This document shows, piece by piece, positions 1 to 64,000 of a stretch of DNA of 64,000 nucleotides. The translations under genes were made by a program, and so were the position numbers. Within the stretch, counting starts at the first letter, position 1. Every line of letters starts with the position of its first letter. Source of the DNA: a virus (taxonomy: Duplodnaviria; Heunggongvirae; Uroviricota; Caudoviricetes); IMG/VR virus record IMGVR_UViG_3300032167_005013. One strand, 5' to 3'. The notes beneath the pieces were generated by a model. That model did no database searches. It saw only the letters and a list, made by a program, of their open reading frames with translations, and had not been told where the DNA came from.

Positions 1-2
1 GA

Positions 3-272
3 AGGGGGCTTAAGTTCACATATTATGATTGCGTTGTTGATTATCTGATGAAAATTATTGAACCCGATAGGGAATATGGGGCACGTCCTATTGCAAGAGC
101 GATAGAAACAGAAATTCTCGACAGGATAACTCAAAAGATATTAGATATGGATGAACCAATATCAGAATTCATCTTTACGGTTGATTTCGATGATAAACTT
201 GAAATACGGGCTACGGGAATAGAAGATAGTATTAGTGTTCATATAAAACCGGATGATGAGGAGGAAAATTAA
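3..272 (+). CDS. C-terminal fragment of a ClpA/ClpB-family AAA+ chaperone (5' end outside the window)
   Basis: Frame is open from base 3; YGARPIARAIE matches the Clp D2-small GARPL motif. Confidence 0.75.
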   Translation, partial: RGLKFTYYDCVVDYLMKIIEPDREYGARPIARAIETEILDRITQKILDMDEPISEFIFTVDFDDKLEIRATGIEDSISVHIKPDDEEEN

Positions 273-565
273 GCCTCCTCATTTTCCATATCGTCAATTT
301 CCCAATAATACTCGTGTTCTCCAATGTTTTGGTTAATGATTCCACAGTTAAGGGATTTGATTGGGTGGTCATAATCTTTAAGGTCTTCAGCCTTATCATC
401 GGCGGCCAATTCAAGTTCGGATAGAAGATATGCACAAAGTTTGTTCTTGTTGATTTTGAATACAAGGTCCTTTTTCTTTGCTGCGTTGATTAACTCTCTG
501 ATTTTTTTACATAAAGCACGTTGTTCTTTGGAAAAGTTTCCTGTTTCAGAGTATTCCATGACCAT
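269..565 (-). CDS. hypothetical protein
   Basis: 98-aa ORF with GATATTTAT upstream on the minus strand (~577-585). Confidence 0.6.
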   Translation of the reverse strand: MVMEYSETGNFSKEQRALCKKIRELINAAKKKDLVFKINKNKLCAYLLSELELAADDKAEDLKDYDHPIKSLNCGIINQNIGEHEYYWEIDDMENEEA

Positions 566-673
566 TTCGTTTCCTAATAAATATCTTATTAAAAAGATAT
601 ATTAGTTAAATAATTTCTGGAAATATATTGTTATTTTAAAAGATATTTATATAATAATATAGATTAGATAGTT

Positions 674-1060
674 ATGAAAATTATAATTACTGAGAAACAA
701 TGCAAACAATTATATAAGATGATGCTTCAGGAGGAAATGGGCAAGCAATATCCTTATTCACCTGAAAAAGTTCTCGTTGTAAAAGAATATCTTGACAATA
801 ATTTCAAGAAAGGGAACCTCGAAGGTATTGGTGATGATGGCATGCCGTCAAATACCTGTATTGTTGCAATGATAAATCCTCAAACGGGTAATGTTGCTCA
901 GAACATGTATGATTATCAACTCCTTGACCTTCTAATTGACAAATTTCAAAATATGTTTGTTGATGAAGACGAAAGAAGTAAATTTCTTGGACAGGTAATG
1001 AGAGATTGGTATGAAGATAAAATAGGACTTTATGGAGGCCTTAGTGTAAATCATTTGTAA
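674..1060 (+). CDS. hypothetical protein with N-terminal ITExQ motif (possible virion/internal protein)
   Basis: MKIIITEKQCKQL start; GATATTTAT at ~642. Confidence 0.7.
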   Translation: MKIIITEKQCKQLYKMMLQEEMGKQYPYSPEKVLVVKEYLDNNFKKGNLEGIGDDGMPSNTCIVAMINPQTGNVAQNMYDYQLLDLLIDKFQNMFVDEDERSKFLGQVMRDWYEDKIGLYGGLSVNHL

Positions 1061-1063
1061 GAT

Positions 1064-1867
1064 ATGTCAAAGAAAATTATAGTAACGGAATCACAGTATC
1101 AGCGTCTTCTTTTGGAGATGTATCATGATATGAAAAGCATTGATGCTGAGGCTGAAAAGGCTGATAAATCCCCCACACTTGCTCAGAAAGAAGCGGGCAA
1201 TTATGCCATGGGCCACGTCACAATCCGTGGTTTTAAGATTTCCATTGAAAATGCTAAGGGCTCAAAAAGATATTGGGTTGATGATAAGGGAAAGAAAGGT
1301 TTTAATGTTTTGAAAAATCATTACGGATATTTTTCAAATACTGAAGGATATGATGGTGACCATATTGATGTGTTCATTGGTGAATATCTTGATTTCGATA
1401 AAGTGTTTGTTGTTGACCAAAAGAAAAAAGATGGGTCATTTGATGAAAGTAAGGTGATGCTTGGTTTTAAAACCAAAGAAGAAGCCAAAGATGCTTATCA
1501 AGCAAATTTTACCCCCGATTGGAAAGGGTTTATGGCGATAACAGAAATAGGTGTTGATAAATTCAAAAAATGGCTTTATGATGGTTTAAAACAAAGAAAA
1601 CCATTCTCAGAATATGTGGAAATTAAAAATCTTAAGGAATCAAAAGATTTTTTTGAAAAGCATGGAATAGAAAAACGTGGCGTCAATATAGGTTTTTCGG
1701 AAAAAGAACAGAAATGGTATGGTTGGTCCCATAGAGCAATATATGGTTTTGGTGTAGGTTCCAAATGTAAGAAAGGTGATGCTCATTATAATGGAAAGGA
1801 ATGGACTGCCAAAACATTAGAAGATGCCAAGAAAATGGCTGAAGATTTTGCAGAGTCTGTAAGTTAA
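1064..1867 (+). CDS. inorganic-pyrophosphatase-like (InPase) domain protein of the phage polyvalent-protein type
   Basis: PTLAQKEAGNY..GHV..ISIEN..HYGY..EGYDGDHIDVFIG..DESKVMLGF motifs; N-terminal VTESQ motif. Confidence 0.75.
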   Translation: MSKKIIVTESQYQRLLLEMYHDMKSIDAEAEKADKSPTLAQKEAGNYAMGHVTIRGFKISIENAKGSKRYWVDDKGKKGFNVLKNHYGYFSNTEGYDGDHIDVFIGEYLDFDKVFVVDQKKKDGSFDESKVMLGFKTKEEAKDAYQANFTPDWKGFMAITEIGVDKFKKWLYDGLKQRKPFSEYVEIKNLKESKDFFEKHGIEKRGVNIGFSEKEQKWYGWSHRAIYGFGVGSKCKKGDAHYNGKEWTAKTLEDAKKMAEDFAESVS

Positions 1868-1955
1868 CAAGAAAAGAGAGGGAAACCTCTCTTTTTTGTT
1901 TATTTGGCACGGTTTTTGTAGTGATTTAAGTTAAAACATAAATTTTAAAAAAAAT

Positions 1956-2576
1956 ATGGATAAAATTTGGATTCTTACAGTAACAAGGGAAAATGACACT
2001 GATGGTTTAGTTGTTAATACATATCCTTATATTGACTTGGATATAGCACAACAGGACATGAAACTCCTATCAAATAAACTTATTAATGATAGTGGTTTTA
2101 ATATAGTGGATAGAGAAAATTTCCTACTTGAAATGGAGAAAAATAATTACGAGGATTATTATCTTATTAAATTAGAATATAAAACGATATATGATAGCCC
2201 GATTGGTCTTGAAATGACTAAAGAAGAATTTAGTGAAAAAAAGTTTATTGATTGGTATAATGAAATAGATTTTAGAAAAGATTTATGTTCTTTCATAGAA
2301 TCCGATGATATTTTGTGGGAAAAAGTGAAAGTTAGAGTTTCAATAGATGTAGAAAATTATGGATATGAAGAAATTGATTATAGGGTTAATGATTTAATTC
2401 TTAAAAATATCATTGAAGAGACGAGAAACATATGTGGGGACGTTTATACAATAAAAATTGATTTTGTATTTGATGACGAAGATTTTGAATATGAAAAATA
2501 CCCTTCATATGTTGAAGGGTATGTATATGAAGGCTTGTTTAACAGTGGAAAAACTGTTATGAGAGCATTTTCCTAA
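1956..2576 (+). CDS. hypothetical acidic protein
   Basis: 206-aa ORF preceded by a sigma54-like box at 1905-1920 and a hairpin terminator at ~1874-1895. Confidence 0.65.
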   Translation: MDKIWILTVTRENDTDGLVVNTYPYIDLDIAQQDMKLLSNKLINDSGFNIVDRENFLLEMEKNNYEDYYLIKLEYKTIYDSPIGLEMTKEEFSEKKFIDWYNEIDFRKDLCSFIESDDILWEKVKVRVSIDVENYGYEEIDYRVNDLILKNIIEETRNICGDVYTIKIDFVFDDEDFEYEKYPSYVEGYVYEGLFNSGKTVMRAFS

Positions 2577-3715
2577 TATCCCGCTTTTGAATAAGCATTA
2601 CAAAGACACATAACGCCTTTGTTAGACGGGTCTCCTGTCTGTTCTGAAAGTGCATTAATTGCCATACGGAGAGTACCTCCGCTATTTATATCCTCATCAA
2701 AAATGAGGATATTTTTATTTTTATATCTTGAAAGCAATCCTCCTTTCTGGGAAAGTTCTTTATCAGCAACAACATAACAATCATCGAGGAAATCACGTTC
2801 ACGTTTTTCAAAATCTGTAATTTTAGCACCACGGACATCCCTTAACTTAAATCCACCTCTATCAATTAGAGTTTGAGAATAATATTCAAGCAGTTTAGCA
2901 ACTGTCATACAAACTTTTTGTATATCTCTTCGATTACGTTGGTTTTTAATAATACCTAACATTCCCTTATAATCATAAGTTTCAAGGGCCTTATTGATAA
3001 TATTTTGTGCAATCCTCCTGTCTTTAATATAATCAATCGAAACATGGAGAATGTCGTCAATTATCATATCAACAACATCTTCATATGTTTTCTTTTTTAA
3101 TTGGGGGTAAGTTAAAATTGCATTTTCTATTGCTTTGGTGTATATAGATTTTGTGACAAATTGTTCAATAGGTTTACGAATGTCATATGATATTTGCTGG
3201 AAAACACTATTTTTAACCTTTTGTTCAAATTTAAAAATGCTTTCATCAGTAAAACCATGTTTCTTCATGATTTCAGTACCTTGACCTCCCATAACTTTAA
3301 CTCGGAAAAGTCCTTTCTTAAAGAAATTATCAACAAACTCACACCCAAGTTTACGGCTTAGATTTATGCAATAATATCTATTGAAGTTGGAAGATGATGG
3401 TGGGGCGATAATATAATCAGGGATGAAACTCTCATCTTTTAATGATGAGGCTGCATACATTACAGATTTATCAATAAATTGATGAACGGATGTGTATGCT
3501 TCTTTATCACCTAAATTATATTGAGATTTGTAGTGCTGAGGTCTTACATCTTTTAATGAAAAGTTGCTTTCAACATCAGCAATGATACTGTTATTATCAT
3601 ATGAAACGGGAATATGACTTCCTCTTTTACCCTCTAATCCTGTATTATCTTTAACTTTATTATTGGGAACGATATACCTGTTTACACTAAAACGCATTCA
3701 TTTTGAGTGCGTTTT

Positions 3716-4039
3716 TTATTTTAAACTATAGTACTCGTCTTCTGAAATAAATTGGTGCTCAAGCAAGTATTTCCAAAAGGAATACTCTTGTGATGTCTTA
3801 TAGAATTGCCCATTGAATTTCACATTACCACCAGCATACAAGAAGCAAGTTACAATTTGCACTTTGGTGATACGACTAACTGATGTTGAATCAAGGATAT
3901 ATTCTGTTGCTTCCCAAAAATTACTATGCTTTGTTAGAACAATATTTGTTATTTCTAAAGCATCATTTGTTAGTAAATGTCTGCAAATTTCGTGGAATCT
4001 TATGTTAGTTGATTCGTTAAGGCATATTTCGTACTTCAT
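3716..4039 (-). CDS. hypothetical passenger protein inside the IS
   Basis: 107-aa ORF within the IS ends. Confidence 0.55.
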   Translation of the reverse strand: MKYEICLNESTNIRFHEICRHLLTNDALEITNIVLTKHSNFWEATEYILDSTSVSRITKVQIVTCFLYAGGNVKFNGQFYKTSQEYSFWKYLLEHQFISEDEYYSLK

Positions 4040-4126
4040 AGCGTGTGAATTTGTGCGAATTTAATGTTTTTTTCTAATTACGAGATATTTATATAGGAAA
4101 TAATGTGAATTTAAAACAAATACGAT

Positions 4127-4879
4127 ATGGCAAGAAATAGGGTACAATGGAGTGAGCAAGAAGAAATGTTATCTGGTGCTTACGCTAATATAGCATCTTC
4201 ATTTTCTCAGATTACATCATATATGAAGAATCATCTTAGAACCGTACAGAATGGCGGTGGGGTGATAACAGATGGCGATTTGGAAGAAGTTTTTCAGATG
4301 GTTTCAGATATGATTAACAAAAACCTTCATAACACCTCGCAAATGAGAGTCAATATAACTACAGATAATGTTGCTCCTAAGAAAATAACAACTAAGAATA
4401 CAAATTCCAATTGGGTGTCATCTGCAAGTAATGGTAGTCCTGTACAATTCGAATCAAAGCGACCACAAAAGATTAGAATCTCAGAATCTGAACTCAAACA
4501 AGTCATTACAGAATCTGTAAAACGAGTATTGAATGAGAGTATGGGGCAACAATATAGAGTTGACTTAAAAACGAATAGTCGTGTGAATCAACAAGCAATT
4601 TCTCAATTACATTCCATTCTTAATAATTCAAGAGGAAAACAAATAGAATGTACATTGAATATGTTCTATGGTAACGGATTTACATGTGATGCCACATTTA
4701 CAACAAACGGTAATAGTATTTGCACAATTAATATTACCTCGTCAACACAGTACAATAAAACGTTTGAATACAATACGGGAAACGCAGTTCAGCAAGTGTT
4801 AAATATTGGTCGAAATTTGTGTAATCAATGGTTACAAACCATTCAGCAAAAGAATCAACAAACTATGCAACAGCAATAG
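4127..4879 (+). CDS. passenger protein with phage ISESELKQVITESVKRVLNE motif
   Basis: 250-aa ORF; GATATTTAT upstream at ~4084; lies within the IS ends. Confidence 0.7.
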   Translation: MARNRVQWSEQEEMLSGAYANIASSFSQITSYMKNHLRTVQNGGGVITDGDLEEVFQMVSDMINKNLHNTSQMRVNITTDNVAPKKITTKNTNSNWVSSASNGSPVQFESKRPQKIRISESELKQVITESVKRVLNESMGQQYRVDLKTNSRVNQQAISQLHSILNNSRGKQIECTLNMFYGNGFTCDATFTTNGNSICTINITSSTQYNKTFEYNTGNAVQQVLNIGRNLCNQWLQTIQQKNQQTMQQQ

Positions 4880-5810
4880 ATGTAATCTTCACATCGTCAT
4901 AGGATACGATACCTATTGACTTACAAAACATATCAGCAAAGCGGGCGGATTCGTCCGCTTTTCGTGTATTATAGCGGTAAACCGCTTCATCAAGATAACG
5001 CTGAAGGTAATCCTTGCTAACGAAATGATATGTACCGAAAACCATACGCTTGAAGTGTCCCCAAAATCCCTCAATGCTATTGGTAGTGATACCATCCTTT
5101 GAGAACTCCTTCTTGCCGTGCTCAATAACACTATGTGAGATTCCTGCTCTGTCAAGGCAAGAGTACGAATTCAACTCATCTGTAAAGAAATGAGAGTTCT
5201 CAGCACAGAACTGCTTGATGATAGGGAGCAAGGTTGATGTCTTGGTATCAGACACTTTAAGAGCGTGAACGAGTCCGTCACGCTGAACCATACCGAAGAT
5301 TGGAGTCTTCGTTTTAGTGGAACGTCCCTGTGTACCTTCAGTCTTCTTTGACTGATGTTTGTTAGCCTCTCTACCGCCAAGGTACATTTCATCTAACTCA
5401 ATCTCACCCTCAAGAGCAGGAGTATCGTACTGAGCAAAGAGTGTACGTACCTTATGAAGAATAAACCACGCTGTTTTCTGTGTCACATCAAGGTCACGAG
5501 ACAACTGGTGTGATGAGATACCCTTCTTATGTGATGAGATAAGGTACATTGCCATAAACCACTTCTGAAGTGGCAATTTGGTATTGTGGAAGATTGTACC
5601 CACGAGGCAAGAGAAACGCTTCTTGCAATCTGCACACTTGAACTGATTGTCACCGTTGGAGCATACGTAAGTATGGGTGCATCCACAGAACGGGCAAGTC
5701 ACATTGCCGCCCCAACGCTGTTCGGTAATGAAATCACGACAACGCTTGTCGTTGTTGAAGTAAGTAACGAGGGAAATGAGTGAGTTGAAATGTGCTAACT
5801 GAAGTTTCAT
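4863..5810 (-). CDS. IS1595-family (ISXO2-like) DDE transposase
   Basis: Zn ribbon CPFCG..CADC, HTH region, ELDEMYLGG, FTDE, TNSIEGFW..KR. Confidence 0.95.
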   Translation of the reverse strand: MKLQLAHFNSLISLVTYFNNDKRCRDFITEQRWGGNVTCPFCGCTHTYVCSNGDNQFKCADCKKRFSCLVGTIFHNTKLPLQKWFMAMYLISSHKKGISSHQLSRDLDVTQKTAWFILHKVRTLFAQYDTPALEGEIELDEMYLGGREANKHQSKKTEGTQGRSTKTKTPIFGMVQRDGLVHALKVSDTKTSTLLPIIKQFCAENSHFFTDELNSYSCLDRAGISHSVIEHGKKEFSKDGITTNSIEGFWGHFKRMVFGTYHFVSKDYLQRYLDEAVYRYNTRKADESARFADMFCKSIGIVSYDDVKITSIAVA

Positions 5811-6593
5811 ATATCAAACGGGTTAAGTTCGTTATTAGTATATACCAATAATCTAACCCGTTGTTACCAAAAAGTCCAGTCTTTTTCGACTGGACTTCAG
5901 TTATTTACGCTATTTTTAGTGTAAACATGTATATCGTTCCCTTATTATTTGGCCTTAATTTACCATGCTTGATTGCATCGTTAAAGTTAAAATCATTAAT
6001 CGTGTATAATGCAATAAACTTAACGTTAGTGCCGGGAACAATCCCTGTATTATAACGTTTTACTTTTTCAGGATTCGCTGTTTGTTGAACTCTATTATAC
6101 GTCATTTGTTTTACAGTGGAATCCATATTATCACGTGATATGCGGCTTAAAATTTCAGTTTTAAGGTCTTCAGTTGATACCCCGTTATTTATAAGTTCTT
6201 GTATATTTTTGCTTTGTATAGATGGGGCATTTTGGAAATCAATATCGGATAATTGTATTTTACCGTTGCAATAGTCTAATACTTGTTGATAAAAATTATT
6301 CAAAGAATTATAATGACCTGCTCTTTGAGCTAACGGCATATAATTTTTGTTCATGGTTCCATCACCATATAATATATCATTTTTGGAACCAAACATACGA
6401 GTATCTGCATTCATATCACCACTGATATTGCCCTTGTCAGTTTTATCTTGGTTGATGTGGAGATTTGCTGTGTTTTTACGGCCACGTGTACCACCACCCC
6501 ATGCAAGACCTTGAGACCACTCAGCACCTTCAATAATTCACTTTGTAGTCTCATTAATTATATATCGTATGTCATTATAATTCAGTTTCATTA

Positions 6594-6965
6594 CTATCGT
6601 TGTGTTGTTCTATACATGTATTTTCCACACATTTCCATAATGTCATCGCAGATATTCTCTAAACCACTATACTGATAGCCATCGAAATTATCTTTCATAT
6701 CCATGGTTTCGTCAGCAAGTTCCTTAAGCATGTCTTTTAACTTAGTTGCATGGGGAAGCATAGGTTTTAAGTCACCTACTTTAACTTTTTTACCAGTAAT
6801 ACCCATTGCACATTCAGCGAAACGGTCTTCAAGGTCATGAATTGCTTCTTCAACTTCATCACAAAGAAGATGTTCCGCATTATTATCTGTACTCCAATGT
6901 ATTTCTTTTACACGAATCATGTACCCATGTAAAGAGCAAATAAAGTCAATATATTTCTTATCCAT
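6594..6965 (-). CDS. ferritin/Dps-like four-helix phage protein
   Basis: KEIHW..EHLLCDE..DRFAE pattern typical of Dps-like phage proteins. Confidence 0.55.
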   Translation of the reverse strand: MDKKYIDFICSLHGYMIRVKEIHWSTDNNAEHLLCDEVEEAIHDLEDRFAECAMGITGKKVKVGDLKPMLPHATKLKDMLKELADETMDMKDNFDGYQYSGLENICDDIMEMCGKYMYRTTQR

Positions 6966-7051
6966 ATTATCTCCTCCAAATGTTATATACTATAAATAGT
7001 TTGTAAAATCGTTTTTAATCACTATCTTTGCACCACAAAACTTATACAGAA

Positions 7052-8806
7052 ATGTCAGAACATAAGATTTATTATAACAATTTAGAATTCACACCAAGTC
7101 CATATCAGGAATTGATATTTGAGAATATATTACATGGTTCCTCTAATATGGTCATTAATGCTGTTGCAGGCTCGGGAAAATCAACCACGATTGTCAATGC
7201 ACTGAGGCTTATTCCACAAAACAGCAAAGTACTTTTCATTGCATTCAATAAGGATATTGTGAATACGCTCAAAGAAAAAGTGGGTGATGTTGCGAATGTC
7301 AATATAATGACTTATCATTCATTAGGTTATTCAATTGTTTCTGAATCCCTTAAAAGAAAACCCGAATTGGATGATTATAAGTACACAACTTATTTCAGAA
7401 ATAACCTTTACGAACTTGGATATGAAGGTGGGGTTTCACCAATTCTTTACGGTACGTTTCTTAAAAATATTGAGAAACTAATCGACTATGCCCGTTTCAA
7501 CTTATGTCAATCAGAAAAAGAGATTGAAACTATTGCAGATAAATATGATGTTGTTCTTGTGGATAATGAGTGTAAGATTGTTGAAAACGTCTTAAAATGG
7601 GGTAAAACCGCCCTTGAAACCGTTGATTATACTGATATGGTATGGTTACCTTATGAACTCGATTTAAGGTCAAGAAAACATAGTTATGATTGGATTTTCG
7701 TGGATGAAGCTCAGGACTCTTCACCGGTACAACAGAAATTATTTCAGAAATGTTTCAAGCGTGGAGCTAAGTTTTGTGCTGTGGGGGATAGTTCACAGTG
7801 TATCAATGCGTGGGCGGGCGCTGATATTGAAGCGTTTAATAATTTTCTAAAAATGCCTAATACTAAAGAGTTCAAACTCCCGATATCGTATCGTTGCCCT
7901 GAATTGGTGATTAAAATGGCGCAGAAATTTGTACCGGAGATTCAGGCTGCTGAAAATGCAATGATGGGGAGTATTAAATATGATGTGGACCCTTATGCAC
8001 CAAAGCCGGGGGATATGGTACTTTGTAGGAATACTTATCCCCTCGTAAAACTATATACCGAATATCTTAGAATTAACAAAAAGTCGTATATTAGAGGGAA
8101 GGATATTGGAGAAAGTCTAATTCAGACTATAAAACAATTCAAAGGTGAAGGTGACGATTATCCACTTAATAAATCATTATTCGATAAAGGATTATTCCGT
8201 AATCTATATAAAAACTATTTTAAGATAGTTGAAACTATGGTGGAACGGAATTCATTATCAGAAGATGAAGCTTGTTTTAGTGCCCCCGCTATGGATTTTT
8301 ACGATACAATATCTTCATTAGAAATTCTTTCTGAGGGGATTAATACTTGTAACGAGTTGATTGAAAAGATTAAAACAATCTTCAATGAGGGAAAAAATGA
8401 CGCAGTGTGCTTATCGACAATTCATAAATCAAAAGGTCTTGAGGCTGATAATGTTTTCATCCTTTCAAAATCGCTTATGCCAAGTGTATACGCAGATAAG
8501 GAATGGGAGATTATTTCTGAAAAAAATCTCGAATATGTAGCAATTACACGAGCAAAACAAACCCTTCAATTTATAAATGAAGATAAGTTTAAGATAGAAA
8601 GGGGTAATAAACATAATGCTGAAATTAAAAAGAAACTTGAAGTAATTAAACGTCTTTTGGATATTCCTGTTGGAAAACAAATGGCAATTAATCTTGCTCC
8701 GCAAAACGGTTATAAAAAAATGATTCAAGAACTTCAGGGAGAAACAAAAAAAACTGTAAAAAAAACAATTGGTGCCCAAAAATTTGGGAAGTTTCTAAAA
8801 AAATAG
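7052..8806 (+). CDS. UvrD/Rep-family SF1 helicase
   Basis: AVAGSGKST, VDEAQD, VGDSSQCI, SYRCP, STIHKSKGLE, YVAITRA; TATCTTTG promoter box at 7023. Confidence 0.93.
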   Translation: MSEHKIYYNNLEFTPSPYQELIFENILHGSSNMVINAVAGSGKSTTIVNALRLIPQNSKVLFIAFNKDIVNTLKEKVGDVANVNIMTYHSLGYSIVSESLKRKPELDDYKYTTYFRNNLYELGYEGGVSPILYGTFLKNIEKLIDYARFNLCQSEKEIETIADKYDVVLVDNECKIVENVLKWGKTALETVDYTDMVWLPYELDLRSRKHSYDWIFVDEAQDSSPVQQKLFQKCFKRGAKFCAVGDSSQCINAWAGADIEAFNNFLKMPNTKEFKLPISYRCPELVIKMAQKFVPEIQAAENAMMGSIKYDVDPYAPKPGDMVLCRNTYPLVKLYTEYLRINKKSYIRGKDIGESLIQTIKQFKGEGDDYPLNKSLFDKGLFRNLYKNYFKIVETMVERNSLSEDEACFSAPAMDFYDTISSLEILSEGINTCNELIEKIKTIFNEGKNDAVCLSTIHKSKGLEADNVFILSKSLMPSVYADKEWEIISEKNLEYVAITRAKQTLQFINEDKFKIERGNKHNAEIKKKLEVIKRLLDIPVGKQMAINLAPQNGYKKMIQELQGETKKTVKKTIGAQKFGKFLKK

Positions 8807-8832
8807 TATCTTTGCTTAAGAATAGAAATAAT

Positions 8833-9918
8833 ATGGCGGATTTTAGAAAAGAGTTAGAAAAGACTGGCTTGAAATACAAGCCTCATGAGATAAAAGAATA
8901 TCTTGACAAATATATTATTGGACAGGATGATGCTAAAAAGGCTTTGTCGGTAGCAATTTATAACCATTATAAGAAAATATTTAACAACAACAATGGTTAC
9001 GATGAACTTGAAAAGTCAAATATTCTTATTGCAGGAAATACAGGCTGTGGAAAGACACTTATTGTTAAAACAATTGCCAAAATGCTTGGAGTTCCTTGTT
9101 ATATAGGTAATGCAACTTCAATAACAGAAAGCGGATATGTTGGTGACGACATAGAATCGTTATTGGTAGGTCTTCTTCGTGAGTGTGACTACAACATTCC
9201 TGCAGCCGAAATTGGAATTGTGTTCATTGATGAAATTGATAAAATTGCAAAAAAGGGTGCGGGAGTCTCGGTAACACGAGATGTGTCAGGAGAAGGAGTT
9301 GAACAGGGACTTCTTAAAATGGTGGAAGGTTCTATGGTAGGTGTTCATCCACAAGGAGGAAGAAAGCATCCTGAACAGGAATTGTTGTATATTGATACAA
9401 CTAACATTCTTTTTATTGCTTCAGGTGCATTTCCGGGGATTGAAGATATTATTAAAAGCAGGCTTGGAGGCAGTAAAATAGGATTCAATATTAATGAGAA
9501 AACGGTTGTTAAGAGCGATGAACTTATAAAATACTCCACACCGCAGGACTTTAAGACTTTTGGTCTTATTCCTGAATTCATTGGACGTTTTCCTGTCATA
9601 ACTCATGTTAATGAATTAACAATTGATGATTTGAAACTAATTTTAACGGAACCAAAAAATTCATTAGTTTCCCAATATCAAAAACTTTTTAAAATGGATG
9701 ATTGCGAACTTACTTTCACTAAAGATGCACTCACTGAAATTGCAAAATATGCCTATGAACTCAAAGTCGGTGCGAGAGGCTTAAGAAATATTATGGAGAC
9801 AATTATGAATGATTTTATGTATGAAACTCCTATGAAAAAATCTAAGTCCTTGAAACTTACTAAGAATTTGGTTCTCGATAAGATTAACGAGAAATGTAGA
9901 TACAAAAAAATTGCATAA
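8833..9918 (+). CDS. clpX: ClpX ATPase lacking the N-terminal zinc-binding domain
   Basis: IIGQDDAKKALSVAIYNHYK, KSNILIAGNTGCGKT, GYVGDD, IDEIDK, RDVSGEGV, GARGL. Confidence 0.93.
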   Translation: MADFRKELEKTGLKYKPHEIKEYLDKYIIGQDDAKKALSVAIYNHYKKIFNNNNGYDELEKSNILIAGNTGCGKTLIVKTIAKMLGVPCYIGNATSITESGYVGDDIESLLVGLLRECDYNIPAAEIGIVFIDEIDKIAKKGAGVSVTRDVSGEGVEQGLLKMVEGSMVGVHPQGGRKHPEQELLYIDTTNILFIASGAFPGIEDIIKSRLGGSKIGFNINEKTVVKSDELIKYSTPQDFKTFGLIPEFIGRFPVITHVNELTIDDLKLILTEPKNSLVSQYQKLFKMDDCELTFTKDALTEIAKYAYELKVGARGLRNIMETIMNDFMYETPMKKSKSLKLTKNLVLDKINEKCRYKKIA

Positions 9919-10087
9919 AAATTAAAAATATTTTCACTATTGATTATCAAGCGGTTAAACAAAAATGCTAATTATAATTGCTTGATAATCAATTATTTTG
10001 CAAAATTGCTTCACCCCTCGTGGAAATGTAATTTTTGTATTTAATAAACTAATTATACTTACCCTATAATCAAAAAGGAGAAGAGAT

Positions 10088-10597
10088 ATGAATTATTCTA
10101 AAATTAAGAGGTATGATATAAGCAACGGATGTGGAATTAGATGTTCTATTTTCTTTACGGGTTGCGATTTCCATTGCCCTGGATGTTTTAATCCTGAATT
10201 GTGGGATAAAAACTCGGGGGAGATTTTTGATGATGATGCAAAATCAGAACTTTTTTCATATTTGGAGGATGAACATTGTGATGGTTTAAGTGTGTTGGGT
10301 GGCGAACCGTTAATTCAGGGCCAAGCCCTTGTTGAACTATTGGAAGAGGTTAAGGTAAAATTTCCTGAAAAGACGATTTGGCTTTGGACGGGGTTTAAGA
10401 TTGATGGTAAATTGGATGAAACTCAGAAAATGATTCTTCAGAATTGTGACTATGTTGTTGACGGACAGTTCAAAGAGCACCTTGCGGGCAAAAAATTAAG
10501 ATTTAGAGGTTCCTCTAACCAACGAATTTGGAGACATGCTAATGGAGAGTTTGTCAGGGCTGACGATATTGAAGATAATAAAAGATTTTTAAAATAA
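10088..10597 (+). CDS. nrdG: anaerobic ribonucleotide reductase activating protein
   Basis: GCDFHCPGCFN radical SAM motif, LGGEP, FRGSSNQ; adjacent to nrdD. Confidence 0.95.
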   Translation: MNYSKIKRYDISNGCGIRCSIFFTGCDFHCPGCFNPELWDKNSGEIFDDDAKSELFSYLEDEHCDGLSVLGGEPLIQGQALVELLEEVKVKFPEKTIWLWTGFKIDGKLDETQKMILQNCDYVVDGQFKEHLAGKKLRFRGSSNQRIWRHANGEFVRADDIEDNKRFLK

Positions 10598-10612
10598 TAT
10601 AGGAGATAAAAA

Positions 10613-12760
10613 ATGGCTAGGTTTATAAAGAAAAACAAACAGGAGCAGGTATATGATTCTTCGAAAATCTATAAGTCTATTATTAACGCAATGAAAAGCG
10701 GTAGTGGACTTCTTAGACCAAGAATCGCTCATGTTATTGTTGAGGAGTGTGATGAACGATTCAGCAAAAAAGATTCTGTTGCATCTAAAGATGTTGATAA
10801 GTTTGTAATAAACAAACTTAATGAATATGGGCAGGAACTCACTGCATGTGCTTATGAGCGTTATAAGACGACAAAGGCTTATCAGGAATCAGTTAGCATT
10901 GTTGATGATGCTATTTTTGGGGTGATTGATGGTACTAATACAGCAACTCTTGATGAAAATTCGAATAAAGATGGACAACTTATTTCAACACAGAGGGACC
11001 TTATTGCTGGTATAGAAAGCCGTTCTTATACTGAACGACATATTATGCCTACGCATCTTCTTAATGCTCATAATGAAGGGTTGATTCATGTCCATGATAC
11101 TGATTATATGATTCACAGGGGAATTTTCAACTGTCAGCTTATTAATCTCGATGATATGTTGCAGAATGGAACTGTAATTAATGGTAAGAAGATACGTAAA
11201 CCTAAGTCATTCCAAACAGCATGTACTGTTGCTACTCAGATTTCACTTCAGGTGGCTAATGGACAATATGGCGGCCAAACATTTTCAGTTTCGCACCTTG
11301 CACCATTTGTGAGAATTTCTTTTGAAAAGTGGAAGAAGAAGATTGAAGAAGAATCAAATTTGGTTAATGCAAATCTTTCTGCTAAAGATATCGAAACAAT
11401 TGCGTGGAAAAGAACTCGTGATGAGGTAAAAGGTGGTGTGCAGACAATTCAGTTTCAAGAAAACACATTTAGTTCGTCAAATGGACAGACTCCGTTCGTA
11501 AGTATTTTTATGTGGCTTAACGAGAAACCTGAATATATTAAAGAAACTGCAATGATTATCGAAGAAATGATTAATCTTAGATATGAAGGCATGGAAAATG
11601 AATATGGTGTTAAAGTAACCCCGGCTTTCCCTAAACTTCTCTATGTTCTTGATGAAAATAATGTTCCTCAGGATTCGGAATATCGTTGGCTTACCGACCT
11701 CGCAGTTAAATGTGCAGCAAGACGTATGAACCCTGATTTTATTTCAGCAAAAATCATGAGAGAGCAGTTTGATGGCAACGTATTCCCTTGTATGGGTTGT
11801 AGAAGTTTCCTTTCACCATGGAAAGATAAAAATGGTGAATATAAATTCTATGGTCGTTTTAATCGTGGCGTTGTTACTTTGAATTTGGTTGACATCGCCC
11901 TTTCAGCAAAAGGAGACGAAACACGTTTTTGGGATATTCTTGATGAACGTCTTGAACTTTGTAAGGAAGCGTTGATTCTTCGAGATGGCCTTATTCGTGG
12001 AGCAAAGCCAACAGTATCACCAATTCATTGGATGTACGGTTCAATAGCCCGTCTTGAGAAGGATGGTAATCTTGACCATCTTCTTGATGGAGGTTATAGT
12101 TCAATTTCACTTGGTTACATAGGAGTGTATGAAATGGTAAAAGTCATGAAGGGTTGCTCTAATACTGCACCGGCCGGTGAAGAATTTGCTCTTCGTGTAA
12201 TGGATTATCTTGAAGCAAAAACAATTGAATGGCGAAAGATTAAGGGTCTTCATGGTTGTTCACTTTATGGTACTCCTTCTGAAAGTCTTACCTATAAGTT
12301 CGCTCAGAAAACAGCAAAGCGTTTTGGTGTGATTAAGGATATTACTGATAAGGAATATTTTACAAATTCTTACCATGTAAATGTTCTTGAACCTATTGAT
12401 GCTTTCGCAAAACTTAAGTTCGAGTCTCAGTTCCAAAAGAGAAGCAAGGGTGGTGCGGTTTCTTATATAGAGGTACCTAATATGGATAATAATCTTGAGG
12501 CTCTTTCAGAAATTGTGGATTATATGTATGAAACAATACAGTATGCAGAAATCAATACTCGAAATGGTGATTCATGTGGGGAGTGTGGTTTCATGGGTGA
12601 AATGGCGTGTGATGATGAAGGAACCTGGTATTGCCCGCAATGTGGCTGTACTGATAAAAACAAACTGACAGTTGTCCGCAGAACTTGCGGTTATATAGGC
12701 TCAACTTTTTGGAACAAAGGTAAAACAGAAGAGATTAATGACCGAGTAATGCACATTTAG
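10613..12760 (+). CDS. nrdD: anaerobic (class III) ribonucleoside-triphosphate reductase
   Basis: ATP-cone-like N-terminus, MGCRSFL, YFTNSYH, C-terminal Zn site, RRTCGY glycyl-radical loop. Confidence 0.96.
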   Translation: MARFIKKNKQEQVYDSSKIYKSIINAMKSGSGLLRPRIAHVIVEECDERFSKKDSVASKDVDKFVINKLNEYGQELTACAYERYKTTKAYQESVSIVDDAIFGVIDGTNTATLDENSNKDGQLISTQRDLIAGIESRSYTERHIMPTHLLNAHNEGLIHVHDTDYMIHRGIFNCQLINLDDMLQNGTVINGKKIRKPKSFQTACTVATQISLQVANGQYGGQTFSVSHLAPFVRISFEKWKKKIEEESNLVNANLSAKDIETIAWKRTRDEVKGGVQTIQFQENTFSSSNGQTPFVSIFMWLNEKPEYIKETAMIIEEMINLRYEGMENEYGVKVTPAFPKLLYVLDENNVPQDSEYRWLTDLAVKCAARRMNPDFISAKIMREQFDGNVFPCMGCRSFLSPWKDKNGEYKFYGRFNRGVVTLNLVDIALSAKGDETRFWDILDERLELCKEALILRDGLIRGAKPTVSPIHWMYGSIARLEKDGNLDHLLDGGYSSISLGYIGVYEMVKVMKGCSNTAPAGEEFALRVMDYLEAKTIEWRKIKGLHGCSLYGTPSESLTYKFAQKTAKRFGVIKDITDKEYFTNSYHVNVLEPIDAFAKLKFESQFQKRSKGGAVSYIEVPNMDNNLEALSEIVDYMYETIQYAEINTRNGDSCGECGFMGEMACDDEGTWYCPQCGCTDKNKLTVVRRTCGYIGSTFWNKGKTEEINDRVMHI

Positions 12761-12764
12761 TTCT

Positions 12765-13814
12765 ATGGGAAAATCCGATTTAAAAAGGATATTAGGAATT
12801 ATAGGAAACATTGAAAATAAGCCCCTTGCTTCCGAAATAAGTTTATATAGGAATAATTTAACGGAATCGGAAGCAAAGGCTTTACTTATTGTTGAAAAAC
12901 AACATGTTGCGGGTTTTAAATATAATGCGGCTATTGATGGGGTGATAGATTATATTGAAGACTATGTCTTTATGTCGGATTATAATTCACAGACCAAAAA
13001 TGGTAAGAAAGGATGGATTTTCAATGTACCTTCCAATGTAACACGAGGTTTTGATTTTATTAATAACCTCACACTTAATGTCCAAATCATTGATATGCCT
13101 GAAAGTGAACCTCTAAATAAATCATTGGAATTTGGAAGAGGTGATACTACTGTTAGGAATGACCATGAAATTGTTGATGGTAAATTAAATAGTATATCTA
13201 TTGTTCTAAAAGGATTTTGTGTTGAAGGGGAATTAATTGATTATTCAATTCGTAATGTTCTTTATCATGAACTTAATCACGCTTATGAGACATGGAAAAG
13301 GCAATTAAAATTTTTACAAACAGGTGATTATGAAGATACATTTCTTGTTGCGGGTTTGAAAGCAAATGAAGTTCAAAAGAATTTGACGGACGATAAATAT
13401 GGGAAACACATGGAGAATATTTTCCATCGTTTATGGGATAAATCAGAATTATCTGCTGCGGCAACATCTACCTATTCATACCTTAAGTCAGTTGGAGGAG
13501 TAAGAGAAAATTTACCTAAAGATATACAAAACACTCAGGCGTGGAGCGAATATCAACTTTTGAAAGAATCTATTGCTGAATTAAATAATTACTGGGAACC
13601 GTGGTTTTGGGAAGCATATAGAAATCTTTACAGCGAGAAAAAAAGCATGAGTCCACAAAAATTTAAAAATTGGTTTTTGAAAAGGACTAATGTTTATTTG
13701 AAAAATTATTTTCACTATATGTTATCGGCTGCATTAATGTATTACGATGAAGTGGAGGAACAAATGAGTAACAGAAAAGCATTTAGAAAACTCGGGCCTA
13801 TTAGGAAAGAATAA
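12765..13814 (+). CDS. hypothetical protein with HExxH motif (putative zinc metallopeptidase)
   Basis: LYHELNHAYE. Confidence 0.55.
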   Translation: MGKSDLKRILGIIGNIENKPLASEISLYRNNLTESEAKALLIVEKQHVAGFKYNAAIDGVIDYIEDYVFMSDYNSQTKNGKKGWIFNVPSNVTRGFDFINNLTLNVQIIDMPESEPLNKSLEFGRGDTTVRNDHEIVDGKLNSISIVLKGFCVEGELIDYSIRNVLYHELNHAYETWKRQLKFLQTGDYEDTFLVAGLKANEVQKNLTDDKYGKHMENIFHRLWDKSELSAAATSTYSYLKSVGGVRENLPKDIQNTQAWSEYQLLKESIAELNNYWEPWFWEAYRNLYSEKKSMSPQKFKNWFLKRTNVYLKNYFHYMLSAALMYYDEVEEQMSNRKAFRKLGPIRKE

Positions 13815-13875
13815 ACATTAAAGGGAGGTTAATAACCTCCCTTTTTAATTCAATTTCTTATGTTTGTTTAAACAA

Positions 13876-15819
13876 CTATTGCTCATCTTCCATATTGAGA
13901 GATAATTGCTTCCCGTAATTTTCTTTTGGTACAATTTCGACGATAATCCAATATGTTGACTGTTCAGGGGCATACCTATGTGCTATTTGTTTATAAAAAA
14001 TTCCGTTAGGCATTTCAGCCGATTTTTTTACAGCATCAATGACTTGTTTGATGTCATATTTTGAATTTGCTGCAGGCCTACATGCATATGCGGCATATTC
14101 CCTCCCCTGTTTATCTTTAATTTCTTGACTGTCATAATATGACCAACCCATTGTGTCAAGGACATTGCTCAATGTTGCGGGGTCTATACAATCAATATAA
14201 TCGGGAATATACTCTTCATCCTCATTATCGCGGTCATTATCAAAATTCTGCCAATCGTAAATGTCTGAAAAGGCTTCCATTAATTGTCGTTTTACTGATT
14301 CAGTCACCATTTTACGAAGTTCTGATTCGGTTATCTTTGCTTTAATGGCCTTTTTATTTTCCTTGGTGAACATATAATTAGAATCCTCAAGGTCTTCGAG
14401 GTCTCTTGTACCATCTACCCACTTGTCCATGAGTTTTCTTCCCTGACGGTTTTCAGCATCTGAAAAATACTGTTCGCGGTTTCTTAGTTCGGCCTGGTTG
14501 TCTGCTGCAGTGTGTTGTCTCCATTCGCCGAAATCCTTTTCTGTTTCACGACTTCCCCAATCATAATCCATCTGACTTTCTCTGTCTGCAGGGTAATTCT
14601 CATCATCTTCCGGGCGAACGTTATCATTTACCGGGTCTTCATCTGTGCTATACCAAAGTTCAGATTCTTTTATAAGTTTACCGATTTGTTTTTCAAGGGC
14701 TTCGTAAAGGAACGAATTCAAGTCATTTTCACTCATTTTAACGATTTTAGACTCACTCATAGTATCTGTTTCATCTATTGTATTCTCATTTTCAGATGTA
14801 TTATCCCCTTTCTCTATTATTTCGGCTGTCATATTAAGTATTTCAGGTATTAATTCAGGCTTAACCATCATATATTGTTGCCCACTACCACTAATTCTAC
14901 TTGAATCTTTAAGGAGTTCTTTAGACTTACTTACAATAACATCCCTTACTCCTTCGAGGTCATCTTCTCCGTTAATGGCATTACAAACTCTGTTCATTGC
15001 CATCTTCAAATTACTATTCCCAACCTCTCCATTTCTATTGTTAAAATTTTTTCGCAGGGCTTCAACAATACCATCCGCAACTTTTTCAATCATAGGGTCA
15101 GTATCCTTTTGTCTAAATAAATCAAGTATGCCTTCATTAATGTTCATAATGGTAGCCAACAGTTCTTGTGGAAGAACAGACTTATCGAGAGACTCATCAT
15201 TTATATCGGTCAGTCTAATACGACTCCCCATTTTAACCAATGAATACATTGTGTTGTCAGTGTTGTTCTTAACAACAAATATTTTTCCTCGTTGTGAAAG
15301 TTGTTGGAACATACCGCCATCAGCACCCTGTGCGGCCCATGGCCACATTGTACCCTTTCCATAATGTTCCGCACATTCCGGAGTGTTAATTTCAAGAACT
15401 TTGAAACCCCCATTATCAAAAACTACTGGACAATTTAATGAATTTTCTTGTGTCTGAATCTCGTCGTCACTCATATCCGCCTTTTCGTTAGCGATATCCA
15501 CAGCAATATAATGAAGGTCTTCAAGAGAACGCACCCCACTAATATCGGGAACATTTTTTCCAACTTTTGTTGCTTTTGCTAAAATTGCGATATCCTCTCC
15601 CGCTTGTTGAATATCTGATTGTGTGGGGTTGAATTTAAGAAGAAGTTTTCCCCATTCTGACAGGTCATCCCCGTTTGATTCAGGGTCAATTTCAATGATT
15701 TTATTAAGTATATAATCATCTACCTCAGGATAATAAGCATCTCTAAATGCCTCGGCTTTACCTTCGTTTAAAAAACGGTAGAATGTACGTCTTATTTCAT
15801 TTATTTCCATAAAATACAC
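13876..15819 (-). CDS. large acidic protein with ITESE repeats (possible virion internal protein)
   Basis: 647 aa; MSENDLNSFLYE and ITESELRKMVTESVKRQLME; TATTTAT box upstream. Confidence 0.7.
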   Translation of the reverse strand: MYFMEINEIRRTFYRFLNEGKAEAFRDAYYPEVDDYILNKIIEIDPESNGDDLSEWGKLLLKFNPTQSDIQQAGEDIAILAKATKVGKNVPDISGVRSLEDLHYIAVDIANEKADMSDDEIQTQENSLNCPVVFDNGGFKVLEINTPECAEHYGKGTMWPWAAQGADGGMFQQLSQRGKIFVVKNNTDNTMYSLVKMGSRIRLTDINDESLDKSVLPQELLATIMNINEGILDLFRQKDTDPMIEKVADGIVEALRKNFNNRNGEVGNSNLKMAMNRVCNAINGEDDLEGVRDVIVSKSKELLKDSSRISGSGQQYMMVKPELIPEILNMTAEIIEKGDNTSENENTIDETDTMSESKIVKMSENDLNSFLYEALEKQIGKLIKESELWYSTDEDPVNDNVRPEDDENYPADRESQMDYDWGSRETEKDFGEWRQHTAADNQAELRNREQYFSDAENRQGRKLMDKWVDGTRDLEDLEDSNYMFTKENKKAIKAKITESELRKMVTESVKRQLMEAFSDIYDWQNFDNDRDNEDEEYIPDYIDCIDPATLSNVLDTMGWSYYDSQEIKDKQGREYAAYACRPAANSKYDIKQVIDAVKKSAEMPNGIFYKQIAHRYAPEQSTYWIIVEIVPKENYGKQLSLNMEDEQ

Positions 15820-15920
15820 CTTATTTTATTCTAATAAATAGTCATTTAATTCAAAGTATTTTTGGTGATTAAAAATATTGTTCCTATATTTGCAACAGAA
15901 AAACTTTTAATTAATAAAAA

Positions 15921-17144
15921 ATGAAAGAAACAGAAATTACAAATCAAAATGTCGACATGAAACTGAATCTGTGCGATGCGGCCACTTATTCTCAGGTAGA
16001 TGGTCTTTCTCTTCAGAATCTTTTCTATGTCAAGAACAATTATTTCCCGAATGCATACATGTTCTCGCGTTCGGCACGAGGCGGCGATAATTATTTTGAT
16101 ACCCCGCGTATTCTTGAATATTTTAAGGCAAATGTGCCTGAGGATGAAAATGCTCAATATGTAGTATATTCGTGTGAGGACATGGATACTCATGAGGAAC
16201 AAATGGGTTTTTCCATTATTCTTAATAAGAGTAATATTTTCGCCCGTATTGAAAACAACATCACAGAATCTTACATTCTTTATGGTGCTGATAATAAGGA
16301 GGCCCTCGGGAAGTTTATTGCTGTGTTGAAACAGTTTTATGTAGCCCCTGAGGAAGAGAAGAATAACCTTTTCCTTGTTGCTCAGGATGCTTCCGGTTTC
16401 AAACTCAATAAATGGCATATCAAGGAAGTTGAAGGGTTTGACATTAAGAAGCAGTATAATGATGATTTTCCTGAAAATGATGGCATTATCAGAGATTTTA
16501 TTGACGAGGAAAATAAGTCGGGCCTCTTGATTCTTCATGGTCCTAAGGGTACAGGTAAGACAACATATATTAGAAATCTTATATCTTCTTACCCTAACAA
16601 GAAGTTCGTCTTTATCCCATCAGGACTTATCACTATGTTTGGTGAACCATCATTTGGTAATTTCCTATTGTCATTGTCCAATAGTATCATCATTCTTGAG
16701 GATTGTGAAGGTGTGATTCGCTCACGTAAGTCTACCGGTTCATCATCAGCAGTCTCTCTACTTCTTAATATGGGTGATGGGCTTATGTCTGATGACCTTG
16801 GTATTAAGTTCATCTGCACGTTTAATGATGATTTCAAGAACATTGATGAGGCGCTTCTTAGAAAGGGAAGACTCGCATGTATGTATGAATTCAAGAATCT
16901 TAAGAGCGATAAGGCTAATGCTCTCATTAAGGAAGTCATTGACAGTAAAGTAGATAAGTATACCGAACAGATTGGTGCGCTTGGTGATAGCGAGGATGAT
17001 ATTGCTAAAAAGAATCGTCTTACTGCTAAGATTGAAAAGTTAAAAGATATTCTTAATTATAATGTTGGGGATATGTCATTGGCTGACATTTACAATGCTG
17101 ACGACACATCATTTGTCAACGAGAAAAAGAAAATTGGTATTTAG
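15921..17144 (+). CDS. AAA-family ATPase
   Basis: HGPKGTGKT Walker A, IIILED Walker B, ALLRKGR; TATATTTG promoter box upstream. Confidence 0.85.
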
Positions 17145-17145
17145 T

Positions 17146-17364
17146 ATGGCAAAAGAACAACCTATAATCGTTGAGGGAGTGGTTGAAGAAACCCTCCCCA
17201 ATGTTATGTTCCGAGTTCGTTTGGATTGTAATGGAGCATTGATACTATGTCAGGCCTGTGGAAACATGAGACGTAATTATATCAAACTTATTGAAGGTGA
17301 TAGAGTGCGTGTTGAGATGAGCCCATATGATATGACAAGAGGCCGAATTGCACGTAGACTTTAA
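17146..17364 (+). CDS. infA: translation initiation factor IF-1
   Basis: [44 protein letters not shown]; 72 aa. Confidence 0.95.
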
Positions 17365-17387
17365 TAATATTAAAAATATATTTAGAT

Positions 17388-17861
17388 ATGTATAACAATT
17401 TTTTGGAAACATTTTTTGGCGAACTTAATGATTTCGTGGGTCATGGAGTTTCGTCTGCACGTAGAGAATATGGAAAGGGTCTTGAATGCGAGTGTAATGA
17501 AAACACATATAAGAATTGCACTTGCGAACAGATATTAAAGAAGGCAACTAATTTTGGATGGGAGACAAATTCTGATAATAGCGGTTACTACCTTAATCAA
17601 GGAGTTCCTTGTGGGAAAAAGGATTGCGAGATTGAGGTTGTTGATAACACATATGTTAAAATAACCTACAATACCAAAGAGAAATTTGACGGTAATGGTT
17701 TTTCACACACAAGTAATAGAAACGGAGTATTCAGACTTACCCTACCATCTGATGCTGATGCTTCCACCCTTAAGGCAACATATGACGATAATATGATTTG
17801 TTTTACTGTTGAAAAAGTTAAAGAGGGTCCTAAAGGAACATTTAAAGTTGAACTTAATTAA
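17388..17861 (+). CDS. Hsp20/alpha-crystallin-like protein
   Basis: FRLTLPSDADASTLKATYDDNMICFTVEK resembles the Hsp20 C-terminal core. Confidence 0.6.
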   Translation: MYNNFLETFFGELNDFVGHGVSSARREYGKGLECECNENTYKNCTCEQILKKATNFGWETNSDNSGYYLNQGVPCGKKDCEIEVVDNTYVKITYNTKEKFDGNGFSHTSNRNGVFRLTLPSDADASTLKATYDDNMICFTVEKVKEGPKGTFKVELN

Positions 17862-17956
17862 TCAATTTAACCGAGAATTTAAAAAAGTTCTCGGTTTTTT
17901 TGTTAGTTTGGCATAATATTTGTATATTTGCAATCGTACTAAAAAAAAAGAGTGTT

Positions 17957-18814
17957 ATGTTTGAAAGTAATTTGGATTATGCTAATGTGCATAAAGTGAT
18001 GGTCAATCACTTATGTAATTATATTGTTAACAATAAACTGAGAGCCGCTGTTCTTGGTATTTCTGGGGGCATTGATAGCACAGTGGTGGCTTATATGTTG
18101 GATGAAGTAAAGCGGAAATTAGATGAGGAAGAATACCCATTTTATTTCGTAGGGCTTAGTATGCCAACAGAAACCACTGATAAAGACGAATTTAGGATTT
18201 CAGAACTTGTTGGCCATGCCTTTTGTAAAGATTTCAGGGTTCTTGACATAACCAATGAAAGTCAATCCATTACCGTTCCTCATATTGGTAGTGGTGTCTA
18301 TATGACACTTAATGATAAAATTCGCCTCGGTAATGTAAAATCGAGATTGAGAATGATTCATCTTTACGATATTGCAAAAGCTTATGGCGGTATTGTTATC
18401 GGCACGGATAACAAAACGGAAAAGGAACTCGGTTTTTCAACCATTGGCGGCGATGCGCTTTTCGATTTCTGCCCAATTCAGCACCTATGGAAAACTGAAG
18501 TCTATGGACTCGCCCAATATTATAAAGAAAGGGAGATAAAAATGTGCCATTGGGAAAAGGTTTATGCTCTTGATGAATCAATCAACATACCACCTCAGGC
18601 AGGACTTGGTATTAGTTTAACTGATATGGGTGAAATTGGCGCTCCTGATTATTATGCTGTGGATACTGTTCTTTATAATGATGAGAATGGGCTCCCTCAG
18701 CCTGAACATGATTATGTCGAGACTGTTCTTAAAAGAAAGAAGGAAAATGCATATAAGAAAAATCTCCCAATTATTATGCCAAGACATGCATTAGAGGAGG
18801 TGATGGGATGTTAA
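17957..18814 (+). CDS. nadE: NH3-dependent NAD+ synthetase
   Basis: LGISGGIDS, GNVKSRLRM, GTDNKTE, GFSTIGGD, LWKTEV. Confidence 0.9.
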   Translation: MFESNLDYANVHKVMVNHLCNYIVNNKLRAAVLGISGGIDSTVVAYMLDEVKRKLDEEEYPFYFVGLSMPTETTDKDEFRISELVGHAFCKDFRVLDITNESQSITVPHIGSGVYMTLNDKIRLGNVKSRLRMIHLYDIAKAYGGIVIGTDNKTEKELGFSTIGGDALFDFCPIQHLWKTEVYGLAQYYKEREIKMCHWEKVYALDESINIPPQAGLGISLTDMGEIGAPDYYAVDTVLYNDENGLPQPEHDYVETVLKRKKENAYKKNLPIIMPRHALEEVMGC

Positions 18815-20565
18815 CAAATAGTTTGATATTGGGTGATGCTGCAGAAAAATTACAGACATTTGATGATGAATGTATTGACTGTGTGATAACAAGCCCACCT
18901 TACGACAATTTGAGACGGTACAATGGTGTGGGTGACACTTGGAATCATGATAAGTTTAAAACAATCGCTAAGGAACTTGTAAGAGTGTTGAAACCCGGTG
19001 GTGTAATTGTTTGGGTTGTTAATGATAAAACCGAAAAGGGTAGTAAGACAGGGACTTCGTTTAGACAATGTCTTCATTTCATGGAACTTGGTTTGAACCT
19101 GAATGATACCATGATATGGTGTTTATCTGGTGGTCAGCATTTGTATGTAAAATCTCAAAAGGGGGTTATGCCAATGGCCATAAAAGATATGGTAAGGTTA
19201 GAACCGAGTACAGTACAATTATGGGATGGAGTAAAATGGGTGAATGTTGTTGGATGGAAAGAAAATAAAAATACGAATGTTAAAACCAGAATTCAACTAA
19301 GAAGTGGTGAGAACATCTATTGCACAAAAGAACATCGATGGGTTTTAGAAAATGGTGATGAGGTTCTTACTAAAGATTTAAAGGTTGGGGATGTTTTAAA
19401 AATGTGTAAATTACCCGAAACAGATGAACATAATCCTTTTATTTTAACCGATGACATATTATGGTTATTAGGTTTATATATTGCTGAAGGTAGTCATGCT
19501 GATGATACTATACAATTCTCATTATGTTCAGATGAATTTCCATGGGTTGAAAAAATTAATTCTACCATTTTATCAGTAGGTGGGACAACAACATACACCT
19601 TAAATGGTAATATCCTTAATGTTAGATGTTATTCAAAAGTTTTTAATGCCATTATAAGTCAATATATTGGGGGGAGAACTGCAAAAGATAAACATCTTAA
19701 TAGTATTTGTTGGAAATTACCGAATGATAAATTAAAGAAAATCATGGAAGGCTATCTTGATGGGGATGGTGGTTTTGATGAAAAAAATAAAAGATGGCGT
19801 TTGGGTTTTACGGAAAATAGTTATTGGGAAAGAGACCTTAGAACTTTAGCAGCAAGATTAGGGGCTAAATTAACTTTGCTCAGAAAAGGGGCAAGAATAA
19901 AATCTTTAAATAAAATATATCCATCATTAAAGGGTGAATGGCGGTGGTCACAGTCCGACCATTATAACAATAAAAAAATGTCTGAAATTCTTCTTATAAC
20001 AGAAGAAAAAAAGAAAGATTGTGATAAAATGTGGGATATTGAGGTTGATAGTGATGAACATATTTTCTCGTTGTCAAGTGGTGTAATTACTCATAATTGT
20101 AAAACGAATCCGTTACCAGTTGTTAAACAACCACGTTATAACCCTGTATTTGAATACATGTTTGTTTTCAGCAAGGGCGTACCCAAAACATTTAATCCAT
20201 TAATGGAACCATGTAAATGTGCGGGGCAGAAATACGATTCAACATGTAAAAACATGGGAGGGGAAAATGGTAGAACCCATAAAACTTTTAATATTAATAA
20301 AGAAAAGGTAATGGGAAATATTTGGGAGATTGCAGTTGCACAGAATAAGACTGTACACCCTGCGGTATATCCAATAGAAATACCTCTTCGTCATATTAAG
20401 AGTTGGACAAATGAAGGTGATATCGTCCTTGACCCGTTTATGGGAAGCGGAACAACAGCATTGGCTGCTTTACAATTGAATAGAAAATTCATTGGCATTG
20501 AAATGAATGAAGAATATTATAATTTATGTAACGAAAGAATTTTAAAATATGAAAGAAAAACTTAA
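18808..20565 (+). CDS. N4-C/N6-A DNA methyltransferase (beta class) containing an intein
   Basis: ITSPPY motif IV precedes DPFMGSGTT motif I; HPAVYP. Confidence 0.9.
   Translation: MLTNSLILGDAAEKLQTFDDECIDCVITSPPYDNLRRYNGVGDTWNHDKFKTIAKELVRVLKPGGVIVWVVNDKTEKGSKTGTSFRQCLHFMELGLNLNDTMIWCLSGGQHLYVKSQKGVMPMAIKDMVRLEPSTVQLWDGVKWVNVVGWKENKNTNVKTRIQLRSGENIYCTKEHRWVLENGDEVLTKDLKVGDVLKMCKLPETDEHNPFILTDDILWLLGLYIAEGSHADDTIQFSLCSDEFPWVEKINSTILSVGGTTTYTLNGNILNVRCYSKVFNAIISQYIGGRTAKDKHLNSICWKLPNDKLKKIMEGYLDGDGGFDEKNKRWRLGFTENSYWERDLRTLAARLGAKLTLLRKGARIKSLNKIYPSLKGEWRWSQSDHYNNKKMSEILLITEEKKKDCDKMWDIEVDSDEHIFSLSSGVITHNCKTNPLPVVKQPRYNPVFEYMFVFSKGVPKTFNPLMEPCKCAGQKYDSTCKNMGGENGRTHKTFNINKEKVMGNIWEIAVAQNKTVHPAVYPIEIPLRHIKSWTNEGDIVLDPFMGSGTTALAALQLNRKFIGIEMNEEYYNLCNERILKYERKT
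19120..20097 (+). mobile_element. 326-aa intein with LAGLIDADG homing endonuclease
   Basis: Starts CLSGG after TMIW; ends ITHN followed by C; block B CTKEHRW; LLGLYIAEG and MEGYLDGDG. Confidence 0.92.
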
Positions 20566-21061
20566 TATTGCTTTAGTTGCGCATGATGCAAGAAAGCAGG
20601 AACTAATGGAGTGGGTTAGACATAATATACAGACTCTTAATAACCATACTCTATACGCTACAGGAACGACAGGACGTTTAATAACTGAGGAGTTTTATCA
20701 CTACGAATTACCTAATTTGCATATATGGGATGAAGAAAGTTATCAGAAAGCACTTGATGAATATTATGGGGAAAAAATTGTAAAACTTCTCTCAGGCCCT
20801 CTAGGTGGGGACCAACAGATAGGTGCTATGATTGCTGAAGGGAAAATTGATATCCTTATATTTTTCTGTGATAATCTAATCACTCAAGGTCATCAACAGG
20901 ACGTTGGTGCTTTGGTTAGATTGGCATCATTATATAACATACCTTTTGCGACAAATCGTACTACAGCGGATATGATTATCACATCTTCACTTTTGGATGA
21001 TGTGAATTATGAAAGAATAGTTCCGGATTGCATTAATCGTTATAAGAATAGGAAATTGTAA
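20549..21061 (+). CDS. mgsA: methylglyoxal synthase
   Basis: IALVAHD.RK, ATGTTG, SGPLGGDQQIG, ATNRTTAD. Confidence 0.93.
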   Translation: MKEKLNIALVAHDARKQELMEWVRHNIQTLNNHTLYATGTTGRLITEEFYHYELPNLHIWDEESYQKALDEYYGEKIVKLLSGPLGGDQQIGAMIAEGKIDILIFFCDNLITQGHQQDVGALVRLASLYNIPFATNRTTADMIITSSLLDDVNYERIVPDCINRYKNRKL

Positions 21062-21064
21062 ATT

Positions 21065-21391
21065 ATGTGTGAAAATATTTCAAACCCACATCCGTTAGGG
21101 GTGCCAAGAGCACATCATATTACTAAGGTTCTTATTAAAAGAGGGAACGGTAAAAACCATGATTATATATTAGATGATGGGGAGGTTGCATATAATAGGA
21201 CTGATAAAGAATTTTATGTTGGGGATGGTAATACACCCATAAGAGATTTGAAATCTTATAATAATATTGTTGAAGGGGATAATGGTATAATATATTTGGT
21301 TAGAGTTGATGAAAATGGAATTCCCGAAGCAAAAGAATTTGTAGTGAATAGTAAAAATGGTAATAAATTTAAATTTAAAACAAAAGAATAA
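21065..21391 (+). CDS. small protein with hyaluronidase/Mtd-N-like tail-fibre motif
   Basis: LDDGEVAYNRTDKEFYVGDG. Confidence 0.5.
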   Translation: MCENISNPHPLGVPRAHHITKVLIKRGNGKNHDYILDDGEVAYNRTDKEFYVGDGNTPIRDLKSYNNIVEGDNGIIYLVRVDENGIPEAKEFVVNSKNGNKFKFKTKE

Positions 21392-21834
21392 TGGAAAAAA
21401 GAATACAGACTGACCTTGTGTCAGCAATGAAAGCAAAAGATAGTGTGAGACTTGCATCTATCAGGGCAATTAAGACTGCGATAACAGTAGCAAAAACAGC
21501 GCCTGGTGCTCCTTCAGAACTTACTGATGGTGATATACAGAAGATTATTCAGAAACTCGTTAAACAGCGTAAGGATTCTGCAGAACAATATATCGCCGCA
21601 GGACGACAGGAACTTGCTGATAATGAACTTGCTGAAATGAATATAATGGAAGAGTATCTTCCAAAGCAACTTTCTGAAGATGAAATTAGAGATATTATTC
21701 TTAGTAGAATGGTGCAGTCTAATGTTCCGTGCAACATGGGTGTTGTTATGAAGTATTTTAAAGAAAATTACTCAGGGCAGTATGATGGTAAAATGGTGTC
21801 TTCTATTGCTAAAGAAATGTTAGGGCAGTTATGA
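21391..21834 (+). CDS. GatB/YqeY domain protein
   Basis: AMKAKD..IRAIK..KQRKDSAEQY..GRQELADNE..YLPKQLSE. Confidence 0.92.
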   Translation: MEKRIQTDLVSAMKAKDSVRLASIRAIKTAITVAKTAPGAPSELTDGDIQKIIQKLVKQRKDSAEQYIAAGRQELADNELAEMNIMEEYLPKQLSEDEIRDIILSRMVQSNVPCNMGVVMKYFKENYSGQYDGKMVSSIAKEMLGQL

Positions 21835-22748
21835 GCATACCTATAAAAGAAAAACGTTCGATAATGCTCCCCCAATATAGGTTTTTAACCGAAAATCATG
21901 GTCATAACTTATTAATTGAAGAGTTGGGGGCTTTTAAAGAACAATATACAATGGCGTATGAAATGGCAAATTCGACCATTGAAATGATACGTCAGCATTC
22001 AATTAAAAAACGATTCACATTCAAAAACAACGGAAATCGTTGGGAGGAATATGAAATAATAATAAACTATTCAGAAGATAATAGTGTTTTGTTTTTTCAA
22101 ACAAGCGCTGTTTTTGAGGGTTGTTCAGAAAATCTGATAGTGCTGAAATTGAACCTTGCAAGACATGATGTGCTGTCATTATCAACAATGGAATTGGTAC
22201 ATAAGATTGCTAAAATTTATGCCCACGAATTGAATCATGGTTATGCAATAATTTCATCGTATAATAAATGTGGGGACATACCCAATTATCCTGTGCTATA
22301 TAATCAAATCATTAATGCTTTACAGGAGAGGGATATTAATCCTGACGGTGTTTTATATCGTTTGGTATATGCAATATACATAACTTCATATATTGAACTC
22401 CCCGCATTTGTGAGTCAAACAGTTCCCGAACTTAAAAGGAAATTGAAATGTAAAACATCATCTTATGAGGAATTCATTGATGCAGTAAAAAATACTGAGG
22501 CATATCGTTTATATAAAGACATTTTGGATATAACTTTGCCTATGGTGAAAAAAACCAATGGCAATCATTTGATAATGGCTTTAAAAGAATGTGATATTAA
22601 TATCAGTAATAAGGATTTGAAACACATTCTTGAATATATTGAAACAAATGCTAAGAAAGCGTTAAAAAATATTATTAGAAATTCGATGATATACTATCAC
22701 GAGTATGTAAAACAAAACGATACTGATTGGTTTAAAACACATTTATAA
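21831..22748 (+). CDS. hypothetical protein with HExxH motif, probable paralog of 12765-13814
   Basis: YAHELNHGY. Confidence 0.55.
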   Translation: MSIPIKEKRSIMLPQYRFLTENHGHNLLIEELGAFKEQYTMAYEMANSTIEMIRQHSIKKRFTFKNNGNRWEEYEIIINYSEDNSVLFFQTSAVFEGCSENLIVLKLNLARHDVLSLSTMELVHKIAKIYAHELNHGYAIISSYNKCGDIPNYPVLYNQIINALQERDINPDGVLYRLVYAIYITSYIELPAFVSQTVPELKRKLKCKTSSYEEFIDAVKNTEAYRLYKDILDITLPMVKKTNGNHLIMALKECDINISNKDLKHILEYIETNAKKALKNIIRNSMIYYHEYVKQNDTDWFKTHL

Positions 22749-22749
22749 A

Positions 22750-23121
22750 ATGATTGAGTTAAAAGAACATATTAAAAAGTATCTCGAAATATTGAAAGTA
22801 ATTCAAGAAATGAGAGAACCGGGCTATTCATTAACCCCATATGCATTAGAAATTGCAAGACAGGATAAGCATTCTGAGATTGTTGATTGTCTAATGGTAT
22901 ATCTCCATAATGGAACTGATAGGAGTGATGTATACATCCGTTCAAAAGAAATTTTCAATAATCTTGATAAGGTGAACAGAATATATAGTACCACAGATGA
23001 ATGGCAGTTAAGAACCGACGAGGATATTCATCACCTGACAAATGATTTATACCATTTTTTGACGAGCAGGACACTTCATTTGTTTTTGGAAGGTAAGAGA
23101 GAAAAACTTTTTTGTGATTAA
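22750..23121 (+). CDS. hypothetical protein
   Basis: 123-aa ORF in operon context. Confidence 0.6.
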   Translation: MIELKEHIKKYLEILKVIQEMREPGYSLTPYALEIARQDKHSEIVDCLMVYLHNGTDRSDVYIRSKEIFNNLDKVNRIYSTTDEWQLRTDEDIHHLTNDLYHFLTSRTLHLFLEGKREKLFCD

Positions 23122-23124
23122 AAT

Positions 23125-24042
23125 ATGGAAAAAGAGGTACTTGTAATAGGGGGTAATGGTCTTTTAGGAACCGCCTTTAGAAAAGTTGTTGGAGAAAAAT
23201 ATACTTATAGTGTCAGAAGGTTTGGTGATGCAAAATTCAGTAGTGACATTGTCATTGAGGACACTTCAAAACTGACCTTCGATATGGATGGAGAAATCTT
23301 GGGGTCATTTGATGTCATAGTTAATTGTGCCGCTATGACGGATGTCAATTCTATCGAAAATAATTATGATGTTGCTGAATCTGCGTGGGCGGCAAATGTG
23401 ACAGGCGTAAAAAAACTAAGTGAAATTTGTAAGAAGAATGGGACAACGCTCATCCATATTTCAACTGATTATGTTTTTGATGGAACAATAGGTAGAGAAT
23501 ATTTCCCTACTGATTCTGTTAATCCAATCAATAAATATGGCCAACAAAAAGCGGCTGCAGAACATGTCATTATGAATAGTGGATGCAAATATATTATTAT
23601 CAGGACATCGTGGATATATTCTCCATATACCCCAAATTTTATTACCAATATGTTGGATAAAGCATTGGATGGAGAAACCACTATGAGTGTTACCAATAAC
23701 ATAATTTCATCACCGACATCCGCCGTTGAGTTGGCCAAAGCGATTCAGAGTATAATTGATAGAGACTTGTTGAATTACATTGGTGTTTATCATTTTACCG
23801 ATAGTGGTTGCTGTACGAGATATGATATGGTGGAATACATTTATAATCTTGTGGGTAATGGGACTAATCATCCAAGACCTCTTCCGGATTCTGTTTGGAA
23901 ATCCAATGTAAGACGCCCTTTTTGTTCTGTAATGTCCAAAGAAAGTTTTTCAAAGACATTTGATATAGTCCCACGAAGTTGGATGTTATCATTGAAAAAA
24001 TGTGTCGATGAATATCGTAATTTAAAATCAACTAATTCTTGA
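23125..24042 (+). CDS. rmlD: dTDP-4-dehydrorhamnose reductase-like protein
   Basis: GGNGLLG, HISTDYVFDG, PINKYGQQK, RTSWIY. Confidence 0.88.
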   Translation: MEKEVLVIGGNGLLGTAFRKVVGEKYTYSVRRFGDAKFSSDIVIEDTSKLTFDMDGEILGSFDVIVNCAAMTDVNSIENNYDVAESAWAANVTGVKKLSEICKKNGTTLIHISTDYVFDGTIGREYFPTDSVNPINKYGQQKAAAEHVIMNSGCKYIIIRTSWIYSPYTPNFITNMLDKALDGETTMSVTNNIISSPTSAVELAKAIQSIIDRDLLNYIGVYHFTDSGCCTRYDMVEYIYNLVGNGTNHPRPLPDSVWKSNVRRPFCSVMSKESFSKTFDIVPRSWMLSLKKCVDEYRNLKSTNS

Positions 24043-24113
24043 TTATATTAAAAAAAATTACTATTTTTACAAAAAGATTTATCATAACAATTTTAAAAAA
24101 AATTAAATAAGAT

Positions 24114-25949
24114 ATGGGAAAAATAATTGGAATTGACTTGGGGTCAACAAATAGTGCCGTTGCGGTACTTGAAAATGGAACACCGACAGTCATAATCAAT
24201 GATGAAGGTGGAAGGACAACCCCTTCAGTTATTGCAATTAAGGGTGATGAAAAGAAGGTAGGTGCTGCAGCAAACCGTGCATCTGCATTGAACCCTAAGA
24301 CAACAGTTAAGGTTATTAAGCGTTTTATGGGTGGAACTTATGATGAGGTTAAGGAACATATATCCCACTCTCTTTTTGATGTTGAAAACGTAAATGGTAT
24401 GCCTCGTGTAAAAATTGAGGATAAACTTTATAGTCCTGAGGAACTTTCTGCAATGATTCTTCAGAAAATGAAGAAGATTGCTGAGGATTATCTTGGCGAA
24501 ACAGTTACTGATGCTGTCATCACAGTACCCGCATATTTTTCCGACTCTGCCCGTGCAGCAACTAAGGTGGCCGGTGAAATTGCAGGACTTAATGTGCGCC
24601 GTATTGTTGCTGAGCCAACAGCCGCAGTTCTTGCATCGGATATTGATAGAGCAAAGGGTGGTAAATTCATGGTAGTCGATGATGGTGGTAGTACACTTGA
24701 TATCTCAGTAGTTGATGTTGCTGATGATGTTGTTGAGGTTCTTGCATCATATGGTGATGTTTATTGTGGTGGTTCTGACATCGATAAGGCTCTTTGTGAT
24801 TTTGTTGTATCTGAATTTAAAACGAATAATGGTGTCGACCTTACAAAAGATACAATGGCAATAGGACGAGTGATGGAGGCATGTGAAAAGGCAAAAATTG
24901 AACTTTCAAATACAACCACAACTGAGATTAATCTTCCTTATATCACGGCTGTTGATGGTGCGCCTATTCATCTTGTTCAGACAGTAAGTAGGGCTAAATT
25001 TGAATCACTTATTGATAATCATGTTAATAAGGTTATTACATGTGCTAAGGAGGCTATGAAGAAAGCCGACCTTGCTTATTCCGAAATTGAATCGATTCTT
25101 CTTGTTGGAGGTACAACACGTATCCCTAAATTGCAGGAGGCTCTTGAAACAGAGTTTGGTGTTTCTCTTAATAAATCACTTAACCCTGATGAGGCTGTTG
25201 CACAGGGTGCTGCTGTTCAGGCGGGTATTCTTGCGGGTGAAGTAACAGACTTGGTTTTGATGGATGTACTTCCGATTGCAGTCGGAATTGAAGTTTACGG
25301 CAACATCTTTAATAAGATGATTGAATCCAACACGACCATCCCAACTAAAAGGACTGAGGTATTTTCAACGGCTGCCGATAATCAACCGGCAATTACTGTT
25401 CGCGTACTTCAGGGTGAACGTCCAATGGCGAGTGATAATAAACAGATTGGTGTATTCAACCTTGATGGAATTGCACCTGCACCAAGAGGTGTACCTCAGA
25501 TTGAGGTGACGTTTGATGTTTCAACAGATGGTATTCTTACAGTAACGGCAAAGGATAAGGGTACAGGTAAGGAACAGCACATTGAAATCAAGGAATCGTG
25601 TGGCCTTTCTGATGATGAAATTCAGAGAATGAAGGATGAGGCCAAGGCAAATGAAGATGCTGATAAGAAACGCCGTGAAGAGGCAGAAAAATTGAATCAG
25701 GCTGAAGCATTCTGTTTTCAAACAAAAAAACAACTTGAGGATATGAAGGATACCCTTTCTGATGAAAATAAGAAAGTTCTTGAGGAGAAATGCAAGGCAC
25801 TTGAAGATGCCCTTCCAAGTAAGGACCTTGAAAAGATTGAACCGGCGCATAAGGAATTGCAGGATGAATGGTATCGCATTACAAGTGAAATGTATGCGGA
25901 GAAGATGCCTGAAAATCCGGGAGAAACAGTTATAAATCCTGAGGTATAA
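24114..25949 (+). CDS. dnaK: Hsp70 chaperone DnaK
   Basis: IIGIDLGSTNS, TVPAYF, EPTAA, LLVGGTTRIP, PRGVPQIEVTFD. Confidence 0.97.
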   Translation: MGKIIGIDLGSTNSAVAVLENGTPTVIINDEGGRTTPSVIAIKGDEKKVGAAANRASALNPKTTVKVIKRFMGGTYDEVKEHISHSLFDVENVNGMPRVKIEDKLYSPEELSAMILQKMKKIAEDYLGETVTDAVITVPAYFSDSARAATKVAGEIAGLNVRRIVAEPTAAVLASDIDRAKGGKFMVVDDGGSTLDISVVDVADDVVEVLASYGDVYCGGSDIDKALCDFVVSEFKTNNGVDLTKDTMAIGRVMEACEKAKIELSNTTTTEINLPYITAVDGAPIHLVQTVSRAKFESLIDNHVNKVITCAKEAMKKADLAYSEIESILLVGGTTRIPKLQEALETEFGVSLNKSLNPDEAVAQGAAVQAGILAGEVTDLVLMDVLPIAVGIEVYGNIFNKMIESNTTIPTKRTEVFSTAADNQPAITVRVLQGERPMASDNKQIGVFNLDGIAPAPRGVPQIEVTFDVSTDGILTVTAKDKGTGKEQHIEIKESCGLSDDEIQRMKDEAKANEDADKKRREEAEKLNQAEAFCFQTKKQLEDMKDTLSDENKKVLEEKCKALEDALPSKDLEKIEPAHKELQDEWYRITSEMYAEKMPENPGETVINPEV

Positions 25950-25983
25950 TAATAATAAAAGAAATTAAAAAAGGAAATAATTT

Positions 25984-26787
25984 ATGTGTAAGCAAGGTTT
26001 GATACATGTATGTATGGTTATTGACGCCTCAGGCTCCATGTTTGGTTCAAAAGAGGATGTTGTAGGAGGTTTTAATAAGACAATTGAGGAACAACGAGCA
26101 ATTAAAGACGGTGAGTGTGTGGTATCACTTTTTACTTTCAATGATAATGTAAAACAAGTATTTCTTGGAAGAAACCTTGATGAGATTAAACCACTCACAT
26201 GTGACAATTATATCACGCCACTTGAATCTTGGAGTACATTAACAGTGTGGTCTAATAACGGAGCAACTTATATAGATAATCAAACGTCTAAGACGGTTTC
26301 TAATGAAGATGAATATAACTATTCGCCTAACGGCCTTACGGCGATGAATGATGGTATTGGTACTGCAATTGACGCTGTTGGTAAATGGCTTGCAGATATG
26401 CCTGAAGAAGAAAGACCTTCAAAGAACCTAATTGTTGTGATGACTGATGGCATGGAGAATGCTTCAAAGGAATACACTCTTGCAAAGGTCCGTGAAATGA
26501 TTAAGCATCAGACCGATGTATATAATTGGTCGTTTGTTTACATGGGGACTGACATTACAACTGTTGATGCAGCCGAAGGACTTGGAATTAATACCCGTTC
26601 TTTTAGCAGCAGGGCAAGTTCAGATACCTTCAAGAATTATACCAATATTTCTCTTGCTACATCGGCTTATCGCTCAGCAGATTCATTAGAGGACGCAGTA
26701 TGCGCACTTAATGCATGTCTTACTACGAATCTCACTGAAATGACAAAGTCGTATGAGGCTACAACAGGAATTAAAATTGAAAAATAA
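25984..26787 (+). CDS. vWA domain protein
   Basis: IDASGSM MIDAS motif, TAMNDGIG, MTDGMEN. Confidence 0.85.
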   Translation: MCKQGLIHVCMVIDASGSMFGSKEDVVGGFNKTIEEQRAIKDGECVVSLFTFNDNVKQVFLGRNLDEIKPLTCDNYITPLESWSTLTVWSNNGATYIDNQTSKTVSNEDEYNYSPNGLTAMNDGIGTAIDAVGKWLADMPEEERPSKNLIVVMTDGMENASKEYTLAKVREMIKHQTDVYNWSFVYMGTDITTVDAAEGLGINTRSFSSRASSDTFKNYTNISLATSAYRSADSLEDAVCALNACLTTNLTEMTKSYEATTGIKIEK

Positions 26788-26881
26788 TTCAATTATTATA
26801 AATCATATCTAAAAATAAAACGGGACCTGCTGTGAAGCACATCCCGTTTTTTCGTGTAAGTATATAAGTAAGTAAATGTGT

Positions 26882-27526
26882 CTAATAATCATGCCAATTT
26901 TCTGCTGAGACATATGTAACGGTAAACCATGTTCCCGCTGTCACATTAGTTCCTGAATTCAATTGACTTGCTTCTGAAGATGTATAAAAACCATTTAGAA
27001 CCGCGGCTCCTCCATCGTTGGTGTAACAAACATAAGAAAGAAATACGAGATTAGTTCCACTTGTTGGCCATGTTGGTGTTTCATATGTTATTAAAGTCAT
27101 TGTTATGCTTGTGGTTGAACTATTGAAACCACCATTATTAGCATCGGCTTGACAATAAAGATAACTGGCATTTTCATGTATCTTTGTATCAGTAAATTGT
27201 GGTCTGCTACCGAAATGCACTAACCATAATGAAGAGTCACCTTGGCTAGTTAAATATGAACTACTGTATAATCTTATGGTTAGTTTTCCAATGTTTTTCT
27301 TCCAATCAACATCCCACCAACGGACAAGTTGTTTTGCATTATATGAAGTTGGAATTGTTACCGTATAGCCAGTTCTTACTGCTGCAGTAATTAGGGCTTT
27401 TGTTGGGCACATATCTAAACTTGGTATGTATGATACAACATTTACGTTCGTTGTATTGAAACTGAATGCTCCTGTATTTTGCATTTCTCCTGCTGTGTAT
27501 ATAGCATTACTATTACCCGTTGCCAT
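26882..27526 (-). CDS. hypothetical S/T-rich protein (possible virion protein)
   Basis: 214-aa ORF; TATTTAT box upstream on the minus strand (~27586-27592). Confidence 0.55.
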   Translation of the reverse strand: MATGNSNAIYTAGEMQNTGAFSFNTTNVNVVSYIPSLDMCPTKALITAAVRTGYTVTIPTSYNAKQLVRWWDVDWKKNIGKLTIRLYSSSYLTSQGDSSLWLVHFGSRPQFTDTKIHENASYLYCQADANNGGFNSSTTSITMTLITYETPTWPTSGTNLVFLSYVCYTNDGGAAVLNGFYTSSEASQLNSGTNVTAGTWFTVTYVSAENWHDY

Positions 27527-27742
27527 ATGTATATATATTACATTTTTACTTCTTTATTAATAACTTAAACACTTAACTTACACACATAAATAGCTAAAAG
27601 TCAAGTAAACGACTCACTTAGTTAAAAATAAATTTTCACATTTTTTGTTAAATAAAAAAAATTATCTATATTTGCAAACGAAAGTACAACGAATTAAGAG
27701 TACGTGTTTTTAACAGATTTTTAAATTTTAACTTATTTTAAC

Positions 27743-28228
27743 ATGAAGCAGATTACAATTGATGGTCGTCTCGGAAAGGACGCAGTTCTTGGAACGACAC
27801 AGAACGGAAGACAGTATCTCCGTTTTTCACTCGCGAATTCAACTTACTCAAAGAACGAGGGGGAGAAGACAGAATGGTTTGATGTAACCACTTACGATGA
27901 TTTTACAATTAAGTACAGACAGAATGTACTGAAGAAGGGTTCTTATGTAATTGTTACCGGAACATGGAAGTCTGAGACATCAATCAAGGATTCAAAGGTT
28001 TGGGTTAATCATTATGTGAATGCCACAGATATCAATGTACCTAATCTTGGTACCAAGAAGGAAAATCTCGCGCCTAAGGTTGATACCCCTTCAGTCCCAA
28101 CACCAAGTATCCCATCTCCTACAGTGGATGTTCCAACGGTAGAGGCCCGTCTCAATGCTGCTGAAGAGGCTGCAGTAAAGGCTAATTACGTTGCAGCAGA
28201 TGACGAGGATGACGACCTCCCATTCTAA
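27743..28228 (+). CDS. ssb: single-stranded DNA-binding protein
   Basis: GRLGKDA OB-fold start; acidic DDDLPF tail. Confidence 0.9.
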   Translation: MKQITIDGRLGKDAVLGTTQNGRQYLRFSLANSTYSKNEGEKTEWFDVTTYDDFTIKYRQNVLKKGSYVIVTGTWKSETSIKDSKVWVNHYVNATDINVPNLGTKKENLAPKVDTPSVPTPSIPSPTVDVPTVEARLNAAEEAAVKANYVAADDEDDDLPF

Positions 28229-28306
28229 AAAGAATATGCGTGTCTGAGGGACGCGGATTAACAAGGCTAATGCCACCCTCAAACAAATACAACAAAAAAG
28301 GTGGGC

Positions 28307-28335
28307 AGTGAGGAGAAATTTCTCCTCACTTTTTC
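28307..28335 (+). terminator. intrinsic terminator
   Basis: GTGAGGAGAAATTTCTCCTCAC followed by a T-run. Confidence 0.7.
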
Positions 28336-28781
28336 TAAATGTTTGATATTTATATATTTTAAAATGTAATAAGAGGATAAAATTTTATAATAAGAGGATA
28401 AATTTTATGAAAATGAAATTTAGAATTAATGAATCATCACATTTAAGTATTGTGGATGATAAAAAAGAAATTATTATTCAGACAGACAAAGCAGACCTTA
28501 AAGAATTAGTGAAAATCATAGAAAAACACATTAAGGAAAGTGAGGAACCTACTGTGAAAGCAACATGTTATGGTTATAATCCTAGAACAAATAGAATGGA
28601 ACCATTAAAAAAATAAAAGAGGGAACGTCGAGGAGATGTTTTTCCTCTTTTTGTTTTTCTTGAAATAAAACACTATATTTGGACAATAATAGATATTTAT
28701 TATTAATAATAAGATATACATACGATTATAAGGAAAATTGCTAAAGACCGTTATAATAAAGAAATTCAAGAATTCAACACA

Positions 28782-29228
28782 ATGAAACTTAGCCTTAATG
28801 ATATTAGATATATTGTAGAAGAAGTAACAAAACGAATTGTAAATGAAACAACCAATCCTGAAATGTTGGAACAAGCTTGTCAAACATTGAAAAAAATGGG
28901 TGTTCATGAAACTAATCCTGAACTTGGAAATGAACAAATGCTTACTGATACTGGCATAGAGAGGCTGAAAATTAAAAAGCGTGTTTATGTTTGGGAGATA
29001 CAAATTGGAGATAGGTGGTTCTACTCAAAACATAATTTTCCAACTGCAGACCTTGCTGAACGAAATTGTGAAAAATACCTTAATGCAATCAATTTTTACG
29101 ATGTAGTGGATGGCTATCAAGAAAATCCTATAATGAGTGCTGTGGTATCACAACTTTACAGAAATAAATTGGGAAATATTGATTCGGATATTTGTTTATC
29201 CAATGATTCTGGATTTTGGATGGACTAA
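28782..29228 (+). CDS. hypothetical protein; N-terminus resembles that of the disrupted PRTase gene
   Basis: MKLSLNDIRYIVEEVTKRIVNE vs MKLNYNDIRYIINETTK*IIE. Confidence 0.65.
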   Translation: MKLSLNDIRYIVEEVTKRIVNETTNPEMLEQACQTLKKMGVHETNPELGNEQMLTDTGIERLKIKKRVYVWEIQIGDRWFYSKHNFPTADLAERNCEKYLNAINFYDVVDGYQENPIMSAVVSQLYRNKLGNIDSDICLSNDSGFWMD

Positions 29229-29348
29229 CTTAAATTAACTGAATTTTATATTAAAAACACAGATTCTTTGAAAGTTTCTGTGTTTTTTTGTTAGTTTGGC
29301 ACAATATTTGTATATTTGCAATGCAGAAACACGTTAAAACTTAAAAAT

Positions 29349-29546
29349 ATGATATTGAATATTATTTTTGGAATATTGATGGTTATTGGCATGGTATTGG
29401 TCCTGAGAGATAATGATGCTGAAATCGTTGCTTGGAGGTCAGGACAATATGGAAAGGCTGCCCTTCTTCTGATTTGGTGGGTGGTCAAGATTATTATCTT
29501 TTTCTTCTTTGCTCCGATAATCTTGCTTTTTTGGATTTTCAGATAA
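29349..29546 (+). CDS. small membrane protein
   Basis: Two hydrophobic segments; promoter boxes at 29297-29319. Confidence 0.5.
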   Translation: MILNIIFGILMVIGMVLVLRDNDAEIVAWRSGQYGKAALLLIWWVVKIIIFFFFAPIILLFWIFR

Positions 29547-29577
29547 TACGAAAAATAGTACATTAATAAATACGAAT

Positions 29578-30768
29578 ATGACTACAGTAGAACAGATAGA
29601 AAAGAAAGGACTTGCATATAAATATGTAAGGGGAAGTCAGTTGTATAACACAGCACTGCCTGATGGCCAAAGTGATGTTGATTATGGTGGCGTATATATT
29701 GCTGATAACGATGTGTTATTGGGACTTTCGGCAAATTATGAGCCTCAAATATCAGATGAAAAGCATGATACCACTTATTATGAATTGGGTAGATGGGTGG
29801 AATTGCTTATGAAAGCAAATCCAAATGCCCTTGAGAGTCTTTTCGTACCTGAGGATAAAATTATCGGAGATATTCATCCGGCAATACAACTTATCAGGGA
29901 TAATAAGGAACTTTTTTTAACTAAAGAGTGTTTTGGGAGTCTGTGTGGTTATGCAAAATCACAGGTTGCAAAATGTCGTGGTCTTAATAAGAAATGTGTT
30001 CAGCCAGTTCTTGAAAGGAAGGAAGTTCTTGATTTCTGTTATACATTTAAAGGACAGGGTTCACAATCAATGAAAGATTTCCTTGCAGAAAGAGGACTTG
30101 ACCAAAAGTATTGCGGACTTGTGAATATCCCTAATATGAAAGATACATATGGAGTCTATTATGATTTTGCCGCTCATGCTAAGTTTGAAAATATGGATTT
30201 TCCATCAAAAAGGGAAATGGAGTTATATGTAATGGAAATTTTCGGAGAGAATTACTATAAAAATAATTATCTAAGAAGAATCCAAGATAAAGAGTTTTTT
30301 GGATATTCAGGAATTGTACATCCTGATGGAAAATCAAACGAGGTAAGATTATCATCAATACCAAAGGGGGAGGTGCCTATCTGTTTCATGACATATAATC
30401 AGAATGGTTATGAAAGTCATTGCAGGAAATATAAGGAATATCAGGAATGGGTTGAGAAGAGAAACCCTGTAAGATATGAGTCAAATCTTAAGTCTAACTA
30501 TGATTGCAAGAATGTCATGCATTGTGTGCGTCTTCTTCATATGGGAAAAGAACTTGCAGAGAATAAGGGATTCAATGTGGTCCGCACATGGGACAGGGAA
30601 ATGCTTCTCGATATCAGGAATCATAAGTATGAATATGAGGAAATAATGGATTACGTTGATAAGACATATAATGAAATGATGGAAGCAAAAAAAACTTGTA
30701 TTCTTCCTGATACTTGTGATGTTGAAAAGATTAATGAATTGCTTATAATGGCAAGAAAAATGGTTTAA
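29578..30768 (+). CDS. DNA pol-beta-superfamily nucleotidyltransferase (RlaP/YcgL-like, RNA-repair associated)
   Basis: RGSQLY..SDVDYGGVY, KANPNALESLF, YDCKNVMHCVRL. Confidence 0.85.
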   Translation: MTTVEQIEKKGLAYKYVRGSQLYNTALPDGQSDVDYGGVYIADNDVLLGLSANYEPQISDEKHDTTYYELGRWVELLMKANPNALESLFVPEDKIIGDIHPAIQLIRDNKELFLTKECFGSLCGYAKSQVAKCRGLNKKCVQPVLERKEVLDFCYTFKGQGSQSMKDFLAERGLDQKYCGLVNIPNMKDTYGVYYDFAAHAKFENMDFPSKREMELYVMEIFGENYYKNNYLRRIQDKEFFGYSGIVHPDGKSNEVRLSSIPKGEVPICFMTYNQNGYESHCRKYKEYQEWVEKRNPVRYESNLKSNYDCKNVMHCVRLLHMGKELAENKGFNVVRTWDREMLLDIRNHKYEYEEIMDYVDKTYNEMMEAKKTCILPDTCDVEKINELLIMARKMV

Positions 30769-30771
30769 CAT

Positions 30772-30987
30772 ATGGCTAAATTTAGAATCGTAGAAAAATA
30801 TGATGATGACCTTTATAATGAGGTGCGTTATTTTCCTCAAATTAAAGTTCTTGGTTTTATATGGTGGTCAATGAGTTTCGGAAAAACTAGTCAGGGAGCC
30901 GCCATGGAAGTTATAAAGGCACATGTGAAGTCTACGAAAAAGAAAGAAATACCGAAACCAAAAATTGTGTGGGAGGGAGAGTTTTGA
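30772..30987 (+). CDS. hypothetical protein
   Basis: 71-aa ORF in operon. Confidence 0.55.
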   Translation: MAKFRIVEKYDDDLYNEVRYFPQIKVLGFIWWSMSFGKTSQGAAMEVIKAHVKSTKKKEIPKPKIVWEGEF

Positions 30988-31454
30988 AAATAGTGTTTTT
31001 TGATTGTGATGGTGTCATTAATTCATATGATTGGGATATTACAGCGAAGCCTGATGATATCCCTGACCTTGACATCGACCCTCAGGCAATGGGGAGATTA
31101 AATTACATCTATGAGGAAACAAATGCGTTATTTGTCATGTCGTCAGATTGGCGTGAGGATTTCGATGATGCCTGCAAGCGCCTTAGACGTTCAGGCGCAG
31201 AGTTTCCGATTATCGGGTACATACCTCTTCATATTTTTGACATGACACAGCCTGACAAGAGTCGTGGTGCTGAAATTGAACATTGGATTGCTGATAATGT
31301 GACGGATGATGATTTCAATTACGTTATCATTGATGACCGCGCCGATTTTAGAAAGAAACAAAAGAAACATTTCGTTAAAATAAATCCTAAGACAGGCATT
31401 ACCAATGTTGATGTTGCTAAAGTTATTAAAATTTTAAAAAAAAAATCAAAATAA
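30984..31454 (+). CDS. HAD phosphatase (Swiss-Army-Knife RNA-repair type)
   Basis: FFDCDGVIN, SSDWR, RGAEIEHW, YVIIDD. Confidence 0.8.
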   Translation: MKIVFFDCDGVINSYDWDITAKPDDIPDLDIDPQAMGRLNYIYEETNALFVMSSDWREDFDDACKRLRRSGAEFPIIGYIPLHIFDMTQPDKSRGAEIEHWIADNVTDDDFNYVIIDDRADFRKKQKKHFVKINPKTGITNVDVAKVIKILKKKSK

Positions 31455-31504
31455 TTTTGGTAGTTTGACATAATATTTGTATATTTGCAGATGATTCCGA
31501 GAAA

Positions 31505-31551
31505 GAAAATCGGACAGCATTTTTTTTAACGTTTAACTTAAAAGATTTTCG
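31505..31551 (+). promoter_or_regulatory. stem-ACAGCA RNA element abutting the start codon
   Basis: GAAAATC-GG-ACAGCA...GATTTTC-G; same architecture at 63674 and 63773. Confidence 0.55.
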
Positions 31552-31552
31552 T

Positions 31553-33193
31553 ATGGTAAATCAGTTTGTAAAGGAAACAACCTGCGGAGCAGGTTCGGCG
31601 AGAACATGGAATGGCGCCAGTAGTTATGCAAGCATCGGAACAGCAATGCTTGACCAGTTCGCAAAAGCAGGTTCAGCAAGAGGACGTGCTATTGAAGATG
31701 TGTTTGCTGATATGGGCCGTCTGTGGGCCGAGAACCCCGATTATGCACTTAAGTTCCCGTTCTATCTCAGAATGGTTACAAGAAAGGCCAAGATGTTTGG
31801 CGGTAATGTCACCGATGCAGTACAGCGCGGACAGGGTGTAAGGGATGAGGCTTTCAAGAGACTTCTTTGGCTTGCCCTCTATCAGCCCGATGTATTCTAT
31901 CAGAATCTGTGGGTACTGCCTATTGTTGGCTCATGGAAAGACCTATGGGTTCTTCTCAGTATGTCCGATGACCTGCAGAAGGAACGATTTTTCGAGGTAA
32001 TCGCAAAGGGTATCAACGATGAGTACCATCGTGAACTCGTAAAGAAGTATCTACCACGAATCAGAGCCAACGGAAAGTGTAAGACCGAATGGGCAAAGAA
32101 GAGCAACGCTCTTGCAAAGGAATTCTGTAAGTATGTTGGTTGGGCTCCTAAGGAATATCGTTCATTCAAGTCAACAGGTAAGGCACATGAATTTCAGCGT
32201 GTAATCTGTGGGCGTCTGTATGATGCACTTAATTTCAATACAATCCCGGGAAAGGCGCTTCTTAACCTTGTGTCAGGAGGTTTCCTTGATAACCACAATC
32301 TCACTGAAAAGTATCTTGAGTGGATTAAGTCTCAGCCTGTGGCAAAGTTTGTCGGGTATCCTTATGAACTTGCAGTAAAGGTCGAGGGGAATTTGTGGAC
32401 TCTGCCACTTACAGCCAAGATTACTATTGACAAGCAGTTCGATAATCTCATCAAGACTGCAAAGGAAGATGGTGGTGCCATCAAGGGAAATGTATGGTGC
32501 GCCATGGATAGAAGTGGTTCAATGACCGATAGAGTGAGCAGTGATTCTTATCTTATGGTCAGGACCGTATGTTATGCACTTGGTGTCTATTTCTCAACGC
32601 TGAATGAGGGAGCGTTTCATAAGAATGTCGTGATGTTCGATAATGAGTCAAAGTCGCTTCAACTTCAGGGCGATTTCACCGATATGTATCAGCAGGTATC
32701 TTGTGCTCCAGGTGGAATGGGCTCAACCAATTTCCAGAGCGTGATTGATGAAATGATAAGAATCAGAAAGTCTAAACCTGAAATTCCGGTAAGCGATTTC
32801 CCTGAGACGCTATTGGTGGTTTCCGACATGCAGTTCAACAAGACAGGCAAGTATCCGTGGGACCAGACTGAAGAGGATATCACAACTGAAGAGGATGAAA
32901 AGACCAATTTCGAACTTGCAAAGGCAAAACTTCGTAAGGTATTCCCTGAGGAGTTTGTCGATAACTTTAAGGTCGTATGGTGGCAGGTGAACGCCAAGAC
33001 AACTGATTTCCCTTCCAATATGGACTGTGGAGGAACTTATAACATAAGCGGCTTTGACGGTTCAATAGTATCTTTCCTTCTCGGAGGAGAAACAGTGGTT
33101 GACCCACAGACGGGAGAGAAGAGAGTTGCTACAATGGAGGAGATTATTGATAAGGCCCTGAATCAGGAAGTACTTTCAGTTCTTTCTCTCTAA
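31553..33193 (+). CDS. TROVE/Ro60-like (DUF2828-type) protein with C-terminal vWA domain
   Basis: GQGVRD, GSWKDL, KYLPR, YPYEL, MDRSGSM MIDAS, STNFQSV, VSDMQF, SGFD. Confidence 0.78.
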   Translation: MVNQFVKETTCGAGSARTWNGASSYASIGTAMLDQFAKAGSARGRAIEDVFADMGRLWAENPDYALKFPFYLRMVTRKAKMFGGNVTDAVQRGQGVRDEAFKRLLWLALYQPDVFYQNLWVLPIVGSWKDLWVLLSMSDDLQKERFFEVIAKGINDEYHRELVKKYLPRIRANGKCKTEWAKKSNALAKEFCKYVGWAPKEYRSFKSTGKAHEFQRVICGRLYDALNFNTIPGKALLNLVSGGFLDNHNLTEKYLEWIKSQPVAKFVGYPYELAVKVEGNLWTLPLTAKITIDKQFDNLIKTAKEDGGAIKGNVWCAMDRSGSMTDRVSSDSYLMVRTVCYALGVYFSTLNEGAFHKNVVMFDNESKSLQLQGDFTDMYQQVSCAPGGMGSTNFQSVIDEMIRIRKSKPEIPVSDFPETLLVVSDMQFNKTGKYPWDQTEEDITTEEDEKTNFELAKAKLRKVFPEEFVDNFKVVWWQVNAKTTDFPSNMDCGGTYNISGFDGSIVSFLLGGETVVDPQTGEKRVATMEEIIDKALNQEVLSVLSL

Positions 33194-33262
33194 AAATTAA
33201 AAGAGGTACAAAAACCGGTACCTCTTTTTTGTTTTTCCATTTATTTTCAGTATCTTTACCAC

Positions 33263-33937
33263 ATGATTTCAATTATAGAAAATAAAGAACTTATATATGA
33301 CATTCATCTATATGATGTTATACTTATTGGCACGTCCATCAATAATGCCCTCGGTAATGGCTTCCAATACCAAATAAAGAAATCTTTTCCTGAAGTAGAT
33401 ATTGCTAATAAGAATACACCATATGGCGATATAAGAAAATTAGGTACTGTTCAAATTGTAAAAAAATATGATAAAATATTTTGTCTGTTGTATATAAACA
33501 AAAGCCGCCGGAGGCCCGACCTCTGTCCGGACTATCTCGATTATGATGCGCTTGAATCAACGATGAAAATAATAAACGATAGGTTTTCAGGAAAAAGAAT
33601 CTGTAGCACAATTTTAGGCAACTCAGTATATGAAGGCGAAGGAAATAAAGAACGCATCTTAAACATAATCGAAAACAATTCCGATAATATTGACCTTACA
33701 TTATATGATTATGAACAACCGGATTATGAGGAAGAAAGAAACCGAAGGTGGAAACAAATACAAGAATCAATAGGAAAGGTAAGCCCCGAGGAATATCGGG
33801 AAATGAAAAAAGTTTATTATTGGCAGAATGCGTTCGGTCCGCTTACATGGCCGCCAACAGATATGGGGGAACGCGAAGTACGGGAATTTATTAAACAAAA
33901 CAAGAACAAACCTATTGATATTCCAAAAGAAATATAG
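33263..33937 (+). CDS. macrodomain-like (ADP-ribose-processing) protein
   Basis: NNALGNGFQYQIKKSFPEV..LGT..LYI..DYDAL pattern. Confidence 0.6.
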   Translation: MISIIENKELIYDIHLYDVILIGTSINNALGNGFQYQIKKSFPEVDIANKNTPYGDIRKLGTVQIVKKYDKIFCLLYINKSRRRPDLCPDYLDYDALESTMKIINDRFSGKRICSTILGNSVYEGEGNKERILNIIENNSDNIDLTLYDYEQPDYEEERNRRWKQIQESIGKVSPEEYREMKKVYYWQNAFGPLTWPPTDMGEREVREFIKQNKNKPIDIPKEI

Positions 33938-34030
33938 GTTTTAAGACCAAAACCCTTGAAATATCAATAGATGGAAAATCACAGTACGATGGTAATTTAT
34001 ACAAAATCATACCAAAATTTATAACGAATT

Positions 34031-34777
34031 ATGGAAAAATCACAATACATTGGGATTACAGAAACATCTGACCCTGCATTCCACCTTGATATCTTTAACC
34101 ATTTACATGAAGGGAATATTATCATAACAAAATCCCTTACCAATAAACTGCTTGAAAAACTTGTCGAACATAAAGAACGATGTGTTCTTCATGTGACCTG
34201 CACAGGAATGGGCGGAACTAAGATAGAACCCTTCGTACCTACGGTAGAAAAAACGAGGAAACAACTTAAGAAACTTATTGAAGATGGTTTCCCGGTTTCT
34301 CAGATTGTACTAAGAATCGACCCGATAGTACCAACAAAGAAGGGCCTTGACACAGCAAAAAAAGTATTGACCCTATTCTCAGACCTACATATTCCACGAG
34401 TGAGAATTTCATTCCTTGATATGTATAAGCATGTCAAGGCAAGATTTGATGAACATAACATTCCACTCCCTTATGATTCCTTCCATGCAAGTTCAAAACT
34501 GAGATTCGAAGCTTATGATGAACTGAAGAACCATGCCTTTACATTGGGGTACGGAAAGGTCGTTACATGTGGAGAACCGGGATTCGATGAAACCCCGTGC
34601 ATATCCCAAGAAGATATCAACATTCTCGGACTTGAGAATAAGATTGTTTTGAAAGGAAAGAAAGAACAAAGAACATCCTGCAGTTGCCCGCAAAATAAAA
34701 AAGAACTCATACCATATAAGGAAAGAACAGAACATAAGTGTGGGCACGGTTGCCTCTATTGCTATATGAAAGATTGA
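34031..34777 (+). CDS. DUF1848-like / radical-SAM-related protein
   Basis: LRIDPI; C-terminal CSC..CGHGCLYCY. Confidence 0.6.
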   Translation: MEKSQYIGITETSDPAFHLDIFNHLHEGNIIITKSLTNKLLEKLVEHKERCVLHVTCTGMGGTKIEPFVPTVEKTRKQLKKLIEDGFPVSQIVLRIDPIVPTKKGLDTAKKVLTLFSDLHIPRVRISFLDMYKHVKARFDEHNIPLPYDSFHASSKLRFEAYDELKNHAFTLGYGKVVTCGEPGFDETPCISQEDINILGLENKIVLKGKKEQRTSCSCPQNKKELIPYKERTEHKCGHGCLYCYMKD

Positions 34778-34882
34778 CTATGATGCAAATTAAAGATTAT
34801 CCTAAGTGGAGAAAAGAAAATCCTGAAGCAAAGACGGTGATGGTTGACCATGGAAAATACGAAAAATGTAAAACAAAATTAA

Positions 34883-35302
34883 ATGGACCTTGTGAAATAT
34901 CTTGACAAACTCTTCCAACTTAAAAAGGAGAAAGGATGGGAATATCTTTACATTATGGTGGATGTGCATAATACAATATTAAGACCCACATATACCAAGG
35001 CCGAGATATATGATTTTTTCCCATACGCAAAGTCAGTGTTGAATATATTATCAAAAAGACTTGACGTGAAACTCATCATGTGGAGTTCATCATATCCTGA
35101 TGTGTGTGAGAAATATAGGGAAGGATTCAAGAAATATGATATCGTCTTCGACTACATAAATGAAAATCCGGAGATTAATGACGATTATGTCAGATGCTTT
35201 ATGGAGAAATTCTATTATGACCTCGGCATTGATGATAAATTTGGATTTGATGCAGAAACCGATTGGAAACCGTTGTATGATTATTTAACAAGTAGATTAT
35301 GA
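34883..35302 (+). CDS. HAD-like hydrolase
   Basis: MVDVHNTI, LIMWSS, YINENPE, IDDK. Confidence 0.6.
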   Translation: MDLVKYLDKLFQLKKEKGWEYLYIMVDVHNTILRPTYTKAEIYDFFPYAKSVLNILSKRLDVKLIMWSSSYPDVCEKYREGFKKYDIVFDYINENPEINDDYVRCFMEKFYYDLGIDDKFGFDAETDWKPLYDYLTSRL

Positions 35303-35652
35303 ATGTAGTAAATAATGGAATATCTAACTTCATTAAGAACCACCCTGATGCAGAAATCAATGTGGTTGAAGAAATGCTGTCGTTGTTGAAGAATTTCAAG
35401 GACATTGATGTTGATGACCTTATCGCTTATTATGTGGGTGATGACGATTATCTTGTTCTGCGCCTATATAAAGGAAAGAAAGAGATTAGCGTTATAAAAA
35501 ATCTTACGATAGAAGAGGATGATGATGGGATTACCGACCCTATATATCAGATTATCGGGTGGCATGAAAAAACGGTTAAAACATGTGGCGATTCAGATGA
35601 TATTGAATGTATAGTGAAAGTCGTTACCGATTTTTTAAAAGGTGAGAATTAA
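35299..35652 (+). CDS. hypothetical protein
   Basis: 117-aa ORF. Confidence 0.55.
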   Translation: MNVVNNGISNFIKNHPDAEINVVEEMLSLLKNFKDIDVDDLIAYYVGDDDYLVLRLYKGKKEISVIKNLTIEEDDDGITDPIYQIIGWHEKTVKTCGDSDDIECIVKVVTDFLKGEN

Positions 35653-35697
35653 ACCAATTCTCATCTTTTTCTTATGTAACAGCTGTTTTTTAAACCT

Positions 35698-35808
35698 TAA
35701 AAAATTCCGGAAAAAATTTTTTCATAAACCCTACTTTTTAAATGATGTCAGTCCTAAAAAAAATGTAAAAAATTCCGGAAAAAATTTTTTCATAAACCCT
35801 ACTTTTTA
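35698..35808. repeat. 43-bp direct repeat, 2 copies
   Basis: TAAAAAATTCCGGAAAAAATTTTTTCATAAACCCTACTTTTTA at 35698-35740 and 35766-35808; partial third copy at ~35850. Confidence 0.9.
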
Positions 35809-36052
35809 GGGGTTTTCTTCCCATGGAGTAAGTCTGTGGAAAAACGCGATTTTTCCGGGAAAAATTTTGTCGAAGAACTGTGCGGACTAAAGTGGCATTT
35901 TTACCGGCGGGGGCGTATGGGAGGGGCGTGATGGAGTAGGGGCGGGGGTATATGGTGGGTATATAAAAGAAATTATATATAAAATATATTATACAAAAAA
36001 AGGACTGACATTTTGTCAGTCCACAACAACAATATGAGATATGAAATACAAC

Positions 36053-36397
36053 TTAATCCAAGCAGTTGGGTTCAAGTGTTTCAAGCGTTTCCATTAAGAT
36101 TTCCATATAAGGTAGACGGAAAAGGTTAGTAGTTTCGGGATGCTCATCACATGGGACAAACTTGGTTTCGTTCTCGAATCTGAATTCAATTTCACTAGCA
36201 AAAGCGGGTGAAAGCCTTATGTCCGTGATATTAGTTTGTCTATTATCGACAATAGCAGGGACGGGCTTATTGAAAGTCAGTTCGGTAAGATTATTTTCCA
36301 CCAATACACGATAGATTTCAGTTTCGATTGCGATGGTGAGGTCTGTCATTTTTTCCATAAAGGAGCGGCAGTTCATAATGGTTTGATGTTTCAGCAT
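36053..36397 (-). CDS. hypothetical protein
   Basis: Preceded by a sigma54-like box at 36433-36448 (minus strand). Confidence 0.65.
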   Translation of the reverse strand: MLKHQTIMNCRSFMEKMTDLTIAIETEIYRVLVENNLTELTFNKPVPAIVDNRQTNITDIRLSPAFASEIEFRFENETKFVPCDEHPETTNLFRLPYMEILMETLETLEPNCLD

Positions 36398-36543
36398 GGT
36401 AGTGATGTTTAATTGATTACATCTTCATTTATCGCAAAGTCCGTGCCAAATTCTATCTATTAAGAAAGAATTTATCTTGTATCTTGGAGATAGTTTCCAC
36501 AGCACCCCAAATAAGGAGTGCTATGATTATAGGGTTATTCATA

Positions 36544-36867
36544 TTATTTTACTATACTATAAAGCCCGATTTTGTATTTCATTGTAATGATAACCTGTTT
36601 CAGTGCGTTTTCGATTTCTTTTTCATTTTTAAGAAAAAGCATATCCTTACCAAAGGTTTTGAAAAACGCATCTTGTATTTCTCCGTGCAGTCCGACAAGG
36701 CGGAAATAGTTATCCCTTATAGGGTATTCAAGTTTTGAACAATATATATTGGTAGAGAAAACCCTTACAAACTTTGGCGGGTCGTTTGGTTTGTCCTCTC
36801 TTGTTGCAAGCACTTCAAAGTTAGGAAAGTTTGAAAATCCTTTGTCGTAAGTAATGCGTGTTTCCAT
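36544..36867 (-). CDS. hypothetical protein
   Basis: sigma54-like box at 36903-36918 (minus strand). Confidence 0.65.
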   Translation of the reverse strand: METRITYDKGFSNFPNFEVLATREDKPNDPPKFVRVFSTNIYCSKLEYPIRDNYFRLVGLHGEIQDAFFKTFGKDMLFLKNEKEIENALKQVIITMKYKIGLYSIVK

Positions 36868-36938
36868 ATTCTTTGTTGTTAGTTGTTTACATCTTACTTT
36901 AATGCAAAGACCATGCCAAAGTGGATAGTTTTATATTA

Positions 36939-37280
36939 CTATCCACATATTTTGTTGGTTTGGTTTTCGCTGATAGGAGTTGCATAATCATCAGAGGTGG
37001 TGTAGTTGGTTCTGACCTCAGGAGTGCCCTCATAGTATTGTGTGATGTTATAGTCATTGACTATTTGAGTTATTTCGGTTTCCACCATATCAATACATTG
37101 AGTTGTATTCAAAAGGATATGCCTCCCAAAAATATCAATGATGTCAAGAAAGCCATTTGTATAGGCTTTTTCAAAAGGGTTATCGGTTTTAACGAATATA
37201 ACTCCGTTATTTACTTTTGTGATTTTCCACCCTTTGAAAATTGTTACCTTTGTTGTTGAAGTTGCCTTAATGAAAGCCAT
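36939..37280 (-). CDS. hypothetical protein
   Basis: sigma54-like box at 37317-37332 (minus strand). Confidence 0.65.
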   Translation of the reverse strand: MAFIKATSTTKVTIFKGWKITKVNNGVIFVKTDNPFEKAYTNGFLDIIDIFGRHILLNTTQCIDMVETEITQIVNDYNITQYYEGTPEVRTNYTTSDDYATPISENQTNKICG

Positions 37281-37546
37281 TGTGTTAGTTGTTTAATTGA
37301 TTACATCTTCATTTATTGCAAAGTCTGTGCCATAGATGTTATAATGAGAAAAAAATATATTATAATATAATAATATATGGTATAAAGATTTTTATATATT
37401 GTTATGGTTTGGCATAGATATTGCATAATGTAGGAATGTAGTTCTTTGAGAATAGAGTAAAAAAGTTTTTAATTTTCTATTAGAAAATTAAAGGTTTGGC
37501 ACGATATTCGCATATAGAATAGATGTAAACAACTAACAATAAAGAT

Positions 37547-38062
37547 ATGACAAACATTATTTCAGCACTTGCAAATGCAAAGGGATTTCAGTTCGTGGGA
37601 CTTACTTACGAAAATGAGGTAAAAATGAACAAGACCGGTAATCCGTATTACGGTAGAGTTACCAAGAGGGTCAGCGGTCAGATGTGTTTCAATGGAAACT
37701 ATGAAAATATGGTCAACAACCGCCTTACGAAAGAGGGTGTAGAGTTTGAGTTTGTTGCAGGCAGTCTCCCTTGGGGTCAGTGGGTCGAGGGTTGTGAGAA
37801 TAAAGTAATCGCACATAAGGGAGAGTTTTACATAAGACTTTATCCAACTCCGAACACAAAGATGAAAGTGACTTACTACCTTGATGGTGTGGAGTGTACT
37901 GACACTGACATGAAATATATCACTCCGTTTCTTCCTCAACGAAAGGAATCCGCAAAGCAGGAGAACGCAGGATTGGAGGGAGCAAAGCAGTTACACCCGC
38001 AGAACATTAAGGTCAGCAACATTAAGAAACTGACTATCGGTGGAGCGGAATACATAATGTAG
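37547..38062 (+). CDS. hypothetical phage protein (LPWGQW motif)
   Basis: 171-aa ORF; boxes at 37410 and 37497. Confidence 0.75.
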   Translation: MTNIISALANAKGFQFVGLTYENEVKMNKTGNPYYGRVTKRVSGQMCFNGNYENMVNNRLTKEGVEFEFVAGSLPWGQWVEGCENKVIAHKGEFYIRLYPTPNTKMKVTYYLDGVECTDTDMKYITPFLPQRKESAKQENAGLEGAKQLHPQNIKVSNIKKLTIGGAEYIM

Positions 38063-38183
38063 GTACTCAAAAGAGTATAGGGAGTTGAAAAATACTCCCT
38101 AACTTTTTAAGAGTTTTTAAAACATTGGCATACTTATTGTTATATATAAACATAAGTACATAACCGGATTAAAACCTATTGAC

Positions 38184-38516
38184 ATGAAAGAGACCCTTAC
38201 ATCAATCAGCAACATCAGCAAGAGGATAATGGAAAAGATGGGAGTTAACTCCCGAGCAACAAAAGCCTTTTGGCAAATGGGTAGTGGGGAAAAGGAGAAT
38301 GTAGTATTTTCGCTTATTGATTACAGCGATGAAGATGTTGAAAAGTATTGCCCGTCATTCATCAGCATTGACAATGAAACGCAGGTAATGACATTCTTCT
38401 ATGACGGCATTCCGTATTTCTCAAATAAATTAAGTCTTGTTGACCTCAAGAGGATACGAGCAGGCTTGCTGAAACTTGAACGAAATCGGCATAAGATTGA
38501 ACAGATATTTGACTAA
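38184..38516 (+). CDS. hypothetical protein
   Basis: Box at 38126. Confidence 0.65.
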   Translation: MKETLTSISNISKRIMEKMGVNSRATKAFWQMGSGEKENVVFSLIDYSDEDVEKYCPSFISIDNETQVMTFFYDGIPYFSNKLSLVDLKRIRAGLLKLERNRHKIEQIFD

Positions 38517-38622
38517 ATGAATGGAAGTACTCAAATGAGTACTTCTTTTTTTTTATATATGATATAAGTTTGGCATTGTTTTTGCATTACATAGAAATGT
38601 AATCAAATAATACAAAACAGAT

Positions 38623-38985
38623 ATGAAAAAACAGGACAAACCTACATCAGTCGGCATCATTGAAAGCAGGAATACACATATCCCCCACACGATTTTGCAG
38701 CAAATCAAATATCCAAACCTTGTAATCTTTTTTACTTGGGGTGCAAAGGGTTTTACAATGGGGCAAAGCAATGATGAACGCAAAGAGCCTTGTTTGATGT
38801 TTAAGGTCAGTGGCCGCAAATTTAAGGGATATGTTCATATCTTTTATGATTGGTCAGACTATTATAGGGTTGAATTTGTATCAACACATAGGAATCTGAA
38901 AAAGGTCGTTAATGAAGTCTATTTTGACGAGTTGCAGTCAGTAATTGATGAATATGTTGAAAAATGCGAAGATTATGCCTTTTAA
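38623..38985 (+). CDS. hypothetical phage protein
   Basis: Box at 38571. Confidence 0.7.
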   Translation: MKKQDKPTSVGIIESRNTHIPHTILQQIKYPNLVIFFTWGAKGFTMGQSNDERKEPCLMFKVSGRKFKGYVHIFYDWSDYYRVEFVSTHRNLKKVVNEVYFDELQSVIDEYVEKCEDYAF

Positions 38986-39041
38986 TGGCATAGTCTTTGC
39001 ATATAATAGAAATGTAATATTTCTATTAACTGAAAATTATT

Positions 39042-39296
39042 ATGGCAAAGAAAAAGAGAAAGGGTTTATATAAACTCAACAAAGAAGCCAAAGTGGGAGA
39101 AACAATAGAATGCCCTATCTGTCATACCAAGTTCACTAAAAGGCAGTATTCACAAGCCTTTTGCTCTACAAGGTGCAAGGATAGATTTTGGAACTCCAAG
39201 GGAGACCGACACCGATATGTGGACTATCCCGACAATGACTTTGGCGATAGGGAAATGGATGAAATGTTCGGGGTTGCCGAATATAATGTCGAATAG
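39042..39296 (+). CDS. small zinc-finger protein
   Basis: CPIC...FCSTRC; box at 38986. Confidence 0.65.
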   Translation: MAKKKRKGLYKLNKEAKVGETIECPICHTKFTKRQYSQAFCSTRCKDRFWNSKGDRHRYVDYPDNDFGDREMDEMFGVAEYNVE

Positions 39297-39919
39297 GTTG
39301 TTTATAAAAATCAAATGCCACAAAAATGTCCTATATTTTATAGATACAAGAGGTTTTGGGCATATCGTGGGTAATTTGTCTAATAAGATGGCTATATTCC
39401 CGATTTACCATTCTGTCTATAAACATCTGTATGAAGATGTCAATGTGGCACAGAAATTGCAATAATAAAATAGAAACCAATAAAAACAAAAAGATATGCT
39501 ACTAACGATTATCATCAGTGCAATGCTGACAACATTTCCAAAAGAGGAAACACCGAAAGCAATCCGTTTCAGCAACGATATGGTGCTTGTGGAGGAAACA
39601 ACATTACCAAAGCCGTTTGTAACCAACAAAAAGTAAAATGCTATGAACGGAGGAAATTGGGGATAATAAAAATAAATGATTATGGGAAAATCATTATCAA
39701 ATCGTAATTGGGAGAAAATTACCAACGAAGAAAGGGACAGGTATCTTAATGATGAAGAAACTTGGTTTGTGGAGGAGTTTGCGGAGGGAAAACTCTATAT
39801 GAACAATGTTGATGGTTATGTCGTGCTTGACCGAGTATTTGAAACATTGTGGTCGTGGATTTAGAGTTTGGCACGGAGTTTGCAATAAAATATCGTGAAA
39901 CCAAATAACTAAATGAGGT

Positions 39920-40255
39920 ATGGTAACAAAGGAATACATTGAAAAGTTGATTGCAAAGAACAATGCACAACTTAAAACCTATAAGAGCAACTTGGAGGAG
40001 AACTATCTTCATCATTTTGAGTGGCTTGCTGAAAGGATTTTTAAGTTGGAGTGGAAAAACAAGATATTGAATGATATTCTTGTGCTGTTCAATGATGCAA
40101 ATATAAAAGCCGATGATGCAGTTAAGAGGTTAAAAGACCGATTTAGGGATGACCTTATAACAAAAAGGCTTATGCAGTCATCATCAAATCCACTTGCAAA
40201 CCTATCAAGCCTTTGGATAAATGAGTGCAAGCAGGAAATGATTGCAGAACTCTGA
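39920..40255 (+). CDS. hypothetical protein
   Basis: Box at 39869. Confidence 0.65.
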   Translation: MVTKEYIEKLIAKNNAQLKTYKSNLEENYLHHFEWLAERIFKLEWKNKILNDILVLFNDANIKADDAVKRLKDRFRDDLITKRLMQSSSNPLANLSSLWINECKQEMIAEL

Positions 40256-40771
40256 CAAGTTTGGCACGGAACTTGCAATAAAATAAATCAAAAAGAAAGT
40301 ATAACCTTTTAACGGATGGAGGGTACACCAATGCACCGATAAGAGATTAAATTGAAAACTTGATTATTAGAAAATTTACGAAATAAACCAACCGAGATAT
40401 ATAGGTTTTAGAGGGTTAGCCGTTTTAGAGTATATCGCAATTTGTTCGTGATATGAACACAAGAGACCGACCATAAAGGGCATACGCAATTTATTATATT
40501 CTGGATTTTTGAAACTTAATTAGGAACCTTTTAATGCGCCCTGCCTATGGGAACAAGAGCATCACCAAGTTAGACATAGATTATTTTATTGATTGAGCAT
40601 TTTAATATAACAAGGGGTTTGTCATTGATATGTTAAGTTGGAGCGAAACCACCAAACCCCCCCAAAGAATTTAGGTTAGTTGTCTATATGTTGAGTTTTC
40701 CGTGTTATGTTGTGAAATATGGCACGGATTTTGTTATAAATGAAGATGTAAACAATTTAAAACAAGATAAC

Positions 40772-41242
40772 ATGAATAAGAATTTTGAAAATCTAACAAA
40801 GGATGAACTTCTAACACTCCGTAAGGACATTGTGTTAAATTCAATATTTATTCACGATTATGAGAATAGTTTTGGCTTTGATTCTCATAAGGTATCAGTT
40901 TTCTTTGATAGTTTTGTGGAATATATCTGCGAACTTGCTGAGGAAAATGGTGTAAAGGACTTTGAAAGGATACTTAAAGAATATGACACTATCGACAACC
41001 TTTGGTCTTGGTTTAATTGTTATGACGATTTATCGTGGATGACATTTGCCAATGGCTTTAGAATTGGGGATAAAGTTAAGTGGGAGGACTCGGGACTTGA
41101 TGACTTTGATTTCAACGAAAGAGAAAGTCAGAAAGAAAGAGTGTATAAAATTATTGGAGTATTGAACGATGAAATGTTCCTTATTTCGGATGAATATGGA
41201 GAATCCGAGGTGTTTGCTGATGAACTGATAAAAGTGGCATAG
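40772..41242 (+). CDS. hypothetical acidic protein
   Basis: Box at 40720; stop codon lies inside the next promoter box. Confidence 0.7.
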   Translation: MNKNFENLTKDELLTLRKDIVLNSIFIHDYENSFGFDSHKVSVFFDSFVEYICELAEENGVKDFERILKEYDTIDNLWSWFNCYDDLSWMTFANGFRIGDKVKWEDSGLDDFDFNERESQKERVYKIIGVLNDEMFLISDEYGESEVFADELIKVA

Positions 41243-41281
41243 TCTTTGCATATAATAGAAATGAACTTAAATAGCAAAAAT

Positions 41282-41770
41282 ATGAATATTCAAGACATTC
41301 AGAAAACACTTTCCGATGATTTAATTTCTTGCGATGTATATGAGTGGGAAAATGGTGTTTATGTCGAAATTGAATATGGAGATTGGAAACATGACCACCT
41401 GCGATGTGATTACCTTATGAAAACAATGGGATATAGTCTTATAGAAGAAAAGGTAACAAAACAGGACGGTAGCGATTGTTATGGTTCTATTCATATCTAC
41501 GAGAAAGGTGGGTTAATGAAACTGAATGACATTCGTAATGTGTTAAGGCACGGAAAACTCTATTGGAAATTCAGTTGGGTTAAGGATTATGGCAACGGCA
41601 CAAAGTTAATTGAATATAAGTCTTTCAAGTCCGCAAGAGGAAAAAAGCATATCAGTATCTTGCAGATTGGATATAGGGTCAACGATTTTGGTGTAATATC
41701 TTGCGGTTATACCAAAGATGAGGAGCATAAAGAAATAATTTTTATATCTGACCTTGAGGGTTTGGCATAG
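41282..41770 (+). CDS. hypothetical protein
   Basis: Box at 41235. Confidence 0.65.
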   Translation: MNIQDIQKTLSDDLISCDVYEWENGVYVEIEYGDWKHDHLRCDYLMKTMGYSLIEEKVTKQDGSDCYGSIHIYEKGGLMKLNDIRNVLRHGKLYWKFSWVKDYGNGTKLIEYKSFKSARGKKHISILQIGYRVNDFGVISCGYTKDEEHKEIIFISDLEGLA

Positions 41771-41813
41771 TCTTTGCAATAAGATAAGATGTAAATCAAT
41801 AAAAACATTTGTT

Positions 41814-42005
41814 ATGACACATACGAGAACAACCGACAATGGTATCCGTTTCAAGACAACGACTGAGTTTGAAACATGGTGGAGTGAATATGATATGGCA
41901 GTTGCTGAAACGCACCTTGCCAACTATGATAAAATTATTGTCGATGAATATGGCTGTCCTATTGACAATGAGTATGACCTTGCTGAGATAGAGGAATATC
42001 TTTAA
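41814..42005 (+). CDS. small acidic protein
   Basis: Box at 41763. Confidence 0.6.
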   Translation: MTHTRTTDNGIRFKTTTEFETWWSEYDMAVAETHLANYDKIIVDEYGCPIDNEYDLAEIEEYL

Positions 42006-42166
42006 AGTAAATATCCCTGCCCTGAGAAGCATATGCAGAGGTAGAATAAGCGGTTGACCGTAATTAAGTCCGTGTAAAGTAACTCAAAGGAGCGGAGGGC
42101 AGGGTTTTTTAATACTTTGGCATAGTCTTTGCAGTATAGTAAAGTACAATCAAATACCGACACGAT

Positions 42167-42700
42167 ATGGAGACAACAAAAAACACAATGGCAAAAATGC
42201 AGACCACCAAACTTGGCAAAGAGGTTTGGTTGCTTGGTAAGGATAATGATGATATGAATCTTTATCTTGTTAAGGCATCATGGGATTGTGGTTGGTATTG
42301 GGGCTTTGGATATGTGCAGTCATACAAGAGGGGTGACATTGAAACGCACACACACATTGATAGCAGTTTCATGGGGGTGCAGAAAGTGTGGGACATTGAC
42401 AAAAATAAGTTTGTTGAGACCGACTATATCCACAACATCTACAATGCACCTATGTTTGCTGAAACGACATTCTCAGAAGAAGAGGGTTGGCAGTTGACAG
42501 AATTGTTCAAGCAGTTCTACAAGTTTAAAGAGGTTGCAGGAATTCTCCATAGAGGTGGAGCGGGAATCACCACTCTGTGCGACTATCTCAAGATTGACTA
42601 TCCCGAAAGAGAGGCACGATACAAGGAAATCAATGAGGTTATCCTCCCGCAGATATTCGAGAAGATATATTCAATTCTTACCCCGGATAAAAATGAATAA
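42167..42700 (+). CDS. hypothetical phage protein (SWDCGWYWGFG motif)
   Basis: Box at 42118. Confidence 0.7.
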   Translation: METTKNTMAKMQTTKLGKEVWLLGKDNDDMNLYLVKASWDCGWYWGFGYVQSYKRGDIETHTHIDSSFMGVQKVWDIDKNKFVETDYIHNIYNAPMFAETTFSEEEGWQLTELFKQFYKFKEVAGILHRGGAGITTLCDYLKIDYPEREARYKEINEVILPQIFEKIYSILTPDKNE

Positions 42701-42784
42701 GGTACTCGAAAGAGTACCTTTCAGAAACGACTTTGGCATATTTATTGCATATATAACAACTGAATAACTAAAACAAACATCACT

Positions 42785-43723
42785 ATGGCAAGCAAAAACA
42801 CAAATCTTCATTCAGCAAAGAAAGCGAAAAATGATGAATTCTATACTCAACTTACTGACATTGAGAAAGAAATGAGACATTATAAGGATTTCTTTAGAGG
42901 AAAGGTTGTGTATTGCAACTGCGATGATGCAAGGGAATCCAATTTCTTCAAGTATTTCTCCCTTAACTTTGAACATCTTGGACTGAAGAAACTCATTACC
43001 ACAGGTTATAAGGAAAGTGGAAAGGGTGTTGTCCTTATCTATGAGGGAGACAAGAATGGCAATAGAATCGTTGAAGATTCAGAGATTATCGTAAGAGAAC
43101 TTGAGGGCAACGGAGACTTCCGTTCAGCAGAGTGTATCGAGTTCCTTAAAGAATCTGATGTTGTTGTTACAAATCCGCCATTCAGTCTATTCCGTGAGTA
43201 TGTTGCTCAACTTATGGAGTATGGAAAGAAATTCATTATTATAGGTAATGGCAATGCTGTAACCTATAAAGAGATTTTCCCTTATATCAAGAACAACGAA
43301 CTTTGGTTGGGGGCAAGTAAAGGTATTGGTGGTAAGTTTACATTTATTGTTCCCGAAAGTTATGAGGGTAAATTTGTTTCTGTTGAAAATGGTGTTAGGA
43401 TTGGACAAGTGAATAATGCTTGTTGGTTTACTAACATTCCCCATACAAAAAGAAATACTCCACTTGATTTGTATCGTAGGTACTCAAAAGAGGACTATCC
43501 TAAGTACGATAATTATAATGCGATTGATAGTACGACATCTGAAATTCCTATGGACTATGACGGAGTTATTGGTGTTCCAATCACATTCCTTGACAAATAT
43601 TGCCCTACTCAGTTTGAAATAATTGGGCTTGATAGATATGTTGAGGATAATCCTCGTTATGGACATCGTTTCCATATAAATGGGAAAGAAACTTATGCAA
43701 GAATTTTAATTCGCAGAAGATAA
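42785..43723 (+). CDS. adenine-specific DNA methyltransferase, EcoRI-methylase family
   Basis: KNDEFYT, VVYCNCDD, GDFRS.EC, VTNPPFSLFREY, GVPITFLDK. Confidence 0.9.
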   Translation: MASKNTNLHSAKKAKNDEFYTQLTDIEKEMRHYKDFFRGKVVYCNCDDARESNFFKYFSLNFEHLGLKKLITTGYKESGKGVVLIYEGDKNGNRIVEDSEIIVRELEGNGDFRSAECIEFLKESDVVVTNPPFSLFREYVAQLMEYGKKFIIIGNGNAVTYKEIFPYIKNNELWLGASKGIGGKFTFIVPESYEGKFVSVENGVRIGQVNNACWFTNIPHTKRNTPLDLYRRYSKEDYPKYDNYNAIDSTTSEIPMDYDGVIGVPITFLDKYCPTQFEIIGLDRYVEDNPRYGHRFHINGKETYARILIRRR

Positions 43724-43908
43724 TTTTTTCCTAATAAGAATTCTAAAATACGGACATTTTCCATTGATAGATAAATCCTTATCATCGTCTCCTTTACGAA
43801 ATTTGATTATTTCAAACTGAGTATATTAGACACTTAAGAATCTTTTAAGGTTTAATGGGTTTGGCATGGACTTTGCATCATGTTGTAATGTAACCAATCA
43901 ACATTGAT

Positions 43909-44211
43909 ATGAACAAACAAATCGAATACTATTCAGTTTGCAGTTGTGGGGCAATCACATTGTTTTTCACTGACGGCACATCAAATTCCTGCAAGAGAAA
44001 AAACCTTAAGAAGTTTGGAATAAGCCTTAAGGGTATAAAGAAACAAAAGGAGAATACTTGGTGTTGCAATCATTGCGTAAATCACTATGGCATAGATATA
44101 TGTTCATGTGGCAGTGGAGAGGAGTATGAGAAGTGTTGTGGTACTCCAATGGAAACACTTGGTGTTCAGTACGATGGTTTTAGTCAAATCCTTAAAAACT
44201 TTGCACGATGA
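43909..44211 (+). CDS. Cys-rich small protein (SEC-C-like)
   Basis: CNHC..CSCGSGEEYEKCC; box at 43862. Confidence 0.6.
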   Translation: MNKQIEYYSVCSCGAITLFFTDGTSNSCKRKNLKKFGISLKGIKKQKENTWCCNHCVNHYGIDICSCGSGEEYEKCCGTPMETLGVQYDGFSQILKNFAR

Positions 44212-44615
44212 TTAGTGATAAAATCGAAGTTATCAATACATTAAGAAACAGACTTGCAATCGCAGAAGATGGGTTGAAAGAAGAAATTTTTTCACTCATT
44301 GACAAGGTTGTTAAGATGCAGGTTATTGAGAGGGTTGGCAAGTTTATGTGCATTATGAAATTCAGCGAGATAAGTGGTAAGATATGGGCGGCTGAATACT
44401 ATATATGGGAGCATAATGCCGAAATGCTTAAAAAGAAATTAAAAGATAAGAGTGGCATTGAGTGCTATGACTACATAATGAATTTGCCAAAATCCAAAAC
44501 GAGGATGGGTAATTATGAAATCAAATACTATGTGTCGAATTGGCTTGGTAGGTACGAACTGAAATATCCTGTGAATAATGAATACATTGACAAACTTATT
44601 TCTGAACTGAAATAG
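44208..44615 (+). CDS. hypothetical protein
   Basis: 135-aa ORF coupled to the previous gene. Confidence 0.6.
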   Translation: MISDKIEVINTLRNRLAIAEDGLKEEIFSLIDKVVKMQVIERVGKFMCIMKFSEISGKIWAAEYYIWEHNAEMLKKKLKDKSGIECYDYIMNLPKSKTRMGNYEIKYYVSNWLGRYELKYPVNNEYIDKLISELK

Positions 44616-44668
44616 GTTTGGCACAGACTTTGCAGTAAGATAGAACTGAAACATAAAAGGAAATAACC

Positions 44669-45772
44669 ATGAAAATCGAACTAAAACAGATTCCTATTTC
44701 GGCAATCGCACTTGACTATAAGGACAACAACGATGATGGTGTTGTCGGCTATGGTGGAAACCTCAACATCCGTCCGCCTTATCAGAGAGAGTTTGTATAT
44801 AAGGACAAACAGAGGGATGCAGTCATTGACACGATTATGCGTGGATTCCCTCTCAATGTAATGTATTGGGCAAAGAACGAGGATGGGACATATGAAGTGC
44901 TTGACGGGCAACAGAGGACAATTTCATTCTGTCAGTATGTGAATGGAGATTTCTCAATTAACGAAAGGTATTTCGGTAATCTTACTGACTATGAGCAGGA
45001 GCAGATTATGAACTATAAGGTAATGGTTTATATCTGTGAGGGCAACGACAAGGAACGACTTGATTGGTTTAGGACAATCAATATCGCAGGGGAGAAACTG
45101 ACTGACCAAGAACTCCTTAACATCAATTACACGGGTGCTTGGTTATCACACGCAAAGCGACTTTTCTCTAAAACGGCTTGCAATGCTGAGAAGATTGGCA
45201 AGGACTATATCAAGGGAACTGCAATTAGGCAGGAAATTCTTGAACTTGCATTATCTTGGATTTCCGGTGGAAAGGATAATATCGCAGGATATATGGCTGA
45301 ACATCAGCACGATTCAAACGCCAACGAACTTTGGTTGCATTTCAGCAAGGTAATCGAATGGGTAAAATGCACATTCCCGATTTACCGAAAAGAAATGAAA
45401 GGTCTTGAATGGGGCAGGCTTTATGCTGAGTATGGCAATGAAAGTTATGACATTGAGGAAATGGAGAGGGAGATAAATCGGCTTATGGCAGATGAAGATG
45501 TTACCGCAAAGAAAGGTGTATATGAATATGTGCTATCAAGAGGAGAGAAAGAGAAATGTTTATCTGTAAGAGTATTTTCAGAAAAGGACAAGCGAACGGC
45601 TTATGAACAACAGAAAGGTGTTTGTCCAATTTGCGGAGAACATTTCGAGTTTGAAAATATGCAGGGCGACCACATTGTAGAATGGTCAGCAGGTGGAAGA
45701 ACGACATTAAGTAACTTGCAGATGGTTTGTCATGGTTGCCATAAGAAACTGACTAATAAGATTTATTCGTAG
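44669..45772 (+). CDS. DUF262 (ParB-like/GmrSD-N) plus HNH endonuclease
   Basis: RPPYQREFVY, LDGQQR, FRTIN..G; CPICG..GDHI..GGRT..NLQMVCHGCH. Confidence 0.88.
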   Translation: MKIELKQIPISAIALDYKDNNDDGVVGYGGNLNIRPPYQREFVYKDKQRDAVIDTIMRGFPLNVMYWAKNEDGTYEVLDGQQRTISFCQYVNGDFSINERYFGNLTDYEQEQIMNYKVMVYICEGNDKERLDWFRTINIAGEKLTDQELLNINYTGAWLSHAKRLFSKTACNAEKIGKDYIKGTAIRQEILELALSWISGGKDNIAGYMAEHQHDSNANELWLHFSKVIEWVKCTFPIYRKEMKGLEWGRLYAEYGNESYDIEEMEREINRLMADEDVTAKKGVYEYVLSRGEKEKCLSVRVFSEKDKRTAYEQQKGVCPICGEHFEFENMQGDHIVEWSAGGRTTLSNLQMVCHGCHKKLTNKIYS

Positions 45773-45880
45773 TTTGTCATGGTTGTTTTGGTTGGTGGGA
45801 GAAAGTTGTGAAATTTTCCCCCACTTTTATTTAATAATGGCATGGAGTTTGCAATATGAAAGATATAAACTTATAGGAAT

Positions 45881-46213
45881 ATGGACTTATACAAGTATAT
45901 GTTTGGAAGAGAATGTAGATTAAGGAGATTGGTGTCCGAAATTCTCCACATTGACTTTGATTTTGATAATTTGCCTTTCTTCAATTCCAAGACTAATGAA
46001 GTATATGCTGAATATCAATGTGAAGTTATTGAACTCATTGAAAAAATCCCATGTGAAGATGATTTTATTGATGAAGTGCTTTTCTTTGGGGACGGAACGA
46101 TTGAATTTCATCTTATGAACGAGCAGGATGCGTATTGTTGGGAGGACTTTTCTGATGAAATTATCGACCTCGTTAATGATGTTTTGGCACGGACTTTGCA
46201 TAAGGTAAAGTGA
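45881..46213 (+). CDS. hypothetical acidic protein
   Basis: Box at 45838. Confidence 0.6.
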   Translation: MDLYKYMFGRECRLRRLVSEILHIDFDFDNLPFFNSKTNEVYAEYQCEVIELIEKIPCEDDFIDEVLFFGDGTIEFHLMNEQDAYCWEDFSDEIIDLVNDVLARTLHKVK

Positions 46214-46233
46214 ATCAATTAAACAACACAACT

Positions 46234-46557
46234 ATGGTACAGACACTTAACACATCAATCGTAGCAATCAACAAGTTTTTCTTCTATGCAATGAACTATC
46301 CTTGCATTAGGATTGAATATCATTCCATTGACGGAACAAACAAATATGATTATCTGCCCGACTTTTTCAAGGCATTTGATTTCCACATGATTGTGCATCT
46401 CCGCAGCAAGTGGCTTAATGCTTGCGAAAGGACTGACTCCTATGGGTTTGTAATGAAATTCTATGGGGAGTTGGACGGTAGTAATAGGCAGAAAATGCTG
46501 AAATATATCATGGAGAATTATAATGACGAGCAGAAAATCCCTCTTATTGAGGGATAA
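46234..46557 (+). CDS. hypothetical protein
   Basis: Box at 46185. Confidence 0.6.
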   Translation: MVQTLNTSIVAINKFFFYAMNYPCIRIEYHSIDGTNKYDYLPDFFKAFDFHMIVHLRSKWLNACERTDSYGFVMKFYGELDGSNRQKMLKYIMENYNDEQKIPLIEG

Positions 46558-46620
46558 TTCTCTCGTTTTGGCATGGGATTTGCAATAAGAATAGATGTAA
46601 ACCAATTAAAACAAAGAAAT

Positions 46621-47100
46621 ATGAGAGAGTTTGAATATCACAATATCAATGAAATGGGTCATCCAAATATGTCTATGGATGGTAGACCGCATCCAAGATT
46701 TGGCCATGAGTTACTCCTTTTGGAAAGGACTAACAAAACCCTCATCGCTAATTTTCACAAGATTTGCCATTGGATTGAGGAGAATTGCCCAAACCTCAGT
46801 GGAGAATTTGGGTGTAGACATAATCCTTACTATAAAATTCATCTTATAATTGAAGATGGAAAAGCATACCTTTGTACAGGTAGCCATTCAGTAGGATATG
46901 AATTGTATCTTTCGTCCACTGAAACTGCGGTCTATTCACAAGGTAGTTGTCAAGGCAGGCCTTATGGATTTAAAAACACATTCTTTTATAGGAATGATAG
47001 GCTTGAAGAGTTTTTATCTCAGTGGAAGAGCATTAAAGAGAGAATAATTCTCGCCAATTCAAAACGAAAGGAAGTGTATGATAATAATTTTATTGCTTAG
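46621..47100 (+). CDS. hypothetical protein
   Basis: Box at 46569. Confidence 0.65.
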   Translation: MREFEYHNINEMGHPNMSMDGRPHPRFGHELLLLERTNKTLIANFHKICHWIEENCPNLSGEFGCRHNPYYKIHLIIEDGKAYLCTGSHSVGYELYLSSTETAVYSQGSCQGRPYGFKNTFFYRNDRLEEFLSQWKSIKERIILANSKRKEVYDNNFIA

Positions 47101-47181
47101 TATCGGTACTCAAACGAGTACCTATTTGGCACGGACTTTGCAGTATATGTAAGATGTGAAACCAATTAAACCAAATAAGAT

Positions 47182-47511
47182 ATGACAAAGACACTTGAAA
47201 ACCACGAACTTGAAACGATGTTGGAGGATTTTATGAGAGAAAATCCGATGGGAGACAGCCGTGACCTTGCAAAGTATTTTTACGAAAGGGGTTATGCTGA
47301 TGCAACGAAAGGGGATGATGGTGAGGAAGATGCAAGAGAGGTCTATGTGAAATGGGATGTTTCCGATAGTGGGTTTGAAACATATGTTAATGAGGGTGTG
47401 CCGCATAGGGTATGGGTGCCAACGAGCGTAGCAGAAGAAGATATTTCTGATTGGTTGTCCGATGAATACGGATATTGTGTGGAAAGTTGGTATTTTGTGG
47501 ATGAAGTCTAA
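47182..47511 (+). CDS. hypothetical acidic protein
   Basis: Box at 47127. Confidence 0.65.
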   Translation: MTKTLENHELETMLEDFMRENPMGDSRDLAKYFYERGYADATKGDDGEEDAREVYVKWDVSDSGFETYVNEGVPHRVWVPTSVAEEDISDWLSDEYGYCVESWYFVDEV

Positions 47512-47569
47512 CCACTTTGGCACGGAAGTTGCAGTATAGGAGAATTGTAAACAATTAAAAGTATCAGAT

Positions 47570-47899
47570 ATGAGACAGGTAGAATATGATGTAACATCAG
47601 CAATCAGAGGTAAACGAAATGTGGGGTGCAATAACACAAGCGTTGTGTTCAATGAAAAAGCAACTAAAGGATATGTTGTCCTGCACGGAAACCTTATTGC
47701 AACCATTGACTACACAAAGAAACGGGTAAAACTTTTCGATGGCGGTTTTCAGTCCAATGTAACGAAGTCAAGACTTAATTGTGTCCTTAATGCACTCAAC
47801 ATTAGAGGGTCAATAGTCACAAGGCAAAGAGTTTTCCGTTATGAGGAAAGAGAGGGCGTTTTTCAGCCTTTTAAAAGTGGAATGGTACTCTCGTTCTAA
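47570..47899 (+). CDS. hypothetical phage protein (LHGNLIA..TKSRLN motif)
   Basis: Box at 47518. Confidence 0.7.
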   Translation: MRQVEYDVTSAIRGKRNVGCNNTSVVFNEKATKGYVVLHGNLIATIDYTKKRVKLFDGGFQSNVTKSRLNCVLNALNIRGSIVTRQRVFRYEEREGVFQPFKSGMVLSF

Positions 47900-47954
47900 A
47901 TCAAGGAGAAAGTGTCTAAAATAGCCCGAAAACGGGCAAATATCGGGCGGTATG

Positions 47955-48042
47955 CAAGGGGCGAAGCGGGAAAGTTGATGAGACTAAGCCGTAGTGACTG
48001 AAGGGCCTACCACGAGGGTTCGAATCCCTCCCGCCTTGACCA
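47955..48042 (+). ncRNA. tRNA-like RNA with non-canonical body
   Basis: Perfect T-arm GAGGG-TTCGAAT-CCCTC, bulged acceptor-like stem and 3' ACCA; no clear anticodon arm. Confidence 0.5.
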
Positions 48043-48598
48043 ATGTTGCTTGTTTGATGTTGTTTTCATGTTTTGGTGTGGGATGTTGTGAAATATCCCA
48101 CATTTTTTCAATGTAAGTACTCAAATGAGTACATTATGGCATGATTATTGTTAATACTATGCTGAGGTTTGTGGTTTAAACATATAATATATGGAAAAGG
48201 AACAATACGAAAAGATTTTATCTGAACTGAAAGAATATGTCGATAGCGATATGTCATATCTTTCTGAAAAGACTGAATATGCAAGAGGATTCAAGAATGG
48301 CGTTAAAACCGTTAGGGATATCATTGATGGCATTATTAATAACAACACAAAATCAAACGAATAATAATTATGACTTGGACTGAGGGAACACTACAAATCA
48401 GTGATACGATTACCATTTATGGAGGATATTTGGGCATTATTTCTTTTAGTGTATTCATATTGTTAATGCTTGCTATTATTATATTCTTTAGTTTGGCAAT
48501 CGGAACATTATTATCAACCACATTAAAAGAAATGGAAGATTAGTTTGGCACGGACTTTGCAATAAGAGTAAGTATAAACCAATTAAACCAATACAGAT

Positions 48599-48916
48599 AT
48601 GAAAGCACTTGACATCATTGATGCTCTTACGAGAATGGGATGCACCGAGGGAACGGGACTTGTTGAAACTCCCGATAATCCGCATGAGTTTCCCGATTGG
48701 TTAATGACATGGTTTGGTGGGGATTGTGATGAAATTAAATATGATGAAACACTGAAACCATCTACCAAATATGTATATTCCTATGAAACGCATCTATGGT
48801 CTTTGAAAGGGACACACAAAGAGGATTGTAGGGTAGAAGTTAAGTGGGAGGTTGCAGAAGATAACAACAATTTTCATATCAGAGAAGAATCTATCTATCT
48901 TTATGAGGTAGAATAA
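48599..48916 (+). CDS. hypothetical protein
   Basis: Box at 48546. Confidence 0.65.
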   Translation: MKALDIIDALTRMGCTEGTGLVETPDNPHEFPDWLMTWFGGDCDEIKYDETLKPSTKYVYSYETHLWSLKGTHKEDCRVEVKWEVAEDNNNFHIREESIYLYEVE

Positions 48917-49160
48917 AGTATGGGGGAGTGGTATTCCCCCATACTTTCCACGGGGCAGTCTCCCGACGGGGGTTAAATGAGTCAGATGCCCGCAAACCAC
49001 GCAGTAAAGGAGTGGTAGCGATATTGAAAAGTAGCCTTTTCCCCAATCCCTATGGGTCAAGAGGGTATCTTTCGGGTGGTATTGAAAAACCCGTTATTTT
49101 TATTTCTTTTGGCATGGTCTTTGCAATAGACTGAATTGTAAACTTATAAAATCAAACGAT

Positions 49161-49640
49161 ATGAGTGCAATTAAAGCATTAAAAAATTTCCTTAACGATG
49201 TGGGTGTTGTTTATAACGATGGCACTGCAAGAGCATATACATTTTCCAAACCAATAAGAGCCTATGACCAAGAAGTTATTTCCATCTTTTATGAGGAGGA
49301 CAATGTGCTTAAGATGGGTAGTGAGGAAAATGGATTCTTGTTTCAATCAGTAGTTTATGAGTGCGATGCGTTCTACATCTTGAAACACATTCACGACCAC
49401 GATAAGGGTAATGCTGACCGACTTGGATATGCCATGCCAACACAGAGTTATGAGGAGTTCAAAGTTAGTGATTTTATTGAGGGGCTTGAAAATCTTCGTG
49501 ATGAAATTGATGAAATTATAGCAAAGGCTAATAATGGAGTTATTCTTGACAATGATGCGTGGAGAAACCCTGCAATGGCATTGAACATGATTATGAACGA
49601 TGTTAAGCATTATAATCGTTCACTTGAAAGTTTGGCATAG
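49161..49640 (+). CDS. hypothetical protein
   Basis: Box at 49110. Confidence 0.65.
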   Translation: MSAIKALKNFLNDVGVVYNDGTARAYTFSKPIRAYDQEVISIFYEEDNVLKMGSEENGFLFQSVVYECDAFYILKHIHDHDKGNADRLGYAMPTQSYEEFKVSDFIEGLENLRDEIDEIIAKANNGVILDNDAWRNPAMALNMIMNDVKHYNRSLESLA

Positions 49641-49680
49641 TCTTTGCAATAAGATAAGCATAACCAAAAACAATGGAGAT

Positions 49681-50157
49681 ATGATGAACATTGAAAATTA
49701 TTTAGCAGATGGGGCGAATTGGCAGGCAAGGGCAGTCCTCGCTTGTCTCCAAGCAAGGGTTTTTCAGTTCAATGATTTCTTTTGGTCATTGAATAGAAAA
49801 AGAAAAGAAAAGGATGAAACTCCAATATATTATAGAACTGCCATAGGCAGATATGAAAACTGCCGTGAGCAGGGATATGTGTTCACATTTCAAATTGGGG
49901 GTAATGCGAGACATTATGCAGTATATGAGCATAGAAATTCAGATTGTATTTGTGTGCTTATTGCCGATGGTCTTTATGGGGATACTCCAAATTTGGATTT
50001 CATGTGGAAACCAAAAGGAGAAAACGCATCCAAGTACGATTACGATAAAGATTTTTCTTGCGGGGAATTTTTGAAATGTGCTAATTTCATAATTGAAGAT
50101 GTGCTTGAATGGGCTGAAAAAGTAATAAACGAGACGGGGGACGGAATGATTTATTAA
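49681..50157 (+). CDS. hypothetical phage protein (ENCREQGY, EHRNSD motifs)
   Basis: Box at 49633. Confidence 0.7.
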   Translation: MMNIENYLADGANWQARAVLACLQARVFQFNDFFWSLNRKRKEKDETPIYYRTAIGRYENCREQGYVFTFQIGGNARHYAVYEHRNSDCICVLIADGLYGDTPNLDFMWKPKGENASKYDYDKDFSCGEFLKCANFIIEDVLEWAEKVINETGDGMIY

Positions 50158-50238
50158 AAATAGTTGTGTATCAAGACAACTTTGGTATAGTCTTTGCAAT
50201 AAAATAAGCATAACCGATTAAACCAATACAGACAAGAA

Positions 50239-50748
50239 ATGAAAAACAGAACTACAATAGCAGTTGGCTCATTTGAAGTCCATGATGGCATGATTGCGGT
50301 GGGAGACCCTTGTTATGCACACTTTCAGTCTTTTGAGCGATTCGGTGCTAAAAATGGAAAATATAATGCCTATGTGGTAATGTCCGATGAAGAAGAATGG
50401 GGAATGAGGGTTGCAAAACTCATTGCCATCCACGAAGATGACGATAATGGGGCTAACACTAAGGAGTGGGAACCTTGTGATTTCTATCTTGGTGTTGATA
50501 GTGGAACAATGGGCATATTTGACAATGAGTATCATTATGACCACCACTATAACGAAGTCCTTGATGATGATTGGTATGAGAGGGTAGTAATCGACATGGA
50601 GGGTAAGTTTGGAATCTATGACAACTCTTGCATTATTTCTGAAAGTGGATTTGGCGATGGCTCTTACGATGTGGATGTAATCTTTGACAATGATGATGGT
50701 GTAACAATCTGTGCCGTTGCAGTTATCTTTATCGAAGAAGATGAATAA
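50239..50748 (+). CDS. DUF4241-like protein
   Basis: VGDPCY, GVDSGTMGIFD, SGFGDGSY; box at 50183. Confidence 0.6.
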   Translation: MKNRTTIAVGSFEVHDGMIAVGDPCYAHFQSFERFGAKNGKYNAYVVMSDEEEWGMRVAKLIAIHEDDDNGANTKEWEPCDFYLGVDSGTMGIFDNEYHYDHHYNEVLDDDWYERVVIDMEGKFGIYDNSCIISESGFGDGSYDVDVIFDNDDGVTICAVAVIFIEEDE

Positions 50749-50810
50749 AGGTACTCAAAAGAGTACATTATGGCATACTATTTGCAGTAATATCAGTAAG
50801 AAACCAATAA

Positions 50811-51119
50811 ATGACATACAATACTATGGAAAAGAAAATGTTTGCACTTACTTATTGTTATGAGGGAGTGGATGATAATGTCCCTTATGCTTGTACCATC
50901 GCAGTATCAGAAGATATTGAAAAACTCCGTGCTGAAATGGAGAAATGTATTGAAGAAGATACAAGAGAGCCTAATGAGGAAGATGGAGAAGATGAATGGC
51001 AGGATGATATGAATTATCAAGTTTTTAGAAAATATGGCGATGATGTGGTGCTCCAACACAAAAAGAACATCAATCTTTACACACATTATAAAATTCATGA
51101 AGTTTCCGTCTTGGAATAA
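50811..51119 (+). CDS. hypothetical acidic protein
   Basis: Box at 50771. Confidence 0.6.
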   Translation: MTYNTMEKKMFALTYCYEGVDDNVPYACTIAVSEDIEKLRAEMEKCIEEDTREPNEEDGEDEWQDDMNYQVFRKYGDDVVLQHKKNINLYTHYKIHEVSVLE

Positions 51120-51178
51120 TAAGTTTGGCATGGTATTTGCAGTGTAGTTAAATTGTAAACCAATTAAAACAAGAAACT

Positions 51179-51439
51179 ATGTTGAGGATTAACGAGCCAC
51201 ACATGACAATCGGTGTTCAAGGTTGGGCAAAGGTTGATGGGAAGTGGAAGTGCATTGAGAAGTTTACTGAAAGGAAATTCGGTAACTATGGACTTACGGC
51301 TTTAAGGACAAAACTCATATTGAGAAATTCAAAGGTTGAGTTTACCAAGATATATTTGAAAACTCCAATCAGTGTCCCATTTTTGCAGTGGTATGACAAG
51401 AACGGAAAAGAAACAAAACATCCGCTTATGGATGATTAA
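51179..51439 (+). CDS. hypothetical basic protein
   Basis: Box at 51126. Confidence 0.6.
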   Translation: MLRINEPHMTIGVQGWAKVDGKWKCIEKFTERKFGNYGLTALRTKLILRNSKVEFTKIYLKTPISVPFLQWYDKNGKETKHPLMDD

Positions 51440-51922
51440 AAGTAATATTGTGATGTGGTAGGGAATTGCACCCTATACTCCAACTAATGCACGATATTAT
51501 TTATTATTGATAGTGAGTAGGAGTCCTATTTACCCCCTTTGGATATGTTGGATAAAGCCAATGCGGGCAATAGGCAAACAGCAAACCGAATTTGTTGATA
51601 AGAGACAGACTTTTGTTTATAGGGTTGTTGCCGAATTTAATTGACAAATCAAAAGGATGGGATATTTGATGGTCTGCCATGACAATTCATCATAGCACCA
51701 ATCTCCAAGTGGTTAGTCCACTACGGCTATGTACTTATAATCGTTTCGGGATTTTACGAGGTACACCGCTTGGCAGTCCATCACTTATTTTAGAAAGTTA
51801 TTCATCATTCTGTGTTTAATTGGTTGGGAGTGTAAGTTTTCTACGGATTTGCACTCCTTTTTTATTACTTTGGCATAGTAATTGCAATAACATAGAATAG
51901 AAATCAATTTAAAAACACAGAT

Positions 51923-52429
51923 ATGGCAAAAAAGAAAAGAACTGCATTCCAAGAGGAAACCATTAAGATGTTTCTCGAAAGTGCATCTTGGAATGATTAC
52001 CCAAAGGAGTATTATAAGAATGTGACCATTGAAAGATTTTGGACTGACTATATACCCGATGGAAGTACCACAATCTACACAACTCCCGACCATATTGACC
52101 ACGATGAATGTGGTAATTTTTATAAGTGGGGAACTACCGAAGAACTATGCGATGATTTCAACGCAGTTCGTGATATGCTTTGGCAGAGTGGTATTCTTGA
52201 AGAAGTCTATGATGAACATCAAGAACTTGATTATGACCAAACACCCACGCCGGAGGATTTCGTTTATGAATGTTGTCAGCATTGCGAACATGAAAACGAG
52301 TTCATAATGGAAATGAGGTATCAGCGATGCAAGAAGTGTGGCAGACTTATCAAGCCTTGTGCGGTTTGTGACCATGATAAGGTAAATTGTGAAAATTGCC
52401 CGCTTGGAAAAGACCTTAAAAACCAATAA
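51923..52429 (+). CDS. hypothetical protein with C-terminal zinc ribbon
   Basis: CQHC..CKKC..PCAVC..CENCP; box at 51871. Confidence 0.65.
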   Translation: MAKKKRTAFQEETIKMFLESASWNDYPKEYYKNVTIERFWTDYIPDGSTTIYTTPDHIDHDECGNFYKWGTTEELCDDFNAVRDMLWQSGILEEVYDEHQELDYDQTPTPEDFVYECCQHCEHENEFIMEMRYQRCKKCGRLIKPCAVCDHDKVNCENCPLGKDLKNQ

Positions 52430-52433
52430 AACT

Positions 52434-52772
52434 ATGAGTAAGAAAATTTACACACACTTGGGTTATTACTCCGACCTTAATGACATTCTTCGCCTTTGCG
52501 ATAAACTATCCGATTATATTGTTGAGGATATGCTGAAAGGTAATGGATGTTTCCATGAAACAGATGATTGCGAACTTGATGAGAATTCTCTCGCTTGTTA
52601 TTTCCCAACTTTTGTAAAAGTGAATGGTAAGGAGTATGCAGTCATAAAAGATATTGATTGGATACCCGAGGAACTTTTCAAACTTGATGCAGATAGTGAT
52701 GCCGATAACGATTGGTATGACCAAAACCCTGCATATATAGATGTCTATGAACTTAAAGAAATGGAGGACTAA
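52434..52772 (+). CDS. acidic protein, paralog of 52994-53320
   Basis: KIYTHLGYYSDL...YIDVY. Confidence 0.7.
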   Translation: MSKKIYTHLGYYSDLNDILRLCDKLSDYIVEDMLKGNGCFHETDDCELDENSLACYFPTFVKVNGKEYAVIKDIDWIPEELFKLDADSDADNDWYDQNPAYIDVYELKEMED

Positions 52773-52993
52773 ACTATGCCAAAATATAGAATTCCCGTTC
52801 GTAATGTTGAATATGGATTTATTGATGTAGTTGCAGACAATATTGAAGATGCAAAAGAAAAAGTAGATTGTTTTGACGGAGATTACTATGTAAACAAAAA
52901 TTTTGTTGATATAGTTGCTGAAATTGAAACACTTGAAGATTAGTTTGGTACGAACTTTGCAATATATAGGAATGTAAACAAATACAGAATACT

Positions 52994-53320
52994 ATGGAAA
53001 AGATTTATAAGCATCTTGGTTATTATTCCAATCTTGAAGATATTCAAAAACTTTATGATAAGACTGATGAATATGTCGTTGAGGAAATGTTACAGGGGAG
53101 GGGTTGTTTCAATGTAGCCGACTATGAAGAGCATACCGAACATTATCTTAAATGTTGCGATGCAGGATTCGTTGATATCAATAACACGAGATATGCAGTG
53201 GTAAGAGATTACGATTGGGACATATCGGACTTGGACGACCTTGACGCAGATAGTGATGAAGATAACGACCTTTACGACCGCAGCCCTTCATATATTGATG
53301 TGTATTTAGTAAAGGAATAA
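52994..53320 (+). CDS. acidic protein, paralog of 52434-52772
   Basis: KIYKHLGYYSNL...YIDVY; box at 52946. Confidence 0.7.
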   Translation: MEKIYKHLGYYSNLEDIQKLYDKTDEYVVEEMLQGRGCFNVADYEEHTEHYLKCCDAGFVDINNTRYAVVRDYDWDISDLDDLDADSDEDNDLYDRSPSYIDVYLVKE

Positions 53321-53368
53321 TAGTTTGGCACGGACTTTGCAATATAATTGAGTTATAAAACAAAAACA

Positions 53369-53938
53369 ATGGAAACATTAAAAAATGACTTTCTCCTTTA
53401 TATCTTGGAGTACGCATTTTGCGATGATACTCAAATTTCTATTATCAATGAGTATCTTGACAATCATGGCGAAAGCAGGATTTATCAGAATGATTCCGAT
53501 GGTCTTGAAGATATGCTTGAATGTACAGAGAAATCCGAGATTGTTCGTGCAATATCATTTGGTCAGTATTCTTGGACTGATAGTTATGTCAAATTCAATG
53601 GCTATGGAAACATAGAATCGTTTAACGCCTTGTGGGGTTCTGATAGCGTATGGATTGAGGATATGATTGCTTGGTTGACTGAGGGGGATAATTCGCCTCG
53701 CCTTGACCTTGTATATACAATACTTGATGCAGACGAAGTTGCTGACATTCAGCTCCATTTTGTTGAAGAACTTATGGAAATTCTCGACAATGAGGATGAA
53801 AGTAATATTAATAAATGGATTGAAGAAAAATCAATAGATTCAGAACTCATTTGCAGAGAGAATTGGAACGACTTGATTGCCAATTACAAGGAATGGAAAA
53901 AAGTTGATAATTGGCTAAAAGAGAATGGCAATGAGTAA
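53369..53938 (+). CDS. acidic phage protein (FNGYGN motif)
   Basis: Box at 53326. Confidence 0.65.
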   Translation: METLKNDFLLYILEYAFCDDTQISIINEYLDNHGESRIYQNDSDGLEDMLECTEKSEIVRAISFGQYSWTDSYVKFNGYGNIESFNALWGSDSVWIEDMIAWLTEGDNSPRLDLVYTILDADEVADIQLHFVEELMEILDNEDESNINKWIEEKSIDSELICRENWNDLIANYKEWKKVDNWLKENGNE

Positions 53939-54086
53939 GAAAAGAGATTTTGAAACCGATTATGTAAAGGCGGTAAAAAAGATAATGCGTGAAGAAGTCG
54001 GACTTACACCTACAAAGGTGGAGAAAAGCAAAAAGGCTTATAACCGACAGAAAAGCAAACGCATTGATGACAACGACATTTCATAG
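53931..54086 (+). CDS. 51-aa basic peptide (not in the ORF track)
   Basis: MSKKRDFETDYVKAVKKIMREEVGLTPTKVEKSKKAYNRQKSKRIDDNDIS; overlaps the upstream stop codon. Confidence 0.55.
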   Translation: MSKKRDFETDYVKAVKKIMREEVGLTPTKVEKSKKAYNRQKSKRIDDNDIS

Positions 54087-54428
54087 TTCATTATTTCCTT
54101 TATTAATTATTTATTTTTTACTAATTAAACACTATTTTCCTTATATAAGGCACCACTTGTTTTGTAAGTGGATAACAGTTATTTAAACTAATATCGGACG
54201 GAGGTCCAATCACCCCGTATCGAAACCATCCTTACGGGCAGGCATCAGTCAACATGCCAATCGGCACCTTTCTAACAAGGTAGTGCCAAGTGCCCTCCTT
54301 TAGGGGGCGTAGTTGACAGTGTTTTATATTGGTTGGAATTGGGGAGATTGCTAAAATTTCCCCTTTTCTTTTTAACACTTTGGCACAGATGTTGCAGTAT
54401 GTAGGAATGTAATATAAACAATTTTGAT

Positions 54429-54644
54429 ATGGAAAAGATTGCTAAGGATTTGGCGTTTTGCCCTATGCTGAGGGTGGTAATCCCAAAGGGTACAACAAAC
54501 GGATGGTCTGAAGAAGAATTTGCTGAACTGACCGCAAGAGAAAAATTGCAGAGTTGGACAAAATCTGAAATTATTGATTGGGTTATGGAAAACCTTGAAG
54601 ATATTTTCGAAAGCCCGGAAACATTCGATAAGGATTATGACTAA
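54429..54644 (+). CDS. small acidic protein
   Basis: Box at 54381. Confidence 0.6.
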   Translation: MEKIAKDLAFCPMLRVVIPKGTTNGWSEEEFAELTAREKLQSWTKSEIIDWVMENLEDIFESPETFDKDYD

Positions 54645-54671
54645 AATATAAACCAATTAAAAACCAAGAAC

Positions 54672-55010
54672 ATGAGAAAGTTTGTAAATTTCTATGATAA
54701 ACTCAGTGCAATACACCAAGAACTTGTTCTTGAGATTGTAGAATGTTTCAAGGAAAATAATGTTTCAAAAATCAGCATTGCTGATGATGATTGCCCTCTT
54801 ATTCTGAATATGTTTGATGAATGGGGTGAGAGTGGTATCAATGAAACCATTACCGACATTGAGGTCGAAACTTATGAGAGCGGAATGGTGGTAATCAAAC
54901 TTTATAAGAATAATTCAGAAACATTCTTTGAACTTGATGATTGTACTGACGGCAACGCACTTCTCTATGTATATGAATATGTTTTTAGACATTTTTATGG
55001 AGAAGAATAG
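54672..55010 (+). CDS. hypothetical acidic protein
   Basis: AACCAATTAAAA leader upstream. Confidence 0.6.
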   Translation: MRKFVNFYDKLSAIHQELVLEIVECFKENNVSKISIADDDCPLILNMFDEWGESGINETITDIEVETYESGMVVIKLYKNNSETFFELDDCTDGNALLYVYEYVFRHFYGEE

Positions 55011-55082
55011 TTTAAGAAAAAACTGACTTTGGCACGGAACTTGCAATAAGATAGGATGTAAACCAATAAAAACACAGAGAAT

Positions 55083-55570
55083 ATGAGCAATTTTAGACAG
55101 ACACTTTTCGAGAGAGGATGTTACACAGAAGAAGATTACAAGGACTATTGCCTTGATAATGACTTGGAGTACGATGAAACCGATGATAGTAAATACTATG
55201 ATTGGGTTGCAAGACAAGAGGAATGGGATTTTGACGATATGCTTGACAACTGCAAGTATTCAAAATACAAGAACTATTCCGTACTTGTTGAGGTAGTGTG
55301 GGAACATGGAGAGGCAGGTTTGAGCATGACCAAGCGGTTTTCGACAGTTTCGAGGATGCGATTTATGCTTGCATTGGCAGGTCGTGTGAGATTGACAAGG
55401 TTGAGAGAATTGGCAATAGGATTGAGGTTGTTGCAATCCACCACGATGGAAGAAACTACCATACACTTTATTTCCTTACTCCTTGCGGAGAATATAGATT
55501 TGAAAAGAATGGTCATGTTTCTCCGAGAAACAGAGAAAACATTGTACCACTTGACAAGTATGTATGGTAA
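55083..55570 (+). pseudogene. frameshifted gene (or sequencing error) at ~55291
   Basis: Adding one G in GAGGTAGT joins ...SVLVE to GSVGTWRGRFE... of ORF 55298-55570. Confidence 0.6.
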
Positions 55571-55622
55571 TTAACAAAGGTACTCGAAAGAGTACCTATA
55601 TAAAAACAATCAAATAAAAATC

Positions 55623-55976
55623 ATGAACGCACTCTACAAAAATTTCAAGGATATTTCAGAGCAGGCAAAGTTGTTGGAAACACAAAGACTCAATGCTTTC
55701 AAGCAGATAATCAAAGAGGCAAGCCAAGACACTTTATATGGTTGTGTCAGGTTTGATAACGAAGATGATGATGACCTTAACGCACATCAGTTTTATGACA
55801 ACCAACTCGAAACCTATCAGACTATTATAGGTATAAGGGTAAGTCAGAACAACAACATTGAAATTTGTGTCTATGAAGATTTTGACGGGGATTTCCATAA
55901 TAAACGAAATTGGTTTAATCCTTTCCTTTACGGCACTTTTGATATGGATAATCTTCTTTCTTTAATGTTCGATTAA
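55623..55976 (+). CDS. hypothetical protein
   Basis: 117-aa ORF. Confidence 0.6.
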   Translation: MNALYKNFKDISEQAKLLETQRLNAFKQIIKEASQDTLYGCVRFDNEDDDDLNAHQFYDNQLETYQTIIGIRVSQNNNIEICVYEDFDGDFHNKRNWFNPFLYGTFDMDNLLSLMFD

Positions 55977-56033
55977 ACCACTTTGGCACGAAAGTTGCTA
56001 TAATAATAATTGTAAACCAAATAAAAGAAGCTT

Positions 56034-56813
56034 ATGACAAATGAATTTATTACCATGATTTTGGATAGTGCGAGGAACATTGCACATGACAGAAATGGAT
56101 TCTATGAGACACTTAAAAAGAATCTTGAGGGAATGTACGATGATTTCGTTGACGAAGCAAAGAAAAAACAGAAAGAATATGTATATAATCGTATCCTTTC
56201 ATACGATTATCTTCCAACAACCACACTCCTCGACACTTATGTTCTTGGTATTATCGAAACCAAATACGATTTGTTTCAAGGCGTTGATTGGAATGTAATG
56301 GAAGTCCTGTCAGAAATTACAGAGAACGCAACAAACTACTTCGTGGGTAAGTTCGGCCTTAATGAAGTTGAAAAGGCGGTATTCTATCAGTGGCTTGGCA
56401 ATGCAGATGATTATACCAACGAATATACCATCATTGATAATCTTGGATTCCCTCATGGGGACAAGTCGCATCCCGACCTTTATAGGATGTATAAGGAATG
56501 TTTCGGTAAGGATTTCAAGGTAGAGGGAGATGATGATGTAACAGATGATTTCGTTATCACCAATTACCCAAACAGACGCACTGAACTTACCGCAACAATC
56601 AATACCAACTTCGCAATGCTTTTTGCAGTCCTCAACACACATACATATAATGGGGACATGGGAGTTACCATTGAAAGTTGTTCAAGTCCATTGGCTTTGA
56701 AAGAACTTGGATTCTCCGATAGTGAATGTGCGACAATCGCAAAACTTAAGATTGGAGAAAGTTGTATGTCGGAAGACTATGGCAATGGAGTGGTTGTCGT
56801 AAGAATGGCATAA
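56034..56813 (+). CDS. hypothetical protein
   Basis: Box at 55984. Confidence 0.7.
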   Translation: MTNEFITMILDSARNIAHDRNGFYETLKKNLEGMYDDFVDEAKKKQKEYVYNRILSYDYLPTTTLLDTYVLGIIETKYDLFQGVDWNVMEVLSEITENATNYFVGKFGLNEVEKAVFYQWLGNADDYTNEYTIIDNLGFPHGDKSHPDLYRMYKECFGKDFKVEGDDDVTDDFVITNYPNRRTELTATINTNFAMLFAVLNTHTYNGDMGVTIESCSSPLALKELGFSDSECATIAKLKIGESCMSEDYGNGVVVVRMA

Positions 56814-56943
56814 AATAAGGGAAATAAGTACTCAAATGAGTACTTATCCCTTGACAATAAATCAATTCATTGATATATTTATATAGGTAAATTTGGTAAT
56901 TAAAATACTAATTCCTATATTTGCAATATAAATATAACATATT

Positions 56944-57438
56944 ATGACGCAAGAAAATTGCATAGTATTAACCGCTTATAATAAAGGATATCGAGTTGAT
57001 GAATTTGGTAATGTTTGGTTTAATGGTAGGCAACGCAAACTAACGGCAGGAGGTTCCAATCCAAATAGAAAATACTACAAATTTTGCATAAGATTTGATA
57101 ATGGTAAGCCTAAAAATGTAAAAGTTCATAAACTTCAGGCTTATCAAAAATATGGTGAAAAAATGTTTGAAGAAGGTATTGTTGTTCGACATTTGAATGA
57201 TGACCCTCTTGACAATTCTTATGAAAATATAGCAATTGGAACAATATCAGATAATATGTTTGATATGCCCGAAGAAAAACGGAAAAAACTTGCTAAGCAC
57301 GCAACATCATTTCTAATAAAATATGATGCTGAAAAAATAAAAGAATTTTATGAAGAATGCCGTTCATATAAAAAGACTATGGAATATTTTGGTATTCCAT
57401 CACGAGGAACGCTTCATCATATAATTCATAATAGATAA
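56944..57438 (+). CDS. HNH homing endonuclease
   Basis: KVHKL..VVRHLNDDPLDNSYENI..SDN; directly upstream of tRNA-Glu. Confidence 0.8.
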   Translation: MTQENCIVLTAYNKGYRVDEFGNVWFNGRQRKLTAGGSNPNRKYYKFCIRFDNGKPKNVKVHKLQAYQKYGEKMFEEGIVVRHLNDDPLDNSYENIAIGTISDNMFDMPEEKRKKLAKHATSFLIKYDAEKIKEFYEECRSYKKTMEYFGIPSRGTLHHIIHNR

Positions 57439-57442
57439 AAGC

Positions 57443-57517
57443 GGTCGGTTGGTGTAGAAGTTAGCACGATGCCCTTTCACGGCATAGACAGCGGAGCGTT
57501 ACCGCTACCGACTACCA
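57443..57517 (+). tRNA. tRNA-Glu(TTC)
   Basis: Cloverleaf GGTCGGT/ACCGACT; anticodon arm ATGCC-CTTTCAC-GGCAT; encoded CCA; atypical T-loop. Confidence 0.85.
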
Positions 57518-57660
57518 AATAGAGATTCATCTTACATCTGTAATAAGAAGCCCGTGAGGGTGCATAGTGTTTTTAATTTGGTTTTAATCGTGGGTCGGGG
57601 TTATTTTCTCCGACCTTTTTCTTTATTATTTCCCCCTTTATTGTTATTTTAATAAAAAAC

Positions 57661-57936
57661 ATGAAGAAGAGATTTGTAAATGGAACTGATGTTTATGTTC
57701 ACTCCTATAAAGATTATACTGCGGTATTATATTTGAATGAGGAGAATATCATCAATTTTGCTATCGTAAATCCGGAAAACATAACGATTGCAACGGGAGA
57801 TATATTTGATGATAAACACCCTAAAGGCTTGCCAAATACTTCCTATTATAGGAAGAAAATTCAGATGGAACTTGAAGAACTTCTTGAAAATCAAGTTTTC
57901 AATCTTGAAAAAGAAATTACAAATGAGGGAGAATAA
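57661..57936 (+). CDS. hypothetical protein
   Basis: 91-aa ORF. Confidence 0.55.
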   Translation: MKKRFVNGTDVYVHSYKDYTAVLYLNEENIINFAIVNPENITIATGDIFDDKHPKGLPNTSYYRKKIQMELEELLENQVFNLEKEITNEGE

Positions 57937-58011
57937 ATTTCCCTCATTTTTTATTTGTGGCACGGACTTTGCAGTATGGTAGAATTGTAAACCAATATAA
58001 AAACGAATAAT

Positions 58012-58296
58012 ATGGAAAAATCTAAAATGACTTGGGAAGAATACAAGAACTTCAAAGAAGATGGGGACACATCTTACAATGAGTTTGATAAATGCCATGA
58101 TAAAGGCAATGACATTCTGTCAGATATTAGAGAACTCCTTGAAATGGCACAGAATTACAATGTAAATGAAAGTGCTATTGATTGCCTTGATGTGGCACTC
58201 GAAGAAATGCAGAAATTCTGTAATAATATGATGGATTGCAAATGTAATCATTTTGAGGCTTACAAGAAAAGACTTGGCACGATTGTTGAAGTATAA
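58012..58296 (+). CDS. hypothetical protein
   Basis: Box at 57958. Confidence 0.6.
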   Translation: MEKSKMTWEEYKNFKEDGDTSYNEFDKCHDKGNDILSDIRELLEMAQNYNVNESAIDCLDVALEEMQKFCNNMMDCKCNHFEAYKKRLGTIVEV

Positions 58297-58328
58297 TCGA
58301 ATTGTAGAAACCAATTAAAAACAAATAT

Positions 58329-58727
58329 ATGAAACATAAGATTTTATCAGTCTATAATGACTATTACGAAATCAAAGAATTCCTTTTCAAGTACGACTTC
58401 ATATCAGAGGAACAATTCAATGATGATGAATATGACCTATTGGTATGGTTGGAAGGAGATTGTGATAGGATGGATTTTGATGGTAACGAAATCTTTTTTT
58501 CCCATTTCCATTCCGATTATGTATGGGATGGTTGTCAGGTCGTTATCTGTACTGCTGATGGTCGTGATGAACTTGACGAAATCCTTGAATTTTATGAGGG
58601 TGAGAGTTGGGTTATGGTCGATGATGATATAGACATTGATGCGTTTCTTGAAAGCGATGAAGATAAGGTTTTGTATCGTGGTGGGGTAGGACCTGTCTAT
58701 ACGGTATATTGTCGTAAAACCGAATAA
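58329..58727 (+). CDS. highly acidic protein
   Basis: Degenerate box at 58275. Confidence 0.65.
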   Translation: MKHKILSVYNDYYEIKEFLFKYDFISEEQFNDDEYDLLVWLEGDCDRMDFDGNEIFFSHFHSDYVWDGCQVVICTADGRDELDEILEFYEGESWVMVDDDIDIDAFLESDEDKVLYRGGVGPVYTVYCRKTE

Positions 58728-58784
58728 GTTTGGCACGGAACTTGCAGTATAAGAAAATTGTAAACTAATAAAAACATTTCAACT

Positions 58785-59468
58785 ATGTATCTTAAATATC
58801 AAGCGAAAGCACTTTACAGATTGATTGGTAATCGTGTCATTTCTTTTGACCATAAGTCTTATGATGATGCTGAGGATATACCATGTATCATTCACGATGG
58901 CAGAAGAATAAATGTATATTCAGTACAATTTATACACAATGGAGCTGCACTTTGTTGTGAACTTGACGATAAGATTTTGTGCGAGGTAACAATCAAGTTG
59001 GTTAATAATGATTGTGAGATTAGTGATGTTGAATTTGATAGGATTCTCAATATCAAATGTCTTGACCAACTTTTCCACGATATGTACTATGAGACAGATG
59101 AAAGTGGGGATATTGGGGATTATGAACTTGATTTTCTCGAACTTTATCCGGAAAACCTTGAACAATATGAGGGTCTTTCCAAGAACGAAATGCTTGCCGA
59201 CATTGCAAACACAATGAGAAACAATGCCACATCATCTTGGGCGTTTCCTGCCAATACATTCGTGCACCTTAACCTTTGGAATACTCCTACCCTAACAGAC
59301 CTTAGATTCCTCTTCATTAGAGAGTCATCAAGAGTGGATGGAGAAACAATAATTGAACTCTATTCTATTGACGATGAAAGGGATGATGAACAATATACAG
59401 ATAATCTTAAGGATTTTTCTGTTGAGGAAATAAGAACAATATATGCAATTTTCAAGAAGAATTCATAA
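58785..59468 (+). CDS. hypothetical acidic protein
   Basis: Box at 58731. Confidence 0.65.
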   Translation: MYLKYQAKALYRLIGNRVISFDHKSYDDAEDIPCIIHDGRRINVYSVQFIHNGAALCCELDDKILCEVTIKLVNNDCEISDVEFDRILNIKCLDQLFHDMYYETDESGDIGDYELDFLELYPENLEQYEGLSKNEMLADIANTMRNNATSSWAFPANTFVHLNLWNTPTLTDLRFLFIRESSRVDGETIIELYSIDDERDDEQYTDNLKDFSVEEIRTIYAIFKKNS

Positions 59469-59527
59469 GTTTGGCATAGTCCTTGCAATATAGGACTATG
59501 TTTTTAACCAATTAAAAAACCAATAAC

Positions 59528-60088
59528 ATGAAAGATGCAAAAATTAGAGCCATCAGAAGTGCAATAATCGGACTTTCTGATAATTGTGTAAAGAAGATTA
59601 TCGAAAAAGCAGGAACTGACAAGATAAAGGAACTTGCTGAATGTGTCATAGAGAACGGAACGGATAACACCAAACTTTTTAATAGTGTAAGGAGTAAGTT
59701 CATTGACTTTGTTGATGCACACACAACAATCCTCAGAACCAACATTCGTAATGTTGTCATGAATGCGGAAAGGGATTTTGTTGTTGAAGATTGGAATGTC
59801 ATTTTTGCAGACCTTTTCCCGACCACTCCATTGTATGACGATGTGGTATATGCCCTTGTGAGTGAGGTCCATGAGGATTGCACAACTGAGATTGAGACCA
59901 TTCTTTATAAGACTTGGGATAATGCGTTGCTTTCATTCAATGGCTGCAAGAGGGATGCCGAGACTTTCATGGAAAACCATGCTGATGAATATGAGGTGGA
60001 AGTTGATAATGATACCCAATATCAGGCTCAGGATAATTATTGGGAAACATATGTTGATGTCAATATAACCAAGAAAGTACTGTTTTAA
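59528..60088 (+). CDS. hypothetical protein
   Basis: Box at 59472. Confidence 0.65.
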   Translation: MKDAKIRAIRSAIIGLSDNCVKKIIEKAGTDKIKELAECVIENGTDNTKLFNSVRSKFIDFVDAHTTILRTNIRNVVMNAERDFVVEDWNVIFADLFPTTPLYDDVVYALVSEVHEDCTTEIETILYKTWDNALLSFNGCKRDAETFMENHADEYEVEVDNDTQYQAQDNYWETYVDVNITKKVLF

Positions 60089-60111
60089 GGTACTCAAATG
60101 AGTAGGTGCTT

Positions 60112-60588
60112 ATGAGAAAGAAAGATAAAATCGAAAAATATCTTGATAGACTTATCAAACTCCATAATGGACATATGAATGAGTCAACAAACTCAAGGTA
60201 TTATTTCCTAAATGGAAACACAATCAGAGTGTCTGACCATTTTGCAGTGAATAGTCCCTGCGAGGTATCCATAGTCCTTACACAAGATGGTAAGTATGTG
60301 CTGACGAACAGAAAGACACAGACAATAAGATGTATTGAATATAAGGAACTCCTCCAATTCTGCAAGACATTTCATATCACTCATATGCTAACGGGAAAGG
60401 TTGGCTCCTATGAACTTGAAATGGCAAGTATGTCCTCAATCATTTCATCAAAGGACAAGGAGATTAACCAACTGAAATCACAACTCGGGGCTTATAAAAA
60501 TATAAACCCTAATATAATCAAGCAGTACAAGAAACAGATAACTGAATTGACTAATATAGTAAAAAAATATAAGGAGGAAAAAGCATGA
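60112..60588 (+). CDS. hypothetical protein (IRVSDH motif, coiled-coil C-terminus)
   Basis: SRYY..TIRVSDH. Confidence 0.6.
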   Translation: MRKKDKIEKYLDRLIKLHNGHMNESTNSRYYFLNGNTIRVSDHFAVNSPCEVSIVLTQDGKYVLTNRKTQTIRCIEYKELLQFCKTFHITHMLTGKVGSYELEMASMSSIISSKDKEINQLKSQLGAYKNINPNIIKQYKKQITELTNIVKKYKEEKA

Positions 60589-60863
60589 CAACAATAATGT
60601 TTATATTATCTATCGCCCTTTTCGTGGTAGTTATTAGCCTTATACTCCGCATCCAACTCCTAAAGGCTGATGTTGAGTATTATAAGGGTGCATATAAAAT
60701 TGAAAGGAAATACAATGAATCAACCCATGATTCAGTTCAACAACTCGCAGACATTGCAAAAGAAGCAAATAAGAAATGTGGTGAATATCTTAATGCTCTT
60801 AAGTACGCAAACCATTTCCTCCCACCAAGAAAGAGAAAGGAAATGTGGAAATTCATAAAATAA
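60585..60863 (+). CDS. membrane-anchored small protein
   Basis: N-terminal hydrophobic helix. Confidence 0.55.
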   Translation: MTTIMFILSIALFVVVISLILRIQLLKADVEYYKGAYKIERKYNESTHDSVQQLADIAKEANKKCGEYLNALKYANHFLPPRKRKEMWKFIK

Positions 60864-60922
60864 GTACTCTTTTGAGTACATAATAGCATGATTCTTGTAG
60901 TATAATAAAAACATAATAATAT

Positions 60923-61213
60923 ATGAAAGAAAATCGTTATCCGGCCATAAGTTCATTTGATGAGATGATGGCTATCATAAAGAAAGATAAGAAAGGTGAT
61001 GAACTCGTTGTGGTTGCGGGGGCATCAACAAGAAACGATATTATCTTCAACCTACTTACTGAAGAGGATTGGAAAGTAGGTGACTCATGGGCAAATTCAT
61101 CAAAAACCAATAGGTGTTACCTTTTTGAAAACAAGAACATCACAGTTTCCATCAATAACGGTGACGACGATATCTACGAGGACATTGTCATTAACTTTAA
61201 TAATGTAGCATAA
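60923..61213 (+). CDS. hypothetical protein
   Basis: 96-aa ORF. Confidence 0.55.
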   Translation: MKENRYPAISSFDEMMAIIKKDKKGDELVVVAGASTRNDIIFNLLTEEDWKVGDSWANSSKTNRCYLFENKNITVSINNGDDDIYEDIVINFNNVA

Positions 61214-61214
61214 C

Positions 61215-61661
61215 ATGAGCACAAGAGGAAACATCGCAATTAAACTCTCCGTATCAGACAGAGAGGGGACCCTGAAGTACAACCCTGATTTTACTCCGCA
61301 GTCCCGTGTCAATGCAAACAAGTTTGACACAGTAGAGCCGCTTGGCAAACCATACCTGCAGATATATTGCCATCATGATAGTTATCCATCACACCTTGGC
61401 AAGATGCTGTTGAATCATTATAATGATTATGAAAAAGCACTTAACCTTATCCTCGCAGGAGATACAAGCGGCGTTGGTGAGAATGGAACCGATGCTTATG
61501 CAAGATATGATTATTGGGATGATGTGAAGCCTGAAATCATCGATGAACCTTATCAGGATGAACAGTATCTATATGTATATGAAGATAACCAATGGTTCAT
61601 TCAAGGAGGAGAATATCCGGTTCTTACACCACTTACAGAAGAGATAATCAATAACAAATAG
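61215..61661 (+). CDS. conserved phage protein (MSTR..IYCHHDSYP family)
   Basis: Motif recurrent in large-phage hypothetical proteins. Confidence 0.65.
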   Translation: MSTRGNIAIKLSVSDREGTLKYNPDFTPQSRVNANKFDTVEPLGKPYLQIYCHHDSYPSHLGKMLLNHYNDYEKALNLILAGDTSGVGENGTDAYARYDYWDDVKPEIIDEPYQDEQYLYVYEDNQWFIQGGEYPVLTPLTEEIINNK

Positions 61662-62062
61662 AAAAACATATGAAATGGTTCTTTTATATATTTGCTTTCC
61701 TATTAAGTTTGTTCATACCCATTGAATATCTGTGTACATCGATTTATTTGATGCTTATTGGCGTCATTTTACACCTCTCGGAAATTAAGGAACGTATCGA
61801 TACAATGGAAATAAATCTTCAAAAAGACCATCGATATATTAAAAACGATATCAAAAATTTGACTATTAAAAAATAAATTGCTATCTTTGCAAATATAGGG
61901 CCTGATATGTGTCTATATTGGCCCTGCAAGAGGCCTCCTTGGAATAGATGAACAGTGGGCTATCGTGAGGTGAGGGCGCTGCGATGGAAAAACCAAAGGG
62001 CTTGACACGGCTCAGAGATTGAAAGGTTTCAAGTATCGTGCTTTTTATTCAGTCTCATTTAC

Positions 62063-62150
62063 GGAGGGTAAACTCAGGATGGCTTGAGAACTCCCTGCTA
62101 AGCAGATTGTGCGTCCAAAAACGCATGTGGGTCGGGACCACTGCCCTCCG
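62063..62150 (+). tRNA. tRNA-Ser(GCT), atypical
   Basis: GGAGGGT/GCCCTCC acceptor, CTGCTAA loop, long variable arm TGCGT..ACGCA; imperfect anticodon stem. Confidence 0.65.
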
Positions 62151-62235
62151 CATAGTAGTACTTTATTAAATATTTTTGGTTCCAAACATACTTTTTCCGT
62201 TAATAAGATATTTATTAATAGAAAAGAATTAGAAT

Positions 62236-63078
62236 ATGAAAATTGATATAAGTACTTATGAAAAACAAGTAGAGGTTTATGCTCTTTTCGATAGTTTTAA
62301 AAAAATTGGAGACATATATGATTATTATGGATTATCTGATAATGCAATTAATTCAAAAAAAATAAAAAAAATTGCAGAAGAAATCAATTTTGATTTAGAT
62401 ATCTATAAAGAAAGAAGACACCCAAAACATTATTGTTTAGAATGTGGGAAAGAGTTAAAAAGAGGACAAAAAAAATTTTGTAGTAATTCATGCTCAACAA
62501 CTTACAATAACAAATTAAATGGTCCTAAAAGTGAAGAAACAAGAAAAAAAATTAGCGAAACATTAAAAAATAAAACTTCGAAAGACAAAAAGATAACTTA
62601 TTGCGAAGTTTGCGGAAAAGAAATAAATGGAAACAAAAAGTTTTGTTCAATAGAATGTAGAAAAACAAAATATAAAAAACACTTTATTGAAATTACATGT
62701 GAAGAATGTGGTAAGAGTTTTGAAGGTTTAACTGGGAGAAAATTTTGTTCAATTAAATGTGCAAATGAACATTTTAAAAAGAAACGTATCGAACAATTTA
62801 TTAATGGAGAATATGCCAACAATGGTAATTTAACCCTCCCTAAAAATATAAGAGAGTTTTTATTCGAAAAAAATGATTATAAATGTGAATTATGTGGATA
62901 TGAAGGGTATAATGTAAGAACAGGAAATACAATACTTCAAATTCATCATATAGATGGAAACTCTAAAAATAATAAAATAGAAAATTTACAAGTGATTTGC
63001 CCTAATTGTCATGCTAAAACAGAAAATTATATGGCTTTAAATAAAGGTAAATCGGGAAGAGATAAGAGATATAAATAA
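62236..63078 (+). CDS. HNH endonuclease with repeated CxxC...FCSxxC zinc fingers
   Basis: LQIHHIDGNSKNNKIENLQVICPNCH. Confidence 0.85.
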   Translation: MKIDISTYEKQVEVYALFDSFKKIGDIYDYYGLSDNAINSKKIKKIAEEINFDLDIYKERRHPKHYCLECGKELKRGQKKFCSNSCSTTYNNKLNGPKSEETRKKISETLKNKTSKDKKITYCEVCGKEINGNKKFCSIECRKTKYKKHFIEITCEECGKSFEGLTGRKFCSIKCANEHFKKKRIEQFINGEYANNGNLTLPKNIREFLFEKNDYKCELCGYEGYNVRTGNTILQIHHIDGNSKNNKIENLQVICPNCHAKTENYMALNKGKSGRDKRYK

Positions 63079-63117
63079 GTACTCAATTGAGTACCCTATT
63101 ATAATGAATATTATTAT

Positions 63118-63513
63118 ATGAGGAACGTAGATATTTCAACACTTAAAGATAAAGTTATTAAAGAAATCAGAGGTCTTGAACCCGGTAGTGAAGAAATCAC
63201 ATTCATCACTACAGATGGATACAAATATATAATGTTTCATAGCCAAGACTGCTGTGAATCGGTTTCAGTTGACGACGTTGTTGGTGATGTTGAATGCCTA
63301 CTGAATACACCTATTCAAATTGCAGAGGAAAGAGTATCTTCAGATGAGCCACCTTCGGTATCTAAATGGGTAGATTTTTCATATACTTGGACTTTCTATA
63401 CACTTGCTACAGTGAAAGGATATGTGGATATCAAATGGTTTGGCACATCCAATGGATACTATAGTGAAAGTGTAGATTTCCTTGAATTGGAACCTCAATG
63501 CTTTTATAATTAA
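63118..63513 (+). CDS. conserved phage protein (HSQDCCESV..SNGYYSE family)
   Basis: Motif pattern. Confidence 0.7.
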   Translation: MRNVDISTLKDKVIKEIRGLEPGSEEITFITTDGYKYIMFHSQDCCESVSVDDVVGDVECLLNTPIQIAEERVSSDEPPSVSKWVDFSYTWTFYTLATVKGYVDIKWFGTSNGYYSESVDFLELEPQCFYN

Positions 63514-63578
63514 TTTTTGGTTATATAATATATTTTCATTATATTTGCAATGACATAAAACGGTTTAACCTTGGTAAC

Positions 63579-63649
63579 GCTCAGGGACATTATATTAGAG
63601 CTATAAGCTTTCTAAACTTATGGACAGTGGTTGAAATCCACTCTGAGGT
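63579..63649 (+). tRNA. degenerate tRNA, possibly Arg(TCT)
   Basis: ATAAG..CTTAT arm with TTTCTAA loop; GTGG-TTGAAAT-CCAC T-arm; weak D-arm; no CCA. Confidence 0.35.
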
Positions 63650-63666
63650 CAATGACCGTAAAAAAT

Positions 63667-63743
63667 ACTGCTGAGAAAACGTACAGCAAATTATTAGCAA
63701 TGGACTTTTAATCTATCAGGCTTGTTTTCTGACACAAAGCAGT
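63667..63743 (+). ncRNA. stem-ACAGCA RNA carrying a tRNA-Lys(UUU)-like anticodon arm
   Basis: AGAAAAC-GT-ACAGCA...GTTTTCT-G; inner ATGGA-CTTTTAA-TCTAT; outer ACTGCT/AGCAGT. Confidence 0.6.
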
Positions 63744-63772
63744 TAAAATATGACTCAACCTGGCAAGGTTTA

Positions 63773-63829
63773 AGGAAACACACAGCAAAATTATGTTTAT
63801 TAATTATGATGCAATTAAACTGTTTCCTG
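63773..63829 (+). ncRNA. stem-ACAGCA RNA, second copy in the tRNA cluster
   Basis: AGGAAAC-AC-ACAGCA...GTTTCCT-G; inner TTAATT-ATGATGC-AATTAA hairpin. Confidence 0.55.
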
Positions 63830-63862
63830 TTAATATAAGTACTCTTTTGAGTACACTATTAC

Positions 63863-63937
63863 GGGCCTGTAATTCAAAGGTTAGAATGCACGACTCATAA
63901 TCCTGTCATCCTTGTTCGAGTCAAGGCGGGCCCACCA
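63863..63937 (+). tRNA. tRNA-CAT (Met or Ile2)
   Basis: GGGCCTG/CGGGCCC acceptor, CTCATAA loop, CCTTG-TTCGAGT-CAAGG T-arm, ACCA end. Confidence 0.88.
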
Positions 63938-64000
63938 ATAGAAGTGTTCTTTTTCATATTTGTCTTATATTCGTGCTCCCTTGAGGCACCATCTATAATG

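What the first reader, a model, noticed from the sequence alone, without database searches (positions are those of the whole stretch)
31505..63829. Stem-ACAGCA RNA family linking a TROVE/Ro60-like gene to tRNA-anticodon-mimic RNAs
Seen: three elements share one architecture, a 7-bp stem strand + 2 nt + ACAGCA + variable insert + complementary strand + G, with co-varying stems. They are GAAAATC/GATTTTC (31505-31551), AGAAAAC/GTTTTCT (63674-63731) and AGGAAAC/GTTTCCT (63773-63829). The first ends 2 nt before the ATG of the TROVE/DUF2828-like vWA gene. The other two lie among tRNA genes. The insert of the 63674 copy is a canonical-looking anticodon arm, ATGGA-CTTTTAA-TCTAT (Lys UUU); the third has a 7-nt-loop hairpin (ATGATGC). 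Established: Ro60/TROVE proteins bind Y RNAs through a conserved stem; bacterial Y RNAs mimic tRNA and associate with RNA-repair genes; PrrC-type anticodon nucleases cut tRNA-Lys(UUU). Inference: the phage protein binds this motif, autoregulates its own translation, and displays anticodon-arm RNAs as decoys or repair substrates against host tRNA nucleases.
Basis: partly seen in the sequence, partly recalled or inferred. Interest (0 to 1): 0.82.

Follow-up and report, generated by a model that had tools for sequence, protein, structure and literature searches.

The report
Partner RNAs of phage Ro60-like protein
The three hairpins belong to a widespread family of small phage RNAs that share one conserved "handle" and travel with a gene for a Ro60-shaped ring protein. 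They are most likely that protein's partner RNAs: one sits in the gene's own leader, and one displays a copy of the tRNA-Lys anticodon arm.

Summary
All three elements have a 7-bp closing stem, 2 nt, ACAGCA(A), a variable insert, the complementary strand and a G. Four such closures occur in the window against 0.29 expected.

A covariance model built on this "handle" finds copies on the same strand beside homologues of the 546-aa gene. It does so in rumen-type jumbo phages and in nine cultured phage lineages: Listeria A511, Enterococcus EfV12-phi1, Felix O1-like FO1a, Staphylococcus 6ec, Campylobacter NCTC12673, KVP40, a weak hit in mycobacteriophage Silverleaf, and a cyanophage. In 41 copies not used for training, ACAGCA is invariant and all seven pairs covary.

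The protein model folds like Ro60 (TROVE ring plus vWA). Free-standing copies lie in tRNA arrays. They carry anticodon-arm-like hairpins (17 of 51, 2.1 expected) or T-arm-like hairpins (9, 0.03 expected). The loop CUUUUAA of tRNA-Lys(UUU) recurs in four phages on different stems.

Leader copies abut, enclose or include the start codon, which fits translational feedback.

The nearest known kinds are YrlA-type Y RNAs and Dictyostelium Class I RNAs (RF01414). The window copies pass neither Rfam threshold.

Protein binding, autoregulation and any anti-nuclease role remain inferred. This scan has met the same family before on other DNA. I found no published description.

The parts
31480..31489 (+). 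Promoter-like box TATATTTGCA (Bacteroidota-type -7 motif TAnnTTTG) ahead of the leader copy
   Evidence: Read directly. The same box recurs before other genes in the window and before the RNA cluster. Calling it a promoter rests on established knowledge of Bacteroidota promoters; it was not tested.
31505..31551 (+). Leader copy of the handle: 7-bp stem, GG, ACAGCA, 24-nt A/U-rich insert without a hairpin, 3' strand, G. It ends 1 nt before the ATG.
   Evidence: Model match 37.3 bits. Homologous leader copies with covarying stems occur in L119, L122-L125, L143, L153 and L155.
31553..33193 (+). 546-aa Ro60-like protein gene (TROVE-like helical ring plus vWA with DxSxS...T...D)
   Evidence: Pfam DUF7788 4e-17 and DUF2828 below cut-off; phrog_850 'RNA-binding protein' 3e-51. 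AlphaFold model pLDDT 78.6. The top 13 Foldseek PDB hits are all Ro60/TROVE, E 3e-10 to 3e-5. Invariant D319, S321, S323, T392, D425.
29578..30768 (+). RlaP-family nucleotidyltransferase (RNA-repair associated); context gene
   Evidence: Pfam RlaP 7e-16; phrog_388. Not conserved beside the gene in relatives.
30969..31454 (+). HAD_SAK_2 phosphatase-like domain protein (RNA-repair associated); context gene
   Evidence: Pfam PF18143 3e-25. Not conserved beside the gene in relatives.
33263..33937 (+). phrog_335 'phosphatase'; the only neighbour that recurs near the gene in relatives
   Evidence: tblastn finds it within 4 kb of the gene in 21 of 50 related loci.
63540..63549 (+). Promoter-like box TATATTTGCA ahead of the small-RNA cluster
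63560..63659 (+). Degenerate tRNA-like element (T-arm-like GUGG-UUGAAAU-CCAC, loop UUUCUAA); status uncertain, no ACAGCA handle
   Evidence: Rfam tRNA 17.2 bits, below the 29-bit threshold. Not called by ARAGORN. Fold z -1.45.
63674..63731 (+). Free-standing handle RNA, copy 2
   Evidence: Model match 44.3 bits. Orthologous copies with the same cargo in related jumbo phages.
63700..63716 (+). Cargo of copy 2: 5-bp stem plus 7-nt loop CUUUUAA, a mimic of the tRNA-Lys(UUU) anticodon arm, set on a 3-bp AGC/GCU helix
   Evidence: The loop is identical to that of real tRNA-Lys(UUU) genes of four related phages. The same loop sits on different stems in G002, G004 and Leptolyngbya phage Lbo-JY46.
63773..63829 (+). 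Free-standing handle RNA, copy 3; the cargo is an A-U-only hairpin of unclear meaning
   Evidence: Model match 45.6 bits. Folds.
63838..63854 (+). GTACTC-N4-GAGTAC hairpin that closes the RNA cluster before tRNA-Met; one of about 11 copies in the window
   Evidence: 21 strand-wise matches, 0.02 expected.
63863..63937 (+). tRNA-Met(CAU), downstream neighbour
   Evidence: ARAGORN; Rfam tRNA 57.1 bits.

Best explanation
The three elements belong to a widespread phage family of small RNA modules defined by a 'handle'. The handle is a 7-bp closing stem (usually AG.../...CU), two free bases, single-stranded ACAGCAA, an A-rich 3' side, and a G after the stem.

The handle is most likely the binding site of the Ro60-like (TROVE plus vWA) protein encoded at 31553-33193. 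RNA and protein would then form a Ro/Y-RNA-like particle.

The two free-standing copies at 63674-63829 are transcribed with the tRNA-like cluster from their own promoter. They use the handle to load a variable cargo onto the ring. In copy 2 the cargo is a replica of the tRNA-Lys(UUU) anticodon arm, which could bring a tRNA-recognising factor (a nuclease, or a repair, modification or charging enzyme) to the protein. Bacterial Y RNA tethers PNPase to Rsr in the same way.

The cargo-less copy at 31505-31551 lies at the 5' end of the protein's own mRNA, directly against the start codon. It most likely acts as a translational operator: surplus protein binds it and blocks initiation.

Shown here: the family, its covariation, its linkage to the gene, the Ro60-like fold, and the enrichment of tRNA-like cargo.

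Inferred: binding, feedback, and what the cargo recruits.
For: Family and structure:
- Handle copies lie beside homologous genes in 50 IMG/VR loci, as leader copies or as tandem arrays on the gene's strand.
- They also lie beside the gene in cultured phages from distant hosts: Leptolyngbya Lbo-JY46 (5 copies), Enterococcus EfV12-phi1 (4), Staphylococcus 6ec (3), Salmonella FO1a (4), Listeria A511 (3), Campylobacter NCTC12673 (2) and KVP40 (1).
- In 41 matches not used for training, the helix is 100% paired, all 7 pairs change on both sides, ACAGCA is 41/41, the next A 40/41 and the 3' G 39/41.

Linkage:
- All 10 genome-size records with the gene have the RNA.
- In four records chosen for an unrelated protein, three have both and one has neither.

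Protein:
- The top Foldseek hits are all Ro60/TROVE, including Thermus phage phiLo Ro60, which binds Y-like RNAs encoded upstream of its gene (PMC12135203).

Architecture:
- In EfV12-phi1 the handle closes a YrlA-type tRNA-like domain, at the place where YrlA has its Ro-binding stem.

Cargo:
- 17 of 51 free-standing copies have an anticodon-arm-like hairpin (2.1 expected) and 9 have a T-arm-like hairpin (0.03 expected).
- 0 of 10 leader copies have either.
- CUUUUAA equals the loop of real phage tRNA-Lys(UUU) genes.

Leader:
- The 3' strand ends 0-6 nt before the ATG in the window and in L119-L125, L143 and L153.
- In L155 the ATG lies in the loop.
- In KVP40, nt-1, VS1 and K571 the Shine-Dalgarno box lies in the loop and the ATG lies in the 3' strand.

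Expression by proxy:
- The Listeria phage CKA15 homologue is abundant in virions, and three very highly transcribed unannotated regions lie within 2 kb upstream of it on the same strand (PMC12282133).
Against: - No binding or expression data exist for this phage.
- Folding energies of the single copies are not better than shuffles.
- The pair counts come from copies picked or fitted for pairing, so only the covariation, not the percentage paired, is informative.
- Three RNA-positive records showed no gene, though they are only 30-82% complete.
- Many relatives of the gene lack a leader copy, so feedback through the leader cannot be general.
- The KVP40-group leader stem is only 5 bp and does not vary among the four close relatives.
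- The Listeria RNA-seq regions were not matched to my coordinates.
- RlaP and HAD_SAK_2 are not syntenic elsewhere.
Confidence: 0.7

Rival explanations
1. One reading: the anticodon-arm cargo is a decoy or bait for host anticodon nucleases that cut tRNA-Lys(UUU) (PrrC, RloC or PARIS-type). Alternatively it is a surrogate substrate that holds the neighbouring repair enzymes (RlaP, phosphatases) on the Ro-like ring. This concerns what the cargo does. It is compatible with the particle model above.
For: - The exact loop CUUUUAA of tRNA-Lys(UUU) recurs in copies from four phages on different stems, and Lys is the commonest anticodon type among the cargos.
- RlaP, HAD_SAK_2 and a phosphatase flank the gene here.
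- RlaP is predicted to restore bases removed from cut anticodon loops (PMC7824862).
- Listeria A511 has an RtcB ligase 1.3 kb from its homologue.
Against: - Other cargos look like Pro, Asp, Phe, Ile or Cys anticodon arms, T arms or whole tRNA-like domains, and many copies have no such hairpin.
- The repair neighbours are not conserved.
- No RNA ligase was found among the window's larger ORFs.
- A bare anticodon arm lacks the modified bases that known anticodon nucleases read (from my own knowledge).
- No nuclease is known for the unknown host.
Confidence: 0.25
2. The copy at 31505-31551 is not a regulator. It is a small RNA gene, or a 5' stabiliser, that happens to be co-transcribed with the protein gene and is cut off the mRNA, as YrlA and YrlB are processed from the rsr precursor in Mycobacterium smegmatis.
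For: - In other lineages, upstream copies form tandem arrays that are plainly separate RNAs (A511, NCTC12673, EfV12-phi1, L166).
- There is a processing precedent in PMC4201824.
- The promoter-like box lies only 9-18 nt before the stem, so the handle sits at the very 5' end of the transcript.
Against: - Leader copies uniformly lack cargo (0 of 10).
- They keep a fixed position against the start codon.
- Cutting after the G would leave an mRNA with a 1-nt leader.
- In L155 and the KVP40 group the element overlaps the coding region, so it cannot be released without destroying the mRNA.
Confidence: 0.25
3. The handle is read by something other than the Ro60-like protein, for example RNase P, RNase Z or the CCA-adding enzyme acting on a 7-bp acceptor-like stem plus a discriminator-like G. 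The linkage to the gene would then only reflect shared residence in tRNA and RNA-metabolism regions.
For: - A 7-bp stem followed by one unpaired purine resembles an acceptor stem.
- M. smegmatis YrlA, with a 7-bp stem, is cut by RNase P and receives CCA (PMC4201824).
- The free-standing copies lie in tRNA arrays.
Against: - The invariant single-stranded ACAGCAA has no counterpart in tRNA.
- Copies sit immediately beside the gene in phages where the tRNA array is elsewhere or absent from the locus (Staphylococcus 6ec, Lbo-JY46, L156, L161).
- Leader copies cannot be explained this way.
Confidence: 0.08
4. The elements are decayed tRNA genes or chance hairpins in A/T-rich spacer DNA.
For: - They are A/T-rich and their folds are thermodynamically weak.
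- A degenerate tRNA-like element lies next to them.
Against: - 4 closures observed against 0.29 expected.
- The motif is invariant and the stems covary across phages of Bacteroidota-type, cyanobacterial, Firmicute, enterobacterial, Campylobacter and Vibrio hosts.
Confidence: 0.02

Closest known systems
Bacterial and phage Y RNAs with Ro60/Rsr: YrlA/YrlB (Rfam RF02553; Chen et al. 2014, PMC4201824) and Yrl1/Yrl2 of Thermus phage phiLo (PMC12135203)
   Same: - Small RNAs encoded next to, and on the strand of, a gene for a Ro60-fold ring protein, often several in tandem.
- The 5' and 3' ends pair into a closing stem, and the distal part mimics tRNA.
- In Enterococcus phage EfV12-phi1 the handle closes a domain that matches the YrlA T-arm, acceptor-like stem and D-arm at 45 and 34 bits.
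   Different: - The protein is a DUF2828/DUF7788 paralogue. It gives no Pfam TROVE hit and no sequence-level match to any solved Ro60.
- The handle has single-stranded ACAGCAA beside a plain 7-bp stem, not the bulged helix with the CGAA-type motif.
- The window copies carry at most one tRNA arm.
- Rfam YrlA does not match them.
- A copy sits inside the gene's own leader.
Class I RNAs of dictyostelid social amoebae (Rfam RF01414; Kjellin et al. 2021, PMC7919456)
   Same: Same build and size. Both have a short stem joining the 5' and 3' ends, a conserved single-stranded motif containing ACAGCAA directly after the 5' strand, a variable A/U-rich remainder, an A-rich 3' side, and the end ...CUG. 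The Rfam consensus reads GaUcuC-CUU-ACAGCAA...AAAAA...GagAuC-UG. Copies in Leptolyngbya phage Lbo-JY46 score 39.3, 30.7 and 26.2 bits against a 41.5-bit threshold.
   Different: - Class I RNAs are eukaryotic, dispersed multi-copy genes with a DUSE promoter. They are reported as unique to Dictyostelia and are known to bind the RRM protein Rnp1A.
- Their stem is 6 bp with a 3-nt spacer.
- Window copy 2 scores only 14.1 bits.
- Whether Dictyostelium has a DUF2828-type protein that binds them could not be tested here.
Translational operators bound by the protein they precede (MS2 coat protein and the replicase hairpin, T4 RegA and gp32, ribosomal-protein leaders); from my own knowledge
   Same: A copy of the protein's RNA ligand is placed on or against the start codon of its own or a target mRNA, so surplus protein blocks initiation.
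   Different: No experiment exists here. The stem is weak and A-U rich. The leader copy is present only in part of the gene family.

Membership tests
YrlA / bacterial Y RNA (Rfam RF02553) | Match to the Rfam covariance model at or above the gathering score (69 bits) | tested here: not met
   No YrlA match to the window at gathering threshold or at E up to 10 around the elements. Family members in EfV12-phi1 reach 45.2 and 34.3 bits, and Silverleaf 39.8, all below 69.
YrlA / bacterial Y RNA (Rfam RF02553) | Encoded adjacent to a Ro60 (TROVE plus vWA) gene | tested here: met
   Copy 1 abuts the gene. Family members flank homologues in all lineages examined. The protein model's top PDB matches are all Ro60/TROVE. 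However, it is a DUF2828/DUF7788 paralogue, not a Pfam TROVE member.
YrlA / bacterial Y RNA (Rfam RF02553) | Terminal stem carrying the conserved Ro-binding bulged helix (CGAA-type motif) | tested here: not met
   The stem is an uninterrupted 7-bp helix followed by single-stranded ACAGCAA. No CGAA-type bulge is present. The motif is as defined in PMC12135203.
YrlA / bacterial Y RNA (Rfam RF02553) | tRNA-like domain with T-arm and D-arm | tested here: not met
   The window copies have no T or D arm. Copy 2 has an anticodon-arm mimic only. Other family members do have T arms or the full domain.
Dictyostelium Class I RNA (Rfam RF01414) | Match to the Rfam model at or above the gathering score (41.5 bits) | tested here: not met
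   Window copy 2 scores 14.1 bits, and copies 1 and 3 are not reported. The best family member (Lbo-JY46) reaches 39.3 bits.
Dictyostelium Class I RNA (Rfam RF01414) | Short stem joining the 5' and 3' ends, with the conserved motif directly after the 5' strand and a variable remainder, 42-65 nt | tested here: met
   The window copies are 47, 58 and 57 nt, with a 7-bp stem and ACAGCA(A) two bases after the stem. Only the ACAGCAA core of the 11-nt motif is shared.
Dictyostelium Class I RNA (Rfam RF01414) | DUSE promoter about 60 nt upstream; dispersed eukaryotic genes | tested here: not met
   These are phage genes behind a TAnnTTTG-type box or inside a tRNA cluster.
Ro60 / TROVE protein family | Helical-repeat ring closed by a vWA domain with a MIDAS motif | tested here: met
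   AlphaFold model pLDDT 78.6, pTM 0.78. Full-length Foldseek alignments to 9kop, 9l5y, 1yvr and 2nvo, TM 0.33-0.54. Invariant D319-x-S321-x-S323, T392 and D425.
Ro60 / TROVE protein family | Sequence-level membership (Pfam TROVE PF05731, or a profile match to solved Ro60) | tested here: not met
   Pfam gives only DUF7788 and sub-threshold DUF2828. A profile of 26 homologues finds no PDB sequence at E up to 10.
tRNA | Cloverleaf recognised by ARAGORN or Rfam RF00005 | tested here: not met
   No call for any of the three elements.

The most novel reading that the evidence does not exclude
The ACAGCAA-handle RNAs of phages and the 'orphan' Class I RNAs of Dictyostelium are one ancient family. 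They would be the dedicated partner RNAs of DUF2828-type Ro60 paralogues, which occur from phages to eukaryotes.

In this phage the particle would be modular. The ring protein is kept in check by a handle in its own mRNA leader. It is armed by free handle RNAs that present tRNA pieces. The tRNA-Lys(UUU) anticodon arm would serve to intercept, or to direct repair after, host anticodon nucleases.
Probability: 0.2. Interest if true: 0.92.

Novelty: new variant of a known kind. Interest (0 to 1): 0.8.

Why it matters
- Ro60-Y RNA particles are known from animals, some bacteria and a few phages, each with one type of RNA handle. Here a second handle goes with a large, uncharacterised Ro60-like protein family that is annotated only as 'RNA-binding protein' or DUF2828. 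tblastn finds that protein in 674 cultured phage records, including Felix O1, KVP40, A511/P100 and Enterococcus and Staphylococcus phages used in biocontrol.
- This gives the protein family a testable ligand.
- It may explain the very abundant unannotated RNAs reported in a P100-like Listeria phage.
- It suggests a plug-in system for displaying tRNA parts, which is relevant to the current work on tRNA-cutting defences and phage counter-measures.
- It offers a candidate protein-partner class for the Dictyostelium Class I RNAs, whose function has been open since 2004.
- The leader copy adds a simple case of feedback that can be tested with a reporter.

Tried and rejected
- DNA-level search of the gene region against cultured phages found nothing.
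- Exact-peptide search for close relatives of the protein in IMG/VR found nothing. The alignment-based search worked.
- Loci found through the DUF7448 neighbour were not syntenic for the RNA cluster. Their whole records later served as a blind co-occurrence set.
- A loose DNA pattern scan of IMG/VR gave over 111 mostly uninformative stretches.
- Single-sequence folding was not significant.
- The profile against PDB sequences gave nothing.
- The protein atlas returned only the same DUF families.
- No whole genome is held for the window.
- Exact-pattern scans of viral and metagenome contigs for the window's own contig found nothing. The tRNA/RNA cluster beyond base 64000 could therefore not be read.
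- Avesson et al. 2011 and the supplements of Chen et al. 2014 are not held. The identity of DDB_G0281243, a protein of unknown function pulled down with Class I RNA DdR-21 (bioRxiv 10.1101/2020.04.05.026054), could not be checked.
- Rejected: the fourth ACAGCA closure at 40010-40097 as a family member (inside an ORF, no model match).
- Rejected: copy 3's ATGATGC loop as an anticodon mimic.
- Rejected: a conserved RNA-repair operon around the gene.

Full report
**What is in the window**

The three elements are exactly as described. Each has a 7-bp strand, two bases, ACAGCA, an insert of 24-35 nt, the complementary strand and a G.
- Copy 1 (31505-31551) ends one base before the ATG of the 546-aa ORF at 31553.
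- Copies 2 and 3 (63674-63731 and 63773-63829) lie 42 nt apart. A promoter-like box TATATTTGCA (63540) lies upstream. A degenerate tRNA-like element (about 63560-63659) precedes them, and tRNA-Met (63863) follows.

Of the 34 ACAGCA in the window, four have a perfect 7-bp closure, against 0.285 expected. The fourth lies inside an ORF and is not seen by the covariance model. Folding energies alone are unremarkable. Rfam has no match at its thresholds.

**The family**

A profile of 26 homologues of the ORF (55-66% identical) retrieved 50 IMG/VR loci.
- In eight of these (L119, L122-L125, L143, L153, L155) the same element sits in the leader, with different but complementary stems: AGAAAAC/GTTTTCT, AGAAATT/AATTTCT, AGAATT/AATTCT.
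- In others, three to five copies stand in tandem just downstream (L156/L157, L161) or upstream (L166) of the gene, always on its strand.

I aligned 22 copies and built covariance model R1. In 516 kb it recovered only these copies plus L155. In the window, with filters off, it finds the three copies at 37-46 bits and nothing else above 15.3 bits.

**Reach into cultured phages**

tblastn finds the protein at 21-31% identity in 674 cultured phage records. R1 finds handle copies directly beside the gene, on the same strand, in these phages:

| Phage | Copies | Position relative to the gene |
|---|---|---|
| Leptolyngbya phage Lbo-JY46 | 5 | they fill the downstream spacer |
| Enterococcus phage EfV12-phi1 | 4 | upstream |
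| Staphylococcus phage 6ec | 3 | downstream |
| Salmonella phage FO1a | 4 | downstream |
| Listeria phage A511 | 3 | upstream |
| Campylobacter phage NCTC12673 | 2 | between the tRNAs and the gene |
| KVP40 | 1 | in the leader |
| Mycobacteriophage Silverleaf | 1 (weak) | downstream |

An alignment of 41 matches that played no part in training shows ACAGCA in 41/41, the next A in 40/41 and the 3' G in 39/41. The helix is paired in every cell, and all seven pairs change on both sides. These matches were fitted to the model, so the percentage paired is inflated. The variety of stems around an invariant motif is the real signal.

**Linkage to the gene**
- Ten genome-size records that carry the gene all carry the RNA. 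This includes five whose gene has no leader copy.
- Four records fetched for an unrelated reason split cleanly: three have both gene and RNA, and one has neither. The three positives are related to one another.
- Five records drawn from a loose pattern scan gave one with both and one complete genome with neither. The other three have the RNA but no detectable gene, and are only 30-82% complete.

In these jumbo phages the free RNAs can lie tens to hundreds of kb from the gene, so the last three cases decide nothing.

**The protein**

Pfam sees DUF7788 and, below threshold, DUF2828. PHROGs calls it 'RNA-binding protein'. The AlphaFold model (pLDDT 78.6) aligns over its full length to Ro60/TROVE structures. 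These include Thermus phage phiLo Ro60, Xenopus and human Ro60 and Deinococcus Rsr, and they take the first 13 places (E 3e-10 to 3e-5). The vWA metal-site residues are invariant. There is no sequence-level match to solved Ro60. It is a Ro60-shaped paralogue, not a recognised TROVE member.

**The cargo**

In the whole-genome records the free-standing copies lie inside tRNA arrays. Among 51 free-standing copies:
- 17 have a 5-bp/7-nt hairpin with the anticodon-loop pattern Y-U-NNN-R-N, against 2.1 expected from dinucleotide shuffles. About five of these 17 are T arms, which also fit the loop pattern.
- 9 have a T-arm-like hairpin, against 0.03 expected.
- None of the 10 leader copies has either.

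The loop CUUUUAA occurs in window copy 2, in copies of two related jumbo phages, and twice in the cyanophage, each on a different stem. A sixth copy has CUCUUAA. CUUUUAA is the exact loop of the genuine tRNA-Lys(UUU) genes of four related phages. Other cargos look like Pro, Asp, Phe, Ile or Cys arms. Copy 3's hairpin is A-U only and not anticodon-like.

**The leader copy**

In the window lineage the promoter-like box lies 9-18 nt before the stem, and the G lies 0-6 nt before the ATG. In L155 the ATG is in the loop and the 3' strand is in codons 3-5. In KVP40, nt-1, VS1 and K571 the leader reads GACAT-NN-ACAGCAA ... GAGGAA ... ATGTC, so the Shine-Dalgarno box is enclosed and the start codon is part of the stem.

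Two unrelated phage groups thus place a cargo-less handle on the initiation region of this one gene. That is the layout of a translational operator. It is not proof: the vibriophage stem is short and does not vary among those close relatives, and many homologues have no leader copy.

**Comparison with known RNAs**
- In EfV12-phi1, two copies enclose a domain that matches Rfam YrlA at 45 and 34 bits (threshold 69). The handle stands where YrlA has its Ro-binding stem. The family therefore works like Y RNA, but it fails the YrlA tests: no CGAA-type bulged helix (PMC12135203), no D/T domain in the window copies, and no Rfam match.
- The nearest sequence and structure match in Rfam is RF01414, the Dictyostelium Class I RNA. 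Its consensus has the same stem-spacer-ACAGCAA-variable-A-rich-stem-UG layout. Cyanophage copies reach 39.3 bits against a 41.5-bit threshold, while window copy 2 reaches only 14.1.
- Class I RNAs are described as unique to Dictyostelia and of unknown mechanism (PMC7919456).
- Searches for DUF2828, DUF7788 and related terms found no paper describing this RNA or a protein-RNA pair.

**Outside evidence for expression**

In the P100-like Listeria phage CKA15, the homologue CKA15_055 is abundant in purified virions. Three extremely highly transcribed unannotated regions lie within 2 kb upstream on the same strand, and the authors suggested Y RNAs (PMC12282133). A511 has three handle copies 33-300 nt upstream of its homologue. 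I could not match coordinates between the two phages.

**Context**

Next to the gene lie RlaP, HAD_SAK_2, a phrog_335 phosphatase and DUF1848. Only the phosphatase recurs in relatives (21 of 50). No RNA ligase was seen among the larger ORFs.

**Reading**

Most likely (about 0.7) this is a Ro/Y-like particle. The ring protein binds the handle, the free copies load tRNA-like cargo, and the leader copy gives feedback. The decoy or repair idea for the Lys arm is reasonable but untested (about 0.25).

**Earlier notes**

After reaching these points I looked at earlier notes of this scan. The same family has been reported from many other windows of phages and giant viruses, with the same two nearest relatives. 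Those are unchecked AI notes and were not used as evidence.

Noticed in passing
window 63560-63659 (+): Degenerate tRNA-like element at the head of the RNA cluster. It has an outer stem ACGGU/ACCGU, an acceptor-like CUCAGGG/CUCUGAG, a T-arm-like hairpin and a loop UUUCUAA (UCU). It has no D arm and no ACAGCA. Rfam tRNA scores it only 17 bits and ARAGORN is silent.
   Followed up: partly
window 38526-63854, about 11 sites (e.g. 38526, 48116, 56827, 60863, 63078, 63838): Repeated palindromic hairpin (A/G)GTACTC-N4-GAGTAC(C/T), mostly after gene ends. There are 21 strand-wise matches against 0.02 expected. One copy closes the small-RNA cluster. It is probably a phage-specific terminator or processing hairpin.
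   Followed up: partly
leaders of the Ro60-like gene: window 31532-31543; L118, L123-L125, L129, L149, L153 (-40 to -10 from the ATG): The motif (A)GTTTAAC followed by an A-run recurs in the leader of this gene in relatives, with or without the handle. It may be a second leader signal.
   Followed up: no
L188 (Enterococcus phage EfV12-phi1) 4200-4800: Each of the four handle RNAs is preceded by a conserved module of about 50 nt (AAAA(C)GGTTTTG...ATAG(C/T)TC...hairpin...CAT). It could be a promoter or processing unit repeated with the RNA genes.
   Followed up: no
L161 5670-6350: A dense array of handle RNAs. It includes a long copy (5808-5924) with a T-arm-like hairpin. It is followed by what looks like the 5' half of a tRNA-Lys(UUU) gene (D arm plus loop CUUUUAA) without a 3' half.
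   Followed up: no
window 1064-1867 (+): The protein combines an inorganic-pyrophosphatase-like domain (InPase) with a Tad6 (type I Thoeris inhibitor) domain. It is a likely anti-defence gene.
   Followed up: no
window 4863-5810 (-): IS1595-family transposase (DDE_Tnp_IS1595 plus zinc ribbon) inside the phage genome.
   Followed up: no
window 18808-20565 (+) and 24114-25949 (+): A DNA methylase that carries an intein-like insertion, and a full-length Hsp70/DnaK homologue. Both are typical of jumbo-phage gene content.
   Followed up: no
window 62236-63078 (+): HNH endonuclease with several zinc-ribbon or PLATZ-like modules, directly upstream of the DUF7448 gene and the RNA cluster. Homing endonucleases often sit in phage tRNA regions.
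   Followed up: no
PMC12282133 (Listeria phage CKA15): The DUF2828 homologue CKA15_055 was detected in purified virions (20 peptides, 57% coverage). This would mean the Ro60-like protein is delivered with, or stuck to, the particle.
   Followed up: no

Follow-up and report, generated by a model that had tools for sequence, protein, structure and literature searches.

The locus raises the question of what transcribes a dense series of small phage genes, nearly each of which is preceded by a motif of the sigma-54 (-24/-12) type, in the window analysed here, i.e., the whole stretch of 64,000 nucleotides. The first-pass annotation had read these motifs as about 40 promoters of a sigma-54 regulon, a reading that our analysis supports, as all of its parts that could be checked on sequence came out as predicted. 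We consider it reasonably probable that these are real promoters read by the host sigma-54 polymerase and arranged like the promoter/stem-loop cassettes (PeSLs) of T4. The phage itself is huge and T4-like (a jumbo phage), with gut or rumen Bacteroidota as its likely hosts, and probably relies on host sigma-54 for a part of its programme; no description of such a host-sigma-54 promoter array was found in the phage literature searched.

Permitting up to two mismatches to TGGCAY-N5-TTGCA, all 40 annotated positions were recovered, 31 of them exact, 6 differing at one base and 3 at two (Table 1). The exact matches all lie within 36,903-59,487 and none elsewhere in the window, against a chance expectation of 0.08 (maximum 1 in 100 dinucleotide shuffles); their density in the 23-kb array is 1.3 per kb, while the slightly looser TGGCAY-N5-TTGCW yields 25 matches in one entire 3.1-Mb Prevotella genome. 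Across the 40 sites, T1, G2, G3, A5, T12 and G14 are invariant, C4 (38/40), T13 (39/40), C15 (36/40) and A16 (35/40) nearly so, position 6 is a pyrimidine (C or T) throughout, position 7 a purine (A or G) in 39, and G8 is found in 32, giving the information profile TGGCAYRG-N3-TTGCA. The motif agrees base for base with the sigma-54 -24/-12 consensus, and the GG-N10-G(C) spacing is constant in all 40; the RpoN consensus and the invariant spacing noted earlier both hold.

The geometry is that of promoters. The array consists of a short leftward unit of three cassettes and a long rightward unit, with 37 plus-strand sites upstream of plus-strand ORFs and three minus-strand sites upstream of minus-strand ORFs, hence every site is co-oriented with its gene, as annotated. 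Sites stand at a fixed distance ahead of almost every small gene: when only ATGs opening ORFs of at least 40 aa are counted, the distance from motif end to ATG is no more than 60 nt for 39 of 41 sites (the 40 listed plus an extra one at 1905), with a median of 35 nt (range 10-42), the 10-nt value at 41235 being probably due to a wrong start call. The annotated shared leader was also found, as an A-rich (A)TGTAAACCAATTAAAACA whose onset, 13-14 nt past the C of the GC, is where a sigma-54 start site would be expected. Three sites are exceptional, namely 37410, a second site for the gene of 37497; 40262, with no ORF of at least 40 aa behind it; and 40720, whose -24 half falls within a terminator-like hairpin, in its 3' arm. 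The stretch behind 40262 (40289-40700) folds no better than its shuffles (z +0.8). The previous gene usually ends only a few nucleotides from the motif, the intergenic space is about 55 nt, and terminators are absent between most cassettes. PHROGs and Pfam assigned almost no functions to the array genes, which, like many of their neighbours, are mostly ORFans; downstream of the last cassette, tightly packed genes continue to ~61.9 kb with no more sites.

Table 1. Sigma-54-type sites and associated features in the window (distances from motif end to ATG; exact, TGGCAY-N5-TTGCA).
Position	Strand	Feature	Gene	Remark
36433..59487		Array, 40 sigma-54-type sites	~45 small genes	Mostly ORFans
36003..36022	-	Hairpin GGACTGACA-N3-TGTCAGTCC, then T-run		Found in search for host-like TGTCA/TGACA enhancer sites; likely terminator of leftward three-cassette unit
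36433..36448	-	TGGCACGGACTTTGCG, 1 mismatch	36053-36397	ATG +35 nt
36903..36918	-	Exact	36544-36867	ATG +35 nt
37317..37332	-	Exact	36939-37280	ATG +36 nt
37333..37409		AT-rich 77-bp spacer		Array switch point between outward-facing sites 37317 (-) and 37410 (+)
37410..37425	+	Exact	37547-38062	First of tandem pair, 121 nt 5' of gene
37497..37512	+	TTCGCA -12 half, 1 mismatch	37547-38062	ATG +34 nt
38126..38141	+	Degenerate, -12 half TTGTT	38184-38516	ATG +42 nt
38571..38586	+	Exact	38623-38985	Hairpin + T-run 38523-38546 upstream
38986..39001	+	Exact	39042-39296
39446..39461	+	Exact	39496-39636	Small ORF
39869..39884	+	Exact	39920-40255
40262..40277	+	Exact		~400 nt without ORF of at least 40 aa
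40720..40735	+	Degenerate, -12 half TTGTT	40772-41242	Hairpin 40699-40728
41235..41250	+	Exact	End at 41770
41763..41778	+	Exact	41814-42005
42118..42133	+	Exact	42167-42700
42734..42749	+	Exact	42785-43723	EcoRI-family adenine methyltransferase
43862..43877	+	Exact	43909-44211	Overlapping gene 44208-44615 without own site
44619..44634	+	Exact	44669-45772	GmrSD_N (DUF262) + HNH nuclease
45838..45853	+	Exact	45881-46213
46185..46200	+	Exact	46234-46557
46569..46584	+	Exact	46621-47100
47127..47142	+	Exact	47182-47511	GTACTC-N4-GAGTAC hairpin 5 nt upstream
47518..47533	+	Exact	47570-47899
48137..48152	+	Degenerate, -12 half TTGTT	48191-48364	Hairpin 4 nt upstream; terminator-like hairpin 48075-48104 upstream
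48546..48561	+	Exact	48599-48916
49110..49125	+	Exact	49161-49640
49633..49648	+	Exact	49681-50157
50183..50198	+	TGGTAT start, 1 mismatch	50239-50748
50771..50786	+	Exact	50811-51119	Hairpin 4 nt upstream
51126..51141	+	Exact	51179-51439
51871..51886	+	Exact	51923-52429	Terminator-like hairpin 51826-51858 upstream
52946..52961	+	TGGTAC start, 1 mismatch	52994-53320
53326..53341	+	Exact	53369-53938
54381..54396	+	Exact	54429-54644	Terminator-like hairpin 54341-54363 upstream
55030..55045	+	Exact	55083-55574
55984..55999	+	TTGCT end, 1 mismatch	56034-56813	TTGCW-compatible
57958..57973	+	Exact	58012-58296
58275..58290	+	TTGAA end, 1 mismatch	58329-58727
58731..58746	+	Exact	58785-59468
59472..59487	+	Exact	59528-60088
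1905..1920	+	Extra site TGGCACGGTTTTTGTA, outside array	1956-2576	ATG +35 nt

The sites also resemble those of the presumptive hosts. A weight matrix derived solely from the sequences upstream of groES in 23 Bacteroidaceae genomes placed all 40 sites among the 50 best-scoring of ~128,000 window positions, with 36 of them in the top 40 and site 1905 having the highest score of the whole window; the match to host sites reaches from the flanking TTT through the TGGCAC to the trailing G/A. In Flavobacterium psychrophilum, start-site mapping places a -24/-12 motif ahead of groES, lon, dnaK, grpE-dnaJ, htpG and clpB (PMC9723704), and a comparative study describes the same enrichment in Bacteroidota (PMC12316311). 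Dependence of the host motif on RpoN would follow from motif identity and start-site maps rather than from rpoN mutants. The uncultured host is probably a Bacteroidota of gut or rumen, Bacteroidaceae or Prevotella-like, as judged solely from the type of promoter and from a scaffold of phage-like character in the bin of a Prevotella genome; in our sample of Bacteroidaceae, the likely host family, RpoN was present in 31/31 genomes and 1-5 true enhancer-binding proteins (EBPs) in 12/13.

This phage also carries other signals. The Bacteroidota housekeeping promoter (TAnnTTTG) that had been annotated elsewhere in the window was found, as TTTG-N17-21-TAnnTTTG, at 11 positions (7000, 8783, 15861, 17899, 27644, 28650, 29287, 31456, 56892, 61858 and 63516). 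Among the structural genes sigma-54-type sites are scarce, with two in a stretch of ~26 kb upstream of the window, neither of them just before a called gene start, and a CTATTTAT-type motif stands in their place; outside the window, more sigma-54-type sites precede non-structural genes, e.g., Thg1. Regarding relatives, two that have one array protein in common with this phage (72% and 64% identity) contain 30 sites over 20.7 kb and 11 over 7 kb, respectively, all on the plus strand and located 27-51 nt upstream of an ATG in 28/30 and 11/11; the leader is conserved, and the N5 spacer and gene content vary. Diverged relatives keep the promoter/leader/ATG layout while whole gene cassettes are inserted, lost or moved. 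More distant T4-like jumbo contigs, three of five of which have a head-region structural protein in common (40-48% identity), display same-strand arrays of 7-20 exact sites (8-25 with a looser pattern) at a similar ATG distance. In some relatives TTGT frequently replaces TTGC in the -12 half, a relaxation also seen in host groES sites. In two relatives, a sigma-70-family phage gene follows a sigma-54-type site at 43-81 nt, consistent with a class that the host machinery reads while phage factors are still absent. This arrangement, together with the different motif of the structural genes, lends only indirect support to the early or host-takeover timing that had been suggested for the array.

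Sigma-54 requires a AAA+ activator. As the first-pass annotation had stated, neither RpoN nor an EBP was found in the window, nor GAFTGA in its six frames, and the wider search that it had proposed, over ~128 kb of this phage (at most half of its genome) and five related jumbo contigs (32-82% complete), detected neither RpoN nor an enhancer-binding ATPase. All PF00158 matches were weak cross-matches from generic AAA+ proteins, the best of them (41-43 bits) located in ClpB-sized frames of 850-888 aa. TGTCA/TGACA repeats are present upstream of host groES sites; before the phage sites they are not enriched (1.6 per kb vs 3.0 per kb for the region), and only four paired copies occur in 64 kb, one of which is a terminator. 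Since the previous gene usually ends so close to the motif, there is no room for an enhancer. Host-like enhancer sites are missing as well.

Under the host sigma-54 reading, host RpoN-RNA polymerase would recognize the array sites, each driving one small accessory gene, the phage apparently copying the promoter type of the Bacteroidota chaperone and protein-quality-control regulon. Such sites would serve non-structural, fast-evolving genes, and would be used beside the usual sigma-A (-33/-7) promoters, the structural genes having a late motif of their own. The promoter-plus-leader unit, upstream of which a GTACTC-N4-GAGTAC hairpin is sometimes found, may also mark the junction for cassette gain, loss and movement, in parallel with the PeSLs of T4-type phages. 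For activation, our guess is a host enhancer-binding protein acting with no nearby binding site, perhaps that of the chaperone regulon, answering the protein-folding stress of infection; alternatively, an unrecognised phage factor may be the activator.

Other readers of the motif must be weighed. Host core polymerase could be directed by a phage specificity factor other than a recognisable RpoN homologue, or by a sigma-54 altered by a phage protein so as to need no enhancer-binding ATPase, and the phage rather than a host activator would then set the firing time of the array. T4-type phages reprogramme the host polymerase through small proteins (AsiA/MotA, gp55/gp33), a precedent that favours this idea, as do the failure to find an activator gene or enhancer sites in the regions searched, the many ORFans in and around the array, and the coverage of at most half of the genome. 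We nevertheless hold it to be unlikely: it would require an unrelated factor to arrive at exactly the host TTT/TGGCAC/trailing G/A pattern, the blocks stand only 5 nt apart, much too close for a sigma-70-family -35/-10 reader, and the sigma gene of two relatives itself lies behind such a site. Somewhat less credence is given to sigma appropriation as at T4 middle promoters, which would place a phage activator on the TGGCAY box and host sigma-A on the TTTGCA. The T4-like nature of the phage suits it. TTTGCA doubles as the 3' half of TAnnTTTG, the -7 element of Bacteroidota, and is common to the array sites and 8 of the window's 11 sigma-A-type promoters, three of which (17899, 29287 and 31456) have TGGCAY in their spacer. 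However, the array sites have neither the TA of a -7 box nor a -33 TTTG at 17-23 nt, the fourth T is lost in relatives (ATTGTA, GTTGCT), where only TTG[CT] is conserved, and the upstream block is the host sigma-54 -24 element.

Two further proposals deny the sites a mainly promoter role. Sigma-54 holoenzyme might be parked unproductively, blocking, insulating, soaking up polymerase or marking the DNA; this would agree with the activator not having been found, with head-to-head pairs of sigma-54-type sites in other viral contigs, which are unable to both fire, and with the stable closed complexes that activator-free holoenzyme is known to make (PMC4591121). The sites here, all of them single and co-oriented, about 35 nt before an ATG and followed by a conserved leader, have the geometry of promoters, not of roadblocks, and forty roadblocks along the direction of transcription would impede the phage's own expression, hence we regard parking as improbable. 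Slightly further down the scale, the motif could be mainly a cassette recombination junction, or could serve in a long polycistronic transcript as a signal for processing or translation, with an incidental likeness to sigma-54 sites. The movement of cassettes among relatives, the conserved A-rich leader and the scarcity of terminators are in its favour, but it leaves unexplained both why exactly the sigma-54 contact bases are conserved beside a freely varying N5 spacer and why a matrix of host origin finds the sites. A junction role is, moreover, compatible with promoter function, as in the PeSLs of T4.

Exact matches to TGGCAY-N5-TTGCA numbered 31 in the window, all of them at 36.9-59.5 kb, compared with a mean of 0.08 (maximum 1) in dinucleotide shuffles of the window, and a search tolerating two mismatches at most recovered every one of the 40 sites listed in the first-pass annotation (31 exact matches, 6 sites with a single mismatch and 3 with two). 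That annotation had described about 40 copies of an RpoN-type motif oriented with their genes, with invariant GG-N10-GC spacing and a shared leader near the expected sigma-54 start position, and its description was borne out on each of these points. When the 40 sites were aligned in the direction of their genes, T1, G2, G3, A5, T12 and G14 were invariant, and C4 (38/40), T13 (39/40), C15 (36/40) and A16 (35/40) were nearly so; position 6 was C or T in every site, position 7 a purine in 39 and position 8 a G in 32, two positions ahead of the motif were T in 35 and 31 sites, and the other spacer positions varied freely. The resulting profile, TGGCA-Y-R-G-N3-TTGCA, matches the extended sigma-54 consensus YTGGCACGR-N3-TTGCW. 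The distance from the GG (-25/-24) to the G(C) (-13/-12) is exactly 10 nt in every site, with GG and G14 present in all 40. Orientation agrees with the genes throughout, 37 plus-strand sites preceding plus-strand ORFs and three minus-strand sites preceding three minus-strand ORFs, and, including an additional site at 1905, an ATG lies within 60 nt of the motif end in 39 of 41 cases (median 35 nt). An A-rich leader, (A)TGTAAACCAATTAAAACA, is common to the sites and begins 13-14 nt past the C of the GC, about where a sigma-54 start site would be expected. After the consensus site at 40262, a stretch of about 400 nt (window 40278-40700) contains no ORF of at least 40 aa, folds no better than shuffled sequence and matched no Rfam family.

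In Flavobacterium psychrophilum, start-site mapping revealed a -24/-12 motif (SM4) before groES-groEL, lon, dnaK, grpE-dnaJ, htpG and clpB (PMC9723704), and in a comparative survey sigma-54-type promoters were likewise enriched at chaperone and protease genes across the Bacteroidota (PMC12316311). In the inferred host family, that of Prevotella, RpoN (Sigma54_DBD) was found in 31 of 31 genomes, and of the 24 groES upstream regions extractable from 29 loci, 23 contain a TTTGGCAC-N5-T[CAG]G[CT] site, located some 40-105 nt ahead of the ATG. A sigma-54 matrix scan, which the first-pass annotation had proposed for the whole genome, was performed on the window with a weight matrix built from these 23 host sites alone, phage sequence being excluded; among the ~128,000 positions scored on both strands, all 40 listed phage sites ranked in the top 50, and 36 of the top 40 positions were listed sites. 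The best score in the whole window corresponded to the unlisted site at 1905, whose gene (1956-2576) has its ATG 35 nt downstream. Host chaperone promoters and phage sites share TGGCAC(G)-N4/5-TTGC blocks, fixed spacing, a flanking TTT and a predicted start ~12 nt past the GC. Conversely, the phage carries about 40 copies in 23 kb, one per gene, whereas a whole bacterial genome has a few tens; its -12 half is nearer to the universal TTGCA than the T[CAG]G[CT] of host groES; and, unlike host chaperone promoters, each phage site is followed by the shared leader and has neither room for, nor enrichment of, upstream activator sites. The interpretation of the array as sigma-54-type promoters is well supported by sequence and by comparative data, and host RpoN is, in our judgement, their probable reader.

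The array layout was also recognized in diverged relatives. Homologs of the array protein encoded at 58785-59468 display 58-93% identity; a stretch of 20.7 kb in the contig with the 72% relative has 30 sites, 28 of them 27-51 nt before an ATG, and one of 7 kb in the contig with the 64% relative has 11 sites, all at this same distance; in both contigs the sites keep to the gene strand throughout. In both arrays the leader is the same as in the window and the spacer letters differ, and relatives also present an arrangement in which a hairpin precedes the site. In two relatives' contigs (L214 and L216) set against the window, cassettes (a site, its leader and a small gene) were inserted, missing or relocated, blocks of homologues were broken by genes absent from the window, and identity among neighbouring cassette genes ranged widely, from 30 to 94%. 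In a loose motif scan of IMG/VR, most of the matches listed were single chance ones. When IMG/VR was scanned for motif plus leader and sites were counted over whole records, five large contigs (110-302 kb) displayed a same-strand cluster in one region, comprising 7-20 exact sites (8-25 if the pattern is relaxed), for which an ATG usually follows within 30-50 nt. A T4-type head-region protein is common to this phage and three of these five contigs (40-48% identity). Since the same design is found in diverged relatives and in five large T4-like contigs, we interpret the array layout as a trait of a clade, and not of a single genome.

Regarding cassette architecture, the array contains more terminator-like hairpins than shuffled sequence (27 vs 10.7). 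About seven of them are on the plus strand, and therefore most cassettes have no terminator between them. A 16-bp palindrome, GTACTC-N4-GAGTAC, is present in 10 copies restricted to 38.5-63.9 kb of the window, five of them 4-28 nt before a site and others after gene ends, and is likely a hairpin terminator or cassette-border signal. Promoter-early/stem-loop cassettes (PeSLs) are known from hyperplastic regions of T4-type phages (PMC2839356, PMC4122927). The array resembles them in belonging to a T4-like phage (Gp23, Portal_T4, prohead protease), in its small ORFan genes with their own promoters, placed at nearly every gene border, in the conserved hairpin directly ahead of several promoters, and in the gain, loss and movement of whole cassettes among relatives, where gene order suggests recombination at repeats. 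However, PeSL promoters are of the sigma-70 early type and the phage sites of the -24/-12 sigma-54 type, and the hairpin is found at only 5 of 40 junctions in this array. Sigma-70-like hexamer pairs are no commoner than by chance (81 vs 77.5 in shuffles). On the basis of the GTACTC hairpins and the cassette turnover, the array would constitute a PeSL-like design in which a sigma-54-type promoter replaces the sigma-70 early promoter.

Only two sites were found in the ~26 kb of mostly structural genes upstream of the window, neither of them just before a called gene start; at 25-35 nt ahead of their ATG, structural genes in this region have a motif of the CTATTTAT type, which probably marks the late promoters of the T4-like phage. 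Downstream of the window, more sigma-54-type sites precede non-structural genes, e.g., Thg1. Sigma-70-family proteins are encoded by four of the five related contigs, and in two related contigs the gene is located behind a sigma-54-type site at the array end; no phage sigma-70-family gene was found in the readable part of this phage. The location of a phage sigma gene behind such a site in two relatives is consistent with a cascade whose sigma-54-type class would be read by the host machinery before phage-made factors act. Additionally, a recurrent sigma-A promoter module (TTTGTTAGTTTGGCAYAATATTTGTATATTTGCA) carries in its spacer a TGGCAY-N5-TTGT box to which the host groES matrix gives high scores (19.1 and 16.8); the module may serve as a dual promoter, with the two classes starting at almost one position.

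Proteins encoded in the window include a helicase, NrdD, DNA methyltransferases, a ParB-like protein and a nucleotidyltransferase. Identical copies of window proteins were found in herbivore-gut metagenomes, on many contigs that in some cases reach 0.2-1 Mb, and the phage is present in rumen or goat-faeces enrichments (JGI samples 3300018495, 3300018878 and 3300024303). Contig walking extended the readable phage sequence by about 64 kb, to about 128 kb, adding T4-type morphogenesis genes upstream (Gp23 capsid protein, Portal_T4, prohead protease S77 and gp13) and auxiliary genes downstream (ThyX, Macro domain, NMN transporter, Thg1, NAPRTase and a Dam-like methylase); no transcription factor was found in the ~64 kb gained. 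Based on these morphogenesis and auxiliary genes, we therefore consider the source to be a T4-like jumbo phage. Against about 50,700 deposited phage genomes, the window had no match except one 680-bp stretch, 66% identical. The phage was not found in IMG/VR either, an exact 18-mer being absent there; the closest ParB-like relatives in IMG/VR are 56% identical, and the 233-483 kb records carrying such relatives showed neither the motif array nor RpoN. A pattern of TTTG, 17-23 nt and TAnnTTTG was used to detect sigma-A promoters, and the presence of the Bacteroidota housekeeping promoter elsewhere in the window, reported in the first-pass annotation, was corroborated by 11 canonical copies (with 17-21 nt), mostly ahead of larger genes for replication and metabolism. 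None of the 11 falls at a listed site, and the sole copy in the array (56892) precedes an inserted HNH gene. These eleven promoters point to a Bacteroidota host. In bacterial collections, the nearest match of the window NrdD (76%) is on a phage-like 117-kb scaffold binned with Prevotella sp. CAG:1092, in which no exact site was found.

Location of promoter elements, mobile elements and other features in the window and in related or adjoining contigs
Feature	Location	Description
Sigma-A promoter module TTTGTTAGTTTGGCAYAATATTTGTATATTTGCA, near-identical copies	window 17899-17935, 29287-29323, 31456-31492; L416:17930-17972 (contig downstream of window)	canonical sigma-A -33/-7 promoter
GTACTC-N4-GAGTAC palindromes	window 38527-63854	
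Structural-gene motif, examples AAAAACTATTTAT and ATATTTAT	L415:1040-11460 (contig upstream of window)	before genes for a tail-fibre-like 1248-aa protein, prohead protease, the gene preceding Gp23, and others
Sigma-70-family gene behind a sigma-54-type site at array end	L411:1230 (G043); L413:1271 (G046)	43-81 nt behind the site; related contigs
ClpX	window 8812-9918	no N-terminal zinc domain; behind a sigma-A promoter
Classical-clade AAA protein	window 15921-17144	
Split ClpB	L082:4968-9209 (just upstream of window)	N-terminal half 627 aa, C-terminal half 391 aa, separated by an inserted 378-aa endonuclease-like ORF
Second ParB-like gene	Prevotella sp. CAG:1092 assembly	54% identical to window 24114-25949
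TGGCACATGGTTTGCA site	G011:C125:9704-9719 (Prevotella sp. CAG:1092)	~70 nt ahead of the start of the second ParB-like gene
Insertion sequence	window 13800-14750 region	IS1595-type transposase
IS607-like resolvase and TnpB pair	L416:5061-7075	downstream of window
HNH_3 endonuclease	window 56944-57438	in array
tRNA-Glu (TTC)	window 57443-57517	in array
tRNA-Met (CAT)	window 63863-63937	second tRNA of window

To our knowledge, sigma-54 is the sole bacterial sigma factor unable to start transcription alone: its closed complex waits until an ATPase opens it. The first-pass annotation had reported no rpoN and no GAFTGA-bearing activator in the window, and suggested searching the rest of the genome; six-frame pattern searches of the window and Pfam scans of all AAA+ proteins in or near it agreed with that report, yielding no RpoN and no true enhancer-binding protein (EBP), and local profiles of host RpoN and host EBPs found none in ~128 kb of the phage and two relatives' arrays, nor did family searches of five related jumbo contigs (one 82% complete). 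Hidden activators were discarded among the AAA+ candidates, all of them without a GAFTGA loop: solved-structure comparison identified ClpX (E 2e-109) and the classical-clade AAA protein, and the pair of ORFs just before the window represents the two halves of ClpB. The cognate AAA+ activator on which sigma-54 promoters depend was thus absent from the phage sequence examined. Host-family genomes encode 1-5 EBPs each, which could act on the phage sites in trans. At host groES sites, TGTCA/TGACA repeats lie immediately upstream and are plausibly the binding sites of the activator; no enrichment of such repeats was detected ahead of the phage sites, and only four paired copies are present in the 64 kb, the one at 36006 being a terminator hairpin and not a host-type enhancer. 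Moreover, the preceding gene usually ends a few bases ahead of the motif, which leaves no space for an enhancer nearby.

Activation could accordingly involve a host EBP working from solution, a small number of distant enhancers, or a phage factor without detectable similarity to known factors. FlgR of Helicobacter pylori and CtcC of Chlamydia are EBPs active without a DNA-binding domain or enhancer, and they activate sigma-54 promoters from solution without the help of any upstream site, as the layout in the phage would demand; however, no FlgR/CtcC-like protein was identified for phage or host. A bolder proposal, which we regard as unlikely, is that the phage fires its 40 or more sigma-54 promoters enhancer-free, by means of an own factor that would either free the host sigma-54 polymerase from its activator or switch on the activator of the host chaperone regulon, the latter for instance if phage ClpX, devoid of its zinc domain, and ClpB removed an inhibitor. 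If true, such firing would represent a new mode of sigma-54 control and a phage takeover by "heat-shock mimicry", shared by a clade of T4-like Bacteroidota jumbo phages.

Other readings of the sites were weighed against sigma-54-type promoters. The two blocks are separated by just 5 nt, which rules out a sigma-70-family reader, and a T4-type late promoter concealed right after TTGCA was discarded, only T18 and A19 being conserved there. T4 middle promoters combine a MotA box with a sigma-70 -10 element and work with AsiA; the array likewise constitutes a separate class with a phage-wide box before non-structural genes of a T4-type phage, and a sigma-A promoter aided by a MotA-like activator is conceivable because the TTTGCA of array sites is also the end of a sigma-A -7 box. 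However, the TA of the -7 box and the -33 element are absent from the array sites, relatives retain only TTG[CT], the upstream block is the host sigma-54 -24 element, and the array sites contain no sigma-A -7 box.

Non-productive docking, which is known for sigma-54, finds a parallel in other viral contigs carrying head-to-head sigma-54-type pairs, although the window sites are single, gene-oriented and at a fixed distance, which is promoter geometry. Such quasi-palindromic pairs (TGGCAC-N5-TTGCA, 3 nt, TGCAA-N5-GTGCCA) were observed clustered in short regions of the unrelated IMG/VR contigs L139, L160, L085, L176 and L088; they cannot be two productive promoters and represent another way of using this motif. 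If the array sites had a role solely in recombination or at the RNA level, the retention of exactly the sigma-54 contact bases would be left unaccounted for. Promoters of the sigma-54 type remain the preferred reading.

Textbook phage programmes employ sigma-70-type promoters, phage sigma factors or phage polymerases. The first-pass annotation knew of no described phage strategy at this scale and, likewise, none of the papers searched for a link of sigma-54 to phage promoters, jumbo phages or early genes describes a phage regulon built on this factor. If host RpoN polymerase reads the array, a clade of abundant gut and rumen jumbo phages would rely on the host chaperone-regulon route of Bacteroidota and must activate dozens of enhancer-less promoters simultaneously, thereby offering a handle on the control of the Bacteroidota sigma-54 stress regulon and on gene timing in Bacteroidota phages. 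In practice, the motif could serve as a cheap marker of Bacteroidota hosts and of the accessory (ORFan) gene regions of such phages, and the compact 50-nt promoter-leader unit could become a genetic part for Bacteroidota.

Among minor observations, the protein-quality-control families carried by the phage (ClpB and ClpX) are members of the sigma-54-type regulon in hosts. The IS1595-type transposase differs between samples (230 aa vs 315 aa), and one metagenome contig stops near window position 16.2 kb. Within the array, the sigma-A promoter at 56892, the HNH_3 endonuclease gene and tRNA-Glu are grouped like an inserted mobile unit.
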